Source: an uncultured candidate division Zixibacteria bacterium
GTDB lineage: Bacteria > Zixibacteria > MSB-5A5 > UBA10806 > 4484-95
DNA length: 64,000 bases
Direction of reading: 5' to 3'
Assembly: GCA_963668625.2 (NCBI GenBank)
Contig: CAXXKA010000008.1
Coordinates: 960,001-1,024,000 of the forward strand
The notes beneath the pieces were generated by a model. That model was not told where the DNA came from. It saw only the letters and a list, made by a program, of their open reading frames with translations, and did no database searches. A program made the translations under genes and the position numbers. Positions 1-64,000 of this stretch are shown in pieces; position 1 is the stretch's first letter, and each line of letters starts with the position of its first letter.

Positions 1-518
1 TACACGCCAAAAATCCCCCCCAGAGAATGCCCCGAATATATTCGATATGGCTCCGTCGGGTACTTGCTCTCGATATAAGGCATCAGTTCGTATTTCAGGA
101 ACATCATGAATTTATCCGCTTCGCCTTCGTACTCCTGATATCCGGGTTTATATCCCTCCTCGAATTTCGGGGCCAGATCCCGGTCGCGGCTGCTATGCGG
201 GATAGCTACCATAATCATTTCGGGGATATGGTCACAGGCAGATAAGAACGAGACTATGCCGCTGGAGTAATGAAAATTACTACTGCCATCGGTTATATAT
301 AAAACCGGGTATTCGTGCTCGTGAAGGTCTGCGCCGCGCGGCAGGTATACGAGTAAATCCCGATCCTCATCGAGAATACCCGAGTGTACGCGATGAGCAT
401 AACCGACATACACCGGCGCGGTTTTTATTTCGCTCTGGGCCGACACGGATGAAGTGCCGAGCATGAAGAAAATAGAAGCTAATATTATGATAACAAATAT
501 GAATTTACCGCTTTTCAT
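1..518 (-). CDS. Secreted alpha/beta-hydrolase (IroE/Fes-like esterase), 5' part; runs off the window
   Basis: Manual translation from ATG at 518: MKSGKFIFVIIILASIFF...VYLP...YPVLYITDG...RDRDL...GHSLGG nucleophile motif; RBS GAGG upstream. Absent from the ORF track because there is no stop in the window. Confidence 0.85.
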   Translation of the reverse strand, partial: MKSGKFIFVIIILASIFFMLGTSSVSAQSEIKTAPVYVGYAHRVHSGILDEDRDLLVYLPRGADLHEHEYPVLYITDGSSNFHYSSGIVSFLSACDHIPEMIMVAIPHSSRDRDLAPKFEEGYKPGYQEYEGEADKFMMFLKYELMPYIESKYPTEPYRIYSGHSLGGIFGV

Positions 519-652
519 ATATTCCTCACTACCTTTATTCATGGATCCTGATTTCTTGCCAAACGTGAATATATACCACTTTCATCTATTTATACAATCG
601 ATACGGTATAAAATTTCAGAATTTATTGTATCTCGCGGCTAAAAAGCACAAC

Positions 653-1693
653 TTAGCTTTTCGATTCATCATCCCGGCTCTTACGTTTTCTGGCTTCGTC
701 CTGCCAGTCGACCGCCTGATCGGTCTCATCGACGATCTCGGTGCCGAGAATAGTCTCGATCAAATCCTCGAGAGTAATTAAACCTGCTACTCCGCCAAAC
801 TCATCGACGAGTATTGCTATAATATGTCGTTTCTTGAGAAAGTTTTTCAGAAGAGTCAAGCAATTGGCCGATCCGGGAATGTAGTTGATCTCTCTTACAA
901 TCGATTCGACCAGCGCCGATTCCTGATCGCGGGCTTTAGCCAGGATGATATCCTGGGCCATTACATAGCCTATTATTTTCTCGCGATGCTCCTTATAAAC
1001 CGGCACCCTGCTGAATCCCTTGCCCTCTATTTCGTTAAACGCTTCTTCCACAGTCATGAAAGCATCCAGCGAAAAAATCATCGTGCGTGGGGTCATGATA
1101 TCCCGGGCGCGCATATCCTCCAGTTTAATGATGTTTTTTACCATTGAACTCTCATCATGAGATATCTCGCCCTGGCTGGCGCCCATTCTGACCAGCGCCA
1201 ATATTTCATCCTCGGTAATTCGACTAACTTTCGTACCCCGCGTAATAAATGATGAGAATTTCTCTGTCAGGAAAATCGCGGGATAGAGTAGAAATCGTAT
1301 TAGTTGAAGCGGGTAGACGATCAGCGGCCATAGTCTGCGCCAGCGCACAACGCCGATTGTTTTGGGCATAATCTCGGATAAGAACAATATTCCCAGTGTC
1401 AGGGCTATGGGGAAAAATGCGAACATAGACGGAGATAACACTTTAGCGGCATACATGCCGGCTAAGGTTGCGCCTGTCGTGTTGGCGATGGTGTTCAATA
1501 TGAGTATTGCCGCGATCGGTTCTGAGATATTTTGTTTCAAGCGGATGAATTTAACGGCCAATCGCCCCATCTGCTTGTTGTCGCGGGCGGCCTCCAGGGT
1601 GCTCATCCGGGAGGAGTAAAGAACAGCCTCATAAAGCGAGCAATTAGCAGATATAAAAAGAGTGAAAAACACTACTATTATCAGAATTGACAC
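653..1693 (-). CDS. CNNM/DUF21 + tandem CBS domain membrane protein (HlyC/CorC family)
   Basis: N-terminal TM segment SANCSLYEA, ILILNTIAN, SEIMPKT, IMTPR, FSRVPVY, VDEFGGVAGLITLEDLIETILG.EI.DETD. Confidence 0.92.
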   Translation of the reverse strand: MSILIIVVFFTLFISANCSLYEAVLYSSRMSTLEAARDNKQMGRLAVKFIRLKQNISEPIAAILILNTIANTTGATLAGMYAAKVLSPSMFAFFPIALTLGILFLSEIMPKTIGVVRWRRLWPLIVYPLQLIRFLLYPAIFLTEKFSSFITRGTKVSRITEDEILALVRMGASQGEISHDESSMVKNIIKLEDMRARDIMTPRTMIFSLDAFMTVEEAFNEIEGKGFSRVPVYKEHREKIIGYVMAQDIILAKARDQESALVESIVREINYIPGSANCLTLLKNFLKKRHIIAILVDEFGGVAGLITLEDLIETILGTEIVDETDQAVDWQDEARKRKSRDDESKS

Positions 1694-1828
1694 ATCTATC
1701 TCCTAACTATAAAACAGTTACTTTCGCGTATGTCATGCTTTTAAGGATAAATATCGTTTGCATTTGTTAAATATTAATAAGTAGAAAATCGAAATTTGTC
1801 AATTGAAAAGCGGCAATTATCATGGCGT

Positions 1829-3123
1829 GATCTTATCAAGGGAATTGTGTAAATTTGTAATGATTTTCAGATTTTCGGTTATCCAGCACATAAGCGACTA
1901 TTCCATAAACGATTCGATCAACACTTTTGGCATTAACAAATTTCCTGAACGGTTTTATCCTCCTTTGCAATTCCTCCAGATATCGCTCCAGAGGATTATT
2001 GGTCTTTATTTGAGTTCTTTCAGGTTCAGCATATTCTCGATAAATCAGTGTTCGATCAAAGCCGCGAATAAATGATCGAACAGCTTTAGGTTCTTTCAAT
2101 CGCCATTTGGCCTTGAAAGCTTTCAATCGTGCCTTCAACTCTTTCTCCGTCTCGGCCTGATAGACCGCAGCAGCATCCCTGGTGATTCGGCTGCGGTTTT
2201 TACGTTCATCCAGATTCTGGCTGATATTCGACAGCTTGTGGAAGACACATTGCTGTGATTTCACCCGCGGATATAACCCGGCCAGAGCTTTAATCAGCCC
2301 CTTACCACCATCGTGAACAACAACCTCCAACAAATGACCGCGCAGACCTCGCTGCTTGAGATCCGACAGAAAGCCCCACCAGTAGGCCTCGCTCTCAGAG
2401 CCAGCCAGCATGAAGTCGATAAGCTCACGGCTGCCATCGTGACGGACACCGTAGGCCACAAGCAACACCTTCTTCACCTTAACCGGAGAGGTTATCTTCA
2501 CCCATAAACCATCCAGATGAATAAAACGATAATCATCGCCCAAAGCCCGACAGTGGAAGCTGCCAACCTCATCGTTTAATGCCTTAACTACGTTCGAGAC
2601 AGCCTGGGCGCTGATGCTTTCACCATAGGCCCGCTTGAACATCCGTGCTGTCTTGCGGGTAGAATGACCAAGCAGAAAGCCCTCTAAAATCAGCCGATCC
2701 AATAGCTGCGAACGCCGTTTGTGCTTCCGCAAGACACTCGACTCAAAGCTGCCATAACGCAGCCGGGGAACCTTTACCTCCTCTAACCAGCCGTATAAAC
2801 TCAGCAAACCCCGACGGTAATAACCATTCCGATAATCCGCCCGCTCCTCACTCCGCTCATACTTTCCGCAGCCAACCGCTATCCTAAACTCAACATTCAA
2901 CATCCGTTCCAAATGACGGCGAGCATGCTTCAACACCACACCCCGAACATCCTCCTCCCAATAACTCTTGACTCCGGCAAATACATAACCTACATTTTCA
3001 TCAGCAAACCTAAGTGGTTTCACGGGTATATCCTCCTTGAAGATTAGCGTTTTCTGCTGGATATACCCGTAATTCTTTAATACATCAATAAATACAAATT
3101 TACACAATTGAATTTACACTAAT
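1829..3123 (-). mobile_element. IS256-family insertion sequence, apparently intact, with 8-bp target duplication
   Basis: Direct repeat CATGGCGT at 1821-1828 and 3124-3131; both ends carry AATTGTGTAAATTTGTA 14 nt inside the terminus, as in IS256 ends. Confidence 0.9.
1836..3023 (-). CDS. IS256 (Mutator) family transposase
   Basis: YRNGYY.R, VPRLR, LDG, DLKQRGL, DG.KGL, Q.C.FH, TNNPLER motifs; likely GTG start at 3023 after AAGGAGG. Confidence 0.92.
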   Translation of the reverse strand: MKPLRFADENVGYVFAGVKSYWEEDVRGVVLKHARRHLERMLNVEFRIAVGCGKYERSEERADYRNGYYRRGLLSLYGWLEEVKVPRLRYGSFESSVLRKHKRRSQLLDRLILEGFLLGHSTRKTARMFKRAYGESISAQAVSNVVKALNDEVGSFHCRALGDDYRFIHLDGLWVKITSPVKVKKVLLVAYGVRHDGSRELIDFMLAGSESEAYWWGFLSDLKQRGLRGHLLEVVVHDGGKGLIKALAGLYPRVKSQQCVFHKLSNISQNLDERKNRSRITRDAAAVYQAETEKELKARLKAFKAKWRLKEPKAVRSFIRGFDRTLIYREYAEPERTQIKTNNPLERYLEELQRRIKPFRKFVNAKSVDRIVYGIVAYVLDNRKSENHYKFTQFP

Positions 3124-3315
3124 CATGGCGTCTCCCTATTTCAGGAATTTGGTATAAATCACCTGGTTTAGATCCGGGTCTATTATTGAAGCTAATTCTA
3201 ACAATTCATTGACATTTAATTGAACTAAATTTAGTTTATATCGATTCATGAATTTGGTGCTTGATGGAAATAAATCGGGATCGGGAATAGAATTCTTGCC
3301 CATTAAGGAAATATT

Positions 3316-4578
3316 GTGCCTTACAAGTTGTTAGATTATAATAAATCAAATCCTGAACCGGTTATATCCCCCCCTCGGGTGAGCCCATCACGAACAAACA
3401 CTATATGCGATAAACCTCACCTGATGTTTCTGGTGCATGAAAGGTCTGACAGTATTGGCGGCGTTCAACGTCACAGCGCCCGTCTTAAAGATGGCTTGAG
3501 CTACAAATACGAGATTGAGAGATTCAACTGGAAGGGGCCGAAAAACAATTTGCCGCTGAATTTCCCCGGTTTGTATCTGAAAGCCAGACGAAATGATTAT
3601 GGCTTTATCTATTGTGATGATGGTGTTTCCGCGATCGTCGGCACCAAGGTATGCAAGCCACTGGGAAAAAAGATTATGGCTACGGTTCATGGTCTTGATA
3701 TAATCGTACCTCTGCCGGGCTATCAGCCGATTATCACGAAGGCGCTCAAGAGGCTCGATAAAGTGGTTTGTGTCAGTCGGGCTACCGCCGATCAGGCTAT
3801 CAGGCATGGCGTGGAGCCTTCCCGGGTGAGGATTATCCCTAATACCGCAGAGTACGTACCCGAGGTTACTGTTAAGAACGAATCGTTATACGAGCGGATT
3901 GAGGTTCAAACCGGGATTGATCTGCGCGATAAAAAAGTACTATTCAGCCTGGGCCGTCCGTTAAAACGTAAAGGTTTCGACAGGTTTATCGAGAAAGTCT
4001 TTCGTTATCTTCCCGAGGATTATGTTTATATTGCTGCCGGGCCGTTGCCCTCCAAACCAGCCTGGATAAAAACCGCCGGATTTTTACTTGGCGCCGAGGT
4101 CAAAAGAAAGATAGAGCTGGCGCTGGGCGTGTATACGGTTCATGATGAGCTGCTGAAATTGAGTAATCATCCCCGGGTGTTCTATCTGAATGGAGTCTCC
4201 GAGTACCTGAGAAATCTGCTATTTGCCGCCTCGGACTTATTCGTTATGCCAAACCGAACCGTCGAGGGAGATATGGAGGGATTCGGTATCGTGGCCCTGG
4301 AGGCCGCCGTGCGTGGCGTGCCTGTTATCGCCACCGGTATAGAGGGAATTACTGATGCCGTTATCGATGGCCGAAACGGTTACTGTGTGCCAGAGGGGGA
4401 TGATACCGGTATGGCCGAGACGATTAAATCTTTGATAGATAAGCCGGAGCGATTAGCCGAGTTAGGCGCTACGGCCAGGGAATTTACCCGGAAACGTTTT
4501 TCCATCGACTCGATTGTCGGCAAGTATGAAAAGCTGTTCGAGGATATACTACGGAACGGACACGATGCCGCTCACTGA
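3316..4578 (+). CDS. Glycosyltransferase family 4
   Basis: GGVQR, TVHGLD, KRKGFD, DLFVMPN...EGFGIVALEAA.G.PVIA. Confidence 0.92.
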   Translation: MPYKLLDYNKSNPEPVISPPRVSPSRTNTICDKPHLMFLVHERSDSIGGVQRHSARLKDGLSYKYEIERFNWKGPKNNLPLNFPGLYLKARRNDYGFIYCDDGVSAIVGTKVCKPLGKKIMATVHGLDIIVPLPGYQPIITKALKRLDKVVCVSRATADQAIRHGVEPSRVRIIPNTAEYVPEVTVKNESLYERIEVQTGIDLRDKKVLFSLGRPLKRKGFDRFIEKVFRYLPEDYVYIAAGPLPSKPAWIKTAGFLLGAEVKRKIELALGVYTVHDELLKLSNHPRVFYLNGVSEYLRNLLFAASDLFVMPNRTVEGDMEGFGIVALEAAVRGVPVIATGIEGITDAVIDGRNGYCVPEGDDTGMAETIKSLIDKPERLAELGATAREFTRKRFSIDSIVGKYEKLFEDILRNGHDAAH

Positions 4579-5663
4579 AAACCCGCTTAAAAAATCCCAG
4601 TCGATAAACCGCAATGGTTTTGATTTTCATCGGGTACTGAAAATTATCTCGTTTTTTATCCCGATCGCGGTAATCGGTAATGTGGTTTACGCCGTGATTG
4701 GTTCAGAATCGGGCATATTGGAAAAATTCAGTCATTATAAAATCGAATATCTACTGCTCGCCGTTGGGCTGGTGCTTGTTCCTGTAGTTTGCCAGATGCT
4801 ACGTATACTACTGTGGAGCCGGAAATTCGAGGTGAAAATAAAACCGATTGAGGCGTTTTAAAACCTCCGTTATAGGCGATATAGGCAGCGCGGCCACACC
4901 CACGATAATCGGCGGTGGTTACCTGAAACTACTTTTTCTGGTAGGTTATGGCTATAATCCCGGCCGGGCTACCCTCCTGATGGTGCTCGGTTCGCTCGAG
5001 GACTTGTTATTTTTCTCGTTGGCTTTACCGGTAATGATATACCTGACACATGCCTGGGATAATCCATATGTTTTAGCCGCGGTGAAAAATCTGGTTTCGC
5101 ACTGGCCGGCGCTGGTGGGGTTGGCGGTTGGTATATCGGTTATCGTCTATTTGTATAATCGCAAGAAAAGGAGAATGGAAAAAAGCCGGCGCAACGGAGA
5201 GTCCAGCGAGCAACAAGAAATCGGTTTGTGGGGAAAGCTGGTACTCAAGTTTCGTCACTACAAAGAGGATTTCCTTCAAGCGGTGGTTTTCATTACCCAA
5301 AAAGGCAAAGGTACATTATTGCTGGCAACAGCCTTAACCGGAATAGGTTGGGCGTGCAGGTACGCCAGTATAAACGCGCTGGTGCTTGGTCTGGGCTACG
5401 AGGTTGATCTGCTTTTATTTACTCTCTTGCACTGGGTGGTTTTCTCCACCATGACGATGATACCTACCCCCGGAGCAGTTGGTGGGGCGGAGATCTCGTT
5501 TGCGCTGGTTTTCGGGGGCTTATTGCCACCGGGCGTAATCCCGATTATTACCGGTGTCTGGCGATTCGTTACTTATTATATGGTAGTGACGGCCGGCGCA
5601 ATCTATATGGCAATTGCCGGTCCGAAATTTCCCTCAGGTAAAGGTGAGGATATCGAAAGATAA
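4565..5663 (+). CDS. Lysylphosphatidylglycerol-synthase-like TM/flippase domain protein (UPF0104); one frameshift at ~4856-4860
   Basis: ORFs 4514-4861 and 4848-5663 join as IKPIEAF-KTSV if one T is removed from TTTT; motifs TP..GG, PTPGAVGGAE, WRFVTYY. Confidence 0.8.
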
Positions 5664-5843
5664 ATAGTTAATGGATTTCATAGATGCTCGATATGATAAT
5701 TTCATGAGCAGATTTTGCGTGAATTTAGTAAACTTTGTTTGGGATTCGTCGTACAATTACGAAATATTGAAGAATAAAAAGTTTGGTAAATAATTTAAGC
5801 TTTAAATAAACACCATTTCTTCATTAGCAGGAGTGAACATTTA

Positions 5844-8151
5844 ATGATAAAACTACTCGCAATAGTTATAGTTTTTACGACCTTCGCCGTTTCAACCGCC
5901 CAGCAGAACTACACTATAAGCGGTCATGTCAGGGATAAAGAGAGTGGAGAGGAACTTATCGGCACGACTATCTATGTCAAAGCTCTCCAATCCGGCACGA
6001 GTTCGAACGTGTATGGATTCTACTCGCTGACAATTCCCGAGGGTATTTACCTGGTGCGCTACAGTATGATCGGTTACGATGCATACGAGATTGAGATAGA
6101 ATTGACGAATGATATTCGCCATGATATCGAGCTGAAATCCAGCGCGGTCAGGGGACAGGATGAGATAGTAACCGCCGAGGCGCCCGACAGGAATGTAAAA
6201 TCCGTCGAGATGGGGACCGTGGAGATAAACCCGGCGCAAGTGAAATCGGTACCGGTTTTGTTCGGCGAACAGGATCTTTTAAAGACCCTCCAGCTATTAC
6301 CCGGCGTACAGGCGGGTCGGCGAGGGGAAACAGCGGTTTCAATGTCAGGGGCGGAGGTCCCGACCAGAACCTTCTGCTTTTGGATGAGGGCGTGGTCTAC
6401 AACGCCTCGCATCTACTGGGATTTTTCTCGGTATTCAACACCGATGCTATCAAGGATGCCGTTTTTTACAAAGGATCGTCCCCGGCCAAGTATGGGGGAC
6501 GATTGTCCTCGGTGCTGGATATGAAGATGAAAGAAGGCAACTCCAAAGATTTCAGTCTGGATGCCGGGATTGGTTTGATAGCCTCGAGGTTCACGTTGCA
6601 GGCGCCGATTAAAAAGGATGTCAGTTCGTTTATTATCTCGGGACGCAGAACATATGCCGATTTGTTCCTCAAGCTTTCCAGCAATGAATCGATGAACAAG
6701 TCGAAGCTGTATTTTTACGATCTGAACATGAAAACCAACTACCGTGCCGGTGAAAACGATCGCCTGTTTTTATCGGGATATTTCGGCCGGGATGTCTTAG
6801 GCTATGCCGATGATTTCGGGATCGACTGGGGGAACGCGGTCGGCACGTTCAGATGGAACCATCTGTTTAGCAATAAATTGTTTTTGAATACCTCGCTTTT
6901 ATATAGCGATTACGGATATAAGGTCGGCGTATCCAATGGTGATGAATTGGTAAGCATCAAGTCCTCCATAGTTAATCTAACTTTAAAAGAGGATTTCGAG
7001 TATTTCCATAATACAAGGAACACGTTCACGTTCGGATTGGATTATAACCTATCACACATTCAAACCGGGAGTCATCGAGGCTAACGACGAAAGCTCGATC
7101 AACAAGCTCGAGATCAAAGAGAAATATGCTTTCGAAAACGCGCTTTACGCCAATCATAAATTCAAATTTACCAATATGCTGAGCGTGGATTACGGTTTAC
7201 GCTACTCGACTTTCACGCTAATCGGTCCGGGACGAGTAATATGGGTTTGACGAGGACGGCGATATTACCGACACGACCGATTACTCCGGCGGCGAGCTTA
7301 TCAAGCATTATAACCAGGTCGAACCCCGGATCACTTTCAACTACTCATATGATGACGAGAGCTCGTTTAAAGCCTCATACGCTCGTAACACCCAGTTCAT
7401 GCACCTGATATCGAATACGACGACAACTACACCGTTCGATTTATGGCACCCCAGTACGAGTTCCGTAAAGCCCGGAATCGCCGATCAATACGCGGTCGGT
7501 TATTTCCGGAATTTCAACGACAACCAGTACGAGACCTCGATAGAATTTTATTACAAGGATTTGAAAAACCAGATAGATTTGAAAACCGGTGCGAATATAT
7601 TTTTGAATGAATTCATCGAATCCGAATTGGAATTCGGCAAAGCCCGATCATACGGAGTGGAGTTATTCGCCAAGAAGAAAACCGGCAAGCTTACCGGTTG
7701 GTTGAGTTATACCCTGACGAAGACCGAAAAGAAATTCGACAATATCGAAAACGGCGAATGGTACCCGGCCCGTCAGGATAGAAGGCACGATCTCTCGCTT
7801 GTAGGGATGTACGACCTGGGACGCAACTGGACTTTTTCGGCAACCTGGGTTTACTATACCGGCAATGCCGTCACGTTCCCCGAGGGCAAGTATGTCGTCG
7901 ATGATCATCTGGTTAACCTGTACACGAAGCGTAACAGCTACCGTATGCCTAATTACCATCGCCTCGATCTTGGATTGACCTGGGAGGGACACAGTTCCAG
8001 TTGGAATTTCTCACTGTACAACGCATATGGCAGAAGAAACGCCTACTCGATAGAATTCCGTCAAAACGAGGATGATCCCTCGATGACCGAGGCGGTACGA
8101 ATCGCGCTGTTCTCGTTTTTCCCGTCAATAACATATAACTTCTGGTTTTAG
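5844..8151 (+). CDS. TonB-dependent receptor with N-terminal CarboxypepD_reg-like domain; frameshifts at ~6315-6330, ~7046 and ~7238
   Basis: Signal peptide, ISGHVRDKESGEELIG, GEQDLLKTLQLLPGV, VRGG..DQN, YGGRLSSVLD, YHRLDL, C-terminal PSITYNFWF. Frames rejoin after removing extra bases in short homopolymers. Confidence 0.88.
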
Positions 8152-8165
8152 GGAGGATTTGAAAT

Positions 8166-9011
8166 ATGCTAAGCTTGAAATACATTAAATCACGTTACTT
8201 TATTCTTTCGGTTATGATTGTGGTGTTCATGATTCTTACAGGCTGCGAGGATGTCATCGATTTGAATGTCAATAACGCTGAACCACACCTGGTGATCGAG
8301 TCGTATGTTCTGGATGATCCGCCTCTGGCGATGGCGATCATAAGCCGTTCGTCCAACTATTTCGGCAATATAGAAATCCCGATGGTTTCAGGAGCTACCG
8401 TTGTCATTAGCGATGATGCCGGCAACGCCGATACGCTATTCGAATTTCAGGAGGGCGTATATGTCAATCAGTATATTCGCCCCGAAGTTGGCCATACTTA
8501 TACCTCAACGGTAACAGTAGATGAGGTGACTTACACCGCCTCGGCCACATTGCCGGAGCCTTTGAGGATAGATTCGGTTTCCTACGAATACCAGGAAGGC
8601 GGCGGTTTCGGCAGCGAGGAGGATGAGGGTTATATCCTTCATGTACATTTTACTGATAGGGAAGATGTCGAGGAATTCGCCAGGTTCAAGATAACGCAAA
8701 ACGATTCGGTTTGGGAGGAGTACTATCTCTATTCTGATTTTTACAGTGATGGCAACGATATCGATTTTAATTATTTTTACGATGTTTTCCAGCTTGGCGA
8801 TACTGTCGAGGTCGAGGTGTATAGTATGGATGAGACGGTTTACGAGTATTTCGAGATTTTATCAGATGTAGCCATCTATGAGGAAGGCGTGGAGGTCGAG
8901 GGTGAACCCGGCAACCCGCTGACTAACTGGGATAACGGGGCCCTGGGGTATTTCGGAGCTTTCGCGCTGGAAGATCGGATATACATAGTTGAGGACCCGG
9001 ATTCTCTGTAG
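8166..9011 (+). CDS. DUF4249-family lipoprotein (TBDR partner)
   Basis: Lipobox LTGC-EDVIDL, LVIE, P.NPLTN..GALGYF; directly downstream of the TBDR. Confidence 0.8.
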   Translation: MLSLKYIKSRYFILSVMIVVFMILTGCEDVIDLNVNNAEPHLVIESYVLDDPPLAMAIISRSSNYFGNIEIPMVSGATVVISDDAGNADTLFEFQEGVYVNQYIRPEVGHTYTSTVTVDEVTYTASATLPEPLRIDSVSYEYQEGGGFGSEEDEGYILHVHFTDREDVEEFARFKITQNDSVWEEYYLYSDFYSDGNDIDFNYFYDVFQLGDTVEVEVYSMDETVYEYFEILSDVAIYEEGVEVEGEPGNPLTNWDNGALGYFGAFALEDRIYIVEDPDSL

Positions 9012-9097
9012 ATAAAGTATTGAATAATACTATTCATATAAGGTAGTTATTTAGTATAATTATATTAAGTGTATAATTAATTTGGAGGATTCGATAC

Positions 9098-9502
9098 ATG
9101 CAATGTCCGGAATGCGATATCCCCCTGTTGACTGTCGAGCTTGATGAGGTTGAGATAGACTACTGCCCGGAGTGCGAAGGTGTCTGGCTCGATTCCGGTG
9201 AATTGGAGTTACTGACCGAATCCACCTCAGGCAGCAGTGATTTACTCGATAAAATAACCGATGCGGTTGATACCAATGAAGATGACTTGAAATGCCCTAT
9301 CTGCTCTCGAAAAATGCTTAAAGTAGGTTTCGGGGAAAGTTCGGATTTGGTTCTGGATAGCTGCTCCGAGGGGGATGGGTACTGGTTGAATAAAGGCGAA
9401 CTGGAGAGTGTATTAAAGATGCGTCAAGGCGATGACAGAGTCGTCACGCTTTTGAAAGATATTTTCGATTATAAGAGGATAGATAAAAACGAAAGCAGGT
9501 AA
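9098..9502 (+). CDS. Double zinc-ribbon (zf-TFIIB-like) protein
   Basis: CPEC...IDYCPECEGVWLDSGEL and CPIC...LDSC..G.WL.KGEL. Confidence 0.85.
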   Translation: MQCPECDIPLLTVELDEVEIDYCPECEGVWLDSGELELLTESTSGSSDLLDKITDAVDTNEDDLKCPICSRKMLKVGFGESSDLVLDSCSEGDGYWLNKGELESVLKMRQGDDRVVTLLKDIFDYKRIDKNESR

Positions 9503-9505
9503 AAT

Positions 9506-10060
9506 ATGGCAGGTTTTATAATCCTGGCTGTTGTCGCGATAGCAATAATTTATGTTGTCTCATTGTTTAACTCACTGGTGAAACTCAGAAACCAGGTCAA
9601 GAACGCCTGGTCGCAAATTGATGTTCAGTTAAAACGGCGTCATGATCTCATACCGAATCTCGTGGAGACGGCTAAGGGCTACATGAAACACGAACGCGAG
9701 ACATTCGAGGCGATAACCAACGCCCGCAGTAAAGCGATGTCCGCCGGTAGTGTAGCTGAAAAAGCCGGCGCGGAAAACGCTTTAAGCGGCGCGATGGGGC
9801 AATTCTACGTAGTGGTGGAAAATTATCCCGAACTGAAAGCAGATACGAACTTCCTGTCATTGCAGGAGGAGCTTACCTCGACCGAGAACAGAATAGCTTT
9901 CGCCCGTCAGGCGTATAACGATCAGGTGCTGTTTCTGAACAATAAAATCCAGATGTTCCCCTCGAATATCATCGCCGGTATGGGTAATTTCCCGCAGGAG
10001 GAATATTTCGAGATCGAGGATGTCTCTCAGCGCGAAACACCGAAAGTGGATTTCAGTTAA
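9506..10060 (+). CDS. lemA: LemA family protein
   Basis: NAWSQIDVQLKRRHDLIPNLVETAKGY, ENYPELKA, ENRIAFARQAYND. Confidence 0.95.
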   Translation: MAGFIILAVVAIAIIYVVSLFNSLVKLRNQVKNAWSQIDVQLKRRHDLIPNLVETAKGYMKHERETFEAITNARSKAMSAGSVAEKAGAENALSGAMGQFYVVVENYPELKADTNFLSLQEELTSTENRIAFARQAYNDQVLFLNNKIQMFPSNIIAGMGNFPQEEYFEIEDVSQRETPKVDFS

Positions 10061-10069
10061 GGCAGTATC

Positions 10070-11530
10070 ATGGAAAAATTCGGCATGTGGGAGCTGATTG
10101 CGAGTAATAAGCGCAAGTCGGCTATTTTATTTGTCATCATGGGAGTTATTCTCATGGCGCTTTGTGTCCTGTTCGGTAAATACTATTTCCCCGAAACAGG
10201 CCTGGTAGCTTTCATTATGTTCGGGATAATGTTCTGGGCCGTTTACGCGGCGATAGCGTATTTCTCCGGCAGCTCGATCCTTCTGGCTTTAAGCCATGCC
10301 AAAGAGGTTACACCAGAGATACATCCCCGGCTTTTCAACGTGGTTTCCGAAATGAAACTGGCGGCGAGTTTACCCTCGATGCCGAAAATCTATATCATCG
10401 ATGAACCCTCCGCCAATGCTTTTGCCACCGGCCGTGATTTGAATAACTGCGCGATTGCAGTGACAGCCGGGCTGTTGGAGAAACTCGACCGGGATGAACT
10501 TCAGGGAGTTATAGCCCACGAGATGTCGCATATACTGAATCGTGATATTCTGTACATGACATTCGCCGGCGTGACTGTCGGTAGTATCAGCCTGTTATCG
10601 TACTGGTTTCTGCGAACGTTGCGTTTTTCGGGCGGCGGTTCGCGGCGATATCGTTCGAAATCATCCAGCGGAGGCGGGCAGCTTCAGCTAATATTGCTGA
10701 TAGTCTCGATTCTGGGGGCGATACTCGGACCGATTATGGCGCAAATACTGTACTACAGTATCTCCCGCAAACGAGAGTTTCTTGCCGATGCCACTGCGGT
10801 ACGTCTTACCCGGTATCCCGAGGGGTTGGCCAGGGCATTGGAAAAACTGGTCGAGGATGGCGCCACCATCCCAAAAGTAAACGCGGTTACCGCCCCGATG
10901 TATATCGTCAACCCCATTAGTTCCGATAGCGCACAGTTTTCCAGTGTGGGCCGGACTCATCCCCCCATAGATGAGAGGGTGAAAATACTGCGCAGTATGA
11001 TTTCAGGCGCGGGTTATAACGACTATCAACAGGCCTTCTTTAAAGTCATGGGTAACGGCAAATCACTTATTCCGAAATCGAGCTTGAAAGAAAGCAAGAG
11101 TGTCGGCCTCAGGCAGGCATCCAAATCACGGGATAAATCGACATCCGGCAAACGCGAACTGGGTGATCTTCTAAAAGCGGTTAACGATTATTTATTCTTA
11201 ACCTGCGTTTGCGGTTTGAAAATAAAAGTGCCGCCCGATGCTAAAGAGAAAGCGATCGAATGTCCTCGATGTAAACGCTCGGTACATATACCGGTGGCGC
11301 AGATCGCCTCGGTAGCCGGCGCTTTAAGCGGCACCGATAAACTGGCAGGCATGGCGAAAACGAGGCCGGATGAAATAACTGCTCCCGATACTCTCGAATT
11401 CGAGAGAAAAGGATCAGGCTGGCAGACATTTACCTGCGCCTGCGGTAAGCTGCATAATATCTCGCCCCGATTTTCGGCGCCGAAATTTACTTGTAAAGGA
11501 TGCGGCAGGACTATCAAAGTAGCGGCTTGA
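10070..11530 (+). CDS. htpX: M48 (HtpX-like) membrane zinc protease with C-terminal zinc ribbons
   Basis: NAFATGR, HEMSH, SRKREFLAD, THPP; extra CxC...CxxC pairs at the C-terminus. Confidence 0.88.
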   Translation: MEKFGMWELIASNKRKSAILFVIMGVILMALCVLFGKYYFPETGLVAFIMFGIMFWAVYAAIAYFSGSSILLALSHAKEVTPEIHPRLFNVVSEMKLAASLPSMPKIYIIDEPSANAFATGRDLNNCAIAVTAGLLEKLDRDELQGVIAHEMSHILNRDILYMTFAGVTVGSISLLSYWFLRTLRFSGGGSRRYRSKSSSGGGQLQLILLIVSILGAILGPIMAQILYYSISRKREFLADATAVRLTRYPEGLARALEKLVEDGATIPKVNAVTAPMYIVNPISSDSAQFSSVGRTHPPIDERVKILRSMISGAGYNDYQQAFFKVMGNGKSLIPKSSLKESKSVGLRQASKSRDKSTSGKRELGDLLKAVNDYLFLTCVCGLKIKVPPDAKEKAIECPRCKRSVHIPVAQIASVAGALSGTDKLAGMAKTRPDEITAPDTLEFERKGSGWQTFTCACGKLHNISPRFSAPKFTCKGCGRTIKVAA

Positions 11531-11574
11531 TCCTCGTTCCTGAGGTTTCAGGGAGATTTAGAGCGGAGGTTAAT

Positions 11575-12564
11575 TTGGAGTACCTTAAAATAGATAGATT
11601 CGACCTGGAGTTTTCTCGCATAGGTCTGGGCACCTGGGCTATCGGCGGATTCCTCTGGGGTGGTACCGATGAGGAGGATTCGATCGCCACGATTCGAAGC
11701 GCGATAGATAATGGTATCAACGTGATCGATACCGCGCCCGTATACGGTTTCGGATTGTCAGAGGAACTGGTTGCCAGAGCTATCAAAGGTTTTATCGATA
11801 GAGAAAAGGTGATCATCTCAACCAAGGTCGGGCTCGAATGGCGGCGCAATCTCGTGCTCAGAAATTGCACGCCGAAACGGATACGGAAAGAAATAGATGA
11901 TTCCCTGCGAAGGTTGAACACGGACTATATCGATATCTATTTCGTGCACTGGCCGGATCCGAAAGTCCCGTATGAACAAACCGCCGATATAATGTATGAT
12001 TTTCTCGAAAGCGGTAAAATAAAAGCTATCGGTGTCAGTAATTATGATGTCTTACAGATGCGAGCTTTCGGCAAATCTGCCCCTATTCATTTTCTGCAGC
12101 CTCCGTATAATCTGTTCGAGCGCGAGATAGAATCGGAAATATTGCCTTACAGCCTCGAAAATGACATACGAATTTTCGGCTACGGTTCTCTTTGCCGGGG
12201 TATGCTTTCGGGCAAGATGGCCGCCGACCGCCTGTTCGAGGGGGATGATATTCGTCAACTCGATCCCAAATTCAAATCACCTCAATATGAAAAATATTTG
12301 AACGCAGTCGATAGTCTGGATTCGTACGCTCACGATAAATACGGTAAAACCGTGATGGAATTAGCAGTCAGGTGGGCGCTTGATAAGGGCGTACATACGG
12401 CATTATGGGGTGCGCGTAAATCCTCGCAACTCGAGAATGTCGATAACGTGTTCGGTTGGCATCTGGATGATAAATCACTGGCCGAGGTTGATAATCTTAT
12501 CATGGAATATGTCCCGGAACCCATAGGGCCGGAATTCATGGGGCCTGGAGTCAGACGGGTATAA
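11575..12564 (+). CDS. Aldo/keto reductase (YhdN-like)
   Basis: GLGTWAIGG, IDTAPVYGFG.SEE, TKVG, SLRRL.TDYID..HWPD, IGVSN; TTG start at 11575 after GGAGG. Confidence 0.92.
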   Translation: MEYLKIDRFDLEFSRIGLGTWAIGGFLWGGTDEEDSIATIRSAIDNGINVIDTAPVYGFGLSEELVARAIKGFIDREKVIISTKVGLEWRRNLVLRNCTPKRIRKEIDDSLRRLNTDYIDIYFVHWPDPKVPYEQTADIMYDFLESGKIKAIGVSNYDVLQMRAFGKSAPIHFLQPPYNLFEREIESEILPYSLENDIRIFGYGSLCRGMLSGKMAADRLFEGDDIRQLDPKFKSPQYEKYLNAVDSLDSYAHDKYGKTVMELAVRWALDKGVHTALWGARKSSQLENVDNVFGWHLDDKSLAEVDNLIMEYVPEPIGPEFMGPGVRRV

Positions 12565-12745
12565 ATCGATCTGTTAACTTTTGTCATCTTTTTAAAAAAT
12601 TATATAAAACATTCTACGTATTTATTCGTAGTTGAGTAAGGTAACGCGTGGGTTTTAAAATAACGTATTAATTTTCCCGAATTATACGCAATTTAACGCA
12701 AAAATTGTGTTGCTTTAGAGATGTATCAAATAAGGAGCTTAAAAG

Positions 12746-15028
12746 ATGATGGGAGTGAGTAAAATACGAATGATTATAGGCTTGATACCGTTTGTAATAT
12801 TAATAATGGTATCAATCGCACCGGCCGTGCCTAATCAATATGAGCCGGTATTCAATCCCAGCCTGGAAATCCACAAAACGAGTTGCACGATAAAAGTTGA
12901 TGGTAGAATCGAAAGCGGCGAATGGGATAATTGCGGTCGAGCGGAAAATTTCGTCGAACGTCAACCGGGTATAAACATGATGCCGGAAGTGCAGACGGTG
13001 GTATTTATTACCTATGATGATGAAAACCTGTACGTTGCTTTTAACTGTCAAGATAACCCGGCTGATATTCGCGCGACTATGTGCCAGCGAGATCAGTATT
13101 CGGGCGGCATGGATGATGTAGTGACGGTGCTACTGGATACTTACGGAAACGCCACCTGGGCATACGAATTCATGGTCAATCCGTATGGCGTGCAGAAAGA
13201 CTTTCTCTGGTCAAGCATCCACGGTGAGGATTCCGGATTCGATTTGACCTGGGAGTCGGCTGCGACTATTACCGATATGGGCTACCAGGTGGAGATGGCT
13301 ATTCCATTCGCGAGCATGAGATTTCCCAATAAGGATATTCAATCGTGGAAAATCGATTTTTACCGTAGTCACCCCCGCGAAACTTACAAACAATACTCCT
13401 GGGCCGCATATGATCAGGATGAACAGTGCTGGCCCTGTCAGTGGGGAACCGTCACCGGTATACAGGGAGTCGAGCCGGGTAAAGGATTCGAAATAATGCC
13501 GACATTAATCGGCACTCAGGCCGGTAGAATTTCCGATTATGGAGATCCTAATTCGAAATTCATCAATGATGACGCAGAGGCGGAATTGTCAGTCGGCGGT
13601 AAATATTCAATATCCTCGGATGTTACTCTCGAGGGCACATACAATCCCGATTTCAGCCAGATCGAAGCCGATGCCGCGCAGGTAAATGTCAATTCAACGA
13701 TATCACTTTTTTATCCCGAACGGAGGCCGTTTTTCCAGGAGGGAAGAGATATTTTTCAAACCATGTTTAACTCGTTCTATAGCCGAACGATAAACGATCC
13801 GCAATTTGCTCTGAAACTCACCGGTAGGATGGAAAGCTATAATATCGGATATCTCTCCGCCTATGATGATAACACCCCCTATATGATTCCGCTGGAGGAA
13901 CGAGGTATCCTGGTTAATACCGGTAAAAGTTATGTCAACGTACTGAGGGCTACCCGGGCGTTCGGCGGAGATAATCATGTGGGAGTAATCTTCAACGACA
14001 GGCGTTTTGACGGCAGTGGCTATAACTCCATCGTAAGTTTCGATCATGATTTCCGCCTCTCACAGAAATACAGTTTCACGGGCCAGTATATCATGAGCTT
14101 TACCGAAGAGCAGGATGATAGCAGTTTGAATCAGTCATTCAATGGCGATACTTTCGATAACGGCAAATATACTGTCGCTTTCGATGGCGAGAAATATCAT
14201 GGAACCGCCCATGTAACCCAGTTAAGGCGGCGTTCTCGATTCTGGAATTTCAATATCGATTACAATCATTGTTCGCCCTCTTACAGGACCGAGACCGGCT
14301 ATGATCCATGGAACGATTATCACAATTTCTCGATCTGGAACGATTTTAATTTTTATCCTGAAAACGGAATTATTGAAAGGATTTCACCCGAGCTTTATCT
14401 CATGCGAAAATGGAATTATAACGGTGATATCAAGTGGAGTCAGGCAGACGCGTCGGCTCAGGTTGATTTCCGTTGGGCGCAATCATATCTCGGAGCTTCG
14501 GTGTTTACCGGCGCTGAAAAATGGGGCGGTATCGAATTTAATGATCTGAAGGATATCGAATTCTGGTTAGGAAGTGAGTTCTCGAGTTCTTTCGGTTATG
14601 ATATGAATTTCGGTTTCGGAACCAATGTTGCTCGCCGTTTTCTGGAAAAAGGTGATTTCATGTTTTATTCGTTGTCCCTCGATTTGAAACCATGGGATAG
14701 ACTGGTTATAGAACCATCACTGGATTACACGCGGAGTGAAAACCATGATACAGGTGAGGAGCAGTATAAGCAAACAATCACACGTACCCGGTTCCGTTAT
14801 CAAGCTAACAAGGAACTTTCTATTCGTCTGGTGGTGCAGTACAACGATAACGGCGATTATCTCGATATCGACCCGCTGTTGACATACAGGATAAGCCCGT
14901 TTTCGATGTTCTATATCGGTTCGACGCACGATTTCGCCAAGCTAACCGACCCCAACGATAATTCCAGAGTACTGACACAAACAGACCGTCAGTTTTTCAT
15001 GAAACTACAGTATTTGTTCAGGATATAA
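12746..15028 (+). CDS. CBM9-like + DUF5916 outer-membrane protein
   Basis: Signal peptide, VDG..E.EW, YDDENLY, NPDFSQIEAD, ERRPFF.EG, C-terminal FMKLQYLFRI. Confidence 0.85.
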   Translation: MMGVSKIRMIIGLIPFVILIMVSIAPAVPNQYEPVFNPSLEIHKTSCTIKVDGRIESGEWDNCGRAENFVERQPGINMMPEVQTVVFITYDDENLYVAFNCQDNPADIRATMCQRDQYSGGMDDVVTVLLDTYGNATWAYEFMVNPYGVQKDFLWSSIHGEDSGFDLTWESAATITDMGYQVEMAIPFASMRFPNKDIQSWKIDFYRSHPRETYKQYSWAAYDQDEQCWPCQWGTVTGIQGVEPGKGFEIMPTLIGTQAGRISDYGDPNSKFINDDAEAELSVGGKYSISSDVTLEGTYNPDFSQIEADAAQVNVNSTISLFYPERRPFFQEGRDIFQTMFNSFYSRTINDPQFALKLTGRMESYNIGYLSAYDDNTPYMIPLEERGILVNTGKSYVNVLRATRAFGGDNHVGVIFNDRRFDGSGYNSIVSFDHDFRLSQKYSFTGQYIMSFTEEQDDSSLNQSFNGDTFDNGKYTVAFDGEKYHGTAHVTQLRRRSRFWNFNIDYNHCSPSYRTETGYDPWNDYHNFSIWNDFNFYPENGIIERISPELYLMRKWNYNGDIKWSQADASAQVDFRWAQSYLGASVFTGAEKWGGIEFNDLKDIEFWLGSEFSSSFGYDMNFGFGTNVARRFLEKGDFMFYSLSLDLKPWDRLVIEPSLDYTRSENHDTGEEQYKQTITRTRFRYQANKELSIRLVVQYNDNGDYLDIDPLLTYRISPFSMFYIGSTHDFAKLTDPNDNSRVLTQTDRQFFMKLQYLFRI

Positions 15029-15034
15029 AAAGCA

Positions 15035-15071
15035 AATCCCGCTTGCGATGAGATAATCACAGGCGGGATTA
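15035..15071 (+). terminator. Hairpin, probable intrinsic terminator
   Basis: AATCCCGCTTG...CAGGCGGGATT directly after the stop codon. Confidence 0.6.
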
Positions 15072-15258
15072 AATCTCTAATTCAACTTCATGAATTTCTA
15101 TTCACAGGCAGACCAATCGGTTGGCTACTGGGGCTGCATATCCTCAGTGTGGGGATTATAAATACCTGTGATAATATAAATAGCATCACTACTGTCCGGC
15201 CATTCCATCTCGTTGCGAAGCGCTGCTTCGCAACGTGGCTTGTTTGCCGGCAGAATGC

Positions 15259-15549
15259 TTATTCTACATGACTCAAGAAATATCTAATCAAACCTGCCAT
15301 CCAGAAATCGGGCGCGTTGAGATGAGCGCAGCCGTTACAAACGGTTATCGCTCCTCCGTTTATCAGTTGATACTGCAGCCAGCCGTCACTGCCGAATTGC
15401 TGACCATCTATAGCCTCGTAAGTGGAATCGAATTTTTCCTGGTACAGGGTGACCCAGCTGCTATCGTTGAATGCCGTTGATGTTTAGGATAAAGACAGGA
15501 TGGGGAATATTATATAAAATGCTATTGAAATAGGATTTAGGTTTACCAT
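15259..15549 (-). pseudogene. Remnant of a secreted-protein gene with an in-frame TAA
   Basis: MVNLNPISIAFYIIFPILSLS*TSTAFNDSSWVTLYQEKFDSTYEAIDGQQFGSDGWLQYQLINGG...; stop at 15484-15486; ends beside the palindrome at 15211-15235. Confidence 0.5.
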
Positions 15550-15794
15550 AGTCACGCCAATATTAAAATAATTTCCTAAATCAGTATAGTAATCGATAAT
15601 AATCCTGTTAAGCGACATATCCTGGGAGATGGTTTAAAAACTCATTTGTATTTTTGTTGACTAATATGGTTTTCCAAAAATATATCAGCAAATAATATTC
15701 GATTCCAATTTAATAAAAAAGTCATTGAACACAAGAGTAAATATCAATATAATAAAATAGTTTTGGTTTAGAAATAATCATAAGGAGATTACAT

Positions 15795-16403
15795 ATGAAC
15801 ATTAGGCCACCTCGAAAGAGAAAACTACATTCGATAGAGACTCGAGATGAAATCGCAATGAAAAAGAATGAGTTATATTTACGGGCATTAAGGCAAAGAG
15901 AAGATGATGTTGTTAAATTCCTCGGTCTTCTGGTTCCAGCTCTTGTGGGGTATATTTGGTTATTAACTAAATCATCTGAGGTTTGTGAACAAACACTATT
16001 CTCAGGTACAGTAGGTGTCATATTCGTTCTTTCTGTTGGTGCTGTTTTTACAGTTGCGCTTGGCTTCAATTATAGATACATAACGTTACAGATGGCTAAA
16101 ATTGACGTATTTTATTCTGTCGATAAATTAGTTTTAAAAAAGTGGCCTAGAAAGCCGGGTGATTTTAAAATGATATTTTGTTCACCACCTGAAATATTAA
16201 AAATATATTGGATATCATATTTAATATTAATACTATTAATCTGTTGTATTTCATGTTTGTTTATTGATAAATGCTCATATTTATGTATCATTTTTGTGAT
16301 TAGTTTTATTGCATTATTGTTTAGTATCTTATTGCCTTTCTATTATGGATGTAAGATACAAAAAATTTGTGAGCTTGAAGGCATTAATTGGAATTATATT
16401 TAA
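15795..16403 (+). CDS. Hypothetical 4-TM membrane protein, low GC
   Basis: AAGGAG RBS, four hydrophobic segments, AT-rich DNA. Confidence 0.7.
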   Translation: MNIRPPRKRKLHSIETRDEIAMKKNELYLRALRQREDDVVKFLGLLVPALVGYIWLLTKSSEVCEQTLFSGTVGVIFVLSVGAVFTVALGFNYRYITLQMAKIDVFYSVDKLVLKKWPRKPGDFKMIFCSPPEILKIYWISYLILILLICCISCLFIDKCSYLCIIFVISFIALLFSILLPFYYGCKIQKICELEGINWNYI

Positions 16404-16578
16404 CTGCCAATAAAACTTACAATTAATATATACCTTATTTATCTAATACTTAGTAATTAAATTGATATCGGGAACAATTATCATAATCGGTTAATTCTAA
16501 TATGATATAAGAGTATTCGTTAAACAACATTGGTATGCTTGATACAAAAATATCAATCACTCGCAAAAAGATGGACTT

Positions 16579-17323
16579 ATGTCATCTGATAATTTTAATT
16601 TGGAGACCGTCTTAACCGAGTCGCGGAGGTTCGGACTGATCGAGGTGTTCAAACAGTCGGCTCATATTAATTCAGTCGAGGATTATCGTAAACTTTATGC
16701 CACGAGTATCAACGATCCGGAGAAATTCTGGAGCGAGGTAGCCGAGGAACTTCACTGGTTCAAAGGCTGGGACAAGGTTGTCAACGATGATAACGCACCT
16801 TTCTATAAATGGTTCGAGAACGGCAAGACCAATATCAGTTTCAATTGCATAGACCGTCACCTGTTTGACCGGGGAAAAAACAAAGCCGCATTGGTCCGGG
16901 AGGGCGAGCCCGGAGATACCAGGGTGCTGGGATTTGTACCGCGAGGTGAACCGATTCGCAAACGTGCTTAAAAATCTCGGCGTAATGAAAGGGGATAGGG
17001 TAATAATATACTTGCCGATGATACCCGAATTGGCTATCTCGATGCTGGCCTGCGCGCGTATCGGGGCGGTGCACTCGGTGGTATTCGCGGGATTCTCCTC
17101 CGACTCGATCCGCGACCGCATACAGGATTGCCGGGCCGAGTACGTTGTAACCGCTGATGGTTCCTGGCGACGCGGCAACGTGCTGCCGTTGAAAAATATG
17201 GTGGATAAAGCCGTGGAACAGTGCGATTGTGTCAAGGATGTGCTGGTTATCCAGCGAAATCCCGGCTCGAGCTTTCCCTGCCATATACAAGAGGGGCGAG
17301 ACTACTGGAATTTCAATAAATAA
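16579..17323 (+). pseudogene. acs: Acetyl-CoA synthetase N-terminal remnant (frameshifted and truncated)
   Basis: [52 protein letters not shown]. Small deletion at ~16929, conserved W changed to R, stops before the AMP-binding motif. Confidence 0.88.
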
Positions 17324-17448
17324 TTTGGAGCTTGTGTAAAACAACTTTTAACCGTAAATTATCATCTCTCGATTTAGAAATTTCTGAAAGAAAAATGCTC
17401 TTTGATTATATGAGATAATAAGGCACCTTATTACTGGAGGCAAAACTG

Positions 17449-20400
17449 ATGAGAACTACATATGGCAGGATAGCTGTATTTATTCTCTTTCTCCTATTAA
17501 CTGCAACTGGTTATGCCCAGATAGATTGGCAAGCTAATTTTTTCATACAACCTTATCCCTCACCTTACCTGAGCGATTGGGAATATAACCGCTCAACCGC
17601 CAGCTTGACCCTGTATAATTATTCGGACAGCGACATTGATGTTATAGTTCATGTTACGGTCAGCCGTCAAAACGGAGAATTGATCGGCAGGGTAAACAGT
17701 AATCGCTTATTTATTCCGCAAAGCCCGCCACCCACGATACTGAACTCGGATGATATATTCGACTGGGACTCTGCTGAATACGGTTCCAACCAGAGGGATA
17801 TCATCATACGAACGGGCAGGTTGCCCGAGGGCAATTTCGAGGCCTGCGCCCGGATTACCGATATAAACGGCGAGGTGTTGATTGAGGATATCTGCGCGTA
17901 CTTCTCGATACTATATCCCGAGCCGCCCATGCTTTTAATGCCTAACGATCAGGATACGATTGCGTTACATTATCAAACTTTCCAGTGGACTCCGGTAATA
18001 CTGCCACCTGAATTTCAAGCACTATATTCGATAAAGATAGCCGAGGTAAATCCGGGGCAACAACCCGAGCGGGCCTTGCAGGCAAATCAACTTCATCACG
18101 AGGAATACGATATCACCTCCAATCTGTATCAGTATCCCATCGATGGTTACCCGTTCGAGCCGTCCAAGCAATATGCCTGGCAGGTAAGCGTATTCGATCA
18201 AAACGGTATGCCGGCTGTTTCCAATGACGGCCATAGCCAGATATGGACTTTTTTCACGCCCGATACTACTACCCACGAGGAACCTGAGAAACCCGGGCGC
18301 AGGGATATCGTAGGGCATCTGACCGGCATGCAATCCATGCAACCACTCGGCGATGCTAAAGCGGTCTATCGTCAACTGGAGCAGGTATGGGAAGGCGATT
18401 CTATCGCTTATTATCCATCGCCCGATTCGGAGGTGACCACAACTAACGATAGCGGCAGGTTAAGATTCTCGAATGTTGCCGATAGCTCGTTTTTCAGTAT
18501 TACGATAAGCAAAACCGGTTATATCGATGAGTATTATCTATCCAACACTTATGAGACTATCGGGGATGTAGATCTGTGGAATTTGTATCTCACAGCTGAT
18601 TACGCCGATATCGCGGGCAGGGTCGCACAGATACACTCCGATCAACCTTTACCGTTTACCAGCGTTGAGCTATGGCGGAAAAGACCGATTCAGGAGTCGC
18701 CGGGAGGCGGCGGCCCGGATGTAGAGGACAGATTGTTGCATTCGGCCAGGGCCGACTCCGCGGGTAATTTCGTATTCTCGAGAATTCCCGGTGGCTCGGG
18801 CTATTATCTGAAAATCGATAAACCGAAATACGAGCCTTATGAATCATCTAATTTCAAGGTTATCGGTGGCATTTACGCTTACCCCGGAACAAACTACCTG
18901 ACTCCGAAATACGGTGCGATTAGCGGCACGGTCAGGGACTCGCTTACTAATAATATGATTACGAATGCTATAGTGTATATCTATGCCGATAGCGCGAGCT
19001 CTTCCGGAGTTAAACCCGACAATCCCTTTCAACCGTCAAGACCGGACAACGAACCGATTGCCGGACCGGACACCACCGATTTCGCGGGTCATTTCAATTT
19101 CTCCGAGCTCCTGTTGAACGAATTCGAACAACCGGCCGATCGCTACGTTTTGTGGGTGGAAAAGGGTGAATATAAGACCGCGATGCGATCCGCGCGGATT
19201 ACCGAGATGCAGTTAAACACTACAGTCGATTTCAGTCTATTACCGCAACCGGGGATGATACAGGGAGTCGTTACCAGCTCGGTTGACGGTTCGCCGATCG
19301 GCGATGCCAGGGTGGAGCTTCAGGTAGGAACGCCCCAGAGTATTCGTTACGGTGCGTACGGAAAAACAGAGAGAACGGCTTATACTAACCCTGATGGCAG
19401 CTACAGTATTACCGATATCGAGGAGGGCAGCTACGCCGGGGTCGTATTTTTCAAAAGAGGATACGAAATTTTCGGTATACCCGGTCCTATCGAGATAGTG
19501 AACGGTCGTATTGTTACTATCGATGCCCAGCTACGGCAACCGGTTGGTGTAATTACCGGTCGTGTCGTTAATGAGGACGATAATCCGTTATACGGGGTAA
19601 CTATACTGTCACCTAATGCTCCCGGTATCAGCGGATATACGGAGGTTGATGGGACTTTCATTTTGAATAATGTCCCAGCTACGGATGTGATCCTCGATTT
19701 CAACCTTCCCGGCCATAGCGGTATTTCCGATACCTTGACTGTCGAAAGCGATGATACGGCCAATGTGAATATCACTATGCAGGGCTATCGCGGGAGTATC
19801 ACGATAACGGTAAAGGATTCCACCTCTAACTCTCCGATAGCGAACGCTACTGTCTATATGTCGGGAATGGAGGAGCAATTAACCGACAACAACGGCTCGA
19901 TAACTTTCAACCGGATACCTGTCGGGCCTAAGCGGATAAGGATAGTACCCCCGAACTGGATGATCTTGACTATCGTGAGCGGTCGGTTAATATAGATATC
20001 GACGAGGGGCCTAATAATCCTCTTGTCTTAAAGCTGCTCAGGGGTGGGCGAATTTCGGGACGAACAATACTGGCCTCAAGCGATACACCGGTGAGCGGAG
20101 TGTATGTATCACTCGAGGGTATCAATGGAATAATCGATACGACCAACTCGGCCGGCGAGTTTACTCTTCGCAACGTCCCTGCCGATGAAAATCTTACCAT
20201 CGTAGCCTCACGAGTTGGATATACCACCGCGAGAGTGGATGATATCAATATCGAACCGGGGGAGCATCGCGAGAACATACGGATAGAGTTGCAGGAATCG
20301 GAAATCGATTCGGTTTTCGGATTCGCGGTGGAGTTGGATTCGATTGTCGCTATGCCCGGAGATAGAAAACGTGTTTACGGGGCTGTGGTAAATGTGCCCT

Positions 20401-22568
20401 CCAATCCGGTTATAGGTTTCCGTGATCGATCGACGAGGTTGTATTTCGATAACTTGATAGTCGATAACCGAAACGAGCCGGTGGCTAATAGTTTCCCCAT
20501 AAGCGTGGATGAGATCCCAGTAAAAGTTTTCACCCGGCTAAACGCTACTTTGAAAGATACCTCGGGCGGGCCTCTCAATATAATCTGGAATGATTCGTTG
20601 AACACCGGTGAAATTAGATCCGACCTGGTAATGGAAAACGCCATCCCCAACTGGATACCCGGTTCGCAATGGGCACAGGAGAAAATCGATAGGGTTACCG
20701 CGCCGGCGTTGTGGGCCGATGGTGTATATCACGGTTTGGAGGGGGAGGCTTTCGGCCTGAACATGACCGGGCAAAGTATCGGTTTAAGATTCTGGGGATT
20801 CGAGCTAAGCGTTGACTATACCCGCACTACTGTCGATGATGAGGGATTCCATTACCATGGCGCAATCCAATTCCCGCGCCTGCCCCGCCAGATCGAAATC
20901 GAGAATCTGAATATAAGAAGCCGAGAGGGGGGAGGAGTCGAGTTCGCCGGGGTGACGGTTAAAACCGATCCTCCGATTCGAATGGAGTTTAGCAGTATAA
21001 CGGTAGTCGATAGTTCCGCTACCTGGAACGAGTCCGGTTTCAAGGCTGATGGCGCTATTATAGCTACCTCGCTTGACCGAGAATTCGGCTTTACCGATCT
21101 GCGAATATCCCCGGAGGGTGATTTCCTGAGCCTCGTGTTTAACGCGGATGCTCGTTCGGGCACTATCAACGTACAATCGGCCGAGTTCACTATCTCCGAG
21201 CTCGGTTTCGGTACGGATGATTCGACTCATATCAGATATTTCGTGTTCTCCGGCGCCCTGGCTATTCCTCAGCTTGATGATCCGATCGAATTCCAGAATC
21301 TGAAATTCACCGAGGCGGGAGATTTTACCGGCAGAATACAATTCAACATGGAAAATACCATAGCCGGGGTGGTCACGTTACAACTCCAGGCGATAGAGTT
21401 CGAGGAGGATGATCGGGGTAAATTCATTTTCATCGAGGGAGGCCTGGCGTTCGATATCCCCAACCTTCACTTGCAGGTAGGAAATATCAGGTATTACGAG
21501 GATAGATCGTTCAATATAGAAAGAATAGAGATAAGTTTCCGTGCCGGCCCTACCGAGGTGGCGGTATTCGCCGAATGGTCGGATGACGTTTTTTCCGGCG
21601 GCGGCAGCATAATCGTACAGCCGGCATTCAGCGCGGCGGCGCAGTTCCGGTACGGCGGCTCCGATGACTGGTGGATTAAAATCACGGCTAACTCGCATAT
21701 CCCTATCGGCGCCGTTACTATCATTAATGTCACGGGGGAACTGGGCTATCAGGAGGGTACCTGGATTTTCGGATTCGGAGGAGGTTTCACGGCCGGTAGT
21801 ATGGAGAAAGCCATGCGCATGGATCTCTACGTGCGCGTACTTGCCACACCCGATGGTCCCATCATAAACGGCACAGCCGAGTTAATTGCGATGTCGGGAC
21901 TCGAGATCGGGACGGCCTCGATAATGCTCGATTTCGTGAATGAAAGGTTCACCGGTAATATCACGTTTGAGTTCGAAAAATCGGGTATCGAGGTAAGCGC
22001 ACAGATCGATATCGATATCAAAAGCGGCGAGTACTGGTATGTCGGCGGGCAGGCGGGAATCGACTTTTTCAGCCTGTACGAGCTTAATTCACGATTGGCG
22101 CTTGCTAATAATTATAATGGCTGGATGCATACCCTGCCGGTTTCATTCCATCCTGATAACCGGACTATTGACGGCTATCACTCCGATTTGACCTTTCATA
22201 TTGGAGACTCCGGACGTTGTTGGGGACTTACCTGCGATGCCTGGGCATTCATGGCTCTCAACTGGCAGGGGGATGTCGCAGGTGGTATCAAGATGCACGC
22301 CAATGCTTATGTCGATGTCTGGATTGTCGGGGGTTCGATTACCGCCGATATGGAGGCGGCCGTGCAGTACGTGAATGACTGTTTCGCTCTTCACGCCCAT
22401 GCGGGGGTAGAACTTAAGCTCTGGATAGGCTGTTGCGGACGAGGGGATGGCTGTTGGAATGTCTGCTGGGCCTGGATTTTCCCCTGTGGCGGGACTGCCT
22501 GTTTCGGGGTTGATATAGATGCCGATTACGCCTGTAACACCGGCTGGGATTTCGATGTCGACTGGTAG
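17449..22568 (+). CDS. Giant secreted protein (~1700 aa): TANFOR-like N-terminus, several carboxypeptidase-regulatory-like Ig domains, beta-rich C-terminal half; frameshift in the C-run at 19948-19952
   Basis: Signal peptide; PYPSPYLSDW...LPEGNFEAC...PPMLLMP...FQWTP...YAWQV. Adding one C gives IVPP-ELDDLDYRERSVNIDIDEGPNN... in frame with ORF 20091-22568. Confidence 0.75.
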
Positions 22569-22599
22569 AATATTCGGATAATAATAGAGGAGATAGATA

Positions 22600-24639
22600 A
22601 TGAAAATCATAAAGTTGATGTTAGCGCCGGTGGCAATACTGATAATGATGTCATCCGTATATGCCCAGCAGGAGGAGTTCGGAGTACAGGCGATATCCAA
22701 TCCTGATGGAATACTACTCATAATCGGAGGCGAGATTCTTCACCCGACTACCGCCGATCTTAATGATGGTTGGATCGGCTATAATATTTACAGGCAAAAA
22801 TCAGGCAAATCGAAATACGATAAGGTTAACGAGAAACCGTTAAGCCGGGTGGATTCCATCGATGATTTAGAGAAGAAACTCGGTATCAAAACTCAATACG
22901 CGATAAAATTCCTGGGATTGGAAACTACCGAAGAGCTCTGGGAAATGTTGCTAAGCGGAGATCAGAAAATAATGATGATCAGTATTCTTGATCTCTCCTA
23001 CAGGGAAATATTAGGACTATCTTTTCAAGATAGAAATGTTAAACCGGGTATCTCTTACTCGTATGTTATCACCAGGGTAAATAGTGATGGCAAAGAATCC
23101 GAGCGTTCGGCAGAATCGATAGTCACGTTCGGCAAGTCTCCGTTTGATTTGAAAGGCCCGTTAAATGTCATTGCCGAGGCGGATGAGCATGAAGTGCGTC
23201 TTTCCTGGCAGGTCAACCCCGCCGATACCGGAGTATTTTCTTATTCCATATATAGAACGAATAAACCGGCCGGACCTTTCGATAAGGTAAACGACAAGCC
23301 GGTCATGATATTCGGACAGGAGGGAGTGGATAAACCGTTTCCCGGCGCGTTTACCGATAGCAAAATCAAACCCGGGTTAAAATATTATTACGCGGTGGTC
23401 TCGGTGGATATCGCCGGTAACGAAAGCGAAAAATATCCCCTTGTCGAGATTACGCCCGGTGATATGAAAGCGCCGGCCATACCGCAAAACATAAAAGCTA
23501 AATCCGGTGATCCGGGCATTACCTTAACCTGGGATATCGGTGATGAGGCGGACCTGGCCGGTTACAATATTTTTAGAAGCCAATTTGCCGACAGCCAATT
23601 CGTCAAAATAAACAACATGATGGTTCCGCCCGATACGGGATTGTACTATGATCATAAAGCGCGAGCGGGTGTACAGTATTACTATCGCCTGACCGCCCGG
23701 GATCGTTCAGGAAACCAGTCGCAGCGTTCGGCCAGGGTGTTTTCGGTATACGAAAACAGCCGTGGACTGTTGTCACCGCAAGCTGTTGGCGCAGCGGGTA
23801 CCCGGGAGGGAGTGACTGTCACCTGGGAGCGAAATTCCGAGCCGGATCTGCAGGGTTATTACGTGTTCAGGGGAGAAAGCGCCACTGACAAACCGGTGCA
23901 GGTTTCGCCCCTGCTGCCGGGAGATACCACCGGCTATCATGATAAGGATAAACATCTCTCCCCCAAAGGCAATTACTGGTATTACGTGCAGGCGATAAAT
24001 TATTCGGGCTACACCAGCGAGCTATCTACTCCCGCCACCGCAAGTCCTGATATTATCGTACTTCCTGAGCCGCCTCTTTCGTTTTACGGTTACCAGGATT
24101 TGAAAGGCAACCGTTTGTTCTGGGATCTGCCTTTCGATAACACGGTTGTCGGCTATTATATCTACCGGGCCGAGGAATCGATCAGCGGCTCATGGCTGAA
24201 AGTTACATCCGCGCCGGTTCCCGGAAATATCCGTACTTTTACCGACACCACCGCCGAGAATGGCGTGACCTACAGGTATCAGATCAGGTCGGTAAACGCA
24301 AATGGCGCCGAAAGCAAGCCCTCCCATAGTGTGTTGTTGAACATATTCACGCCGCCGCCATTGCCACCGGGTGGCATTATGGTTACCTCGGTTGCCGGGG
24401 GATTGAAAATCTCCTGGGATAAGACTATGGAGGGGGATGCGGTTGGTTATTATATCTACCGAAGAATACCGGGGGGGAGAATCGAAAGGATAACACGGGA
24501 TATCATCGATAAGAGCGAATCAAGTTTCGTGGATGGTGGTAGTGTGCCGGGAAAGAGGTATTACTATTCGGTTTCCTGTCTGGATGAGCATGGCCGCGAG
24601 GGCGCCAGATCGGCGGAGCAGGAGTATTTCATGCGATAG
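22600..24639 (+). CDS. Secreted multi-fibronectin type III domain protein
   Basis: Signal peptide; about six repeats of L.W...GY.IYR...F.D.....G..YYY...D..G.ES. Confidence 0.85.
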   Translation: MKIIKLMLAPVAILIMMSSVYAQQEEFGVQAISNPDGILLIIGGEILHPTTADLNDGWIGYNIYRQKSGKSKYDKVNEKPLSRVDSIDDLEKKLGIKTQYAIKFLGLETTEELWEMLLSGDQKIMMISILDLSYREILGLSFQDRNVKPGISYSYVITRVNSDGKESERSAESIVTFGKSPFDLKGPLNVIAEADEHEVRLSWQVNPADTGVFSYSIYRTNKPAGPFDKVNDKPVMIFGQEGVDKPFPGAFTDSKIKPGLKYYYAVVSVDIAGNESEKYPLVEITPGDMKAPAIPQNIKAKSGDPGITLTWDIGDEADLAGYNIFRSQFADSQFVKINNMMVPPDTGLYYDHKARAGVQYYYRLTARDRSGNQSQRSARVFSVYENSRGLLSPQAVGAAGTREGVTVTWERNSEPDLQGYYVFRGESATDKPVQVSPLLPGDTTGYHDKDKHLSPKGNYWYYVQAINYSGYTSELSTPATASPDIIVLPEPPLSFYGYQDLKGNRLFWDLPFDNTVVGYYIYRAEESISGSWLKVTSAPVPGNIRTFTDTTAENGVTYRYQIRSVNANGAESKPSHSVLLNIFTPPPLPPGGIMVTSVAGGLKISWDKTMEGDAVGYYIYRRIPGGRIERITRDIIDKSESSFVDGGSVPGKRYYYSVSCLDEHGREGARSAEQEYFMR

Positions 24640-25146
24640 ATGTAATTGCTCTATGCCACGTTTACAGGCGACATTCGGCAGGGTTGCATCATTATTATAG
24701 TATAACTATTGAATAGCAGATTATTTGTCAAGTACGGAGCAGGGTACCTGATTTTAAATACGTGTCGCATTCGTGTTTTATTACTGGAGTGGTCATCAAT
24801 TTTAATGTGTCAAATGCATTTTTGAATATCGTACACTCTAATTTTTCTTTTCAGATTTATAAAAAACCTAACTCATTTCGACAACTGGTAATCATAGATA
24901 TTATTGAACGAATTTGATGCTATAAATTATAACATCATCTACTGTTAGTTAAAAACTATTCTACTGCTTAGACTATCTAATAACGAAATTTGCTTGGACG
25001 AGCCTAGTAAGTTTACTATATTTCATTAATATTTGATAGTCATATTGATTTTGTTTAATTGATATGAAAATAAACTAGTATAGCAGATTTAGTGATAGTA
25101 TCGATACGTGTCCGAGAGCTAGTTATACATTAGAGAGAAACAAGCT

Positions 25147-28100
25147 ATGTATTTTCGCAATCCGAAATTGATTCCACTGCCGGAGACATCGCAGGATTTT
25201 GAACGATTGTGCATGTATATAGCTCGTAACCACTATGGCCCTGATTTTTATCGCTATGGCCGAAGCGGACAGGAGCAAAGTGGCATTGATGTTTATTCGG
25301 CTTATAACGATGGCGTATATTTGCAATGCAAACTGTATAAAAAATATACACCTAAATTGATTTCGGAATTGAAAGAAGACTTTTCTGCGGCCCTGAAAAA
25401 GTGCCCTGATTTAAGAAAATTTATTTTTGCCGTTAGCATCGATAATGATAAAAATATTCAAGATGTTTGTAAGGAATTGAGTGTCAACAATAAAAGAGTG
25501 ATTCCGTGGTTTTGGGATGAGTTACAAAATGAAATCGCTAATTCTAAATGGCTTTTACGTTATTGCATGAATATTGGATCAGGCGCTCAATGGGTCAATG
25601 ATGATTTCGTCAAAGCTGAAATGGAAAAAGGGATAACTAATCACTGGAGCCCATTACGATTTTATAGCGGAAACGAATATATAGCATGGTATGGTTTACT
25701 ACAAAAATGGGATGCTCCTCGCAAGCATTACGATGGAATTGTATCCGCTATAGATAAGTCATTTGATGATACCTACGGAGATATGCCGGTAGCTGCTGTT
25801 GTTAGAGGTGCTGGAGGAACTGGTAAGTCGGTTTTGTTACGCAGGTTAGCGTTAGATTTGCGAAGGGAATATACTATCTATTGGATTGCAGATAATGCAG
25901 GTGATTTTCTTAAAAATGAATGGGTTTATGATATAGAAATACATAGTGATGAAAAATATTTATTAATATTGGAGGATTGGTATCGCAATTTTACGCGAGC
26001 TACTGATCGACAATCTGTTAATTATCTATTACAAAAGGTAAGGAGATATCCTAATGTTCGATTACTCATCGGTGATAGGCCCGAATCCAACCCTGATTAT
26101 CCGACAATAAATGAAATGATTTTTGATCTAAAAGCCGACGAAAACCATGATTTATTCTCGTATATCACTGAAATCGTTCCCGATTGGAAAGGCAAGTTCA
26201 ACGAGGAAGATCGGGACCTGCTTTATAAATCAGGATTTTTTCAAGCTCTGTTTGTATATCAGTTTTTAGATACGAAAAGAATTCATCGAAAAGCTGAGGA
26301 TTATTTTAGAGAAATTATAGAAAGCGACTATAAGCATCTCATAAATAACAAGGATAATTTCTATCGAGGCCTGGCATGGTCGCTTTACATTGTGTCAAAT
26401 CTGTATATAGATTTCGGAATTCATCTCTCGCCGGAAGCATTAATTGCTATTGCCGAGGATTTTTCAAAGTCCAAGCGTCCTTTTTCGCTCGAAAACGATG
26501 TCCGATTGATAGCAGAGAATACTGTAATTAGAAAGTATATTGAAGTTATTCAGGTCAGCTCCAGGAATGACGCCGGTGAAGAAAATTATTATAGGATTAG
26601 GTTTCTTAACGATACTTTAGCCGATCAAGGATGGCTATCTTTGAATGTCGATGAGTATGATAAATATGAAAGACCATCGACAGTTTTAAGGGTTATTAAG
26701 GCTTTAAAAGCGGAGAAAACGGCATATGATTTAGCAGCTCTTTTAAACTTGATAGTTAAGGCCAAATCAAAGTTATTGAACAAGGATCAAGTCCTCTCTT
26801 GCTGTAATTATTTAATATCAATTAAATGCGACTCTTATCATTATATATATGTATTATTTTCCGAAGATATGATAGATATCAATAACAACGAAAGATATGA
26901 ATATTTACAAAAACTAAAAGGTCTGGGTAAATACAAAACCACATATTGGATTCCTGTCGTTATATGGATGAAGAAGGAATTAAAAGGAAATGACTATAAA
27001 TCAACATTAAAGATGTTGGTCGATGCAGGAACGAATAGTGGTGCTATTTTAAATGCATATTTTAAAATATTAGATGAAAAAGAGTTATTAGCAATATCAG
27101 ATTATTACATTACCCCTGAGAAATTTAACGATAACCTTTATAGTTATTCCCTTCCTACGTTGCTTAAAAGACTAAAAAGCTATGATAAAATTTGTTCTGC
27201 TGCTCTTAACTATTTGAAATCGGAGGAGCCAGAAAAGAATTTCCAGATTTTCACTACCTGCCTCAATATTGTAAAAGCAAACAAGGTTGCTATTGATATT
27301 GCCTTCAATTATCTTAATTCACCGGAGCCAGAGAGAAGAAAAGAGATTTATTCTACTTGTTTGAAAATTTTGGAAGATAAAGAAATAGCGAAAGTTGCAG
27401 CTCGTAAATATATCAAATTACCGAAATCAGAGATATCATACCAGATTTTTAACACCTGTTTGAATATAATAAAAACTGAAGAAGATACGAAAGTTGTTGC
27501 TCGTAAATATATCAAATTACCGAAATCCCAAATTGAAAATGAGATTCTTCCTACTTGTTTGAAAATTTTGAAAGATGAAGAAATAGCGAAAGATGTTGCT
27601 CGTAAATATATCAAATTACCGAAATCGGAAATATCATACCAGATTTTTTCCACCTGTATGAACATAGTAAAAGACGAAGAAGATACGAAAGATGTTGCTC
27701 GTAAATATATCAAATTACCGGAATCAGAGACTACGCTCGCAATTTACACTACTTGTTTAAGTGTATTAAAAGATGAAGAGATAGCGAAAAAAGAAGCGAT
27801 AAAAATATTGAATTCGCCGATTCAAAAAAGTAATGCTAGACTGATATATCATGCGCTGTTTATTACAGCTACAGCGGAAACTGAAGAGCTGGATTCTCTT
27901 GCTGAAGCTAAGGTAAAAGAGATATTTCAGTTAAAAAGGAATTGCTGTGGGGCGGAAGGCAAAATCATTCATAATTTATATTTACAAACCATGAAAGTCC
28001 CATTATTCAGGATAGAAGTCTGGCAATCGGAAGTTGACCGAATATTGCGTAATAAAAATACGATTAACAGGAGATTGTTTGGTTCATTGACTCATAGTCA

Positions 28101-28377
28101 TATTAAAAGGCCTAATCCATTAGCCGGTATGTGTTTGTTATTTTTACGTAACTGGAATGATGAATTTAATAGACCTAGAAAACATTGGGAATATTTTGAG
28201 CGAAGCCTTGCTCATCCAGTGATTGTGGAGAATAGCAAAATTAAAGAAGAGATAAAACATTTATGCAATCGAATGTTGAATGCCTCGAATTGTCCTTCAA
28301 ATTTAAATAACTGCATTAAAAAAGTAGTCGAAAATGATACATTTCCCTTATGGGATCCGGATGGAAAAAGTAATTAA
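25147..28377 (+). CDS. PD-(D/E)XK nuclease - STAND-type P-loop NTPase - helical repeat protein (Avs/NLR-like defence candidate)
   Basis: N-terminal FERLC...YGRSGQEQSGIDV...LQCK; Walker A GAGGTGKS; Walker B LLILED; C-terminal 33-aa repeats; low GC. Confidence 0.75.
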   Translation: MYFRNPKLIPLPETSQDFERLCMYIARNHYGPDFYRYGRSGQEQSGIDVYSAYNDGVYLQCKLYKKYTPKLISELKEDFSAALKKCPDLRKFIFAVSIDNDKNIQDVCKELSVNNKRVIPWFWDELQNEIANSKWLLRYCMNIGSGAQWVNDDFVKAEMEKGITNHWSPLRFYSGNEYIAWYGLLQKWDAPRKHYDGIVSAIDKSFDDTYGDMPVAAVVRGAGGTGKSVLLRRLALDLRREYTIYWIADNAGDFLKNEWVYDIEIHSDEKYLLILEDWYRNFTRATDRQSVNYLLQKVRRYPNVRLLIGDRPESNPDYPTINEMIFDLKADENHDLFSYITEIVPDWKGKFNEEDRDLLYKSGFFQALFVYQFLDTKRIHRKAEDYFREIIESDYKHLINNKDNFYRGLAWSLYIVSNLYIDFGIHLSPEALIAIAEDFSKSKRPFSLENDVRLIAENTVIRKYIEVIQVSSRNDAGEENYYRIRFLNDTLADQGWLSLNVDEYDKYERPSTVLRVIKALKAEKTAYDLAALLNLIVKAKSKLLNKDQVLSCCNYLISIKCDSYHYIYVLFSEDMIDINNNERYEYLQKLKGLGKYKTTYWIPVVIWMKKELKGNDYKSTLKMLVDAGTNSGAILNAYFKILDEKELLAISDYYITPEKFNDNLYSYSLPTLLKRLKSYDKICSAALNYLKSEEPEKNFQIFTTCLNIVKANKVAIDIAFNYLNSPEPERRKEIYSTCLKILEDKEIAKVAARKYIKLPKSEISYQIFNTCLNIIKTEEDTKVVARKYIKLPKSQIENEILPTCLKILKDEEIAKDVARKYIKLPKSEISYQIFSTCMNIVKDEEDTKDVARKYIKLPESETTLAIYTTCLSVLKDEEIAKKEAIKILNSPIQKSNARLIYHALFITATAETEELDSLAEAKVKEIFQLKRNCCGAEGKIIHNLYLQTMKVPLFRIEVWQSEVDRILRNKNTINRRLFGSLTHSHIKRPNPLAGMCLLFLRNWNDEFNRPRKHWEYFERSLAHPVIVENSKIKEEIKHLCNRMLNASNCPSNLNNCIKKVVENDTFPLWDPDGKSN
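27240..27800 (+). repeat. Intragenic 99-bp (33-aa) tandem repeats
   Basis: GCTCGTAAATATATCAAATTACCG at 27400, 27499, 27598 and 27697, with degenerate units on both sides. Confidence 0.95.
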
Positions 28378-28456
28378 AACCTCTGCATTTATATTGCCTG
28401 TTCTCTAAAAAGCCATCATATAACGGAGTAGGAACCAAATTGCCGAATATGAAAAT

Positions 28457-29020
28457 ATGATCCCTATTCATGCTATTTTGCTAAATTATTGGTATTAAAC
28501 TTACTCTGTTGATTGATAGCGAATTGCAATAAATCCGACCTGCACCTTTCGACACCATAAAGCGTCAGAGATTACCACAGATATACCGCAGTTGTTACCG
28601 TATTGTTGACATGAAAAAGGCGGCCCTTTTCAGAGCCGCCTTCCGTAGATCAAGGTCAAAGTGTTAGAGCACTTTTCAAGAAGTAGTAGCTGAGTTTAAT
28701 TACTCGAATCAAGGAGTTCATTCACAATTCGGCCAGCCATCGGGAGCCTCGGCCGGTAAATCGCCGCTGCTTTGCCAGGTTGGCTCATAGTCAGGGCAGA
28801 AATGTAATTCGTTCGCGCCTCGGAAATATTGTACCAGGTAGGTAACGTCAGCGCCGATTACCGAACAGTCACCGTTAGCATCAGCCGAATTATAGAAACC
28901 ACCGACCAGACACGGCGCGGCGATAGCCCGGAAATAGTTCACCAGGTAGGTGACATCAGCGCCGATTACATTCGGCGGCCAGGCACCGGCAGCCATGTTG
29001 GCGTCACCGGGGAGGTATTC
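28457..29020 (-). repeat. Left copy of ~560-bp inverted repeat (dockerin-like tail + 3' UTR + att-like arm)
   Basis: Reverse complement aligns with 55161-55722; the non-coding part is nearly identical. Confidence 0.95.
28614..28642 (-). terminator. Intrinsic terminator
   Basis: Minus strand AAGGCGGCTCT-GAAA-AGGGCCGCCTTTTT. Confidence 0.85.
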
Positions 29021-31903
29021 GTAGGTATCACCGCCCGCGGCAAACAGGCAAAATGCCAGATCAGAATTACCTTCATAAACTGTCCAGGATGTATTTGTAT
29101 TATCCTTGAAATAGGCTGTTGAACCAGTTTGTGAATCGGTAGTTAACCAGTAAGTAGGTGATGATACCGTTCTGCAGGCTAGAAAATATGTGCCGGCAGC
29201 CAGTTCTATATCGAGGTTATCGAATTTATAAGCATACACTTCATCGTTTTCGTTGTACGTATAGTTCAAGGAAATTCTGGAACAATCACTAGATTCTCTA
29301 TTGAAAAGAACCGAACCCGGTGCGCCATTATCATTAGCCAGAATCTGGAAATCGCCTTCGCGATCGAAATATGTCTCTTCGTCATCAGCAAAAGCGCAGA
29401 TAAATTTGATGGTTTCGAGGGTAATATCCTCGGCGATGGTAAAATCATCACAGGCGAAATAAACGCCCTCATCTTCAGGCCCGCGATAAATAGCGATCCC
29501 ATCTTCGTTATCAGAATCACCATTTGTATAGTAAGCGCCCTCACAAGGAGGTGGCAGTTCATAGATATCCAGAGTGTACTCGCCACAGCCTTCGTATAGG
29601 CAATCTATAGTAAGGTAATAAGTACCGGATTCGAGGTCGTATGCAATAAGTTCCTTATGGCCGTTTTCGCAATCGTAGGTGCTTACAGACACATCTGATT
29701 CACATATCGAGGTACCGATATATGCTATGAACTCCCAGAAAGATTCGCTGTTGCAGAACGAAAAAACCCAGTCGCCGTCCGTTGGAACAGTAATTTCATA
29801 GATATGATCTTCACCCGGATAAGTAAGATAACAGTTGTTCCCTGCTCCACAGGTTGAACTTGTTCCCGTATAAGGGGCGGTAACAACGAAATCCGGTTCG
29901 GGGGGCGGCGGGCAGTCTACGCCGGTAATATTCACAATATAAGGATTGCCGCCATATTCAAAATGACCAAATATCGGGTAATAGTATGTACCGGCGTTTA
30001 AACCATTCCATGTCCTGTAGGTATATTGACCAAATTCACAACCATATTCCACTGGAGTAAAGATTTCACCCGAACATGGGCAATCCGTAAACAAGAGAGA
30101 AGATGTCTGGTAAACATAGTACTGGTTTTCGCAAAAATCGATAGTGACATTCATACAACTTTCAAGAGTAAATTTAACCCAGACTTCGGGATATCCGTGA
30201 CTATCACAATCCCGAGTTGCTTCCACCGTAGTGCCGGTAAGCTGAACCGTTTCGTCTGAAGTTAAAGTACCGGCATCATCGGCATTGGCACAATCATCAT
30301 TAGGCGGAGTATTAGGAGCCTCAGCGATCGTTAAATAGCCGTTTCCAGTACCTATATAGTTGCTTCCAATCTCAACAAGGTACGATTGGCCGGATGTTAC
30401 CGGAAAATCCAAAAAAGAACCTTGATTGCAACCTAATTGAGACGGGAGTGGTGAACAGCTATTGCCATCATAGGCGGCAATAATAGATTCAAACTCTGAA
30501 CCCATCAAATCAATTCGTGCAAAACCCGTAAATGACGAGGTATAGAGGAACCAAACATTCCCTCCCTCGGTAATGCAACTACCGCTGCCATCGTATGTCG
30601 CGCTTCTTACGGAGAAGGGTGATGAAGCGACTTCTCCAACCGCAATTGCGTCACTGCAATTATCATTATCCGGCGGTGGCGGGCAACTAACACCTTCAAT
30701 ATTAATAGTGTAGGACCTGCCTCCATCGAATCCTAAAACTGGATAATAATAAGTACCAGCCTCTAAGTTAGACCAGGAAATTGAAGGATTCATGTTATTG
30801 CAATACTGCTGATTACCATACATGACATTGCCCACATCACAGGGACAAGCTTCAAACAACTGGGTCGGTGCATCATAAACTTCGTATTCGTTATCACAAT
30901 AATCTATGGTTACATCCATGCATGATGACAGGGTGAACTTTACCCAGACTTCGGGATACCAAAAATATCCGCAATCCTGAGTTGCTTCCACCGTAGTGCC
31001 GGTAAGCTGAACCGGATACCCTTCAACAAGCGTACCGGCATCATCGGCATTGGCACAATCATCATTAGGCGGAGTATTAGGAGCCTCAGCGATCGTTAAA
31101 TAGCCGTTGCCCGTACCTACATAGTTGCTTCCAATTTCAACAAGGTACGATTGACCGGATGTTACCGGAAAATCCAAATGCAAACTTTGACTGCAACCCA
31201 ATTGAGACGGAAGTGGTGAGCAACTAGCACCATCATAAACTGCAATAATACTCTCAAACTCTGAACCCGTTAAATCGATTCGAGCAAAACCCGTAAATGA
31301 CGAAGTATAGAGGAACCATACATTCCCTCCCTCGGTAATGCAACTACCGCTGCCATCATATGTCGCACTTCTTATCGTGAAGGCAGATGAAGTGACTTCT
31401 CCAATTGCGATCGCGCCACTGCAATCATCATTATCCGGCGGGGGCGGGCAACTAACACCTGCAATATTAATAGTGTAAGGACTACCGCCATTGTAACCCA
31501 TAACCGGGAAATAATAAGTTCCGGCACCCAAATTAGACCAGGTCAGGGATGGATTCATATTAGGACATTGTAGCCAATTTCCATTATAGACATCGCCCGC
31601 ATCACAGGGACAATCATCAAACAACTTTGATTCTGCGCCATAAAAATCACCTTCGTAATCGCAGTAATCTATGGTTACATCCATGCATGATGAAAGAGTG
31701 AACTTTATCCAGACTTCGGGATCCCAAAAACTGCTACAATCAACCGTTGCTTCCACCGTAGTACCGGTAAGCTGAACCGGATATCCCTCAACAAGCGTAC
31801 CGGCATCATCGGCATTGGCACAATCATTATTAGGCGGGGGATCAGCCAAAACAGGTGTAATCATAACACAACATAATAATACCAGGATCAACATTCTAAA
31901 CAT
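28718..31903 (-). CDS. Secreted Cys-rich repeat protein with C-terminal dockerin-like domain
   Basis: Signal peptide; NDDCANA... modules with 765-bp DNA period (30216, 30981, 31746); tail GDAN...GADVTYLVNYF...DANGDC..GADVTYLVQYF...GWPNCE. Confidence 0.88.
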   Translation of the reverse strand: MFRMLILVLLCCVMITPVLADPPPNNDCANADDAGTLVEGYPVQLTGTTVEATVDCSSFWDPEVWIKFTLSSCMDVTIDYCDYEGDFYGAESKLFDDCPCDAGDVYNGNWLQCPNMNPSLTWSNLGAGTYYFPVMGYNGGSPYTINIAGVSCPPPPDNDDCSGAIAIGEVTSSAFTIRSATYDGSGSCITEGGNVWFLYTSSFTGFARIDLTGSEFESIIAVYDGASCSPLPSQLGCSQSLHLDFPVTSGQSYLVEIGSNYVGTGNGYLTIAEAPNTPPNDDCANADDAGTLVEGYPVQLTGTTVEATQDCGYFWYPEVWVKFTLSSCMDVTIDYCDNEYEVYDAPTQLFEACPCDVGNVMYGNQQYCNNMNPSISWSNLEAGTYYYPVLGFDGGRSYTINIEGVSCPPPPDNDNCSDAIAVGEVASSPFSVRSATYDGSGSCITEGGNVWFLYTSSFTGFARIDLMGSEFESIIAAYDGNSCSPLPSQLGCNQGSFLDFPVTSGQSYLVEIGSNYIGTGNGYLTIAEAPNTPPNDDCANADDAGTLTSDETVQLTGTTVEATRDCDSHGYPEVWVKFTLESCMNVTIDFCENQYYVYQTSSLLFTDCPCSGEIFTPVEYGCEFGQYTYRTWNGLNAGTYYYPIFGHFEYGGNPYIVNITGVDCPPPPEPDFVVTAPYTGTSSTCGAGNNCYLTYPGEDHIYEITVPTDGDWVFSFCNSESFWEFIAYIGTSICESDVSVSTYDCENGHKELIAYDLESGTYYLTIDCLYEGCGEYTLDIYELPPPCEGAYYTNGDSDNEDGIAIYRGPEDEGVYFACDDFTIAEDITLETIKFICAFADDEETYFDREGDFQILANDNGAPGSVLFNRESSDCSRISLNYTYNENDEVYAYKFDNLDIELAAGTYFLACRTVSSPTYWLTTDSQTGSTAYFKDNTNTSWTVYEGNSDLAFCLFAAGGDTYEYLPGDANMAAGAWPPNVIGADVTYLVNYFRAIAAPCLVGGFYNSADANGDCSVIGADVTYLVQYFRGANELHFCPDYEPTWQSSGDLPAEAPDGWPNCE

Positions 31904-32043
31904 GCCTCATCTCCTATCAGCAAATTCATTCTTTAGCGGTGTTTTGGATTTTAGCACTTTTTAAAGATTTAATTTGCCTGTTACAATTCCAATGTTTAAG
32001 TTGTAATTAGCGCCGAGAATATATTCTCGGCATTTTTCCGTGA

Positions 32044-32074
32044 GGCCGTTCCCGATAAAACATCGGGAACGGCC
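32044..32074. terminator. Strong hairpin between two minus-strand genes (terminator or stabiliser)
   Basis: GGCCGTTCCCGAT-AAAAC-ATCGGGAACGGCC. Confidence 0.6.
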
Positions 32075-32160
32075 ATTTGTTTTCCTGATTACCTGAGTTA
32101 TTGTTAAAAGTAACGTGGTTATTTAAAACGTTTATCTAAATTCTTATTTAATGAGCGTTA

Positions 32161-34452
32161 CTACTTTAAAAATACCATCCTGTTGCTGAATGAGCCTTCG
32201 GAAGTATTCAACCGGCAGAAATATATACCCGATGATACGATAGTTCCCGATTCATTAGTGCCATCCCAGATTAAACTATGTGAACCGGCATATAACGCTC
32301 CGCTATGCAATGACTTTATCAGCCGACCACCCACATCAAATATCGATACGGAAACATCATCAGCTTTTTCCAGGGAAAATCGAATCGAGGTGGTAGCGTT
32401 AAATGGATTGGGGTAATTTTGAATTAACTCATACGATAAGGGCAACTCTGTTGGCTGATCATCGATTCCAGATATTACATCGGATTCCAGACAAAATGCC
32501 AGACAAGTAGGCACCGAAGCCCATTGGCTACGATCACGATCATATTGAGCTCCAGCGCCGCTAAGACCGGAAGTCTCCCAGGCGAACATACATCCGTCGG
32601 CCTCATGACTACTTTGAATCATCACCCAGCCATCGTCGATATATAATGTCTCCGGTAAATCAACCATAAACTTAATCTGCCGAGCATTTCCCATTCCCGG
32701 GAAAGCGTAATTTGTCTCCTCCCAGTTGGCTAAAACATCATATACTGCAATAGTATCCAAAGGTATATACGGTGAACTATTGCTATAATTACAGAAAACA
32801 ATTTGGAAAGGAGCGGGGTTTTCAGGTTGGCAAATTTCTTCACCAGTAGCACTAAAATAAATTCCCCACCAATTCACCCGGGTAATTCCGTCATCAGTTC
32901 CCGCAAATTTGTCGGCTACAGCATACTGAGAATTTAAATCTGAATATAAGCAATCAGAGGAAAAATTAAAAAAGTAAGCAGGCGGTTGACTAAAAATGCT
33001 GCTATCGTTACAAACCTGCCTCGTAGCTGCCTTAACATTAATTACGTACTCACCTTCATATGAGTCCATTACGAAAAATGGATAGTAGTAAGTACCGGGT
33101 GGTAAACCTTGCCACCAGAGGAGCGTAGCAGAATTAGTAGGGCATTCCCACATCACAGATTCAGCTATAGAAAATACCCAAGCACTACTTGAATGAGGGC
33201 AATTGTCCGCAAGGACATACGACAAATAATATCCACTGTTAGCCATGGCCACAGTTCCACAGAAATCCACACTGACATCAAGAGTATCCTCAAGTGTAAA
33301 TTTAATCCAGACTTCAGGTACAGGTTCGACCATCTCACACCCTATAGTTGCTCCGGTATTATCACCGGTAAGCTCGATAGCCAGTCCGGCAGTAAGAATA
33401 CCACCGTCAAGTGCGCCGGCGCAATCATCGTTAACTGGCCGTTCCGGCGCAGGTGCGATTGAAAGATATGTGGATGATGTATCGCGTTCATGATTATAAC
33501 TTACTTCTAACAGGTATTGCTCTCCGGCGATTGCATCGAAATAAAGATGGAAAATTTTCCCTAACGTCATAGTTCGATTTAATATCGTAGTGCTTGTCGG
33601 ATAAATAGTTAAATAGTAATTGGCGTTATTATTACTATTATCTGAAGCAACTATGTAATATGTTTCACCCCCGGTTACAGGAAAACTATAGATAGTTGGT
33701 CCCTCCCCATAAGTATCATCATAGTAGTTATTCCAGTAGCTGCAAGCCAATTCGTTAGCATCTTCATTCATTATCACGATTCCCATATCGTTATCGGGGC
33801 TCGTAAGTATGATATCGATTTCCCCATCGGTTTCAGCGGTATAAGAATATACGGCATCCGGACCAGACTGATCCCAAGAGTACATACATGAGCATTCCTC
33901 ACTGTAATCACGGTGCAAACCTTCCATGTCGCTATAATATGAAACCGGCAATGGATCGGTTATCGGCGTAGCTGACTCGATGTCTTCACCTCCATCGAGT
34001 AAAACAGAGGCAGGTATTTCAACGTATTCGGGACAGGTGGAACCATCATAAACGGCAATATTGGGGGCAATAACTAACTGATTCTCGGGATCATCAATAT
34101 CAATTCGCATTCTACCGGTAGTGCTGGCAGTATATAAAAACCATATATTTCTAAATACTGACAAATTGCCGCCATCAACTGTAGCCTCGTTTGCATTAAT
34201 TAATAGATCCTGAACGTCGCCAATCTCTATCGCATTGGAACAATCGTCATTAGTGGGAACGTCAAGTATAATGCCATCATCCTTCAAATGACGTATCCCG
34301 GGGGTTGGTTCGGCTATCTTTGCGTTATCCGCATTTTTAAGCCCAACCGCATCGGCTAATATCGGCTTAGTTATACTATATTCCTCAGTAGCAAAGACTG
34401 CAACTGCCAGGACCGTAACCAACGCCAATGAAATTAATAGTGCTTTTCTCAT
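32161..34452 (-). CDS. Secreted Cys-rich module protein with T9SS/FlgD-Ig-type C-terminal domain
   Basis: Signal peptide; NDDCSNA and NDDCAGA modules; tail QNYPNPFN..T.I.F...WDGTNESG..VSSGIYF...MVFLK. Confidence 0.88.
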   Translation of the reverse strand: MRKALLISLALVTVLAVAVFATEEYSITKPILADAVGLKNADNAKIAEPTPGIRHLKDDGIILDVPTNDDCSNAIEIGDVQDLLINANEATVDGGNLSVFRNIWFLYTASTTGRMRIDIDDPENQLVIAPNIAVYDGSTCPEYVEIPASVLLDGGEDIESATPITDPLPVSYYSDMEGLHRDYSEECSCMYSWDQSGPDAVYSYTAETDGEIDIILTSPDNDMGIVIMNEDANELACSYWNNYYDDTYGEGPTIYSFPVTGGETYYIVASDNSNNNANYYLTIYPTSTTILNRTMTLGKIFHLYFDAIAGEQYLLEVSYNHERDTSSTYLSIAPAPERPVNDDCAGALDGGILTAGLAIELTGDNTGATIGCEMVEPVPEVWIKFTLEDTLDVSVDFCGTVAMANSGYYLSYVLADNCPHSSSAWVFSIAESVMWECPTNSATLLWWQGLPPGTYYYPFFVMDSYEGEYVINVKAATRQVCNDSSIFSQPPAYFFNFSSDCLYSDLNSQYAVADKFAGTDDGITRVNWWGIYFSATGEEICQPENPAPFQIVFCNYSNSSPYIPLDTIAVYDVLANWEETNYAFPGMGNARQIKFMVDLPETLYIDDGWVMIQSSHEADGCMFAWETSGLSGAGAQYDRDRSQWASVPTCLAFCLESDVISGIDDQPTELPLSYELIQNYPNPFNATTSIRFSLEKADDVSVSIFDVGGRLIKSLHSGALYAGSHSLIWDGTNESGTIVSSGIYFCRLNTSEGSFSNRMVFLK

Positions 34453-34536
34453 ATAAATCTCCTGTAACTCTTTCGTAACATTTATGTTACTTGTTTTATT
34501 AGCGACTACTTCTCTTTTTCTTTATTTTCCACCCCC

Positions 34537-35442
34537 CTAACAAAAATCATCCATAAAGTACTTTTTGTTTTTAACAAAAAAGTGGTCTTTTGCTTGTTTC
34601 CAGATCGAGTCGAATAAAAGTACGAAGCCTTTTGCCATAGCTTTATGTTCAGTTGCAAGCATTGTCAGCGATGTTTTCTCCTTGATGGAGTCCTCCAGGG
34701 CAACAAAGCATGTCTTTCTATCAAATAGAAAAAGTTTAATAGGAAGTTCATCAATAATTTTTATCTCTTCTTCATCACCGGATTTCAATGTAGCTGATTT
34801 TTCAAAATATTCTAAAATTTTGTCTTCTGGCGGCATTTCAAGAATTATTTTTCTTACAATCCCCCTTTTAGCGCCTTCATTCTGTACATCAATCTGTTCC
34901 CTGAATCGTGATTCAGTGTCACATGTATATGGAGGTTTCATGAAAGCCAGCACCTCATTTTGCGTTCTGGAATATAAATCAATATATTTGTTATGAATTA
35001 ATTCCGGGCTGTTCAATATTTCGATTCGATTAATTGGATCACGATTATTACGGTTATGTTGGTACAATCCATTAAGGTCACCGATTATTGAATTCATGTT
35101 GTTTTGAAGACTTTCCTTAAGAAGCAACTTTTGCTTTCTTTTCTTTTCCAAATCTTCAAGCTCAAGCTCGGTAGTTTTAATGGCAGGTAAGAAAGTTTTT
35201 TCCTTAAGTGTCCTCGGATCCGCAGCCTTGTATCGCTTAATTCTCCCCGGAATACCTATAGCTAAGCCTTTCTCGCTTAACTGTTCCAGAGCGTCATAAG
35301 CGCTAGTTCGCGGAATGCCCCCGATTTTTGCAATCTCTCCAACCGCAAGAGATTCTCTTTGAAATAATGCCTGATAGCATTTTGCTTCATAATCGGGAAA
35401 ACCCAATTGCTTTAAAATTTCTACATAATTTACGTTTTTCAT
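34537..35442 (-). CDS. TrmB-family transcriptional regulator (paralogue 1)
   Basis: LG..DYEAKCY.AL, EIAK.GGIPRTSAYDALEQL.EKGL wHTH; coiled coil; C-terminal LPIKLFLFD...FDSIW.QA. Confidence 0.9.
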   Translation of the reverse strand: MKNVNYVEILKQLGFPDYEAKCYQALFQRESLAVGEIAKIGGIPRTSAYDALEQLSEKGLAIGIPGRIKRYKAADPRTLKEKTFLPAIKTTELELEDLEKKRKQKLLLKESLQNNMNSIIGDLNGLYQHNRNNRDPINRIEILNSPELIHNKYIDLYSRTQNEVLAFMKPPYTCDTESRFREQIDVQNEGAKRGIVRKIILEMPPEDKILEYFEKSATLKSGDEEEIKIIDELPIKLFLFDRKTCFVALEDSIKEKTSLTMLATEHKAMAKGFVLLFDSIWKQAKDHFFVKNKKYFMDDFC

Positions 35443-35456
35443 TTAATCACCTGCGT

Positions 35457-35519
35457 TGTGTAGTGACTGAATTTATTACGGCTACGACATCAATATAGTG
35501 TCTTCTTTGTTTTTGTCAA
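35457..35519 (-). promoter_or_regulatory. Sigma70-type promoter and putative TrmB operator
   Basis: Minus strand TTGACA-16 bp-TATATT followed by TGTCGTAG...CTACACA. Confidence 0.65.
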
Positions 35520-35620
35520 GCAATTACTTCTAACTGATTATTTATTATTATGTTATGGCGAAACTCAGGAATAGCTTTTAGAAATTTACATCAGGGTAAA
35601 GATGGCGGTTGCTAGAAGTA

Positions 35621-35787
35621 AACTACCACCGGCCACAGGGCCGGTGGCTTTTATCCTGCCGGCTTAAGAGGGCTATCACCGGTTCCTAACCTCTCAAGAT
35701 TCCGTGGCTGGCAGACGTCCTCGTCAGCCGCATTCACCTAACTCAAATCTACTGCTAAGGGGCACACGCGGACGTGTGCTGCCCACA
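35621..35787. repeat. REP-like / IS200-605-end-like palindromic elements
   Basis: CCACCGGCC-ACAG-GGCCGGTGG hairpin, then an inverted pair of imperfect palindromes: GTGGCTGGCAGACGTCCTCGTCAGCC and GGCACACGCGGACGTGTGCTGCCCAC. Confidence 0.55.
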
Positions 35788-35823
35788 AAAAGTCTATAGT
35801 TGTTTTCTAACTTAGGAGTATCC

Positions 35824-36033
35824 ATGAAAGTCAAGGTCTTGAAGCTTGGAGAATCGGCAAAGTAAGTTGAGGTGCAACAAGGAGCTACGGTTGAGCATGT
35901 CATCCAGGCTGCGGGTTTCAGCTGCGAGTATACGACATTAAACATAATAGGTCTTTACATATTTGATAGATTGCAGGTGCAGGATGGTGATGTTATCACC
36001 ATGGATCCACAGATCAAAGGCAGCGACCAATGA
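35824..36033 (+). pseudogene. Ubiquitin-like (ThiS/MoaD beta-grasp) pseudogene
   Basis: AGGAG RBS; MKVKVLKLGESAK*VEVQQGATVEHVIQAAG...VQDGDVITMDPQIKGSDQ; TAA at 35863-35865. Confidence 0.7.
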
Positions 36034-36084
36034 TCTGGCAGCAGTGACCTAAATAATTTTCGGGAAAACTCCAATTAATAATAC

Positions 36085-36151
36085 TTGACAAAAACTCATA
36101 ATAACTTATATTAGTACTGTCGTATACAGAAAAATATAATATATACGACAG
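36085..36151 (+). promoter_or_regulatory. Sigma70-type promoter and palindromic operator
   Basis: TTGACA (36085)-16 bp-TATATT; perfect 10-bp inverted arms CTGTCGTATA (36117) and TATACGACAG (36142). Confidence 0.75.
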
Positions 36152-36192
36152 AAAAGAGACTTCAGGACCAGTGAATTAAGAGAAGGTTTAAT

Positions 36193-37080
36193 ATGGAAAA
36201 CGGCTACAGTGTCAACGTTTTAACTGGGTTTGGCTTAACTAACTACGAAGCCAAAATATACCTGGCTTTGCTTGAGAAGAATTATCTTTCAGCAACGGAA
36301 ATAGCTCGCCTGACAAAAGTACCTCGTACTTGTGTTTACGATGATTTAAAGACTCTTGAGCAAAAGGGACTTTGCAAATCTATTACCGGTAAAACAAAAT
36401 TGTATTCGGCTGTGGCGCCCTCACTAGCCAAGGATGTCCTTTATCAGACGGAGCAGCAAAAAGTCGAATCAAAAATCAATGAGTATAATGATAGAATAAA
36501 AAGTGAGCAGGATGATTTAGTAGATAGACATAAAGAGTTCGAGAAATTAGTTACTAAACTATCTCCAGTATTCGAACAAAGTAAAAAGGGTAGTAATCCT
36601 CTTAACTATCTTGAAATAATCGTGTCACCTATAGCTATTTATAAAAAATATATAGATCTTATCTCTAATTCAAAGAAAGAGATATTAACTTTTGATAAAC
36701 CCCCGTATTCCTCGATTACGAAGTATGAAATAAGGGAATCTCTCAAAGTACTAGAGGATGCTATCGATAGGGGCGTAGAAGCAAAAAGTATCTGGGAACT
36801 ACCCGAGGAGCAGGACGAAAGAACCGCTAAATTACAATACTTCTTTAATAGATTCAATCCCCAAAAAGATAAAATCAAATTCATTGATGAACTTCCAGCT
36901 AAAGTTACAGTAGTCGATTCTAAAATAACATTGTTCTCTCTTGCCGAACCATCTGTCGGTGTACAATCGCTGATTACTCTTGCTGCTGAGAGTGAAACTT
37001 TAGCCAGAGGTTTTAAAAAATTGTTCGAATTGTACTGGAGTAATGCTGAAGATCCGGAGAAATATAAGGAAATCAGGTAA
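36193..37080 (+). CDS. TrmB-family transcriptional regulator (paralogue 2)
   Basis: FGLTNYEAKIYLALL, EIARLTKVPRTCVYDDL..LEQKGL; LPAKVTVVD...FELYWSNA. Confidence 0.9.
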   Translation: MENGYSVNVLTGFGLTNYEAKIYLALLEKNYLSATEIARLTKVPRTCVYDDLKTLEQKGLCKSITGKTKLYSAVAPSLAKDVLYQTEQQKVESKINEYNDRIKSEQDDLVDRHKEFEKLVTKLSPVFEQSKKGSNPLNYLEIIVSPIAIYKKYIDLISNSKKEILTFDKPPYSSITKYEIRESLKVLEDAIDRGVEAKSIWELPEEQDERTAKLQYFFNRFNPQKDKIKFIDELPAKVTVVDSKITLFSLAEPSVGVQSLITLAAESETLARGFKKLFELYWSNAEDPEKYKEIR

Positions 37081-37219
37081 TACGGATTCGAAGTACTTCA
37101 CGCAAGATAGGTAAAAAATTGCATAGTCAAAACTAAAGAGCTGATTTTGGAGGTGAGGTAATTACTGGATAAAAAATATGAGTATTGTTAAAGGAAAAAA
37201 ACTTCTGGGAGCATTTAAG

Positions 37220-38542
37220 ATGAATAAACGACTTTCTTGGATAACCTCTTTGGTAATAGTCTTGATGCTGATGGCTGTTACTCAGGCAGGCACCTATACA
37301 TCCGAATTAAATTCCTATCTTGAAGGACAACAGCTTGATGATATGATTGATGTTATAATTTCTATGGAAGATAAATCAGTCGAATCTCAGGTTGGTATTA
37401 CGGATAGATTAGAGGAACTCGTAAATCAGGGGCAAATAGCTGAATATCGAAGCATGTTGATGGGGCGCATGATAACTGCGACCGCTACAAGAACAGCGCT
37501 GGATGAGTTAGTTACCAGGTCGGATGTGAAGCTTATATCCCCTCGTAAAAAACTCGATTCTAATAACGATGAATTTCCTATTCCGAATGATACCGAAGAC
37601 GGCCTTAATGTCATACTCCTCCGCGTATATGCCGGTACTGAGACCGCTCTAGCGGACTATTTAGTATCATCAGGATTGGTAGCCTCAGTTACGGTATATG
37701 AACTGATGACCGGTACTCCAACACTCAGCGAACTTCAAACCTACGATATGATTTTCTTCTGGGGAATGGGTGATGTATATGATATAAGCACTTTGGATCC
37801 GATTTTGATCGAGTGCGCTAACCTGGGTATGCCTATAATAACCTTTGGTTATATGCATTTCTTTTTTGGCTTGTGGACTGAAGGTTCATATATGACGACA
37901 GTCTGCCCTGTCTTGCCTCCTGCAGGAATGAACGTCCTCACCGGAGTTCTTGGTGATTATGACGAAACCAGCCCGATAATGGAAGGTATTGGCGAAATTA
38001 GCGATAGTTACGGCACCATTATGGAAGTTCCTGCTGTAGAGAACGCCGTGGTTCATGCCTCCTGGGATAACGGTTATCCGCTAGTGGCGACAAGGCCGGA
38101 TTACCCGAGTGTAGCTGCTATCAATACTTTTCCGTGTGATGAGATGACCTCAGGTGGCGGTCTTAGCGGGGACATATTCAGGCTTGTTCTTAATACAGCC
38201 GTTTACCTGGTCGAAGGCAGCGGTAATGATGACTATGAGTATCTTCCCGGTGATGCCAATATGTCTGCCGGTAGCTGGCCCCCGACGGTAATCGGCTCGG
38301 ATGTTACTTACCTTGTGAACTATTTCCGCGGAATATCCACACCATGCATGTTATCAGGATTCTATGCCTCCGGAGATGTCAACGCTGACTGCGTTGTGAT
38401 TGGAAGTGATGTTACTTATCTTGTACGGTATTTTCGAGGAGCAGCGACATTATCGTACTGCGCCGACTATGAACCGGCCTGGCAAGCACCGGAGGATTTC
38501 CCTTCGGAAGCCCCCGACGGTTGGCCGAACTGTGAAGAATGA
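37220..38542 (+). CDS. Secreted protein: subtilase-prodomain-like N-terminus, alpha/beta domain, dockerin-like tail
   Basis: Signal peptide; N-terminal ~85 aa align with the prodomain of the 38832 protein; GDAN..GSDVTYLVNYF tail ending GWPNCEE. Confidence 0.8.
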   Translation: MNKRLSWITSLVIVLMLMAVTQAGTYTSELNSYLEGQQLDDMIDVIISMEDKSVESQVGITDRLEELVNQGQIAEYRSMLMGRMITATATRTALDELVTRSDVKLISPRKKLDSNNDEFPIPNDTEDGLNVILLRVYAGTETALADYLVSSGLVASVTVYELMTGTPTLSELQTYDMIFFWGMGDVYDISTLDPILIECANLGMPIITFGYMHFFFGLWTEGSYMTTVCPVLPPAGMNVLTGVLGDYDETSPIMEGIGEISDSYGTIMEVPAVENAVVHASWDNGYPLVATRPDYPSVAAINTFPCDEMTSGGGLSGDIFRLVLNTAVYLVEGSGNDDYEYLPGDANMSAGSWPPTVIGSDVTYLVNYFRGISTPCMLSGFYASGDVNADCVVIGSDVTYLVRYFRGAATLSYCADYEPAWQAPEDFPSEAPDGWPNCEE

Positions 38543-38576
38543 AAATTAAATAAATACGTTGTTTGAAGTGTATATC

Positions 38577-38605
38577 GGGAGGCGGCTGAGGCGGTCGCCT
38601 TCCGA
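38577..38605 (+). terminator. GC-rich hairpin after stop codon
   Basis: CGGGAGGCGGC-TGAGGCG-GTCGCCTTCCG; no clear U tract. Confidence 0.4.
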
Positions 38606-38831
38606 GACAGCCGAATAATCAGGTCTATGTATGATAGTGATGAGAAGGAAAAGAATAATGTCAATTGATAGACAGGCATTCGATCTCAATTTGATGAAGA
38701 CGACTACAATAATGAGGGTGGTATTAGAATTTTAAATATATCCGAATGATATGAGTTTAACGGTAACAGGGCATTGATATTTACTAAAAGGGATAAATAG
38801 TAGTTATCAATAAAACATCTAAGGAGTAGCG

Positions 38832-41800
38832 ATGAGGATAGGATTAATTTGTTGGACAGCGCTTGCGTTGGTTGTATTTGCTTTTACGACCGGTATTGAA
38901 GCAGGCACATTTAGCTCCGATTTCAACCAATTTGCGGCCGACAATCAATCGAAAGATGTGATTAGCGCCGTAATCACCATGTCTGATCGTGTTGATCTTG
39001 AAGCGTTAAAAGCCGAGCTGTATGCTCAAAAAGCTGACCGTCGGGAGTGGCATGAGACCGTGGTGAGAGCCCTGCAGGATAAAGCTACTGTGGCTCAAGC
39101 CGATTTCATAGCCAGTCTGGATGAGATGGTTAAACAGGGGAAGGTCGAGAATTACAGGAGTTTCTGGCTTGGCAATTTAATTGTCGTAACCGCTGCCTCG
39201 GATGTATTCGACGAGTTAGTTCTGCGAGCTGATGTGGATCAGATTGCTCCGAATTATAAAGTCGAGTCGATTAAGGATTTCGAAAATACGGATATGCCTC
39301 TTACTACCTCGGGGGTGGAAAGCGGCCTCAGCGCGATACGAGCCGATGAGGTCTGGGCAATGGGATATACCGGCGAAGGACGCCTGGTAAGCCATCTTGA
39401 TACCGGTGTACAAGGTACGCATGAAGCTTTAGCCAACAACTGGCGTGGCCTCGATTCGCGTTATAGCGAAAATCCCGGGTGGGCATGGTTCGATCCTATT
39501 TCTAATTCTGATTATCCGTTCGATGGAGCGGGGCATGGTACGCATACCATGGGAACGATATGCGGAATGGGCGAAAGCGGTGGCGATACGATAGGCGTGG
39601 CGTTCGGCGCCGAGTGGATTACTGCTGGTGTAATCGATAGATTATCCGGTAATCAGGAAATAGTGTTTATGATCGCCGCGTTGGAATGGGTCGTCGACCC
39701 CGATGGTGATCCCTCAACCGAGTGGGATGTCCCTGATGTTTGTTCCAACTCATGGGGAGTATATACCGGTGACGGCAGTGATTACTCTCCGTGTGACGCT
39801 ACTTTCTGGGAGGTTATTGATTGTGCTGAAGCCGCCGGCATCGTAGTCATATTCGCAGCGGGTAATGAAGGCGCGAGCGGGCCTGAAACTATAAGGGCAC
39901 CTGCCGATAGGGCGACGACGGGATTGAATTGTTTTTCTATTGGAGCAGTCAACGGCGCTGAAAGAAATTTCCCGATCGCATCATTTTCCTCTCTCGGGCC
40001 ATCTCATTGTACGCCTGACGGCCGAGAAGCCATCAAACCGGAAATCGTAGCCCCCGGTGTCGGAGTCAGAAGCGCTTATTCTGGAACCGGTGGTTACGCG
40101 AGCATGAATGGCACCTCTATGGCCTGCCCTCATGTCGCCGGTGTTATTGCTCTTATGCGTCAGGCCAATCCCAATCTGACTCCAGATCAGGTGAAACAGA
40201 TCCTAATCGAAACAGCCATTGATCTTGGATCTGGTGGTGAAGATAACCAGTATGGTCATGGCATTGTCGACGCTTACGAGGCGGTGCAACTGGCGTTGGC
40301 ATATAGAGATGATTTCGGGGTTTTGACAGGTACGATAACCGATTTCGCTACCGGTGATCCCATCTCGAACGCTAAGCTTAGCACCCTGAGCGGGTCATGG
40401 TCCACCACCTCAAATGCGCTTGGCGTATATAAATTATATTTACCCGCGAACGTTTCTCATATCATAAGTATAAGTAATTCTCCTTCTCACTTGCCGTTAT
40501 TCGATACGTTAACTGTTGTCGCCAACGAGACGACATATGTTGACTATGTATTAAATAGCAAGGTTCCCGTAATTTTCACTGTTTCATTTTCTAATGGAGA
40601 TGATATTTCTTACAGAGATTTTTATATAAGGGGAAGCTGGGATAATGAAGGTTTATACGATGTTTCCTGGTCGGGAGATTTATTAGCCGCCAGTGATGAC
40701 GGTGAGTTTCCTGATGAGGCGGCAGGCGATGGTTTATTTACCGCCGAGGTTCTGTTGCCGGTCGATCAGGTTAATACGTACAGTTGGAATGTTTATACCG
40801 AAGACTACGGTTTGAACTCCATAGATGACGCGTATCTCGCGAGTGGAGTTGATTTCGATGTTACCGATTACGAAGCCGTTTCGGTTCCCACTCTTAATCC
40901 CAATCCAACAGGTTCTGACAATAATTTCAGATTCGCTATAGTGGGGAATAATGGTTTAGAATTCGATCTTGAACCGGGATTTGGTGAAGAAGCAAATAAA
41001 TGGGGCGTAACGACCTCTCTTTCCGCGAATGTCACCTACGATTTTACTTTCAATGTTATGAACGGCAATCAGCCCGTATACGGCGCGGGCGGCGTTGGTG
41101 GTTCGGAGGTTTCATATACGGCCGTTATTGATACCGTATATGAAATCATTTTCAATGACGATAACGATACTCATATCATACAACCCACTAACTCGGAAGG
41201 GCCGCCGCAATATCTTGGTACGACAAACGGCCAAGATGGACACATACCGGTTTCCTGGCTGAATCCTGAAAATATTTCATCAGCCGAGATATCTTATGAT
41301 GATGGTGTTGTTAATGACGCGTATTATTTCAATTCGTCTAATGATCTGGCAGCCGTCATGTTTTTGCCTGCAAGTTATCCTGTAGTTATAGATTCTGTTT
41401 TTGCCCATATCATTACTCAGGGAGATGAATACTGGCCCTGGCCTGATGGTACTAATGATCCAATGGGTTTATACATTTTCGTTATAGGCGGCCATTGCGA
41501 CGATGGCTACCCGGCGCCCGCTGATGAACCGATTTACTACCAGGAGGTAACAGCCGAGCCCGGCGTAGGATTAAGAGTAGATATCCCTGATATAGCTATA
41601 ACCAGCGGTGTGTTCTGGGTGGCGTTGAGTAACCTCGATGTCGGTGGATACGATGCTTTAGCGCTTGATGCGGTAACGGATTACCCGCCCATGCAATGGT
41701 ACCGCCGGTTTGGCGAATGGCATAGGGGAGGTCTGTTTTACGGCGATCAAATGATACGTACTAAAGTTTTATGCAATGATGTATCAACCTGGCTTGCCTA

Positions 41801-44800
41801 TGACGACGGCACCCCGAGCGATGAATATAAAGTAGCTCTCAGCGGTCCAAATGATCTTGATGAAACGACAGCGACCAGTTACTCGAATAACAACAGCGCC
41901 TTATCCGTTAATTTCGACGGCGTGGAGATGCCGGCGTATTATCCGCACGTCTCATCAATCACATCATTGATCACTGAAACCGAAACAACGCTGGGATTCA
42001 ATTTATATCGCGGTACCTCGACTGATCCGTTTAATCTCGGGTTGAAAATCAACGATGGTCTTCTTACCGAAAACATCTTCATCGATTATGGCGAAGATAG
42101 CTATGGGCCGATCGTGAACGGGACTCCATACTACTACCAGGTTACAGCGGTTCATGATATCGATGGTACTCAAATCGAAATAGGACCATCGAACCAGGCC
42201 GTAGGTATGGCAGTTAACCAGCCCCCCGAGACGGTCGAAAACCTAACGGGCGAAGTTGATGGTAATACTGTTAGCCTCAGTTGGGATGCCAATACCGATT
42301 ACGATTTAGTCTCGTACAACGTGTATCGCCGTAATTACCACGAATACAATTACAACCTCATTGGTAATGTCCGGGCGGTGGAGATGACCTTTAGCGAGGA
42401 TATATCAGTCGATGGACTGTATCGTTATAAAATTAAAGCTGTTGATGCCGGTGGTTTGGAGTCGAGTGAGTACTCAACTTATATCCAAGTCCAGATAGGT
42501 TTGCCCTCGCCCGGTAGAATTAGTGCCTCGAATGATTACGAATACTCTATCAATCTGGAATGGAGCGCTCCCCTAATGGGCGGTTCTGCTGCCGTTACCG
42601 CGAATGCCGAAAGCGATGACGACATACCGATTTCAAACTCGACGACTGATTTAGTGGATGCCGTGCTGAGCGGTTACAAATTATACAGGTCAGATAGTGA
42701 GGATGGAACCTTTGAGTTAATCACCTCTTTGAGCAGATACTCCATATCATATTATGATCGTACGGTCGATAACGGTATTCCTTACTATTACAGGGTAACT
42801 GCGGTTTACGATTCGGGAGAATCCGAACCGTATAATATAGCCGAGGGGCTGGCTGTTAACTATGCTCCGGAAGCCCCTACCGATCTTGTCAATGAAGTTG
42901 ACGGGAACACTGTAAGCCTGTCATGGGAATTTGAAAATGACATGGAGGATCTCGATCATTACAATATCTACCGCGAAAACACGGGTGAAACAGAATGGAT
43001 TCCTGTCGGAGCGAGTTCGGTGGAAAACTATTCGGATGAGGTTAATGCCGGTAACGGAATTTATAGATACCGTGTAACCGCAGTCGATAACGGTGATCCT
43101 CAACTCGAATCGGAATGTTCCGATTTTGATTACGCATATATCGGTAACTTACCTCCGCGAATTCTAATGGCGACGAGCAATCAAGATCAAGCCGTACCGT
43201 TAAGATGGCTTACGCCCGAAGTTCTGCCTTGTACGACGATTGTGTATGATGATAATAATGCGTACTTTGCTACATATGACAGAAGTGAAGTGTACTACTT
43301 GGCTAAAAAATTTACCGCCGAGGCGCCGGTAGAGGTGTGCAGCGCGTTCGTTCACGTGGCTACGGCAGGCGATAGGTTCGATGTCGATGCCTGGCCGGAT
43401 GGCGTGCACGATCCAGTTAAAATAACCATATTTGATGATAATGGCCGAGGTGAACCCGGCAATGCGTTAGCCGATACGATCGTAACCTGTGAAATGGGAG
43501 AGTGGATTACGGTTGGATTTGCCATGCCGATTATTTCCACTACGAACAATTTCTGGGTAGCCTGGAGTAATACCGGTTCATCCGGTTATGACGCTATGTG
43601 CGGCGATATGCAGCAGAATTACAGCTCTATAGATTGGGTTGGTGTTTATGGTGAGGGAGGCATAGCGTGGAGTTATTTCAGATCAATGTATGTTGTTGAT
43701 TTGATGATAAGAGCATCCATCGCCACTGAAAGCTCCGTAGAGCTGTTAACAGGGGATAAGCCCGTATCCGATCGCTTAGCTCGAAACTCGGGCGAGCAGC
43801 TCCCACAGGTTTGCAATACCGAGGAAACGCTTGGATACTATATCTATAGAAGCACTTCGCCTGATGTTCCGATAAATGACGATTATCGCATTACCCCGGA
43901 CTATCTTTCCAGTACTGTATACGAGGATGATGATGTTACCAACGGAAATACATACTACTATGTTTGCGCCGCCGCTTACGATAACGATGGCGTAACAGAA
44001 CTGGTGGCTTCCGATGAAGTTTCCGCCACACCGGTGAGCGGAGGTCAGCTTGAGGTTGATATCTCTTTGATAAACGCAACTGCCGAATTAGGGGATGATC
44101 CTGTTACTATTCCGATCGAGGTAACGAATGTTGGCGGTTTACCGGTTACGATGTACACCGGCTTAAACAGCGAAACCCTGAATTCAACAACGCGTTCCGG
44201 CAGCAATTTCTTCATCACAACAGATTTCCCGGATGATAGTGTCGGTATAATTCGTTTCGATACCCCGGAAGACGAATATCCAGTTACAACCAATACAGGC
44301 GGCCCTGACGATTACGGTTATTACTGGGCAGATTCGGATGATGAGTACGGTCCCGAATATGACTGGGTTGACATATCAGGTATCGGTGAAAGCCTGGAGC
44401 TGGCAGATAACGGGATGGCTTTCTCGCTTGACCTGGGATTCGGTTTCACATTTTATGGTAATACTTTTTACACGTTAAATGCCTGTTCTGACGGTTTTAT
44501 TAGTTTCGATTGCACCTCAAGCTCGGTAAACTATTCCAGGTTCCCGACATTTAATGTGCCTTTTAACGCGATTGCCCCGATGTGGAGTGGATATGATAAC
44601 GCTGATTTTAGTAGGAGTTCTTTCTACTATTACACCAACTACGAGGATACGATGATTGTATCCTGGCATAACGTAAAAGTGCACTACGCGGATTCCGAAA
44701 CTTATACTTACCAGATGATTTTAACTTCCGATAATGTTATTACCATGCAGTATCAAGATGTATGTGTAACCTCTGGAAACCATGCAAGCGTTGGTATTCA

Positions 44801-45386
44801 AAACGGCGATGCCTCGGACGGCCTGACAATATCTTATAACGATAGATATTTACACGACGGATTGGCGATCAGGGTATGTCCTCCATGGCTGGGCACTGAT
44901 CCGACCGGTGGGGTTATCGAAGCAGGAGAGACAGTCACTCTTAATGCTATCTTAGATCCTACAACGCTTACGACAGCCGATATATATACGAATACACTGA
45001 ACATAAACGGCTACGATTTAAATCATGAGTTGGCGCCGATAAGCATACCCGTAACTTTCATAGTTGAAACTACGGGCATCGATGATGAAACCACAATTTC
45101 GCTGCCTGAATCTTATTCACTCGATCAGAACTACCCGAATCCGTTCAATGGGAAAACCGAGATAAAATACGCCTTGCCCGTGGTAAGTGATGTTACCCTC
45201 GAGGTGTACAATGTTCTGGGTCAGAAAGTTGTGACTCTGGTTAACGCTAAACAAACCGCAGGTTACCACAGTTTAATTTGGGATGGTACTAATGAGTCCG
45301 GACAGGTTGTATCGTCAGGTTTGTATATGTATAAGCTGGTTACCAATGAGGATACTTTTGTAAAGAAAATGTTGATGCTTAAATAA
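38832..45386 (+). CDS. S8 (subtilisin / bacillopeptidase F-like) serine protease with FN3 domains and T9SS/FlgD-type C-terminal domain
   Basis: LDTG, HGTHTMG, AAGNEG, GTSMACPHVAG; DDG..PD..AGDG.FTA anchor-like motif; QNYPNPFN...KKMLMLK. Confidence 0.93.
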   Translation: MRIGLICWTALALVVFAFTTGIEAGTFSSDFNQFAADNQSKDVISAVITMSDRVDLEALKAELYAQKADRREWHETVVRALQDKATVAQADFIASLDEMVKQGKVENYRSFWLGNLIVVTAASDVFDELVLRADVDQIAPNYKVESIKDFENTDMPLTTSGVESGLSAIRADEVWAMGYTGEGRLVSHLDTGVQGTHEALANNWRGLDSRYSENPGWAWFDPISNSDYPFDGAGHGTHTMGTICGMGESGGDTIGVAFGAEWITAGVIDRLSGNQEIVFMIAALEWVVDPDGDPSTEWDVPDVCSNSWGVYTGDGSDYSPCDATFWEVIDCAEAAGIVVIFAAGNEGASGPETIRAPADRATTGLNCFSIGAVNGAERNFPIASFSSLGPSHCTPDGREAIKPEIVAPGVGVRSAYSGTGGYASMNGTSMACPHVAGVIALMRQANPNLTPDQVKQILIETAIDLGSGGEDNQYGHGIVDAYEAVQLALAYRDDFGVLTGTITDFATGDPISNAKLSTLSGSWSTTSNALGVYKLYLPANVSHIISISNSPSHLPLFDTLTVVANETTYVDYVLNSKVPVIFTVSFSNGDDISYRDFYIRGSWDNEGLYDVSWSGDLLAASDDGEFPDEAAGDGLFTAEVLLPVDQVNTYSWNVYTEDYGLNSIDDAYLASGVDFDVTDYEAVSVPTLNPNPTGSDNNFRFAIVGNNGLEFDLEPGFGEEANKWGVTTSLSANVTYDFTFNVMNGNQPVYGAGGVGGSEVSYTAVIDTVYEIIFNDDNDTHIIQPTNSEGPPQYLGTTNGQDGHIPVSWLNPENISSAEISYDDGVVNDAYYFNSSNDLAAVMFLPASYPVVIDSVFAHIITQGDEYWPWPDGTNDPMGLYIFVIGGHCDDGYPAPADEPIYYQEVTAEPGVGLRVDIPDIAITSGVFWVALSNLDVGGYDALALDAVTDYPPMQWYRRFGEWHRGGLFYGDQMIRTKVLCNDVSTWLAYDDGTPSDEYKVALSGPNDLDETTATSYSNNNSALSVNFDGVEMPAYYPHVSSITSLITETETTLGFNLYRGTSTDPFNLGLKINDGLLTENIFIDYGEDSYGPIVNGTPYYYQVTAVHDIDGTQIEIGPSNQAVGMAVNQPPETVENLTGEVDGNTVSLSWDANTDYDLVSYNVYRRNYHEYNYNLIGNVRAVEMTFSEDISVDGLYRYKIKAVDAGGLESSEYSTYIQVQIGLPSPGRISASNDYEYSINLEWSAPLMGGSAAVTANAESDDDIPISNSTTDLVDAVLSGYKLYRSDSEDGTFELITSLSRYSISYYDRTVDNGIPYYYRVTAVYDSGESEPYNIAEGLAVNYAPEAPTDLVNEVDGNTVSLSWEFENDMEDLDHYNIYRENTGETEWIPVGASSVENYSDEVNAGNGIYRYRVTAVDNGDPQLESECSDFDYAYIGNLPPRILMATSNQDQAVPLRWLTPEVLPCTTIVYDDNNAYFATYDRSEVYYLAKKFTAEAPVEVCSAFVHVATAGDRFDVDAWPDGVHDPVKITIFDDNGRGEPGNALADTIVTCEMGEWITVGFAMPIISTTNNFWVAWSNTGSSGYDAMCGDMQQNYSSIDWVGVYGEGGIAWSYFRSMYVVDLMIRASIATESSVELLTGDKPVSDRLARNSGEQLPQVCNTEETLGYYIYRSTSPDVPINDDYRITPDYLSSTVYEDDDVTNGNTYYYVCAAAYDNDGVTELVASDEVSATPVSGGQLEVDISLINATAELGDDPVTIPIEVTNVGGLPVTMYTGLNSETLNSTTRSGSNFFITTDFPDDSVGIIRFDTPEDEYPVTTNTGGPDDYGYYWADSDDEYGPEYDWVDISGIGESLELADNGMAFSLDLGFGFTFYGNTFYTLNACSDGFISFDCTSSSVNYSRFPTFNVPFNAIAPMWSGYDNADFSRSSFYYYTNYEDTMIVSWHNVKVHYADSETYTYQMILTSDNVITMQYQDVCVTSGNHASVGIQNGDASDGLTISYNDRYLHDGLAIRVCPPWLGTDPTGGVIEAGETVTLNAILDPTTLTTADIYTNTLNINGYDLNHELAPISIPVTFIVETTGIDDETTISLPESYSLDQNYPNPFNGKTEIKYALPVVSDVTLEVYNVLGQKVVTLVNAKQTAGYHSLIWDGTNESGQVVSSGLYMYKLVTNEDTFVKKMLMLK

Positions 45387-45424
45387 CTCTTCTTGATTTT
45401 CGCAGGATTGTTGAATGTATGATT

Positions 45425-45452
45425 AGGGCAGTCGTGTTAACGGCTGCCCTTA
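45425..45452 (+). terminator. Probable intrinsic terminator
   Basis: AGGGCAGTCG-TGTTAA-CGGCTGCCCT-TAA. Confidence 0.7.
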
Positions 45453-45587
45453 ATATTAAACGATCCGGGCCGTCCGTGCTATTCCGATCACAGCCCCGGA
45501 TAACCGAATTTATTATGATTGAACCTTCTGGTTCGAATAATAGATACTTAGCGTTTGTTTCCTGAGTGATCTAGCTCTTTAATCTTG

Positions 45588-46527
45588 TGTACGTCTTCAG
45601 AAACTTTTTGACAGATTTAGTCAAAATCTAAAAGACAGTTTTGATAATATCAAGCTAAAACCTGCTTTCGCATATTTTGTTGTTTTCTAAGACTTAACGT
45701 CCTCTTTTTGATCTGTTCACGTTTATCTAAAATATCTAAATCCCTACCATAGTAAACATCGGCAGGTGTTAATTACCCAGTGATTCATGGTATCGCTGGT
45801 TGTTGTAGTACTCCACGAACCGTTCGATCTCACGCTCCAGTTCGCCCGGAAGGTAGTAATGCCGAAGCTTGATCAGGTTCTTCATGGTGCGATGGTACCG
45901 CTCGATCTTGCCCTGTGTCTGGGGATGATCTCGGATAATCATCCATGACCGTGGACAGGTAGTACCAGCCCCAGCCGACTACCTTGAAATAGGTAAAATC
46001 AATCTGCCAGAGCTCGTTTATCCCGGTGGTCGGATGTTTGAACTTATCCGAGGCTTTCAGCACGATATAGGCCGAAGAGGTGATCAGGTCGTAAGCCTTC
46101 AATGTCCGGTAAACACTCGATTCAGAGATAAAATACTCCTGGGTATCGGTGATATACCAGGCCGGCTCTCTCGGCGACTTCTCAGGATGCTCTAAAACTA
46201 TATCAACGACCTGCTGTTTAACCTGATCAGGAATACGGTTCCAGAACTTCCTCGGCGAACTCTTTCAGTTGGCCAGACCATCATAACCGTGCTCTTTATG
46301 CCGCCGGCACTACTCGTAGAACGTTCCCCGATTGATATCAAGTTCTAATAGAGTCTTCCTGGCACTTAACTCCGAGTTCTCCACGATCTTAATTATCTCT
46401 ATTTTCTCAGCCTGGGTATATGATTGTTGTCTTTAGTCATGGTCAGTTCCTTTCAACAGGTTAAGCTAACCAAAACCGTCTTTTAATTCAAATGCTAAAA
46501 TGGCACGGTAGGCTTTGAAGGGTTACA
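45588..46527 (-). mobile_element. Degenerate IS481/IS3-like element (internal deletion, stops, frameshifts)
   Basis: TGT...ACA ends with imperfect inverted repeats; fragments YTQAEKIEII, FWNRIP, SESSVYR.LK, WQIDFTYF, HPQTQGKIERYHRTMKN. Confidence 0.8.
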
Positions 46528-46970
46528 GTTATAATCAATATGACTTAGCTTAGATAAACATAAATATTATATTTCTCCTTTATGTAATATCAAAAACAGT
46601 TAAATGTGCTAATTTACTATTTTAGCACAATTCTTAATATGTTGCCATTACCCATCTTACCAACAAACAATCATTTTTTGCTTGACAACTCCAGATTTTA
46701 TAATATCCTGTAATAGTTAGAACTACTAAATAATTACACCTTCTGTTCTATGAAAACAAATTAAATTACTCAGTGAAAAAATAGTAGTTGCAATAAATCG
46801 AAATGAAAATGAGTTGAAAAATGAGCATAGATCCAAGTTGATATTTCATCTGCAATTAATTGGAGGATAGTTGCTTATCAAAATACTAAAATCGCAGAAA
46901 ACGAAATAGATACATAGTTATAAACATTTAAAAGGATAATGATTTAGCGCGAAAAGTAAGGAGACTAATA

Positions 46971-49900
46971 ATGAATAAGTTTTACTCATTATTAATAACA
47001 GCAGTTCTAGTAACTTGTTTCAGCTTCACATTGGCAGGTAACAAACCGCCAGACCCATCAAGTCAGGATGACTACTCGCTCTGGCAAAAAACACCAAACG
47101 GAGAAATTGAGCTCGTCAATCCATCTGAAACTGAATCGGAAAAGTCCGTAATTTCTTCGCATGTATCGAATTTACTTGAACGAGTCCAGCTTTATCCGTT
47201 GCAGAACTCATGGGGAAAGTTGATTCTTAAACATGGCACCGAGGAACAGATCAGGCGGATGTACGATCTTTTAAGCAAGGGTTTTGCTACTACGGAGGAT
47301 TTTGAAAAGTTTAATGCTTTAACTGAAGAGATCCTGGCGCAAATCCCCCGTGATCCACTATCCACAATTACTGAGATTGGTGATAACTGCGCCGATCCAA
47401 TAGCTATTACCTCCCTGCCTTTTTCAGAAACACGTTCCATGACAGACTATAATAACTACTATTTCGCCGGTGGGAATGAAGTCATTTATAAACTTACCCT
47501 TACCGAGACGACAAGGATAAAAATCTCATTATGTAATAGCGAAGACCCTAATTTCGATGCTTTTCTAGCTTTAGTAAGATGGAGTGATTGCTCGCAATTT
47601 TGGTTTAATGGTTCATCCGTCCAGGGCCATAGTCTGGATGATTGCGGCAACATGCTTCCGGAAATACCGTATGTCGAGGCTTGCGCAGGCGATTGGGCTA
47701 TTATAGTTGACACATGGGATCCCATTTACAACACTGGCTCTTACACTATCGACATTACCATAGAGGATCCGGTTGTTCTTGAACCACCACCGGGAGCTTA
47801 TATGGAACAGGAGGCCTGCGGTGATAGCACAAATAATACCGACCCGATCAACGAGGCGGAACTTATAAGTTGTGGCTATACCGTTTGTGGCGCTATCTGG
47901 GCGGATTACTTGGAAAATGAGAACGATTATACTGGTGACGCTGATTTTTATACATTTACATTGGAGGACACTTACGAGCATTGGAAAGTTGATTTAACTG
48001 GAATGTCTGAATTTAGGACGAGGGTAGCCCTGTATGAGATTATTCCGGATTTACCATTTCCAATGTGGTGGAATATTGAATCATTTTATCCGGGTCAGCC
48101 ATTTGCCAATGAAATTACTGTTCGCCCGGGCACTTATTTATTGGCAATTTATCCAGCGAGACTAGCAGCCGACATCGTTTGCGATGATAACAGCCTTTAC
48201 TATTTTCAACTCGACTGTGGCCCCATAGAACCGGGAGGACCAGTGAACGACTGGTGTGATGATGTAACACCGCGTCTTCTCGAAAGCGGTGATTCTCTGA
48301 TTTTCACTGGCAACACCACTAACGCTACAATCGATTGTATTCAGAACGCACTGGTTCCAGATTTTGATATCATACCCACTCAAACCTTCTCTGGTGAAGT
48401 CTGGACAGCATTTACAACTACAGACACACTTGATGTGATTGTTGCTTTTTGCGATTCTGATCCCAACTCGGTGGGTCAATGCGCTTCATTGCTTTATAAT
48501 GATTGCCCTTGCGGCTACGATGGTGTTTCGGCCGATAGCTATAATTATTTATATTGTTCTGACGGCAGTTTAGCGTTGTATTTTAATGCTCTTCCCCCGG
48601 GAACGTACTATTATGAAATATTCAGAGATCTTGATATACTCGATGTCACCGATTACAGGCTGGCTATCAGCGGCACTCTTTGTCCCCAACCGCAGCCGAA
48701 TGATAACTGCGCGAATGCCATAGCTGTCTATGAGGATATACAAACTGAATTCAATACCACTTATGCCAGTTTTGATGGCCCCGGCTATTGCCTGGAATCG
48801 AAAAATGTCTGGTTTATATACGAGCCTGATGAAACCCATGCGGTGAGCGTGAGCTTGGAAGGGTCACGTTTTAACACCAAGATGGCTATTTACGAGGGGG
48901 GCGAGTGTCCTCCAAGTCAGGAATCGATGATCGAATGTAATAATAATTACAACTCACTTTCCAATTTCTCGTATATCGAGTTCCTGGCAGTTGAAGGAAC
49001 GCGATATTTGATCGAAGTCGGCGGGACAAACTTAGAAGCAAGAGGCGCCGGCTTTATGCTTATCTCCCCTATTGCCTCTCATGACGTACGCGTGGATAAG
49101 ATAATCAGCCCCCTGCCGGGAAATATTCTCGATCCAGGAACGGACTATGAATTAAACGCCATCGTTTCAAATAGAGGATTCTACGAAGAGACATTCAATG
49201 TAATTGCAGTTGACAATTATGGTTTCGAGTTAATCGAGGAATACATTACGTTAGCCCCAGGCGAACAGACGAATTTATTCGAGGGCAATTTCTATACTTC
49301 TCCTTCCGAAACTTGCGAGGACCATGAATTTAAAGTAATAACATCGCTGAATAGTGATGAATTTACATCAAACGATACTTTCACTGTTACTTACAACATC
49401 CCTCGTGAAGGTGATATAAGGCATTATGGTTATTACACCGACGGTGAAGATGCATGGATAAGTGGCCCAGTGTTCTCCGAAATGATATCAGCGACTAAAT
49501 TTGTTGCCGATGGGCGGGATGCGATTGTCTATATCGGTGGTAAATTCGCTAATACCACTTCGATCGATAGCACGATTGACCCGGTTAAGCTTTATCTTTT
49601 CCAGGATGATAACGATGACGGTTTCCCTGATGATGAACCGAGATTCGAGGCTGTCGTTCAGCTTCAGGGGATGGAATATAACTGGGTCTATGCTGTCTTA
49701 CCGTGCGATGTAGTTGTTGACAGCGGCCAGGTTTTCTGGGTCGGCTTCGGTATAGTTAGAGATGGCCGTGAAGGCTTTGAGGGTATCTTCGTCGATGCTC
49801 ATCCTGAGTGCGATAGCTCGTGGCTAAGGAGCCAATATGGCTATTGGGAGAGAAACGTTGAAGCTAACGGGGATAAGTTAATAGGCGCCTGGGCCTTGCC

Positions 49901-50207
49901 TGATTCTCTTACCGGTATCGATGATTGCGAGACGGGCTTACCGTTATTCTATGGGCTGGCTCAAAATTACCCCAATCCTTTTAACGCCCGGACTGTAATA
50001 CGTTACAACCTGGCTGAGCCTGGCTTAGCTACTATTACAATATTTGACATTTTAGGACGAAAGGTCGAAACACTGGTTGACGATTACCAGACAGCAGGCC
50101 TTCATCAAGTTACCTGGAACGCAGGAGACTTTGCTTCCGGATTGTATTACTATAGAATTCAGGTTGGTGACTATACTGAAACGAAAAATATGCTGCTTAT
50201 GAAGTGA
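46971..50207 (+). CDS. Secreted Cys-rich module protein with T9SS/FlgD-type C-terminal domain
   Basis: Signal peptide; GDNCAD, NDWCDD and NDNCANA modules; QNYPNPFN...SGLYYYR...MLLMK. Confidence 0.88.
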   Translation: MNKFYSLLITAVLVTCFSFTLAGNKPPDPSSQDDYSLWQKTPNGEIELVNPSETESEKSVISSHVSNLLERVQLYPLQNSWGKLILKHGTEEQIRRMYDLLSKGFATTEDFEKFNALTEEILAQIPRDPLSTITEIGDNCADPIAITSLPFSETRSMTDYNNYYFAGGNEVIYKLTLTETTRIKISLCNSEDPNFDAFLALVRWSDCSQFWFNGSSVQGHSLDDCGNMLPEIPYVEACAGDWAIIVDTWDPIYNTGSYTIDITIEDPVVLEPPPGAYMEQEACGDSTNNTDPINEAELISCGYTVCGAIWADYLENENDYTGDADFYTFTLEDTYEHWKVDLTGMSEFRTRVALYEIIPDLPFPMWWNIESFYPGQPFANEITVRPGTYLLAIYPARLAADIVCDDNSLYYFQLDCGPIEPGGPVNDWCDDVTPRLLESGDSLIFTGNTTNATIDCIQNALVPDFDIIPTQTFSGEVWTAFTTTDTLDVIVAFCDSDPNSVGQCASLLYNDCPCGYDGVSADSYNYLYCSDGSLALYFNALPPGTYYYEIFRDLDILDVTDYRLAISGTLCPQPQPNDNCANAIAVYEDIQTEFNTTYASFDGPGYCLESKNVWFIYEPDETHAVSVSLEGSRFNTKMAIYEGGECPPSQESMIECNNNYNSLSNFSYIEFLAVEGTRYLIEVGGTNLEARGAGFMLISPIASHDVRVDKIISPLPGNILDPGTDYELNAIVSNRGFYEETFNVIAVDNYGFELIEEYITLAPGEQTNLFEGNFYTSPSETCEDHEFKVITSLNSDEFTSNDTFTVTYNIPREGDIRHYGYYTDGEDAWISGPVFSEMISATKFVADGRDAIVYIGGKFANTTSIDSTIDPVKLYLFQDDNDDGFPDDEPRFEAVVQLQGMEYNWVYAVLPCDVVVDSGQVFWVGFGIVRDGREGFEGIFVDAHPECDSSWLRSQYGYWERNVEANGDKLIGAWALPDSLTGIDDCETGLPLFYGLAQNYPNPFNARTVIRYNLAEPGLATITIFDILGRKVETLVDDYQTAGLHQVTWNAGDFASGLYYYRIQVGDYTETKNMLLMK

Positions 50208-50286
50208 GACCCGAACGCAGGCAGTAGGATAACGGCTCATCAGCCCTGTGGCTGGTGAGCCTGTCGATTCCGATTTAAGGAGAATT

Positions 50287-51525
50287 ATGAAATACTTAAA
50301 AATTGTTTTGTTGGTAATGCTCTTAACGGCGTTTAGCTATACGATTGTAACTGCCCAGACAGTCGAGTTTGTCGGCAGTTATGATACACCGTCAATCGCC
50401 CGTGGTATTACTGTTACTGATAATTACGCTTATATTGCCTCAGGCTCATCGGGTTTGCTGATAGTAGATGTCTCCGATCCTGAAAATCCAGTATTTACAG
50501 GAAACTATCAAACATCAGGTACTGCCAATGATGTCTGTATCTCGGGAGATTACGCATATATAGCCGCCGGTTTTTCAGGCCTTCAGATAGTTAATATTTC
50601 CAATCCGGGCAGTCCATCACTTGCCGGCAGTTACAGTACTCCCGATCGTGCTTTAACTGTTCAGGTTATAGGTAACTACGCATATATAGCCGACAGGGCT
50701 TCATTCCAGATAATTGACATTTCCGATCCAGAAAATCCCGCCTTAGCCGGGAGTTGGAACAATTCAGCAAATGATCTTACAAGCGTTAATGTCAGCGGAG
50801 ATTATGCTTATTTGACCAGGTTAACATATGGACTGATTCTGGTGAGTATAACCGATCCTGAAAACCCAGAATATGTAGGCGAGTACTACAATGGAAGTAA
50901 CACCACCTATGACGTTCATGTCTCCGGCGATTACGCCTTTGTGGTTGATGGGTCATCACTGAAAATGATTAATACTTTTATCCCAAACGCTCCTACACTT
51001 TACGCGACGTGTTATGATTTGTCGATTGCGAAGAGTGTTTATGTTTCGGCCGGTTACGCTTATGTAGCCGACTTTGATTACGGGCTTCACGTGATATATA
51101 ATCCTGATCCATTTCATCTTACATATATCACGGGTTATGAGACGACCGAACATGTCTATGACGTTTTTGTTTTAAATGAATACATTTATATAACTGAGGG
51201 ATCTTCTCTTTTGATTTTAAGATATTCTCAGGTTGATATTAATGAAGAATTCAACCTGCCACAGGAGTTTTCACTATCGGGTAATTATCCCAACCCTTTT
51301 AACTGTTCTACGGTCATATCATATGAGCTGAAACAACCCACAGCGATCAGGCTTGATATCTATGATCTTTTAGGTCGCCGTATTGAGACGCTGGTTAATG
51401 AATACCAGCAAGCGGGCCAACACCGAATCACCTGGGATGCAACAGGTGTCAACTCCGGCGTTTATTTCTATAAAATGCAGACAAATGAATATACTGAAAT
51501 GAATAAAATGATATTGTTGAAGTAA
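50287..51525 (+). CDS. LVIVD-repeat beta-propeller protein with T9SS-type C-terminal domain
   Basis: Repeats V.G.YAY.A....GL.I.D.S.P.NP...G.Y; NYPNPFN tail; ATG at 50287 after AAGGAG. Confidence 0.9.
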   Translation: MKYLKIVLLVMLLTAFSYTIVTAQTVEFVGSYDTPSIARGITVTDNYAYIASGSSGLLIVDVSDPENPVFTGNYQTSGTANDVCISGDYAYIAAGFSGLQIVNISNPGSPSLAGSYSTPDRALTVQVIGNYAYIADRASFQIIDISDPENPALAGSWNNSANDLTSVNVSGDYAYLTRLTYGLILVSITDPENPEYVGEYYNGSNTTYDVHVSGDYAFVVDGSSLKMINTFIPNAPTLYATCYDLSIAKSVYVSAGYAYVADFDYGLHVIYNPDPFHLTYITGYETTEHVYDVFVLNEYIYITEGSSLLILRYSQVDINEEFNLPQEFSLSGNYPNPFNCSTVISYELKQPTAIRLDIYDLLGRRIETLVNEYQQAGQHRITWDATGVNSGVYFYKMQTNEYTEMNKMILLK

Positions 51526-51588
51526 GCCATTGAGTATAAAATATGTTACTCCAGAAATATCAACAACAGTAACCGAACAGGGTCGCGA

Positions 51589-52812
51589 ATGAAACCGGAA
51601 CCGATCATAAAATTTCTTAAAGCTTTCGATTTAAATACTTACGAGGCTAAGTGCTATCTGGCGCTTTTAAAACGTGATAACTTGTCGGCTGCCGAAGTAG
51701 CTAAGTTATCCGGGGTCCCCAGGGCGCGGGTGTATGAGATTCTCGACAATCTTATGGACAGAGGTTTTTGCCATTTGGTCGCGGGACAAGTGAAAAAATT
51801 CAGGGCGGCGAGTCCGCTGGTTTTTCGTGATCTGGTAGAACAGAAACATGAAAAAACCAAAATTGAAATCGATCGACAAGAAGAATCGCTTAAATCCAAT
51901 ATTGTGGGTAGAAAACAGAAATTAAATTCCGCAATTGAGCAAAAAAAGCAAGAGTTCGCTTCTAAAGTAGAACAAGAGAGGCAGAAATACGACTCTGAAA
52001 TAAAACGAAAAACAGAGGAATTCAACTCCGAGATGGAGCGAAAAAAGCAAGACTTCGACTCTGGAATCGAGCGAAAAATAAAGGAATTTAATTCGCGAAT
52101 CGAGCGGGAAACCGAAAGGGTTGATGCCGTAATCATGCGGGAGAAAAAGAAATTCGATTCCGAAGCTGAAAAAGAAAAACGAGAAATCGAATCGCTAAAG
52201 AAAAATGTGGAAAATGTTGTCGAAACTTTCGTAGAGACTTATAAAAAAGGCCGTATGAACACCGCCCCTCTTGATTACATCGAAATCTTAAGAGAGCCTA
52301 CGCAGATTTTTAATAAATTCATGCAGTTTGAAAAAAAGGCCCAGCATGAAGTTTGCGCCTTTATAAGGACAAGTTACAGTAGTGCCAGACCTTCGCTGGA
52401 ACTCGCGAAAAAATATGATAAGGCTGAAAAAGACCTGAGGTTTAATTTGCTTAAAAAGGGTGTAAAGTACAGAGTTATATATGAAGCGCCAGGTTTAGAT
52501 AAGTCTATTATAGATAAGTCCCAGCTTGACAAAGAAACGATTATTAAATTTTCCAAGTGTAATGATAAATTGGCCGAAGCCGGCGAGGAAGCTAAAACAT
52601 TACCGGAATTGCCAATGGTTATGTCTATCTGGGATTCCAAAGCCTTTGTGGTCTTGCTCAACGATCCGGTTTCCGGGGAACCGACTCATACCTCGTTGTT
52701 CATTGAGCATCCGGCGATGGCGCAGAGCATGAAAATAGTATTCGAAGCGTTCTGGGCGAAGGCCGAAGACCGTCAAGTTTGGAAAGAACGCGAACATAAA
52801 AAATTGAAATAA
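51589..52812 (+). CDS. TrmB-family regulator (paralogue 3) with expanded coiled coil
   Basis: TYEAKCYLALL, SGVPRARVYEIL..L..RG; 11-aa repeats; FEAFWAKA. Confidence 0.88.
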   Translation: MKPEPIIKFLKAFDLNTYEAKCYLALLKRDNLSAAEVAKLSGVPRARVYEILDNLMDRGFCHLVAGQVKKFRAASPLVFRDLVEQKHEKTKIEIDRQEESLKSNIVGRKQKLNSAIEQKKQEFASKVEQERQKYDSEIKRKTEEFNSEMERKKQDFDSGIERKIKEFNSRIERETERVDAVIMREKKKFDSEAEKEKREIESLKKNVENVVETFVETYKKGRMNTAPLDYIEILREPTQIFNKFMQFEKKAQHEVCAFIRTSYSSARPSLELAKKYDKAEKDLRFNLLKKGVKYRVIYEAPGLDKSIIDKSQLDKETIIKFSKCNDKLAEAGEEAKTLPELPMVMSIWDSKAFVVLLNDPVSGEPTHTSLFIEHPAMAQSMKIVFEAFWAKAEDRQVWKEREHKKLK

Positions 52813-52857
52813 ATCAGTGGTAATAAATAAAGTCGCCGAGCGTAAACGCCCGGCGAT

Positions 52858-53023
52858 AAGGACGATAACGACCTTTCTTGTCGAAAGGTGTAATCATCCC
52901 AATACTAAACAAAAGAAATCAGGTAAGCAAGGCAAATTTGGTAATTGAAAAAGAGAGGAGAGACAATCGCTGATTAATTATTAATCGCAAAAGGACGATA
53001 ACGGCCTTTCTTGATGGAAAGGT
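52858..53023 (+). repeat. Two direct copies of a ~32-nt hairpin-containing element
   Basis: AAGGACGATAACGACCTTTCTTGTCGAAAGGT (52858) and AAGGACGATAACGGCCTTTCTTGATGGAAAGGT (52991). Confidence 0.85.
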
Positions 53024-53138
53024 ACAAACGATAACGCTTCAAATCAGAAAAATCTAAAAATAGTCACGGCCCCGCAATTTTAAAAGCGGGGGGTGTGTAA
53101 ATCTATCATTTAAGTTATTAGCGAATGGTGTTGGAAAT

Positions 53139-55463
53139 ATGAGAAATACAAAAAAGCAATCCATGATTGGGTTAGTCCTGGTATTGATGTTCCTGGCTAT
53201 TCCCAGTCTGACTTTTGCCGATGGCGCCTGCTGTACCTCTAGCGGATGCGTGGAGGTTGCGGACGTTACGACCTGCTTAATGTCTAATGGAGTCTGGATT
53301 GGTGAGGGCACGAGTTGCTCGGACGATCCTCCACCCTGCAACGGTGCCTGCTGCACCGGTGAAGGATGCGTAGATAATCTTGATGTTACGACTTGTATGA
53401 TGACTTACTCCGGCCTGTGGATGGGCCCGAATACATCATGCAGCGATCCCGATATTTGCAGTGGCGCGTGCTGTATTGGTACGTCCTGCCAATTTATCAC
53501 CGAAACAGAGTGTGCTAACCTTTCCGGAAGCTTCTCCGGTTTTGGCATAACCTGTGATCCGAACCCATGTGTTCAGCCAACCGGCGCCTGTTGTACCCTG
53601 GAGGGGTGCGTAGCCGATGTTGATGCAATGACCTGCGCGGTGGTTTACTCCGGCGTGTGGATGGGATCCGAGACATCATGCAGTGACCCTGACCTATGCT
53701 CAGGCGCTTGCTGTATAGCCGATACCTGCCAGGTTATGGATCCAGCCCTATGTAGTCAACTCAATGGAGATTTTGCGGGCTATGGTTCGGGCTGCTTCCC
53801 TGATCCCTGCGGCCCTACTGGTGCCTGTTGTCTGCAGACGCCAGTTGGCGCATTCTGCACGGATATGACCGAAGAACAATGTGTCTTGATGGGCGGTTCC
53901 GCTACTTATCACGGTGATGGTACCTTCTGCGATGGTATTGACGGTGACGGTAATGGCGTGCCGGATCTCTGCGAAGATCTCGAAGGTGCTTGCTGTATTG
54001 GTGAAGATTCGTGCTTATTCGTTACCGATTCAGAATGCCAATTGGCCGGTGGCGAATTCAAAGGAATTGGTACTGACTGTTCGGATATGAACTCGAACGG
54101 TGTCGCCGACGTTTGCGAAAACAGTACGGAAGGCGGCGCTTGCTGTACTTTCATGCAGGGTTGCGTGGATGTTGCCGATCAGGCGACTTGCGAAGGCGAT
54201 CCTTATTTGGGTCAGTGGATGGGCGCCGGCACTAGTTGTTCGGACGATCCTCCTCCTTGTAATGGCGCTTGCTGTACGGAAACCGGTTGTGTCGATAATG
54301 TCACTGCTATGACCTGTCTGTCAGCTCATGCCGGACAGTTCGTTGGTGCCGGCACTAGTTGTTCGGACGATCCTTCTCCATGTAACGGCGCCTGTTGTAC
54401 GGATGAGGGATGCATTGATGGTATTGATGCTATGACTTGTATGACTACATATTCAGGTCAATTTATGGGCGCGGGTACGTCATGTAGCGACCCGGGTATT
54501 TGCAGCGGTGCCTGCTGTACCGGTGAGACCTGTCAATTTGTTACCCAAACAGAATGTAGCAATTTGTCCGGAACCTTCTATGGTTATAACACGACCTGTG
54601 ATCCGAATCCATGTATCCAGCCAAGCGGCGCTTGCTGCACTCCTGAGGGATGTATAGCGGATGTAAGCGGAATAACCTGTGCGACGGTTTACTCCGGCAT
54701 GTGGATGGGACCAGGATCATCATGCAGCGACCCTAACCCTTGTGTGGGCGCTTGTTGTATAGATGATAGCTGTCAGGTATTGGATCCAGGTGAATGTAAT
54801 CTCCTCGGTGGGGAATTCCTTAATTACGGCTCGGGCTGCGATTTTAATCCCTGTGGCCCTACTGGAGCTTGTTGCACAGAGTTTCCCGTGATCACTATCT
54901 GCTCAGATATGACAGAAGAAGGATGCGCGGCGTTAGGTAGTGTCGCAACGTTCCATGGCGTTGGCACTTATTGTGATAATATTGACGGTAACTCAAACGG
55001 TATCCCGGATATCTGCGAGGATCTCGAAGGCGCTTGCTGTTACAGCGATGGTTCTTGCATGATGCAAACCGATGAGGATTGCCAACTGGACGGTGGCGAG
55101 TTCAAGGGGATTGGCACTGACTGTAGTACCCCGGATATTTGTCCAGCGCCTCCCGGTTTAGATTATCTCCCCGGTGATGCCAACATGGCTGCCGGCTCGT
55201 GGCCGCCGAACGTAATCGGCGCTGATGTCACCTACCTGGTGAACTATTTCCGGGCTATTGCCGCGCCATGTTTACTGGATGGTTTCTATACCTCCGGCGA
55301 TGCTAACGGTGACTGCTCGGTAATCGGCGCTGATGTCACTTACCTGGTACAATATTTCCGAGGCGCGAACGAATTACATTTCTGCCCGGACTATCAACCA
55401 TCCTGGTCTGGCAGCGGCGATTTACCGACCGAGGCTCCCGATGGTTGGCCGAATTGCGAATGA
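53139..55463 (+). CDS. Secreted GACC-repeat cysteine-rich protein with dockerin-like tail
   Basis: Signal peptide; 15 GACC motifs; DxDxNGxPDxCE Ca-binding-like motifs; internal duplication with ~1044-bp period. Confidence 0.88.
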   Translation: MRNTKKQSMIGLVLVLMFLAIPSLTFADGACCTSSGCVEVADVTTCLMSNGVWIGEGTSCSDDPPPCNGACCTGEGCVDNLDVTTCMMTYSGLWMGPNTSCSDPDICSGACCIGTSCQFITETECANLSGSFSGFGITCDPNPCVQPTGACCTLEGCVADVDAMTCAVVYSGVWMGSETSCSDPDLCSGACCIADTCQVMDPALCSQLNGDFAGYGSGCFPDPCGPTGACCLQTPVGAFCTDMTEEQCVLMGGSATYHGDGTFCDGIDGDGNGVPDLCEDLEGACCIGEDSCLFVTDSECQLAGGEFKGIGTDCSDMNSNGVADVCENSTEGGACCTFMQGCVDVADQATCEGDPYLGQWMGAGTSCSDDPPPCNGACCTETGCVDNVTAMTCLSAHAGQFVGAGTSCSDDPSPCNGACCTDEGCIDGIDAMTCMTTYSGQFMGAGTSCSDPGICSGACCTGETCQFVTQTECSNLSGTFYGYNTTCDPNPCIQPSGACCTPEGCIADVSGITCATVYSGMWMGPGSSCSDPNPCVGACCIDDSCQVLDPGECNLLGGEFLNYGSGCDFNPCGPTGACCTEFPVITICSDMTEEGCAALGSVATFHGVGTYCDNIDGNSNGIPDICEDLEGACCYSDGSCMMQTDEDCQLDGGEFKGIGTDCSTPDICPAPPGLDYLPGDANMAAGSWPPNVIGADVTYLVNYFRAIAAPCLLDGFYTSGDANGDCSVIGADVTYLVQYFRGANELHFCPDYQPSWSGSGDLPTEAPDGWPNCE

Positions 55464-55722
55464 ACTCTCTGATTTGAGTAATTAAACTCAGCTACTACTT
55501 CTTGAAAAGTGCTCTAACACTTTGACCTTGATCTACGATAGGCGGCCTTAACGGGCCGCCTTTTTCATGTCAACAATACGGTAACAACTGCGGTATATCT
55601 GTGGTAATCTCTGATGCTTTATGGTGTCGAAAGGTGTAGATCGGATTTATTGCAATTCGCTATCAATCAACAGAGTAAGTTTAATACCAATAATTTAGCA
55701 AAATAGCATGAATAGGAATCAT
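55161..55722 (+). repeat. Right copy of ~560-bp inverted repeat
   Basis: Matches the reverse complement of 28457-29020. Confidence 0.95.
55540..55565 (+). terminator. Intrinsic terminator
   Basis: AGGCGGCC-TTAACG-GGCCGCCTTTTT. Confidence 0.85.
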
Positions 55723-55760
55723 AATCCTCGTGTCCGGGGTTTGAGTCCCTGCTCCGCTAC
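55714..55760 (+). other. 3' half of tRNA-Met(CAT); attR-like remnant
   Basis: AGGA-ATCATAA-TCCT anticodon arm, CGGGG-TTTGAGT-CCCTG T arm (TTC changed to TTT), CTCCGCTAC acceptor strand; no 5' half. Confidence 0.8.
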
Positions 55761-55910
55761 TTGTCTTTCAATAATTAGGGATTAGCCTATATTTAGTTTA
55801 GTGCTCAATTATATATGACTGTGAGGTTTTAGCTTGCCCACCCTATTGGTGGGTTACCTGTTGAAAGGCTAACCTTTTCGATAGAAAATGAGGTAGATTT
55901 CCCGTTCATA

Positions 55911-56540
55911 ATGGGTAAAATACAGGATATTATTGATCCAGATTTTCCCAAACAAACAGGAGTTGAAAACAGGTATAAGATAATTGACCAGCCGTTTGTC
56001 AATGAGGTTGGCCTATTTAAACAAGCCATCAATATTGGTGAATTCGGATGGTATTTTATACAATTTCCCGAGAAAACGGTCTTTCAAAAATTAATTGTCC
56101 AGCCAGGCGAATTGGATATGGATTTATATATAAGCCGCGATAATAATTGCCTGCTATATAGCTTCTATAACTCAAGTACCAATAAAATAACAATCACAGG
56201 AAAAATTGTCCCAGATACTCGATCAATATACTCAAAAATTAAAGATAACATAGATGACCTCGAGTTGCGGCAATACTATTTGAATTCCAGCCTTGCGAAA
56301 ACAATTGAGGCCGAACAAATGGCAGAATCTGTTCCTGAGTTGATGAACATGGAAGAAGCAGCCAGATATCTCGGAATTGAGGAAAAGACATTGTACAACT
56401 GGGTTAGTGCTGAAAAAATACCAGTGACTAAAGTTGGCGGCAGGAATAAATTCCGTAAGGAATTTCTCGATAACTGGTTGGATCAACAAACCGGCGTAAA
56501 GGGGAAAAAGCGACTGGCAAAGCGCCGCAGAAGGAAATAA
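55911..56540 (+). CDS. Protein with C-terminal excisionase-type HTH (HTH_17) domain
   Basis: LMNMEEAARYLGIEEKTLYNWV....IP..KVG....FRKE.LD.WL. Confidence 0.8.
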   Translation: MGKIQDIIDPDFPKQTGVENRYKIIDQPFVNEVGLFKQAINIGEFGWYFIQFPEKTVFQKLIVQPGELDMDLYISRDNNCLLYSFYNSSTNKITITGKIVPDTRSIYSKIKDNIDDLELRQYYLNSSLAKTIEAEQMAESVPELMNMEEAARYLGIEEKTLYNWVSAEKIPVTKVGGRNKFRKEFLDNWLDQQTGVKGKKRLAKRRRRK

Positions 56541-56679
56541 CATGTGCCAGATTTGTGCAAAAAGGGGTATGAAAACGGGTGAAATTCAAGGAAAACCAAG
56601 GAAACAATAAAAGTCCATAAATAGCCGTAAGATGTTATCCTGCAGTGTAATACGTTGGTTTTTAAGGGAAATAAAAAAG

Positions 56680-56754
56680 CGGGGTTGACGAGACTCGAAC
56701 TCGCGACCTCCTGCGTGACAGGCAGGCGTTCTAACCAAACTGAACTACAACCCC
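56680..56754 (-). tRNA. tRNA-Asp(GTC), CCA not encoded
   Basis: GGGGTTGTAGTTCAGTTTGGTTAGAACGCCTGCCTGTCACGCAGGAGGTCGCGAGTTCGAGTCTCGTCAACCCCG folds as a cloverleaf. Confidence 0.97.
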
Positions 56755-56788
56755 GTAGAGTAATCTATTTTAAAGAACAAGCCCTGGA

Positions 56789-57043
56789 TTAATTATCGGA
56801 ATTAGGTTCGGGTTCTACAACCCCGGTGGCTTCATCCGTACTTTTGACTTTCTTGCCGTATAGTATGGCCAGAGGCAATACTGCGCAATAACCCAGAACG
56901 AGCAAAATCGGAGCGCCGGTGATATCACCGACACTTAGAAGGATGTAACCAATTACGATCAATCCCAAACCAACCGCCAACAGGATATAGTTGATTTTGG
57001 TAAATCCAAGAGATTCTTCTGATTTCTTCGATTTCCGTGCCAT
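56789..57043 (-). CDS. DUF3098-like small membrane protein
   Basis: F.KINYILLAVGL..I..GY.LL.....APILLVLGY. Confidence 0.75.
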   Translation of the reverse strand: MARKSKKSEESLGFTKINYILLAVGLGLIVIGYILLSVGDITGAPILLVLGYCAVLPLAILYGKKVKSTDEATGVVEPEPNSDN

Positions 57044-57160
57044 TAAACCAACCCGGTTAACTCGTTTGAACCCTAATTTTGCAACAATCGAAGTTAAATA
57101 ATTATTGATAAAAGTCAAGCAATATTTCTAACATATTATGAAACTTATAATTCCGGCGTT

Positions 57161-58614
57161 CTATTCGGGTTTCCCTCGCGCGGAAATCAGCCTTAATATC
57201 AAGTCCAGATCTTCCCGCCCTAAGCCCTTTGACAGGATCAACACTAATAGAAATGACAACGCTCCACAGACTATTCTCAGCAATACCTGCAAGTTTTCTG
57301 ATAGAACGAGCACTAAAGTCATTGCCACAAGCGCTGGAATCAGTTTTAACAACCAGCGTAATACCTTACTGATACTCAGGTTATGACCAATCATCACGAA
57401 AAAGCCAACGCCTGTTAGAGCCTCCGAAATAAGGGTGGCTATAGCAGCCCCCTGAAAACTATACCGGGGTATAAAAATGAAATTAAGCCCGATATTAAGT
57501 ACTGCCCCGACCGCAGTTATATACATCAGGGAGCGTTTCCAGTTACTGGCGATCATATATGAACTCTGTATAGAATTAATGAACATCAGCACCAGAGCCC
57601 AGATAAGTATTTTCAGCGAGATAACACCCGGCAAATACGATTCCGGGTATACCATCTCATATAGCGAACCGGCGATAAAGACCGTACCGAGAGCCACGGC
57701 CAGGCCCAAATACATCAGATATTTGAAACCGATACGGTATATGTTGTTCATGCTGGTTTTATCAGCATTGAAATATCCCGAAAGCCTGGGCAATATCGCA
57801 GCTGAAAACGAAGTCGATACCATCAACATGCCGTTAATAAGCGCGTAAGCCGAGTTATAATAACCAACTGCCTGATCGCCTTTCATTAATGACAACATGA
57901 CAAAGTCGGCGCGATAATAGATTGTCATCAAAACGGCCGTAACAGCCAGCGGCAAAGCCGATTTGACGAAAGCAACCGGCTCGGTCAAACCGACTTGGAA
58001 AGATAAACGGCATACCCTCACGTTAACTACTATCGCGATGGTCAGTGTAGCTATCGTGGCGCTAACGAGATGAGCAACACCTATGCCAAGCAAACCATAG
58101 CCTAATATCAGCGCCGTAAACCCCAGCAGTGTCAGCATGAGCTGGGTGAGCATGGCCAGCATACCGTAGAGGCGGAAACGCTCATAGCCCAATAAAGTCG
58201 CAGAGAAACCGCCCATCATGAAATTTACCCCCATAGCCATAGCAGCGAATCGCATGAACTGTTTTACGGTATCCGGTTTATTTATATAGTATGATAATGC
58301 GAATGCGATACCAACAACGATCACTATGGTAAACAGCCGGGCTATAATCGAGCTGCCGATTAGCCTGCCGACCTCGGTTTTATCTTTTATGAATGCAATT
58401 TGCCGGGATTGATATGTATTTAGGCCCTTATCGGAAATTACCGCCAGAAGAACCAACAGCGAGAGAACGAAACCATACTGACCGAACACCTCCACCCCGA
58501 GCACACGAGCGGCATAGATGGTAAAAAAAAACCTAGAAGTTTTATAACTATCTGAGAGGAAAGCAGGATTATGGAATTTCTCGCCAGGCTGGATTTCCCG
58601 CCGACATCATTCAC
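57161..58614 (-). CDS. wzx: Wzx-type polysaccharide flippase; frameshift in the T9 run at 58523-58531
   Basis: LARNS..L...Q....LLGFF(F)TIYAARVLG.E.FG.Y, D.GL, D..ML, VGYY..AY, LN...IP.Y...GAAIAT; GTG start overlaps the end of gmhA. Confidence 0.85.
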
Positions 58615-59185
58615 CGAAAAGCTCCGTTTCGATTATATCGATTAAGATATGGCCAACTGCAATATGAGATTCCTGTATATATTGCACCACCTCTGTGGGT
58701 ATGACCAAGCATTTGTCGGCTAACTCTACCAGCTTGCCGCCATCCCCACCGGTGAATCCTATCGTGTTGATATCAAGCTCTTTTGCTTTCTCCACGGCCT
58801 TTATCACATTAGATGAGTTGCCGGAGGTCGAGATAGCAATCAAGATATCTCCGGGCTTGCCTAATGCCTCCACCTGACGGCTGAAAATATGATCGAAACC
58901 GTAATCGTTCGAGCAGGCTGTCAGTATCGAGGTGTCGGTGGTCAGGGCGGTTGCAGCTAATGCTCTACGCTCCCTTTTCGAGGAGAGTCTTACAACCAGC
59001 TCTGTTGCCAGATGCTGGCTATCAGCCGCCGACCCCCCATTGCCGCAAAGCATGATCTTGCCGCCACCAGAGAGCGATTGGGCGCATAGCTTACCGATTT
59101 CGAGTATCAACCCGGCCTGATCCGCAGCGATCATCTCTTTAACTTTCGCTGATTGAAACAATTGCCTTTGTATTTTATTGATCAT
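58607..59185 (-). CDS. gmhA: D-sedoheptulose-7-phosphate isomerase
   Basis: CGNGGSAADSQH, ND.G....FSRQVEALG, ISTSGNS.NV, IQE.H. Confidence 0.95.
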   Translation of the reverse strand: MINKIQRQLFQSAKVKEMIAADQAGLILEIGKLCAQSLSGGGKIMLCGNGGSAADSQHLATELVVRLSSKRERRALAATALTTDTSILTACSNDYGFDHIFSRQVEALGKPGDILIAISTSGNSSNVIKAVEKAKELDINTIGFTGGDGGKLVELADKCLVIPTEVVQYIQESHIAVGHILIDIIETELFGE

Positions 59186-59189
59186 ATTC

Positions 59190-59927
59190 CTATTTCCAAT
59201 GCAAAGCCTCCGTGAACCTTTTCGCCAGCGAGGGATCGCGTTCCAATGCGTTACCAACGACAACCATCGAGGCGCCCGCTTCAGCCAATTTGCCGGCATA
59301 CTCGGGATCGGTGATACCACCGCCGACCATCACCGGTATATCGACATATTCACCTACTGCAGTAACCATATCCTCGGGCACCGGATACAACGCCCCTGAG
59401 CCTGCCTCCAGATAGATAAGTTTCATCCCCAGGTATTGCCCGGCCAGGGCATGAGCGCAGGCGATCTCAGGCTTATCACGAGGGATCGGTAAGGTATTCG
59501 AGAGATACGACACCGAGGTTAACACGCCTGATTCGATCAACATATAGCCTGTCGGGATAGTTTCCAGGTTCAGAGCTTTAATCATCGGAGCCGATTTAAC
59601 GTGCTCCTCTATAAGAAGATTCGGATTTCGTCCTGAAATAAGCGAGAGATACAGGATAGCATCGGCATTAGCGCAAACATTGGAGGATGAGGCCGGGAAT
59701 AATATCACCGGTTTATCCGTAGCTTTTTTCACCTCGGATAAGGTGTGCTCGAATTTGTTTGCCATCATAAGGGATGAGCCGAACAGGAAAGCATCCGCGC
59801 CGGCGTTCTCGTAATCGGAAACCAGAGATATTAAATCATCGCCCGATTTACGGTCGGGATCAAGAAGTACAAGAAAGCAACAACCATGACGCTCTCTTGC
59901 TTTCAATAAACTATCATAAACTGTCAT
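59190..59927 (-). CDS. Geranylgeranylglyceryl/heptaprenylglyceryl phosphate synthase (group II, PcrB/GGGPS family)
   Basis: LLDPD, PVILFP, SLISGRNP, PTGYMLI, YLEAGSGA, VGGGI. Confidence 0.92.
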   Translation of the reverse strand: MTVYDSLLKARERHGCCFLVLLDPDRKSGDDLISLVSDYENAGADAFLFGSSLMMANKFEHTLSEVKKATDKPVILFPASSSNVCANADAILYLSLISGRNPNLLIEEHVKSAPMIKALNLETIPTGYMLIESGVLTSVSYLSNTLPIPRDKPEIACAHALAGQYLGMKLIYLEAGSGALYPVPEDMVTAVGEYVDIPVMVGGGITDPEYAGKLAEAGASMVVVGNALERDPSLAKRFTEALHWK

Positions 59928-62566
59928 TTTGAAAAGAACTTCGTTAGGCCCTCAATGGCATTATCGATTTTCTCGGCCGGCATAGCTCCGCGAATAGTCG
60001 GCTTACCGCCACCACGAGCTCCGGCAGCTTCGGTCATGACATCCCGGACTTTATTGATAAAACCCAGAGATGGTCCGGCGATAGCGAATTTACCATCCCC
60101 GGCGGAGATTACCAGTACCGCTTTATCATTATATTTTACTTTAAAAGTATCGATAAACGCCATCATTTCTTTAGGATTAGACATCTTAAGCTTAAATACC
60201 AGCAGTTCGCCATCACTTGAGCTAAACTCATGGTCGGGCGTTGTATCCGAGGCTTTCTGAGATATCTCTTTCTCGGCTGATTTCTGTTTATCCTTCTCGA
60301 GTTTCTTCAACGCATCCAGATAATCGGCCAGCTTGGTATCCAGACCATCTTTGCGTAAGATACGCGGATGAATCTGCGACTGTATCTCGCGTATGCTATC
60401 AACAACCTCTTTGGAGGCTTTAGCGGGCTCAGTTTTAAGCTTCTCTGAAAGCTCCGATATCAGCTTATCTTGTATTTGGAAAAACTCTTCAGATTTACTG
60501 CCTGTTATGGCCTCGATACGTCTGGTGCCGGCGGCTATGGCGCTTTCGGTCGTTATAAAGAACTTGCCGATATCCGCCGTGTTGCTGACATGCGTGCCAC
60601 CGCAAAGCTCCATCGAGAAATCACCGGATTTAACCACGCGCACGGTATCACCGTATTTCTCGCCGAATAGCGCCATTGCGCCAAGCTTCTTGGCCTCATC
60701 GAATGGGTATTCTTTCCAGCTAACCGGCAAATTCTCGGCGATTTTCTCGTTAACGATTTTCTCGACCTGCTCTATCTCCTCGTCGGTCATCCCCTGGAAA
60801 TGCGAGAAATCGAAACGCAAGCGATTGGGATCGACAAGCGAGCCCTGCTGATAAACATGATCGCCTAAGGTCAGGCGCAGCGCTTTGTGCAGTAGATGTG
60901 TAGCCGTATGGTTGCGTTTGATATCGGCACGGCGGGCGTGATCGATCTCGGCGGTGACTTCGCCCTCGTAATTTTCCGGCACATCACCTTCGATTTTTTC
61001 CGCTATATGCAGGTGCTCATCACTAAGCTTAACCGTATCGATAACTTTCAGCTTGAATTTATCAGAGGAGATAATGCCCGTGTCGCCGACCTGCCCGCCA
61101 GATTCGGCGTAGAAAGGAGTATGTTTAAGTAGCAAATGATATTCTATATGGTTATTCGGGTTGGCGATAATAGCAGGGCTTTCATATGATTCGTTATCAT
61201 AACCTACGAATTTGGAAGTATCTTTATCGTATTTCCACTTGGGATTCAATATGACCCCCACAGCATGGAACTTGCCCGACTCTTTACTGCGCTCGCGCTG
61301 TTTCTCAAGTTCGCTATTAAACGCGGTCCAGTCGATCTCCAGCCCCTTCTCATGCGCCATGATCTCGGTTAAATCAGCCGGGAAACCGTAGGTGTCGTAA
61401 AGCTTGAAAACCTCCTCACCGGGGATAACTTTGCTGCCTCGCGAGCCTGTTCTGGAAACTATATCCTCGAAACGAGCGATGCCGGTTTCGAGCGTACGCC
61501 CGAACTGCTCCTCCTCGGTTTTGATAACCAGCTCAATCTTGCCGCGCTGGGCCGAGATCTCGGGGTAAACATCCCCCATATAATCAACCAGCGGCTGCAC
61601 TATCTTATATAAAAACGGTTCGTTTAAGCCAATTTGATGTCCGTACCTGGAGCCACGCCTCAGTATCCTGCGAAGTACATAGCCACGCCCCTCATTGGAG
61701 ATATTGGCGTTATCGGCTAAGGCGAATGTCAGCGCCCGGACATGGTCGGCTATCACGCGATGAGGCACGCCCGCCGGCCCCGGATCGTAGCCTTTACCGG
61801 AAAGCTCGGCCACCTTGCCGATTAGCGGCTCGAATAAATCGGTGGAGTAGTTGGAATCGACATTCTGCATCACCATGCAGAAACGCTCCAGCCCCGCGCC
61901 GGTATCGACAGAGGGTTTGGGCAACGGCGTCATCTTGCCGGTATCATCCCGGTCGTACTGCATGAACACCAGATTCCAGATCTCCATGAACCTGTCACCC
62001 TCGCCGTTTAGCTCGCCCTCTACACCCTCGCCTCGATCGTAATGTACCTCGGAACAGGGGCCGCATGGGCCGGTGTCGCCCATCGACCAGAAATTATCCT
62101 TCTCGCCGAATCGCACAACCCGGTCGCCAAGCTCAGGGGCGATTTTGCGCCATAGCGCATCGGCATCGTCATCATCTTTGTACACGGTGGCATACAGACG
62201 TTTGGGGTCGAGGCCGAGATGTTTGGTGACAAACTCCCAGGCGAAATGTATCGCCTCCTCTTTGAAATAGTCACCGAAAGAGAAATTACCCAGCATCTCA
62301 AAAAATGTTTGATGGCGGGCGGTGAAACCTACGTTATCGAGGTCGTTATGCTTACCCCCGGCGCGGATACATTTCTGCGAGGAGGTGGCACGGTTGTAGT
62401 CACGTTTTTCGATGCCCAGGAACGTGTTTTTGAACTGCACCATCCCGGCGTTGGTAAACAATAGAGTTGGATCATCCAACGGCACCACCGGCGAGGATTT
62501 CACGCGGTGATGGTCATACTTCTCGAAATATTCGAGGAACGATTTTCTTATCTGATGTGATTTCAT
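59924..62566 (-). CDS. alaS: Alanyl-tRNA synthetase
   Basis: DPTLLFTNAGMVQFK, FEMLGNFSFGDYFK, GPCGPCSE, HTATHLLH, ELCGGTHV. Confidence 0.98.
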   Translation of the reverse strand: MKSHQIRKSFLEYFEKYDHHRVKSSPVVPLDDPTLLFTNAGMVQFKNTFLGIEKRDYNRATSSQKCIRAGGKHNDLDNVGFTARHQTFFEMLGNFSFGDYFKEEAIHFAWEFVTKHLGLDPKRLYATVYKDDDDADALWRKIAPELGDRVVRFGEKDNFWSMGDTGPCGPCSEVHYDRGEGVEGELNGEGDRFMEIWNLVFMQYDRDDTGKMTPLPKPSVDTGAGLERFCMVMQNVDSNYSTDLFEPLIGKVAELSGKGYDPGPAGVPHRVIADHVRALTFALADNANISNEGRGYVLRRILRRGSRYGHQIGLNEPFLYKIVQPLVDYMGDVYPEISAQRGKIELVIKTEEEQFGRTLETGIARFEDIVSRTGSRGSKVIPGEEVFKLYDTYGFPADLTEIMAHEKGLEIDWTAFNSELEKQRERSKESGKFHAVGVILNPKWKYDKDTSKFVGYDNESYESPAIIANPNNHIEYHLLLKHTPFYAESGGQVGDTGIISSDKFKLKVIDTVKLSDEHLHIAEKIEGDVPENYEGEVTAEIDHARRADIKRNHTATHLLHKALRLTLGDHVYQQGSLVDPNRLRFDFSHFQGMTDEEIEQVEKIVNEKIAENLPVSWKEYPFDEAKKLGAMALFGEKYGDTVRVVKSGDFSMELCGGTHVSNTADIGKFFITTESAIAAGTRRIEAITGSKSEEFFQIQDKLISELSEKLKTEPAKASKEVVDSIREIQSQIHPRILRKDGLDTKLADYLDALKKLEKDKQKSAEKEISQKASDTTPDHEFSSSDGELLVFKLKMSNPKEMMAFIDTFKVKYNDKAVLVISAGDGKFAIAGPSLGFINKVRDVMTEAAGARGGGKPTIRGAMPAEKIDNAIEGLTKFFSK

Positions 62567-62642
62567 AGTCTTTGTAGATAAGAAAAATCGGTTTAAAAAT
62601 CAAGTTATAAACATATTATAGATAAATTCCAACACTGTCTAT

Positions 62643-63791
62643 TTATCTCTCCAAATCCGTGGATACCAGCTTGTATGATTCGGGTAACCATCTAACTACA
62701 TGCTTATGATTTGATGCATTTTCGGCGAACACGGGGGCATTGCCTCTTTCAACAACCTCTACTTCCACGTTTTTATCAAACTTCACCAGTATCAAAGATT
62801 CTAGATGGATTTCGGATTTTATCATCTGTTCGGAGTTATCGATATTATCAACAACCACAATAAGTGTATCGTTTTCCAATAATGAATTAGAAAGCAAATC
62901 AAGGCTGGCGACTATATGATCGGACATGCGCTGTTTTTCCCGGAAAAGATCGGATAATATCCCGATCGCGGTAAAATTGCCTGCAATATAAAATATTGTA
63001 AAAGCCAATAAAGTTTTTCTAATTCCCCAAAACTTAAATCGGCTGTTATAGAGGTTGTTTAAAAAGTAGGCAACAATCAATAACACACCGGGCACAGCTG
63101 AATACATATAGCGTGAGATTGGCCTGCCGGGGAAAATATCGAACAGGTTCAGATCCATCTTAAAAACTGACACTGTCGATAGAAACATTATTGACCATGC
63201 TCCGAAAAACAGCAAGCTCTTATTCCTACTTTTTATTAGTAGGATAAAAAATATCGGTACAACTATAGAAACAATCACTTTTATAGATTTTAATACCCAC
63301 AGATAACTTTCCGGGAACATAACCGCCGCCCTTTGGGATATTGGAACAGCGATATATCCTAGATAATACCAGATGTTCACGAAAACTTTCATATTAACTT
63401 CAATATCCTGATCAACGAAAGTTTGTGTTTTAAAATAAAAAAACAGATAAAGTGAATATAACAGTATCATGATGATAGAATAGGGTATTAATTTTAATCG
63501 AAATGAATTCTTGGAATACAAAATTACAATAGTAAAAAACAAACCAATCGTTACGAATCCTGATTCTTTAAATAAGACTGCACTGAGTCCCAAAAACAGG
63601 AGATATAAAAAGCTAATCGGACCGGGATTATCTATAAAATCAAATGTCTTTATAGCAAACAATAACGACAAAGCAGTGACCCAAAGATCACCGGAGCTGG
63701 ATATCCAAAGCAGAATGGGGGAATTCAAATAGTAGAAAGAAAACAGAAAAACAGCAGTTATTCCTACTGATTTTTTAATATTTAGTTTCAC
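62643..63791 (-). pseudogene. 3' part of a multi-TM GT-C-like membrane protein gene interrupted by an IS4 element
   Basis: Many TM helices with FKES and RYMY motifs; the frame begins abruptly at the CTAG where the IS starts. Confidence 0.65.
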
Positions 63792-64000
63792 TAGTGTCCG
63801 GGCTTTGAGGCTGGCTTGACAGACCTCCTATAATAAGGGTGTAAACGCTAATTATAACACCTTTGTTTACAGGAGGTTAAAAATGCAAGGGAAGGTTACA
63901 ATACTTCGCCAGATAACGCAAATGATTTCTCGATACGATTTCCAAAAAGCAGTTTCGACTGGCAAAGGGCGGCATTTCACGGTTTCTTTCGGCTACTGGT
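63791..64000 (+). mobile_element. Left end of an IS4-family element (DUF4372-type transposase from 63883, partial)
   Basis: CTAG-TGTCCGG end; AGGAGG RBS; MQGKVTILRQITQMISRYDFQKAV...F..W resembles the DUF4372 N-terminus. Confidence 0.7.

Follow-up and report, generated by a model that had tools for sequence, protein, structure and literature searches.

Two inverted copies of a repeat, each running into part of a tRNA-Met gene, face outward from a 27-kb region of the window, the whole 64,000-nt stretch of DNA analysed here. The question raised by this arrangement is whether the copies bound one unit or are the ends of separate elements. The first-pass annotation had read the 27 kb as an invertible or mobilisable unit or, alternatively, as the product of a system in which variable passengers are joined to a constant tail and att module. 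Our analysis departs from the former reading: the interior comprises three or more cassettes together with a dead IS and a MITE-like repeat, the left core has decayed, the module exists in many copies and the GC content does not stand out. The latter agrees with the pattern of the whole cassette family. We think it likely, though well short of certain, that each repeat copy is the constant right-hand end of its own outward-facing cassette, that the copies carry attR-type scars of tRNA-Met, and that the 27 kb is a patchwork.

Anatomy of the inverted repeat

A repeat search of the window returned two inverted pairs, I1 of 386 nt with 90% identity (28635-29020 and 55161-55546) and I3 of 174 nt with 97% identity (28456-28629 and 55550-55723). 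Alignment showed that I1 and I3 form a single 565-nt repeat, being separated by a 2-nt indel in the terminator loop. The whole repeat thus covers 28456-29020 and, inverted, 55161-55723, in good agreement with the 28457-29020 and 55161-55722 annotated before, and its copies are 26.9 kb apart and differ at about 8% of positions. Three further features of the first-pass annotation were also borne out: the non-coding arm (97% identity) is better conserved than the coding tail (90%), the gene bodies 5' of the two tails could not be aligned with each other, and the short repeats of the arm, described as of CGGTA/TGGTA type, were read directly in the sequence as CGGTA/TGGT. High identity ends at ...GGAATCAT/GGGATCAT, which the alignment places inside the anticodon loop of tRNA-Met. 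Table 1 lists the features between and around the two copies.

Table 1. Features of the repeat copies, the region between them and the right flank (window positions)
Feature	Position	Strand	Basis or remark
Decayed tRNA-Met 3' part (core AGGGATCAT and fossil half)	28420..28465	-	tRNA-Met alignment; X1 junction
Left P-type arm, CGGTA/TGGT repeats	28466..28613	-	97% to right arm; 93.7% to C10:429 copy
Left 3'UTR, three hairpins including terminator	28614..28717	-	Alignments; alifold structure
Cassette A tail protein, 1061 aa, internal 765-nt tandem repeats	28718..31903	-	
Constant dockerin-like tail of cassette A protein, last ~100 aa	28718-29020	-	
Cassette A T9SS substrate (Por_Secre_tail, FlgD_ig)	32161..34452	-	Pfam
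Cassette A TrmB-family regulator (TrmB and DUF7436)	34537..35442	-	Pfam; 16 paralogues in genome
MITE-like repeat, divergent TrmB intergenic region	35613..35794	.	blastn; ~50 partial or whole genome copies
Cassette B	36193..38542	+	TrmB regulator 36193-37080, then 454-aa protein
2184-aa subtilase, T9SS sorting domain	38832..45386	+	Pfam
Decayed rve-type (IS3/IS481-like) transposase, frameshifted	45584..46518	-	
Two T9SS substrates (1078 aa; 425 aa with LVIVD repeats)	46971..51525	+	Pfam
Cassette C TrmB-family regulator, 407 aa	51589..52812	+	Pfam
Cassette C tail protein, 774 aa, Cys-rich modules	53139..55463	+	
Constant dockerin-like tail of cassette C protein, last ~100 aa	55161-55463	+	
Right 3'UTR and terminator	55464..55565	+	Median 92% across 14 copies
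Right P-type arm, outer end GTCAACAATACGGTAACAAC, then TGGT repeats about one helical turn apart	55566..55713	+	
tRNA-Met 3' part, positions 29-75 (anticodon stem, loop, T arm, acceptor), core intact	55714..55762	+	96% to C8:1029560-1029634
Repeated ~100-nt flank B'	55763..55862	+	5 genome copies
HTH_17 (excisionase-type) protein	55911..56540	+	
tRNA-Asp, 3' end towards region	56679..56754	-	

The two tRNA-Met ends

As had been supposed, the right copy continues into a near-intact 3' half of tRNA-Met (Table 1). In the left half, past a 1-nt gap, 21 of 36 positions are identical to tRNA-Met, and 12 of the 15 changes are transitions (the other 3 are transversions), which fits the earlier description of a half decayed mainly by transitions. 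Because the left core has decayed, the arms of its anticodon stem, AGGGA and TTTTC, no longer pair. In a local-alignment shuffle test, the score of the left half was reached by 31 of 300 shuffles, since the shared core dominates the score. The test is thus not discriminating, and what speaks for the left half is its fixed-register identity directly beside the core. On the left side, identity stays at 97% as far as the anticodon loop and falls there to 58% without passing through intermediate values, and the drop coincides with the start of the repeat's identity to the tRNA gene. This boundary would be the expected crossover point of such integrases. The left att is a fossil, with a young arm set against an old, decayed tRNA half.

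The sequence to the right of the right tRNA half is itself repeated (B' in Table 1) and probably belongs to an element of a second type, as its arm or leader, rather than to unique chromosome, so that the right site may be an attP-like junction of two elements and not a plain attR. Since the right core is intact and the left core is a fossil, we read the 27 kb as a patchwork of island relics beside tRNA-Asp, not as one mobile or invertible unit.

An intact tRNA-Met, an integrase and an island beyond the window

The first-pass annotation had thought an intact tRNA-Met and an adjoining integrase worth seeking, and both were found outside the window, about 14 kb to the right of the repeat. The tRNA-Met gene lies at C8:1029560-1029634 (window-equivalent 69560-69634), just beyond the window, and 155 nt downstream of it is the gene for a tyrosine integrase of 351 aa with Phage_integrase (PF00589, 85 bits), Int_N and SAM-like domains, which looks intact. 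A profile search with PF00589 placed none of its 12 genome matches in C8:960001-1024000; the earlier statement that the window holds no integrase is therefore true for tyrosine integrases. At 44.5 kb past the intact tRNA-Met, the same arm recurs in direct orientation with a 47-nt tRNA half, the half having 91% identity to the tRNA. The 44.5 kb between carry genes for an IS3 transposase, a D5_N/DUF5906 primase, a Type ISP R-M system, TIR and NACHT proteins. A tRNA-integrating island is recognised by an integrase next to its target tRNA and, at the opposite end, a second copy of the tRNA 3' part in direct orientation; both are present here. The intact tRNA-Met with its integrase, and an island ending in the same arm and half, uphold the view that the repeat ends are attR-type sites of a tRNA-Met-targeting integrase.

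Unlike the far-end copy of the 44.5-kb island, the tRNA halves in the window have no upstream partner tRNA. Contrary to simple integration, neither copy is downstream of the intact tRNA-Met: the right one precedes it by 13.8 kb, with alaS and other core genes between. We propose that a lambda-type tyrosine integrase would insert an element carrying its own tRNA 3' part into tRNA-Met at the anticodon loop, and that an arm joined to the 3' 47-49 nt of tRNA-Met would be the attR-type scar of such an event. Integrase-less cassettes may have been inserted or stacked in trans, in a CIME-like accretion, and may later have been scattered by rearrangement. The cassette family would then ride on ordinary tRNA-integrating islands.

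Repeats and conservation of the arm

Every arm begins, at its outer end, with the ACGGTAACA/CGGTAAC motif. Two more copies stand in the P' arm beside the integrase, and in both G000 and the relative G006 this CGGTAAC doublet is found in the interval from tRNA-Met to the integrase. The 9-mer of the motif occurs 42 times genome-wide against about 33 expected, which is no enrichment. From their sequence, the arm repeats are predicted to be arm-type integrase sites. Across the order, arm identity is 70-76%, and in 17 aligned copies from G000 and seven relatives a block of about 95 nt is conserved at 85% or above in most columns. The conservation has the pattern of direct repeats at helical spacing and is found in non-coding DNA across families. 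A scan of metagenomes with the arm pattern gave 8 loci, 5 of them with a tRNA half at fixed spacing, and a scan of viral contigs with the block pattern gave 0 matches. The block offers a simple probe for island borders in related metagenomes.

A genome-wide family of cassettes

The two copies in the window are not the only ones: the source genome has 15 copies of the tail with 3'UTR and 9 of the arm. The cassettes share the order of TrmB regulator, T9SS protein or proteins, dockerin-like-tail protein and 3'UTR with terminator, and 13 of the 16 TrmB paralogues head a cassette with a high-identity tail at its end. Five of the 9 arms abut a high-identity tail, and 10 of the 15 constant tails have no arm, including both five-member tandem arrays except for one unit. 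Since most cassettes are without an arm, tandem duplication may be the main route by which they spread. The tail-UTR-arm module also ends a tRNA-Leu(taa) island (tRNA direct repeat of 57 nt, 96.5%) and a tRNA-Glu(ctc) island (repeat of 25 nt, 96%, with a truncated integrase), and at C10:429 a complete arm-core-B' site lies between successive cassettes.

The TrmB paralogues are 25-47% identical as proteins; divergence is only 19% at the third codon positions of the tails and 8% in the UTR. The tails are mosaic, with the right window copy (winR) sharing patches with C8_1367 and C4_169, and two types of terminator loop are mixed among loci. Recombination among cassettes appears to hold tail and UTR constant. 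The UTR region gives a good fold (alifold, z -3.3), and the arms at C4 and C8:574 are only partial.

The name of the tail could be kept only in part. The constant tail had no match to Pfam Dockerin_1 (PF00404) at E ≤ 5 and none to PDB sequences at E ≤ 1. Two DxNxD-type repeats are visible in it, and in the ESM Atlas it neighbours clusters with Dockerin_1 (score 0.95, 20 of 30 matches), which serves as a lead only. We thus call it dockerin-like and no more.

Inside the window, the 454-aa protein of cassette B ends in a diverged dockerin-like tail with 72% amino acid identity to the constant tail. The decayed rve-type transposase has copies at C6:829968-831466, C8:255099-255442 and C8:202827-202904, and the cassette TrmB intergenic region also holds a short stretch similar to C8:1062253-1062492. 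No attL or B' remnants were found 5' of the cassette TrmB genes. GC content ranges from 0.41 to 0.47 in the 27 kb and from 0.37 to 0.50 in the flanks, which gives no island signal. Elsewhere in the window, a Mutator transposase is encoded at 1836-3107.

Related genomes and the flanks

Integrases lie beside tRNA-Met in three other genera (80% identical in G006, 73% in G014 and 67% in G019), and paralogues with 47-49% identity lie beside tRNA-Leu(taa) in G012 and G018. At G018:C108, three arm and half units in a row bracket a cassette of TrmB and a 1019-aa protein and an AcrB/OEP cassette; the former is integrase-less, with an arm and half on both sides. CIMEs are flanked by attL and attR and have no integrase or transfer genes. 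G018:C108 fits this description, C10:429 fits it on one side, and the cassettes of the window have only the attR-type end. At G014:C69 there are four tRNA-Met matches in one orientation, that at 78799-78855 being beside an integrase fragment. In G001 and G013, an arm and half lie a few kb from tRNA-Met with no integrase between, as does an arm only in G012.

The right flank is syntenic in G001 up to tRNA-Asp, beyond which that genome has recombinases, adjoining the tRNA-Asp, and a giant protein. Matches to the left flank in that genome are all weak and on another contig, and no empty site was definable in this genome of the same genus. Contig C12 of G006 has a tRNA-Asp match with a broken integrase-like match 140 nt away. 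The HTH_17 protein of the window has 48% identity to the product of a gene in G009, where a primase-bearing element carries it at its tRNA-proximal end. An island bounded by tRNA-Asp was considered and rejected: no direct repeat with at most 3 mismatches of 22 nt was found in the window, and none in a genome-wide tRNA self-blast.

Alternative explanations

If the 27 kb were a discrete unit, inverted or mobilised by a tRNA-Met integrase through its two outward attR-like ends, the inverted placement of arms so nearly identical, the matching integrase 14 kb off and contents that are nearly all secreted proteins and their regulators would be accounted for. However, an invertible segment has two functional inverted sites, and here the left core is decayed, with its stem arms unpaired and 15 of 36 tRNA positions changed. 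The ends belong to separate cassettes of a multi-copy module, the interior is a patchwork, and two attR sites are no normal substrate pair for lambda-type integrases. We regard such a unit as very improbable. Under plain paralogue dynamics, a tail gene would have come by chance to lie beside an attR, and gene conversion or segmental duplication would have copied tail, UTR, arm and tRNA piece together, the att being inert and integrases having no role in placing the copies of the window. The mosaic tails, the mixed loop types, the partial arms at C4 and C8:574, the many cassettes without arms and the failure to find attL remnants all suit this account. It does not suit the abrupt fall in left identity at the anticodon loop, exactly where tRNA identity begins, or the recurrence in other genera of cassettes bracketed by arm and half, as site-specific stacking predicts. 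It is unlikely in our view, but it has an appreciable chance of being right.

The tRNA-Met integrase might also at present be capturing and reshuffling integrase-less cassettes through an arm-core-arm site of about 300 bp, in an active integron-like platform by which the arrays of this bacterial order are built and edited today. The complete arm-core-B' sites between cassettes at C10:429 and between the G018 units, the same-orientation matches of G014:C69, the arm conserved across families and the seemingly intact integrase gene point this way. But many arrays have no arms, the assembled contigs showed no circles, empty sites or polymorphisms, and the viral contigs gave no matches; we hold ongoing activity of this kind to be improbable. 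It is scarcely credible that the repeat is an assembly artefact or that arm and half form a small RNA gene and not a DNA site. Such repeats can mislead assemblers, and the conserved arm and the well-folding UTR region might suggest an RNA. However, the two copies are not identical, and X1, a wetland metagenome contig of independent origin (461 nt), joins the arm to the same decayed tRNA half; since X1 shares the left junction, this junction is no assembly artefact of the source genome. Public runs were compared as assembled contigs: those of three runs, compared with 54300-56700, fragment within the repeats and none bridges the full repeat, and only the left junction was recovered, in another sample. 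In Rfam, the whole window at gathering thresholds gave only tRNA-Asp, and 55380-55920 at E ≤ 1 gave two sub-threshold matches (E 0.3-0.96), which were rejected. The helical spacing of the arm's direct repeats likewise speaks against an RNA.

Significance and comparison with known systems

Read as the ends of separate cassettes, what appeared to be a 27-kb island with inverted ends becomes a clear case of a secretome assembled from mobile parts. Thirteen regulator-headed cassettes for secreted or surface proteins, several of which keep attachment scars of tRNA-integrating elements, all have one constant tail and 3'UTR, which show concerted evolution, whereas the remaining parts diverge. Should the tRNA-Met integrase still move these cassettes in trans, they would provide a tractable example, from a bacterial group about which little is known, of cassettes being captured other than by integrons; if they are no longer moved, they are a well-documented fossil record of island accretion. 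More speculatively, and with doubt, we suggest that in this order of uncultured T9SS bacteria tRNA-Met could be an integron-like capture platform, at which a resident lambda-type integrase inserts, stacks and exchanges integrase-less cassettes by a site of about 300 bp (arm, tRNA half, arm), and that one lineage (TrmB, T9SS and dockerin-like tail) fused its tail and 3'UTR to the site. With such a fusion, recombination within or close to the att module could exchange the variable secreted bodies attached to a constant anchoring tail.

In tRNA islands with lambda-type integrases, attL is the restored tRNA and attR an arm with the displaced tRNA 3' part. The present system shares with them the integrase beside an intact tRNA-Met, the direct repeat of the tRNA 3' 47 nt from the anticodon stem, the repeat-rich arms on both sides, and the defence and primase genes of the 44.5-kb island. 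The copies of the window differ in being orphan, inverted and not downstream of the tRNA, one of them a fossil. Integrons (attI/attC) may be likened to it as arrays of units each with a terminal recombination site and an integrase at one end of the platform. Unlike integron cassettes, those described here hold several genes, a regulator of their own among them; their att sites are of the double-strand lambda type and lie on a tRNA half, where integrons have folded single-strand attC; and the integrase is not assigned to the IntI type.

The closest known systems are the tandem accretion of integrase-less islands (CIMEs) and tycheposons. Set against the available part of the account of CIMEs and tandem accretion in the Streptococcus ICESt1 family (PMC5704250), our case differs in that no conjugation genes were seen and that a three-part secretome cassette, its 3' module constant, recurs as the cargo. 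The tycheposons of Prochlorococcus, as far as the accessible portion of their description goes, have a tyrosine recombinase and primase/helicase modules at tRNA genes, with neighbours separated by a partial tRNA only, and degenerate remnants and scattered partial tRNAs build islands (10.1101/2020.12.28.424599). By that description, the recombinase and primase at a tRNA, the partial-tRNA separators and the remnants seen here resemble those of tycheposons, whereas the host group and the cargo are different; the arm block of about 95 nt and its linkage to a gene tail and UTR are not among the tycheposon features given in that portion (10.1101/2020.12.28.424599).

Anatomy and copy number of the inverted repeat

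The window spans C8:960001-1024000 of the source genome. A repeat search of it returned two adjoining inverted pairs, 28635-29020/55161-55546 (386 nt, 90% identity) and 28456-28629/55550-55723 (174 nt, 97% identity), and pairwise alignment showed that both form a single 565-nt repeat whose sole break is a 2-nt indel in the terminator loop. The bodies of the left and right genes that end in the repeat could not be aligned 5' of their common tail. Identity between the two copies breaks off at GGAATCAT/GGGATCAT. At the right-hand end, 55714-55762 corresponds to positions 29-75 of the tRNA-Met gene of the source genome (96% identity), and on the left, 21 of 36 positions past a 1-nt gap are identical to tRNA-Met, the 15 differences being 12 transitions and 3 transversions. 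The repeat search, alignments and tRNA match bore out all that the first-pass annotation had described here, namely inverted copies of a dockerin-like tail, a 3'UTR and an arm that run into a near-intact (right) or decayed (left) tRNA-Met half. Internal repeats were present in both tail proteins: three 765-nt tandem units in the 1061-aa protein (30129-31845), and 120/240-nt Cys-rich modules within a duplicated super-repeat in the 774-aa protein (53222-54760).

Features of the repeat, the region around it and the related loci (plain numbers, window positions; C4, C8 and C10, contigs of the source genome)
Feature	Position	Strand	Content
Repeat part 1, left gene	28718-31903	-	final ~100 codons in repeat
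Repeat part 1, right gene	53139-55463	+	final ~100 codons in repeat
Repeat part 2, 3'UTR			~100 nt; GC-rich hairpin and T run
Repeat part 3, arm			~150 nt; many CGGTA/TGGT repeats
Cassette A	35442-34537 (TrmB)	-	TrmB, T9SS protein, tail protein, left att
Divergent intergenic region	between cassettes A and B		750 nt; holds MITE-like repeat
Cassette B	right of the intergenic region		TrmB, 454-aa protein with diverged tail
T9SS subtilase	right of cassette B		2184 aa
rve-type transposase remnant	45584-46518, right of subtilase	-	frameshifted
Two further T9SS proteins	between rve-type transposase and cassette C
Cassette C			TrmB, tail protein, right att
tRNA-Asp	56679-56754	-	faces the 27-kb region
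Tandem array	C8:223-255 kb		five cassettes
Array	C10:399-436 kb		four cassettes
Island at tRNA-Leu(taa)	between tRNA and 57-nt copy of its 3' part (96.5%)		one cassette
Island at tRNA-Glu(ctc)	between tRNA and 25-nt copy (96%)		one cassette; truncated integrase
Window			two cassettes
Full-length arm and half	both window copies; C10:429470-429665; C8:1073906-1074100; C8:189185-189365
Partial arms	C4:168698; C8:574965; C8:211741; C8:675261

Blastn against the whole source genome, together with tblastn maps, identified 15 copies of the constant tail (80-100% protein identity) and 9 copies of the arm, so the repeat is not a two-copy feature. The tail copy at C10:412598 has an internal deletion and shows 54% identity by tblastn yet 87-88% in DNA. 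The 3'UTR and terminator are present in 13 of the 15 tail copies at about 88-92% DNA identity. Five arms are full-length with a tRNA-Met half after them, and four are partial; five of the nine begin immediately 3' of the constant-tail terminator, at the identical base each time (between ...TTTTTCAT and GTCAACAATACGG).

A cassette family with a constant end

Pfam scans of the window and five other loci revealed a recurring gene order, in which a TrmB-family regulator (about 300 aa, frequently with DUF7436) is followed by one to three T9SS substrates (Por_Secre_tail), a constant-tail protein and the UTR. By tblastn, the 4.3-Mb source genome has 16 TrmB paralogues, 73 dockerin-like tail domains and 213 T9SS C-terminal sorting domains, and 13 of the 16 TrmB genes head cassettes terminating in a high-identity tail. 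The TrmB query had 17 matches in the source genome versus at most 6 in any of 40 relatives, with a match present in 16 of the 41 genomes, the source genome included.

The TrmB paralogues share 25-47% protein identity, and the 240 nt 5' of the tail have a median DNA identity of 60%, near noise. The tails have a median DNA identity of 92%, with differences of 2.6% at codon positions 1 and 2 and 19% at position 3. Because tail and UTR are much more alike than the other cassette parts, they are of far more recent origin than the cassettes themselves, implying that cassettes have exchanged them. The UTR (window 55464-55565 and 12 other loci) likewise has a median identity of 92%, and this 8% divergence, versus 19% at third codon positions of the tail, makes it more conserved than silent sites; its fold has three hairpins with a few compensatory changes. 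Conservation of the UTR may reflect a function, and this part of the constant-tail genes could act as an RNA or as a DNA element.

The intact tRNA-Met gene and the adjacent integrase

ARAGORN located the matching tRNA-Met gene at C8:1029560-1029634. It has the orientation of the right repeat and lies 13.8 kb to the right of it, 5.6 kb outside the window. A genome scan for PF00589 gave 12 matches, 11 of them above the cut-off. None of the 12 falls within the window, as the first-pass annotation had stated for integrases, and one, at C8:1029829-1030281 on the minus strand, directly adjoins the intact tRNA-Met gene; this integrase is 351 aa long and carries Phage_integrase, Int_N and SAM-like domains. 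The earlier att-site reading is correct, and the presence of the intact tRNA-Met gene and an adjacent integrase just outside the window strengthens it.

An arm (82% identical to that of the window) and 47 nt of the tRNA occur again, in direct orientation, 44.5 kb downstream of tRNA-Met. The genes of this 44.5-kb island encode an IS3 transposase, D5_N/DUF5906 primase, SNF2/PLD, Type ISP restriction-modification, NucS-like nuclease, TIR and nSTAND3/NACHT proteins. Two CGGTAAC motifs, 11 nt apart, lie between tRNA-Met and the integrase, and a CGGTAAC doublet occupies the equivalent place in the relative G006. Identity to the integrase of the source genome is 80%, 73% and 67% for the tRNA-Met-adjacent integrases of G006, G014 and G019, respectively. 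The motif ACGGTAACA is at the start of every arm in the source genome. Since the 9-mer shows no genome-wide enrichment (42 occurrences versus about 33 expected), the motif argument rests on position, not count.

Repeated RNA-gene sequence was also seen at other loci of the source genome. At tRNA-Arg(acg) (C6:784353-829115), a perfect 46-nt copy of the 3' part, from position 31, lies 44.7 kb downstream, and that end also has two integrase genes; by its sequence, this locus appears to be another island with an anticodon-loop crossover. Two inverted tmRNA genes (C6:155-508 and C6:18059-18413, 99.7% identical) at a contig start enclose five PF00589 matches, four above the cut-off, and are probably explained by an ssrA island or by an effect of the assembly end. 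Three copies of the 5'-terminal 26 nt of tRNA-Gly(tcc) lie immediately upstream of that gene at 368-nt intervals (C6:326797-327985).

Origin of the left end

As far as the anticodon loop, the left and right arms share 97% identity; past it, the left end agrees with the tRNA at 58% of positions, the changes being mostly transitions. The junction of arm and decayed half is also present in a second, independent sample (contigs of public runs, which break up in the repeats). This end could have arisen in one of two ways. An integrase-mediated exchange at the loop may have put a young arm onto an old half-site, as favoured by the absence of a zone of intermediate divergence, or gene conversion between the repeats may have reached the limit of usable homology, as favoured by the absence of an attL remnant. 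Under exchange and conversion alike, the left core has lost the ability to form the stem flanking the loop, and most likely it no longer works as a site of recombination.

The 27 kb and its flanks

A recent inverted duplication of one whole unit was ruled out, because the TrmB regulators of cassettes A and B are only about 32-34% identical. The GC content of the 27 kb does not set it apart from its surroundings. The right flank, 55763-55862, is not unique, being found also at C10:429666-429768, C8:1074106-1074170, C8:681239-681340 and C8:677326-677420, and it aligns weakly to sequence 5' of an HTH_17 gene of the relative G009. That gene, 48% identical to the HTH_17 gene of the window (55911-56540), belongs to an element with a DUF5906 primase and is located at its tRNA-proximal end. 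Recombinase genes adjoin tRNA-Asp in G001, of the same genus, and in G006 a broken integrase-like match (C12:6585-7331) lies 140 nt from a tRNA-Asp match (C12:7474-7562). Given the patchwork content, the repeated flank and the HTH_17 and tRNA-Asp context, we interpret the zone from 28.4 to 56.7 kb as relics of islands stacked together, with the right repeat end adjoining remains of a second element type.

Several other features were noted. A repeat of about 180 nt with GC-rich hairpins (35613-35794), resembling a MITE or REP-type element, occurs about 50 times, complete or in part, at 75-95% identity across all large contigs of the source genome. Of the copies of the rve-type remnant, one begins exactly at the end of a PF00589 match covering only profile positions 3-138 of 172 (C6:829968-831466), one lies at the upstream end of the five-cassette array (C8:255099-255442) and one adjoins tRNA-Val (C8:202827-202904). 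Left of the repeat, an isolated 130-aa N-terminal fragment of acetyl-CoA synthetase (16579-16971) and an intact Mutator-family transposase (1836-3107) are signs of rearrangement. Beside tRNA-Asp in G001 (C223:29343-38507), the two recombinase genes are accompanied by a protein of 3054 aa that carries DUF6443, an Ntox50 polymorphic-toxin domain and a match to dockerin.

Arm and tRNA half in relatives and metagenomes

A 399-nt query matched 39 of the 41 genomes, the source genome included, most matches being the tRNA part alone; arm and half (about query 103-313) were found at 70-76% identity in G001, G002, G006, G012, G015 and G018. An alignment of 17 arm copies from the source genome and seven relatives (10 loci searched for copies) showed an arm block of about 95 nt, most columns of which, as marked, are at least 85% conserved. 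The block has TGGT repeats spaced about one helical turn, and a variable stretch separates it from the tRNA part. When metagenome contigs were scanned for the block pattern, it was found at 8 loci with varied flanking genes and an integrase fragment at one; the half follows at the same spacing in 5 of the 8, and none of these 5 halves belongs to a whole tRNA. The same scan of viral contigs gave no matches.

Integrase paralogues (47-49%) adjoin tRNA-Leu(taa) in G012 and G018. Contig C69 of G014 has four tRNA-Met matches in one orientation (25304, 32687, 71296 and 78799), the last adjoining an integrase fragment. Contig C108 of G018 carries three successive arm-and-half units, of which units 1 and 2 enclose a TrmB regulator and a 1019-aa IPTL-CTERM protein, and units 2 and 3 enclose AcrB/OEP/ECH genes; no integrase is present at this array.

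Taken together, the results do not support the single invertible 27-kb unit proposed in the first-pass annotation. The 27 kb is a patchwork. Its repeat belongs to a family of cassettes present in many copies, of which it forms the constant end, and which tRNA-integrating islands carry or have left behind. The recurring secretome cassette, the concerted tail/UTR/arm module and the arm block conserved order-wide are new; the mechanism is of a known kind. Successive integrations at one tRNA (bioRxiv 10.1101/2020.12.28.424599) and integrase-less CIMEs (PMC5704250) have been described, and the arrays in the relatives, such as the one in G018, show the pattern given for them.
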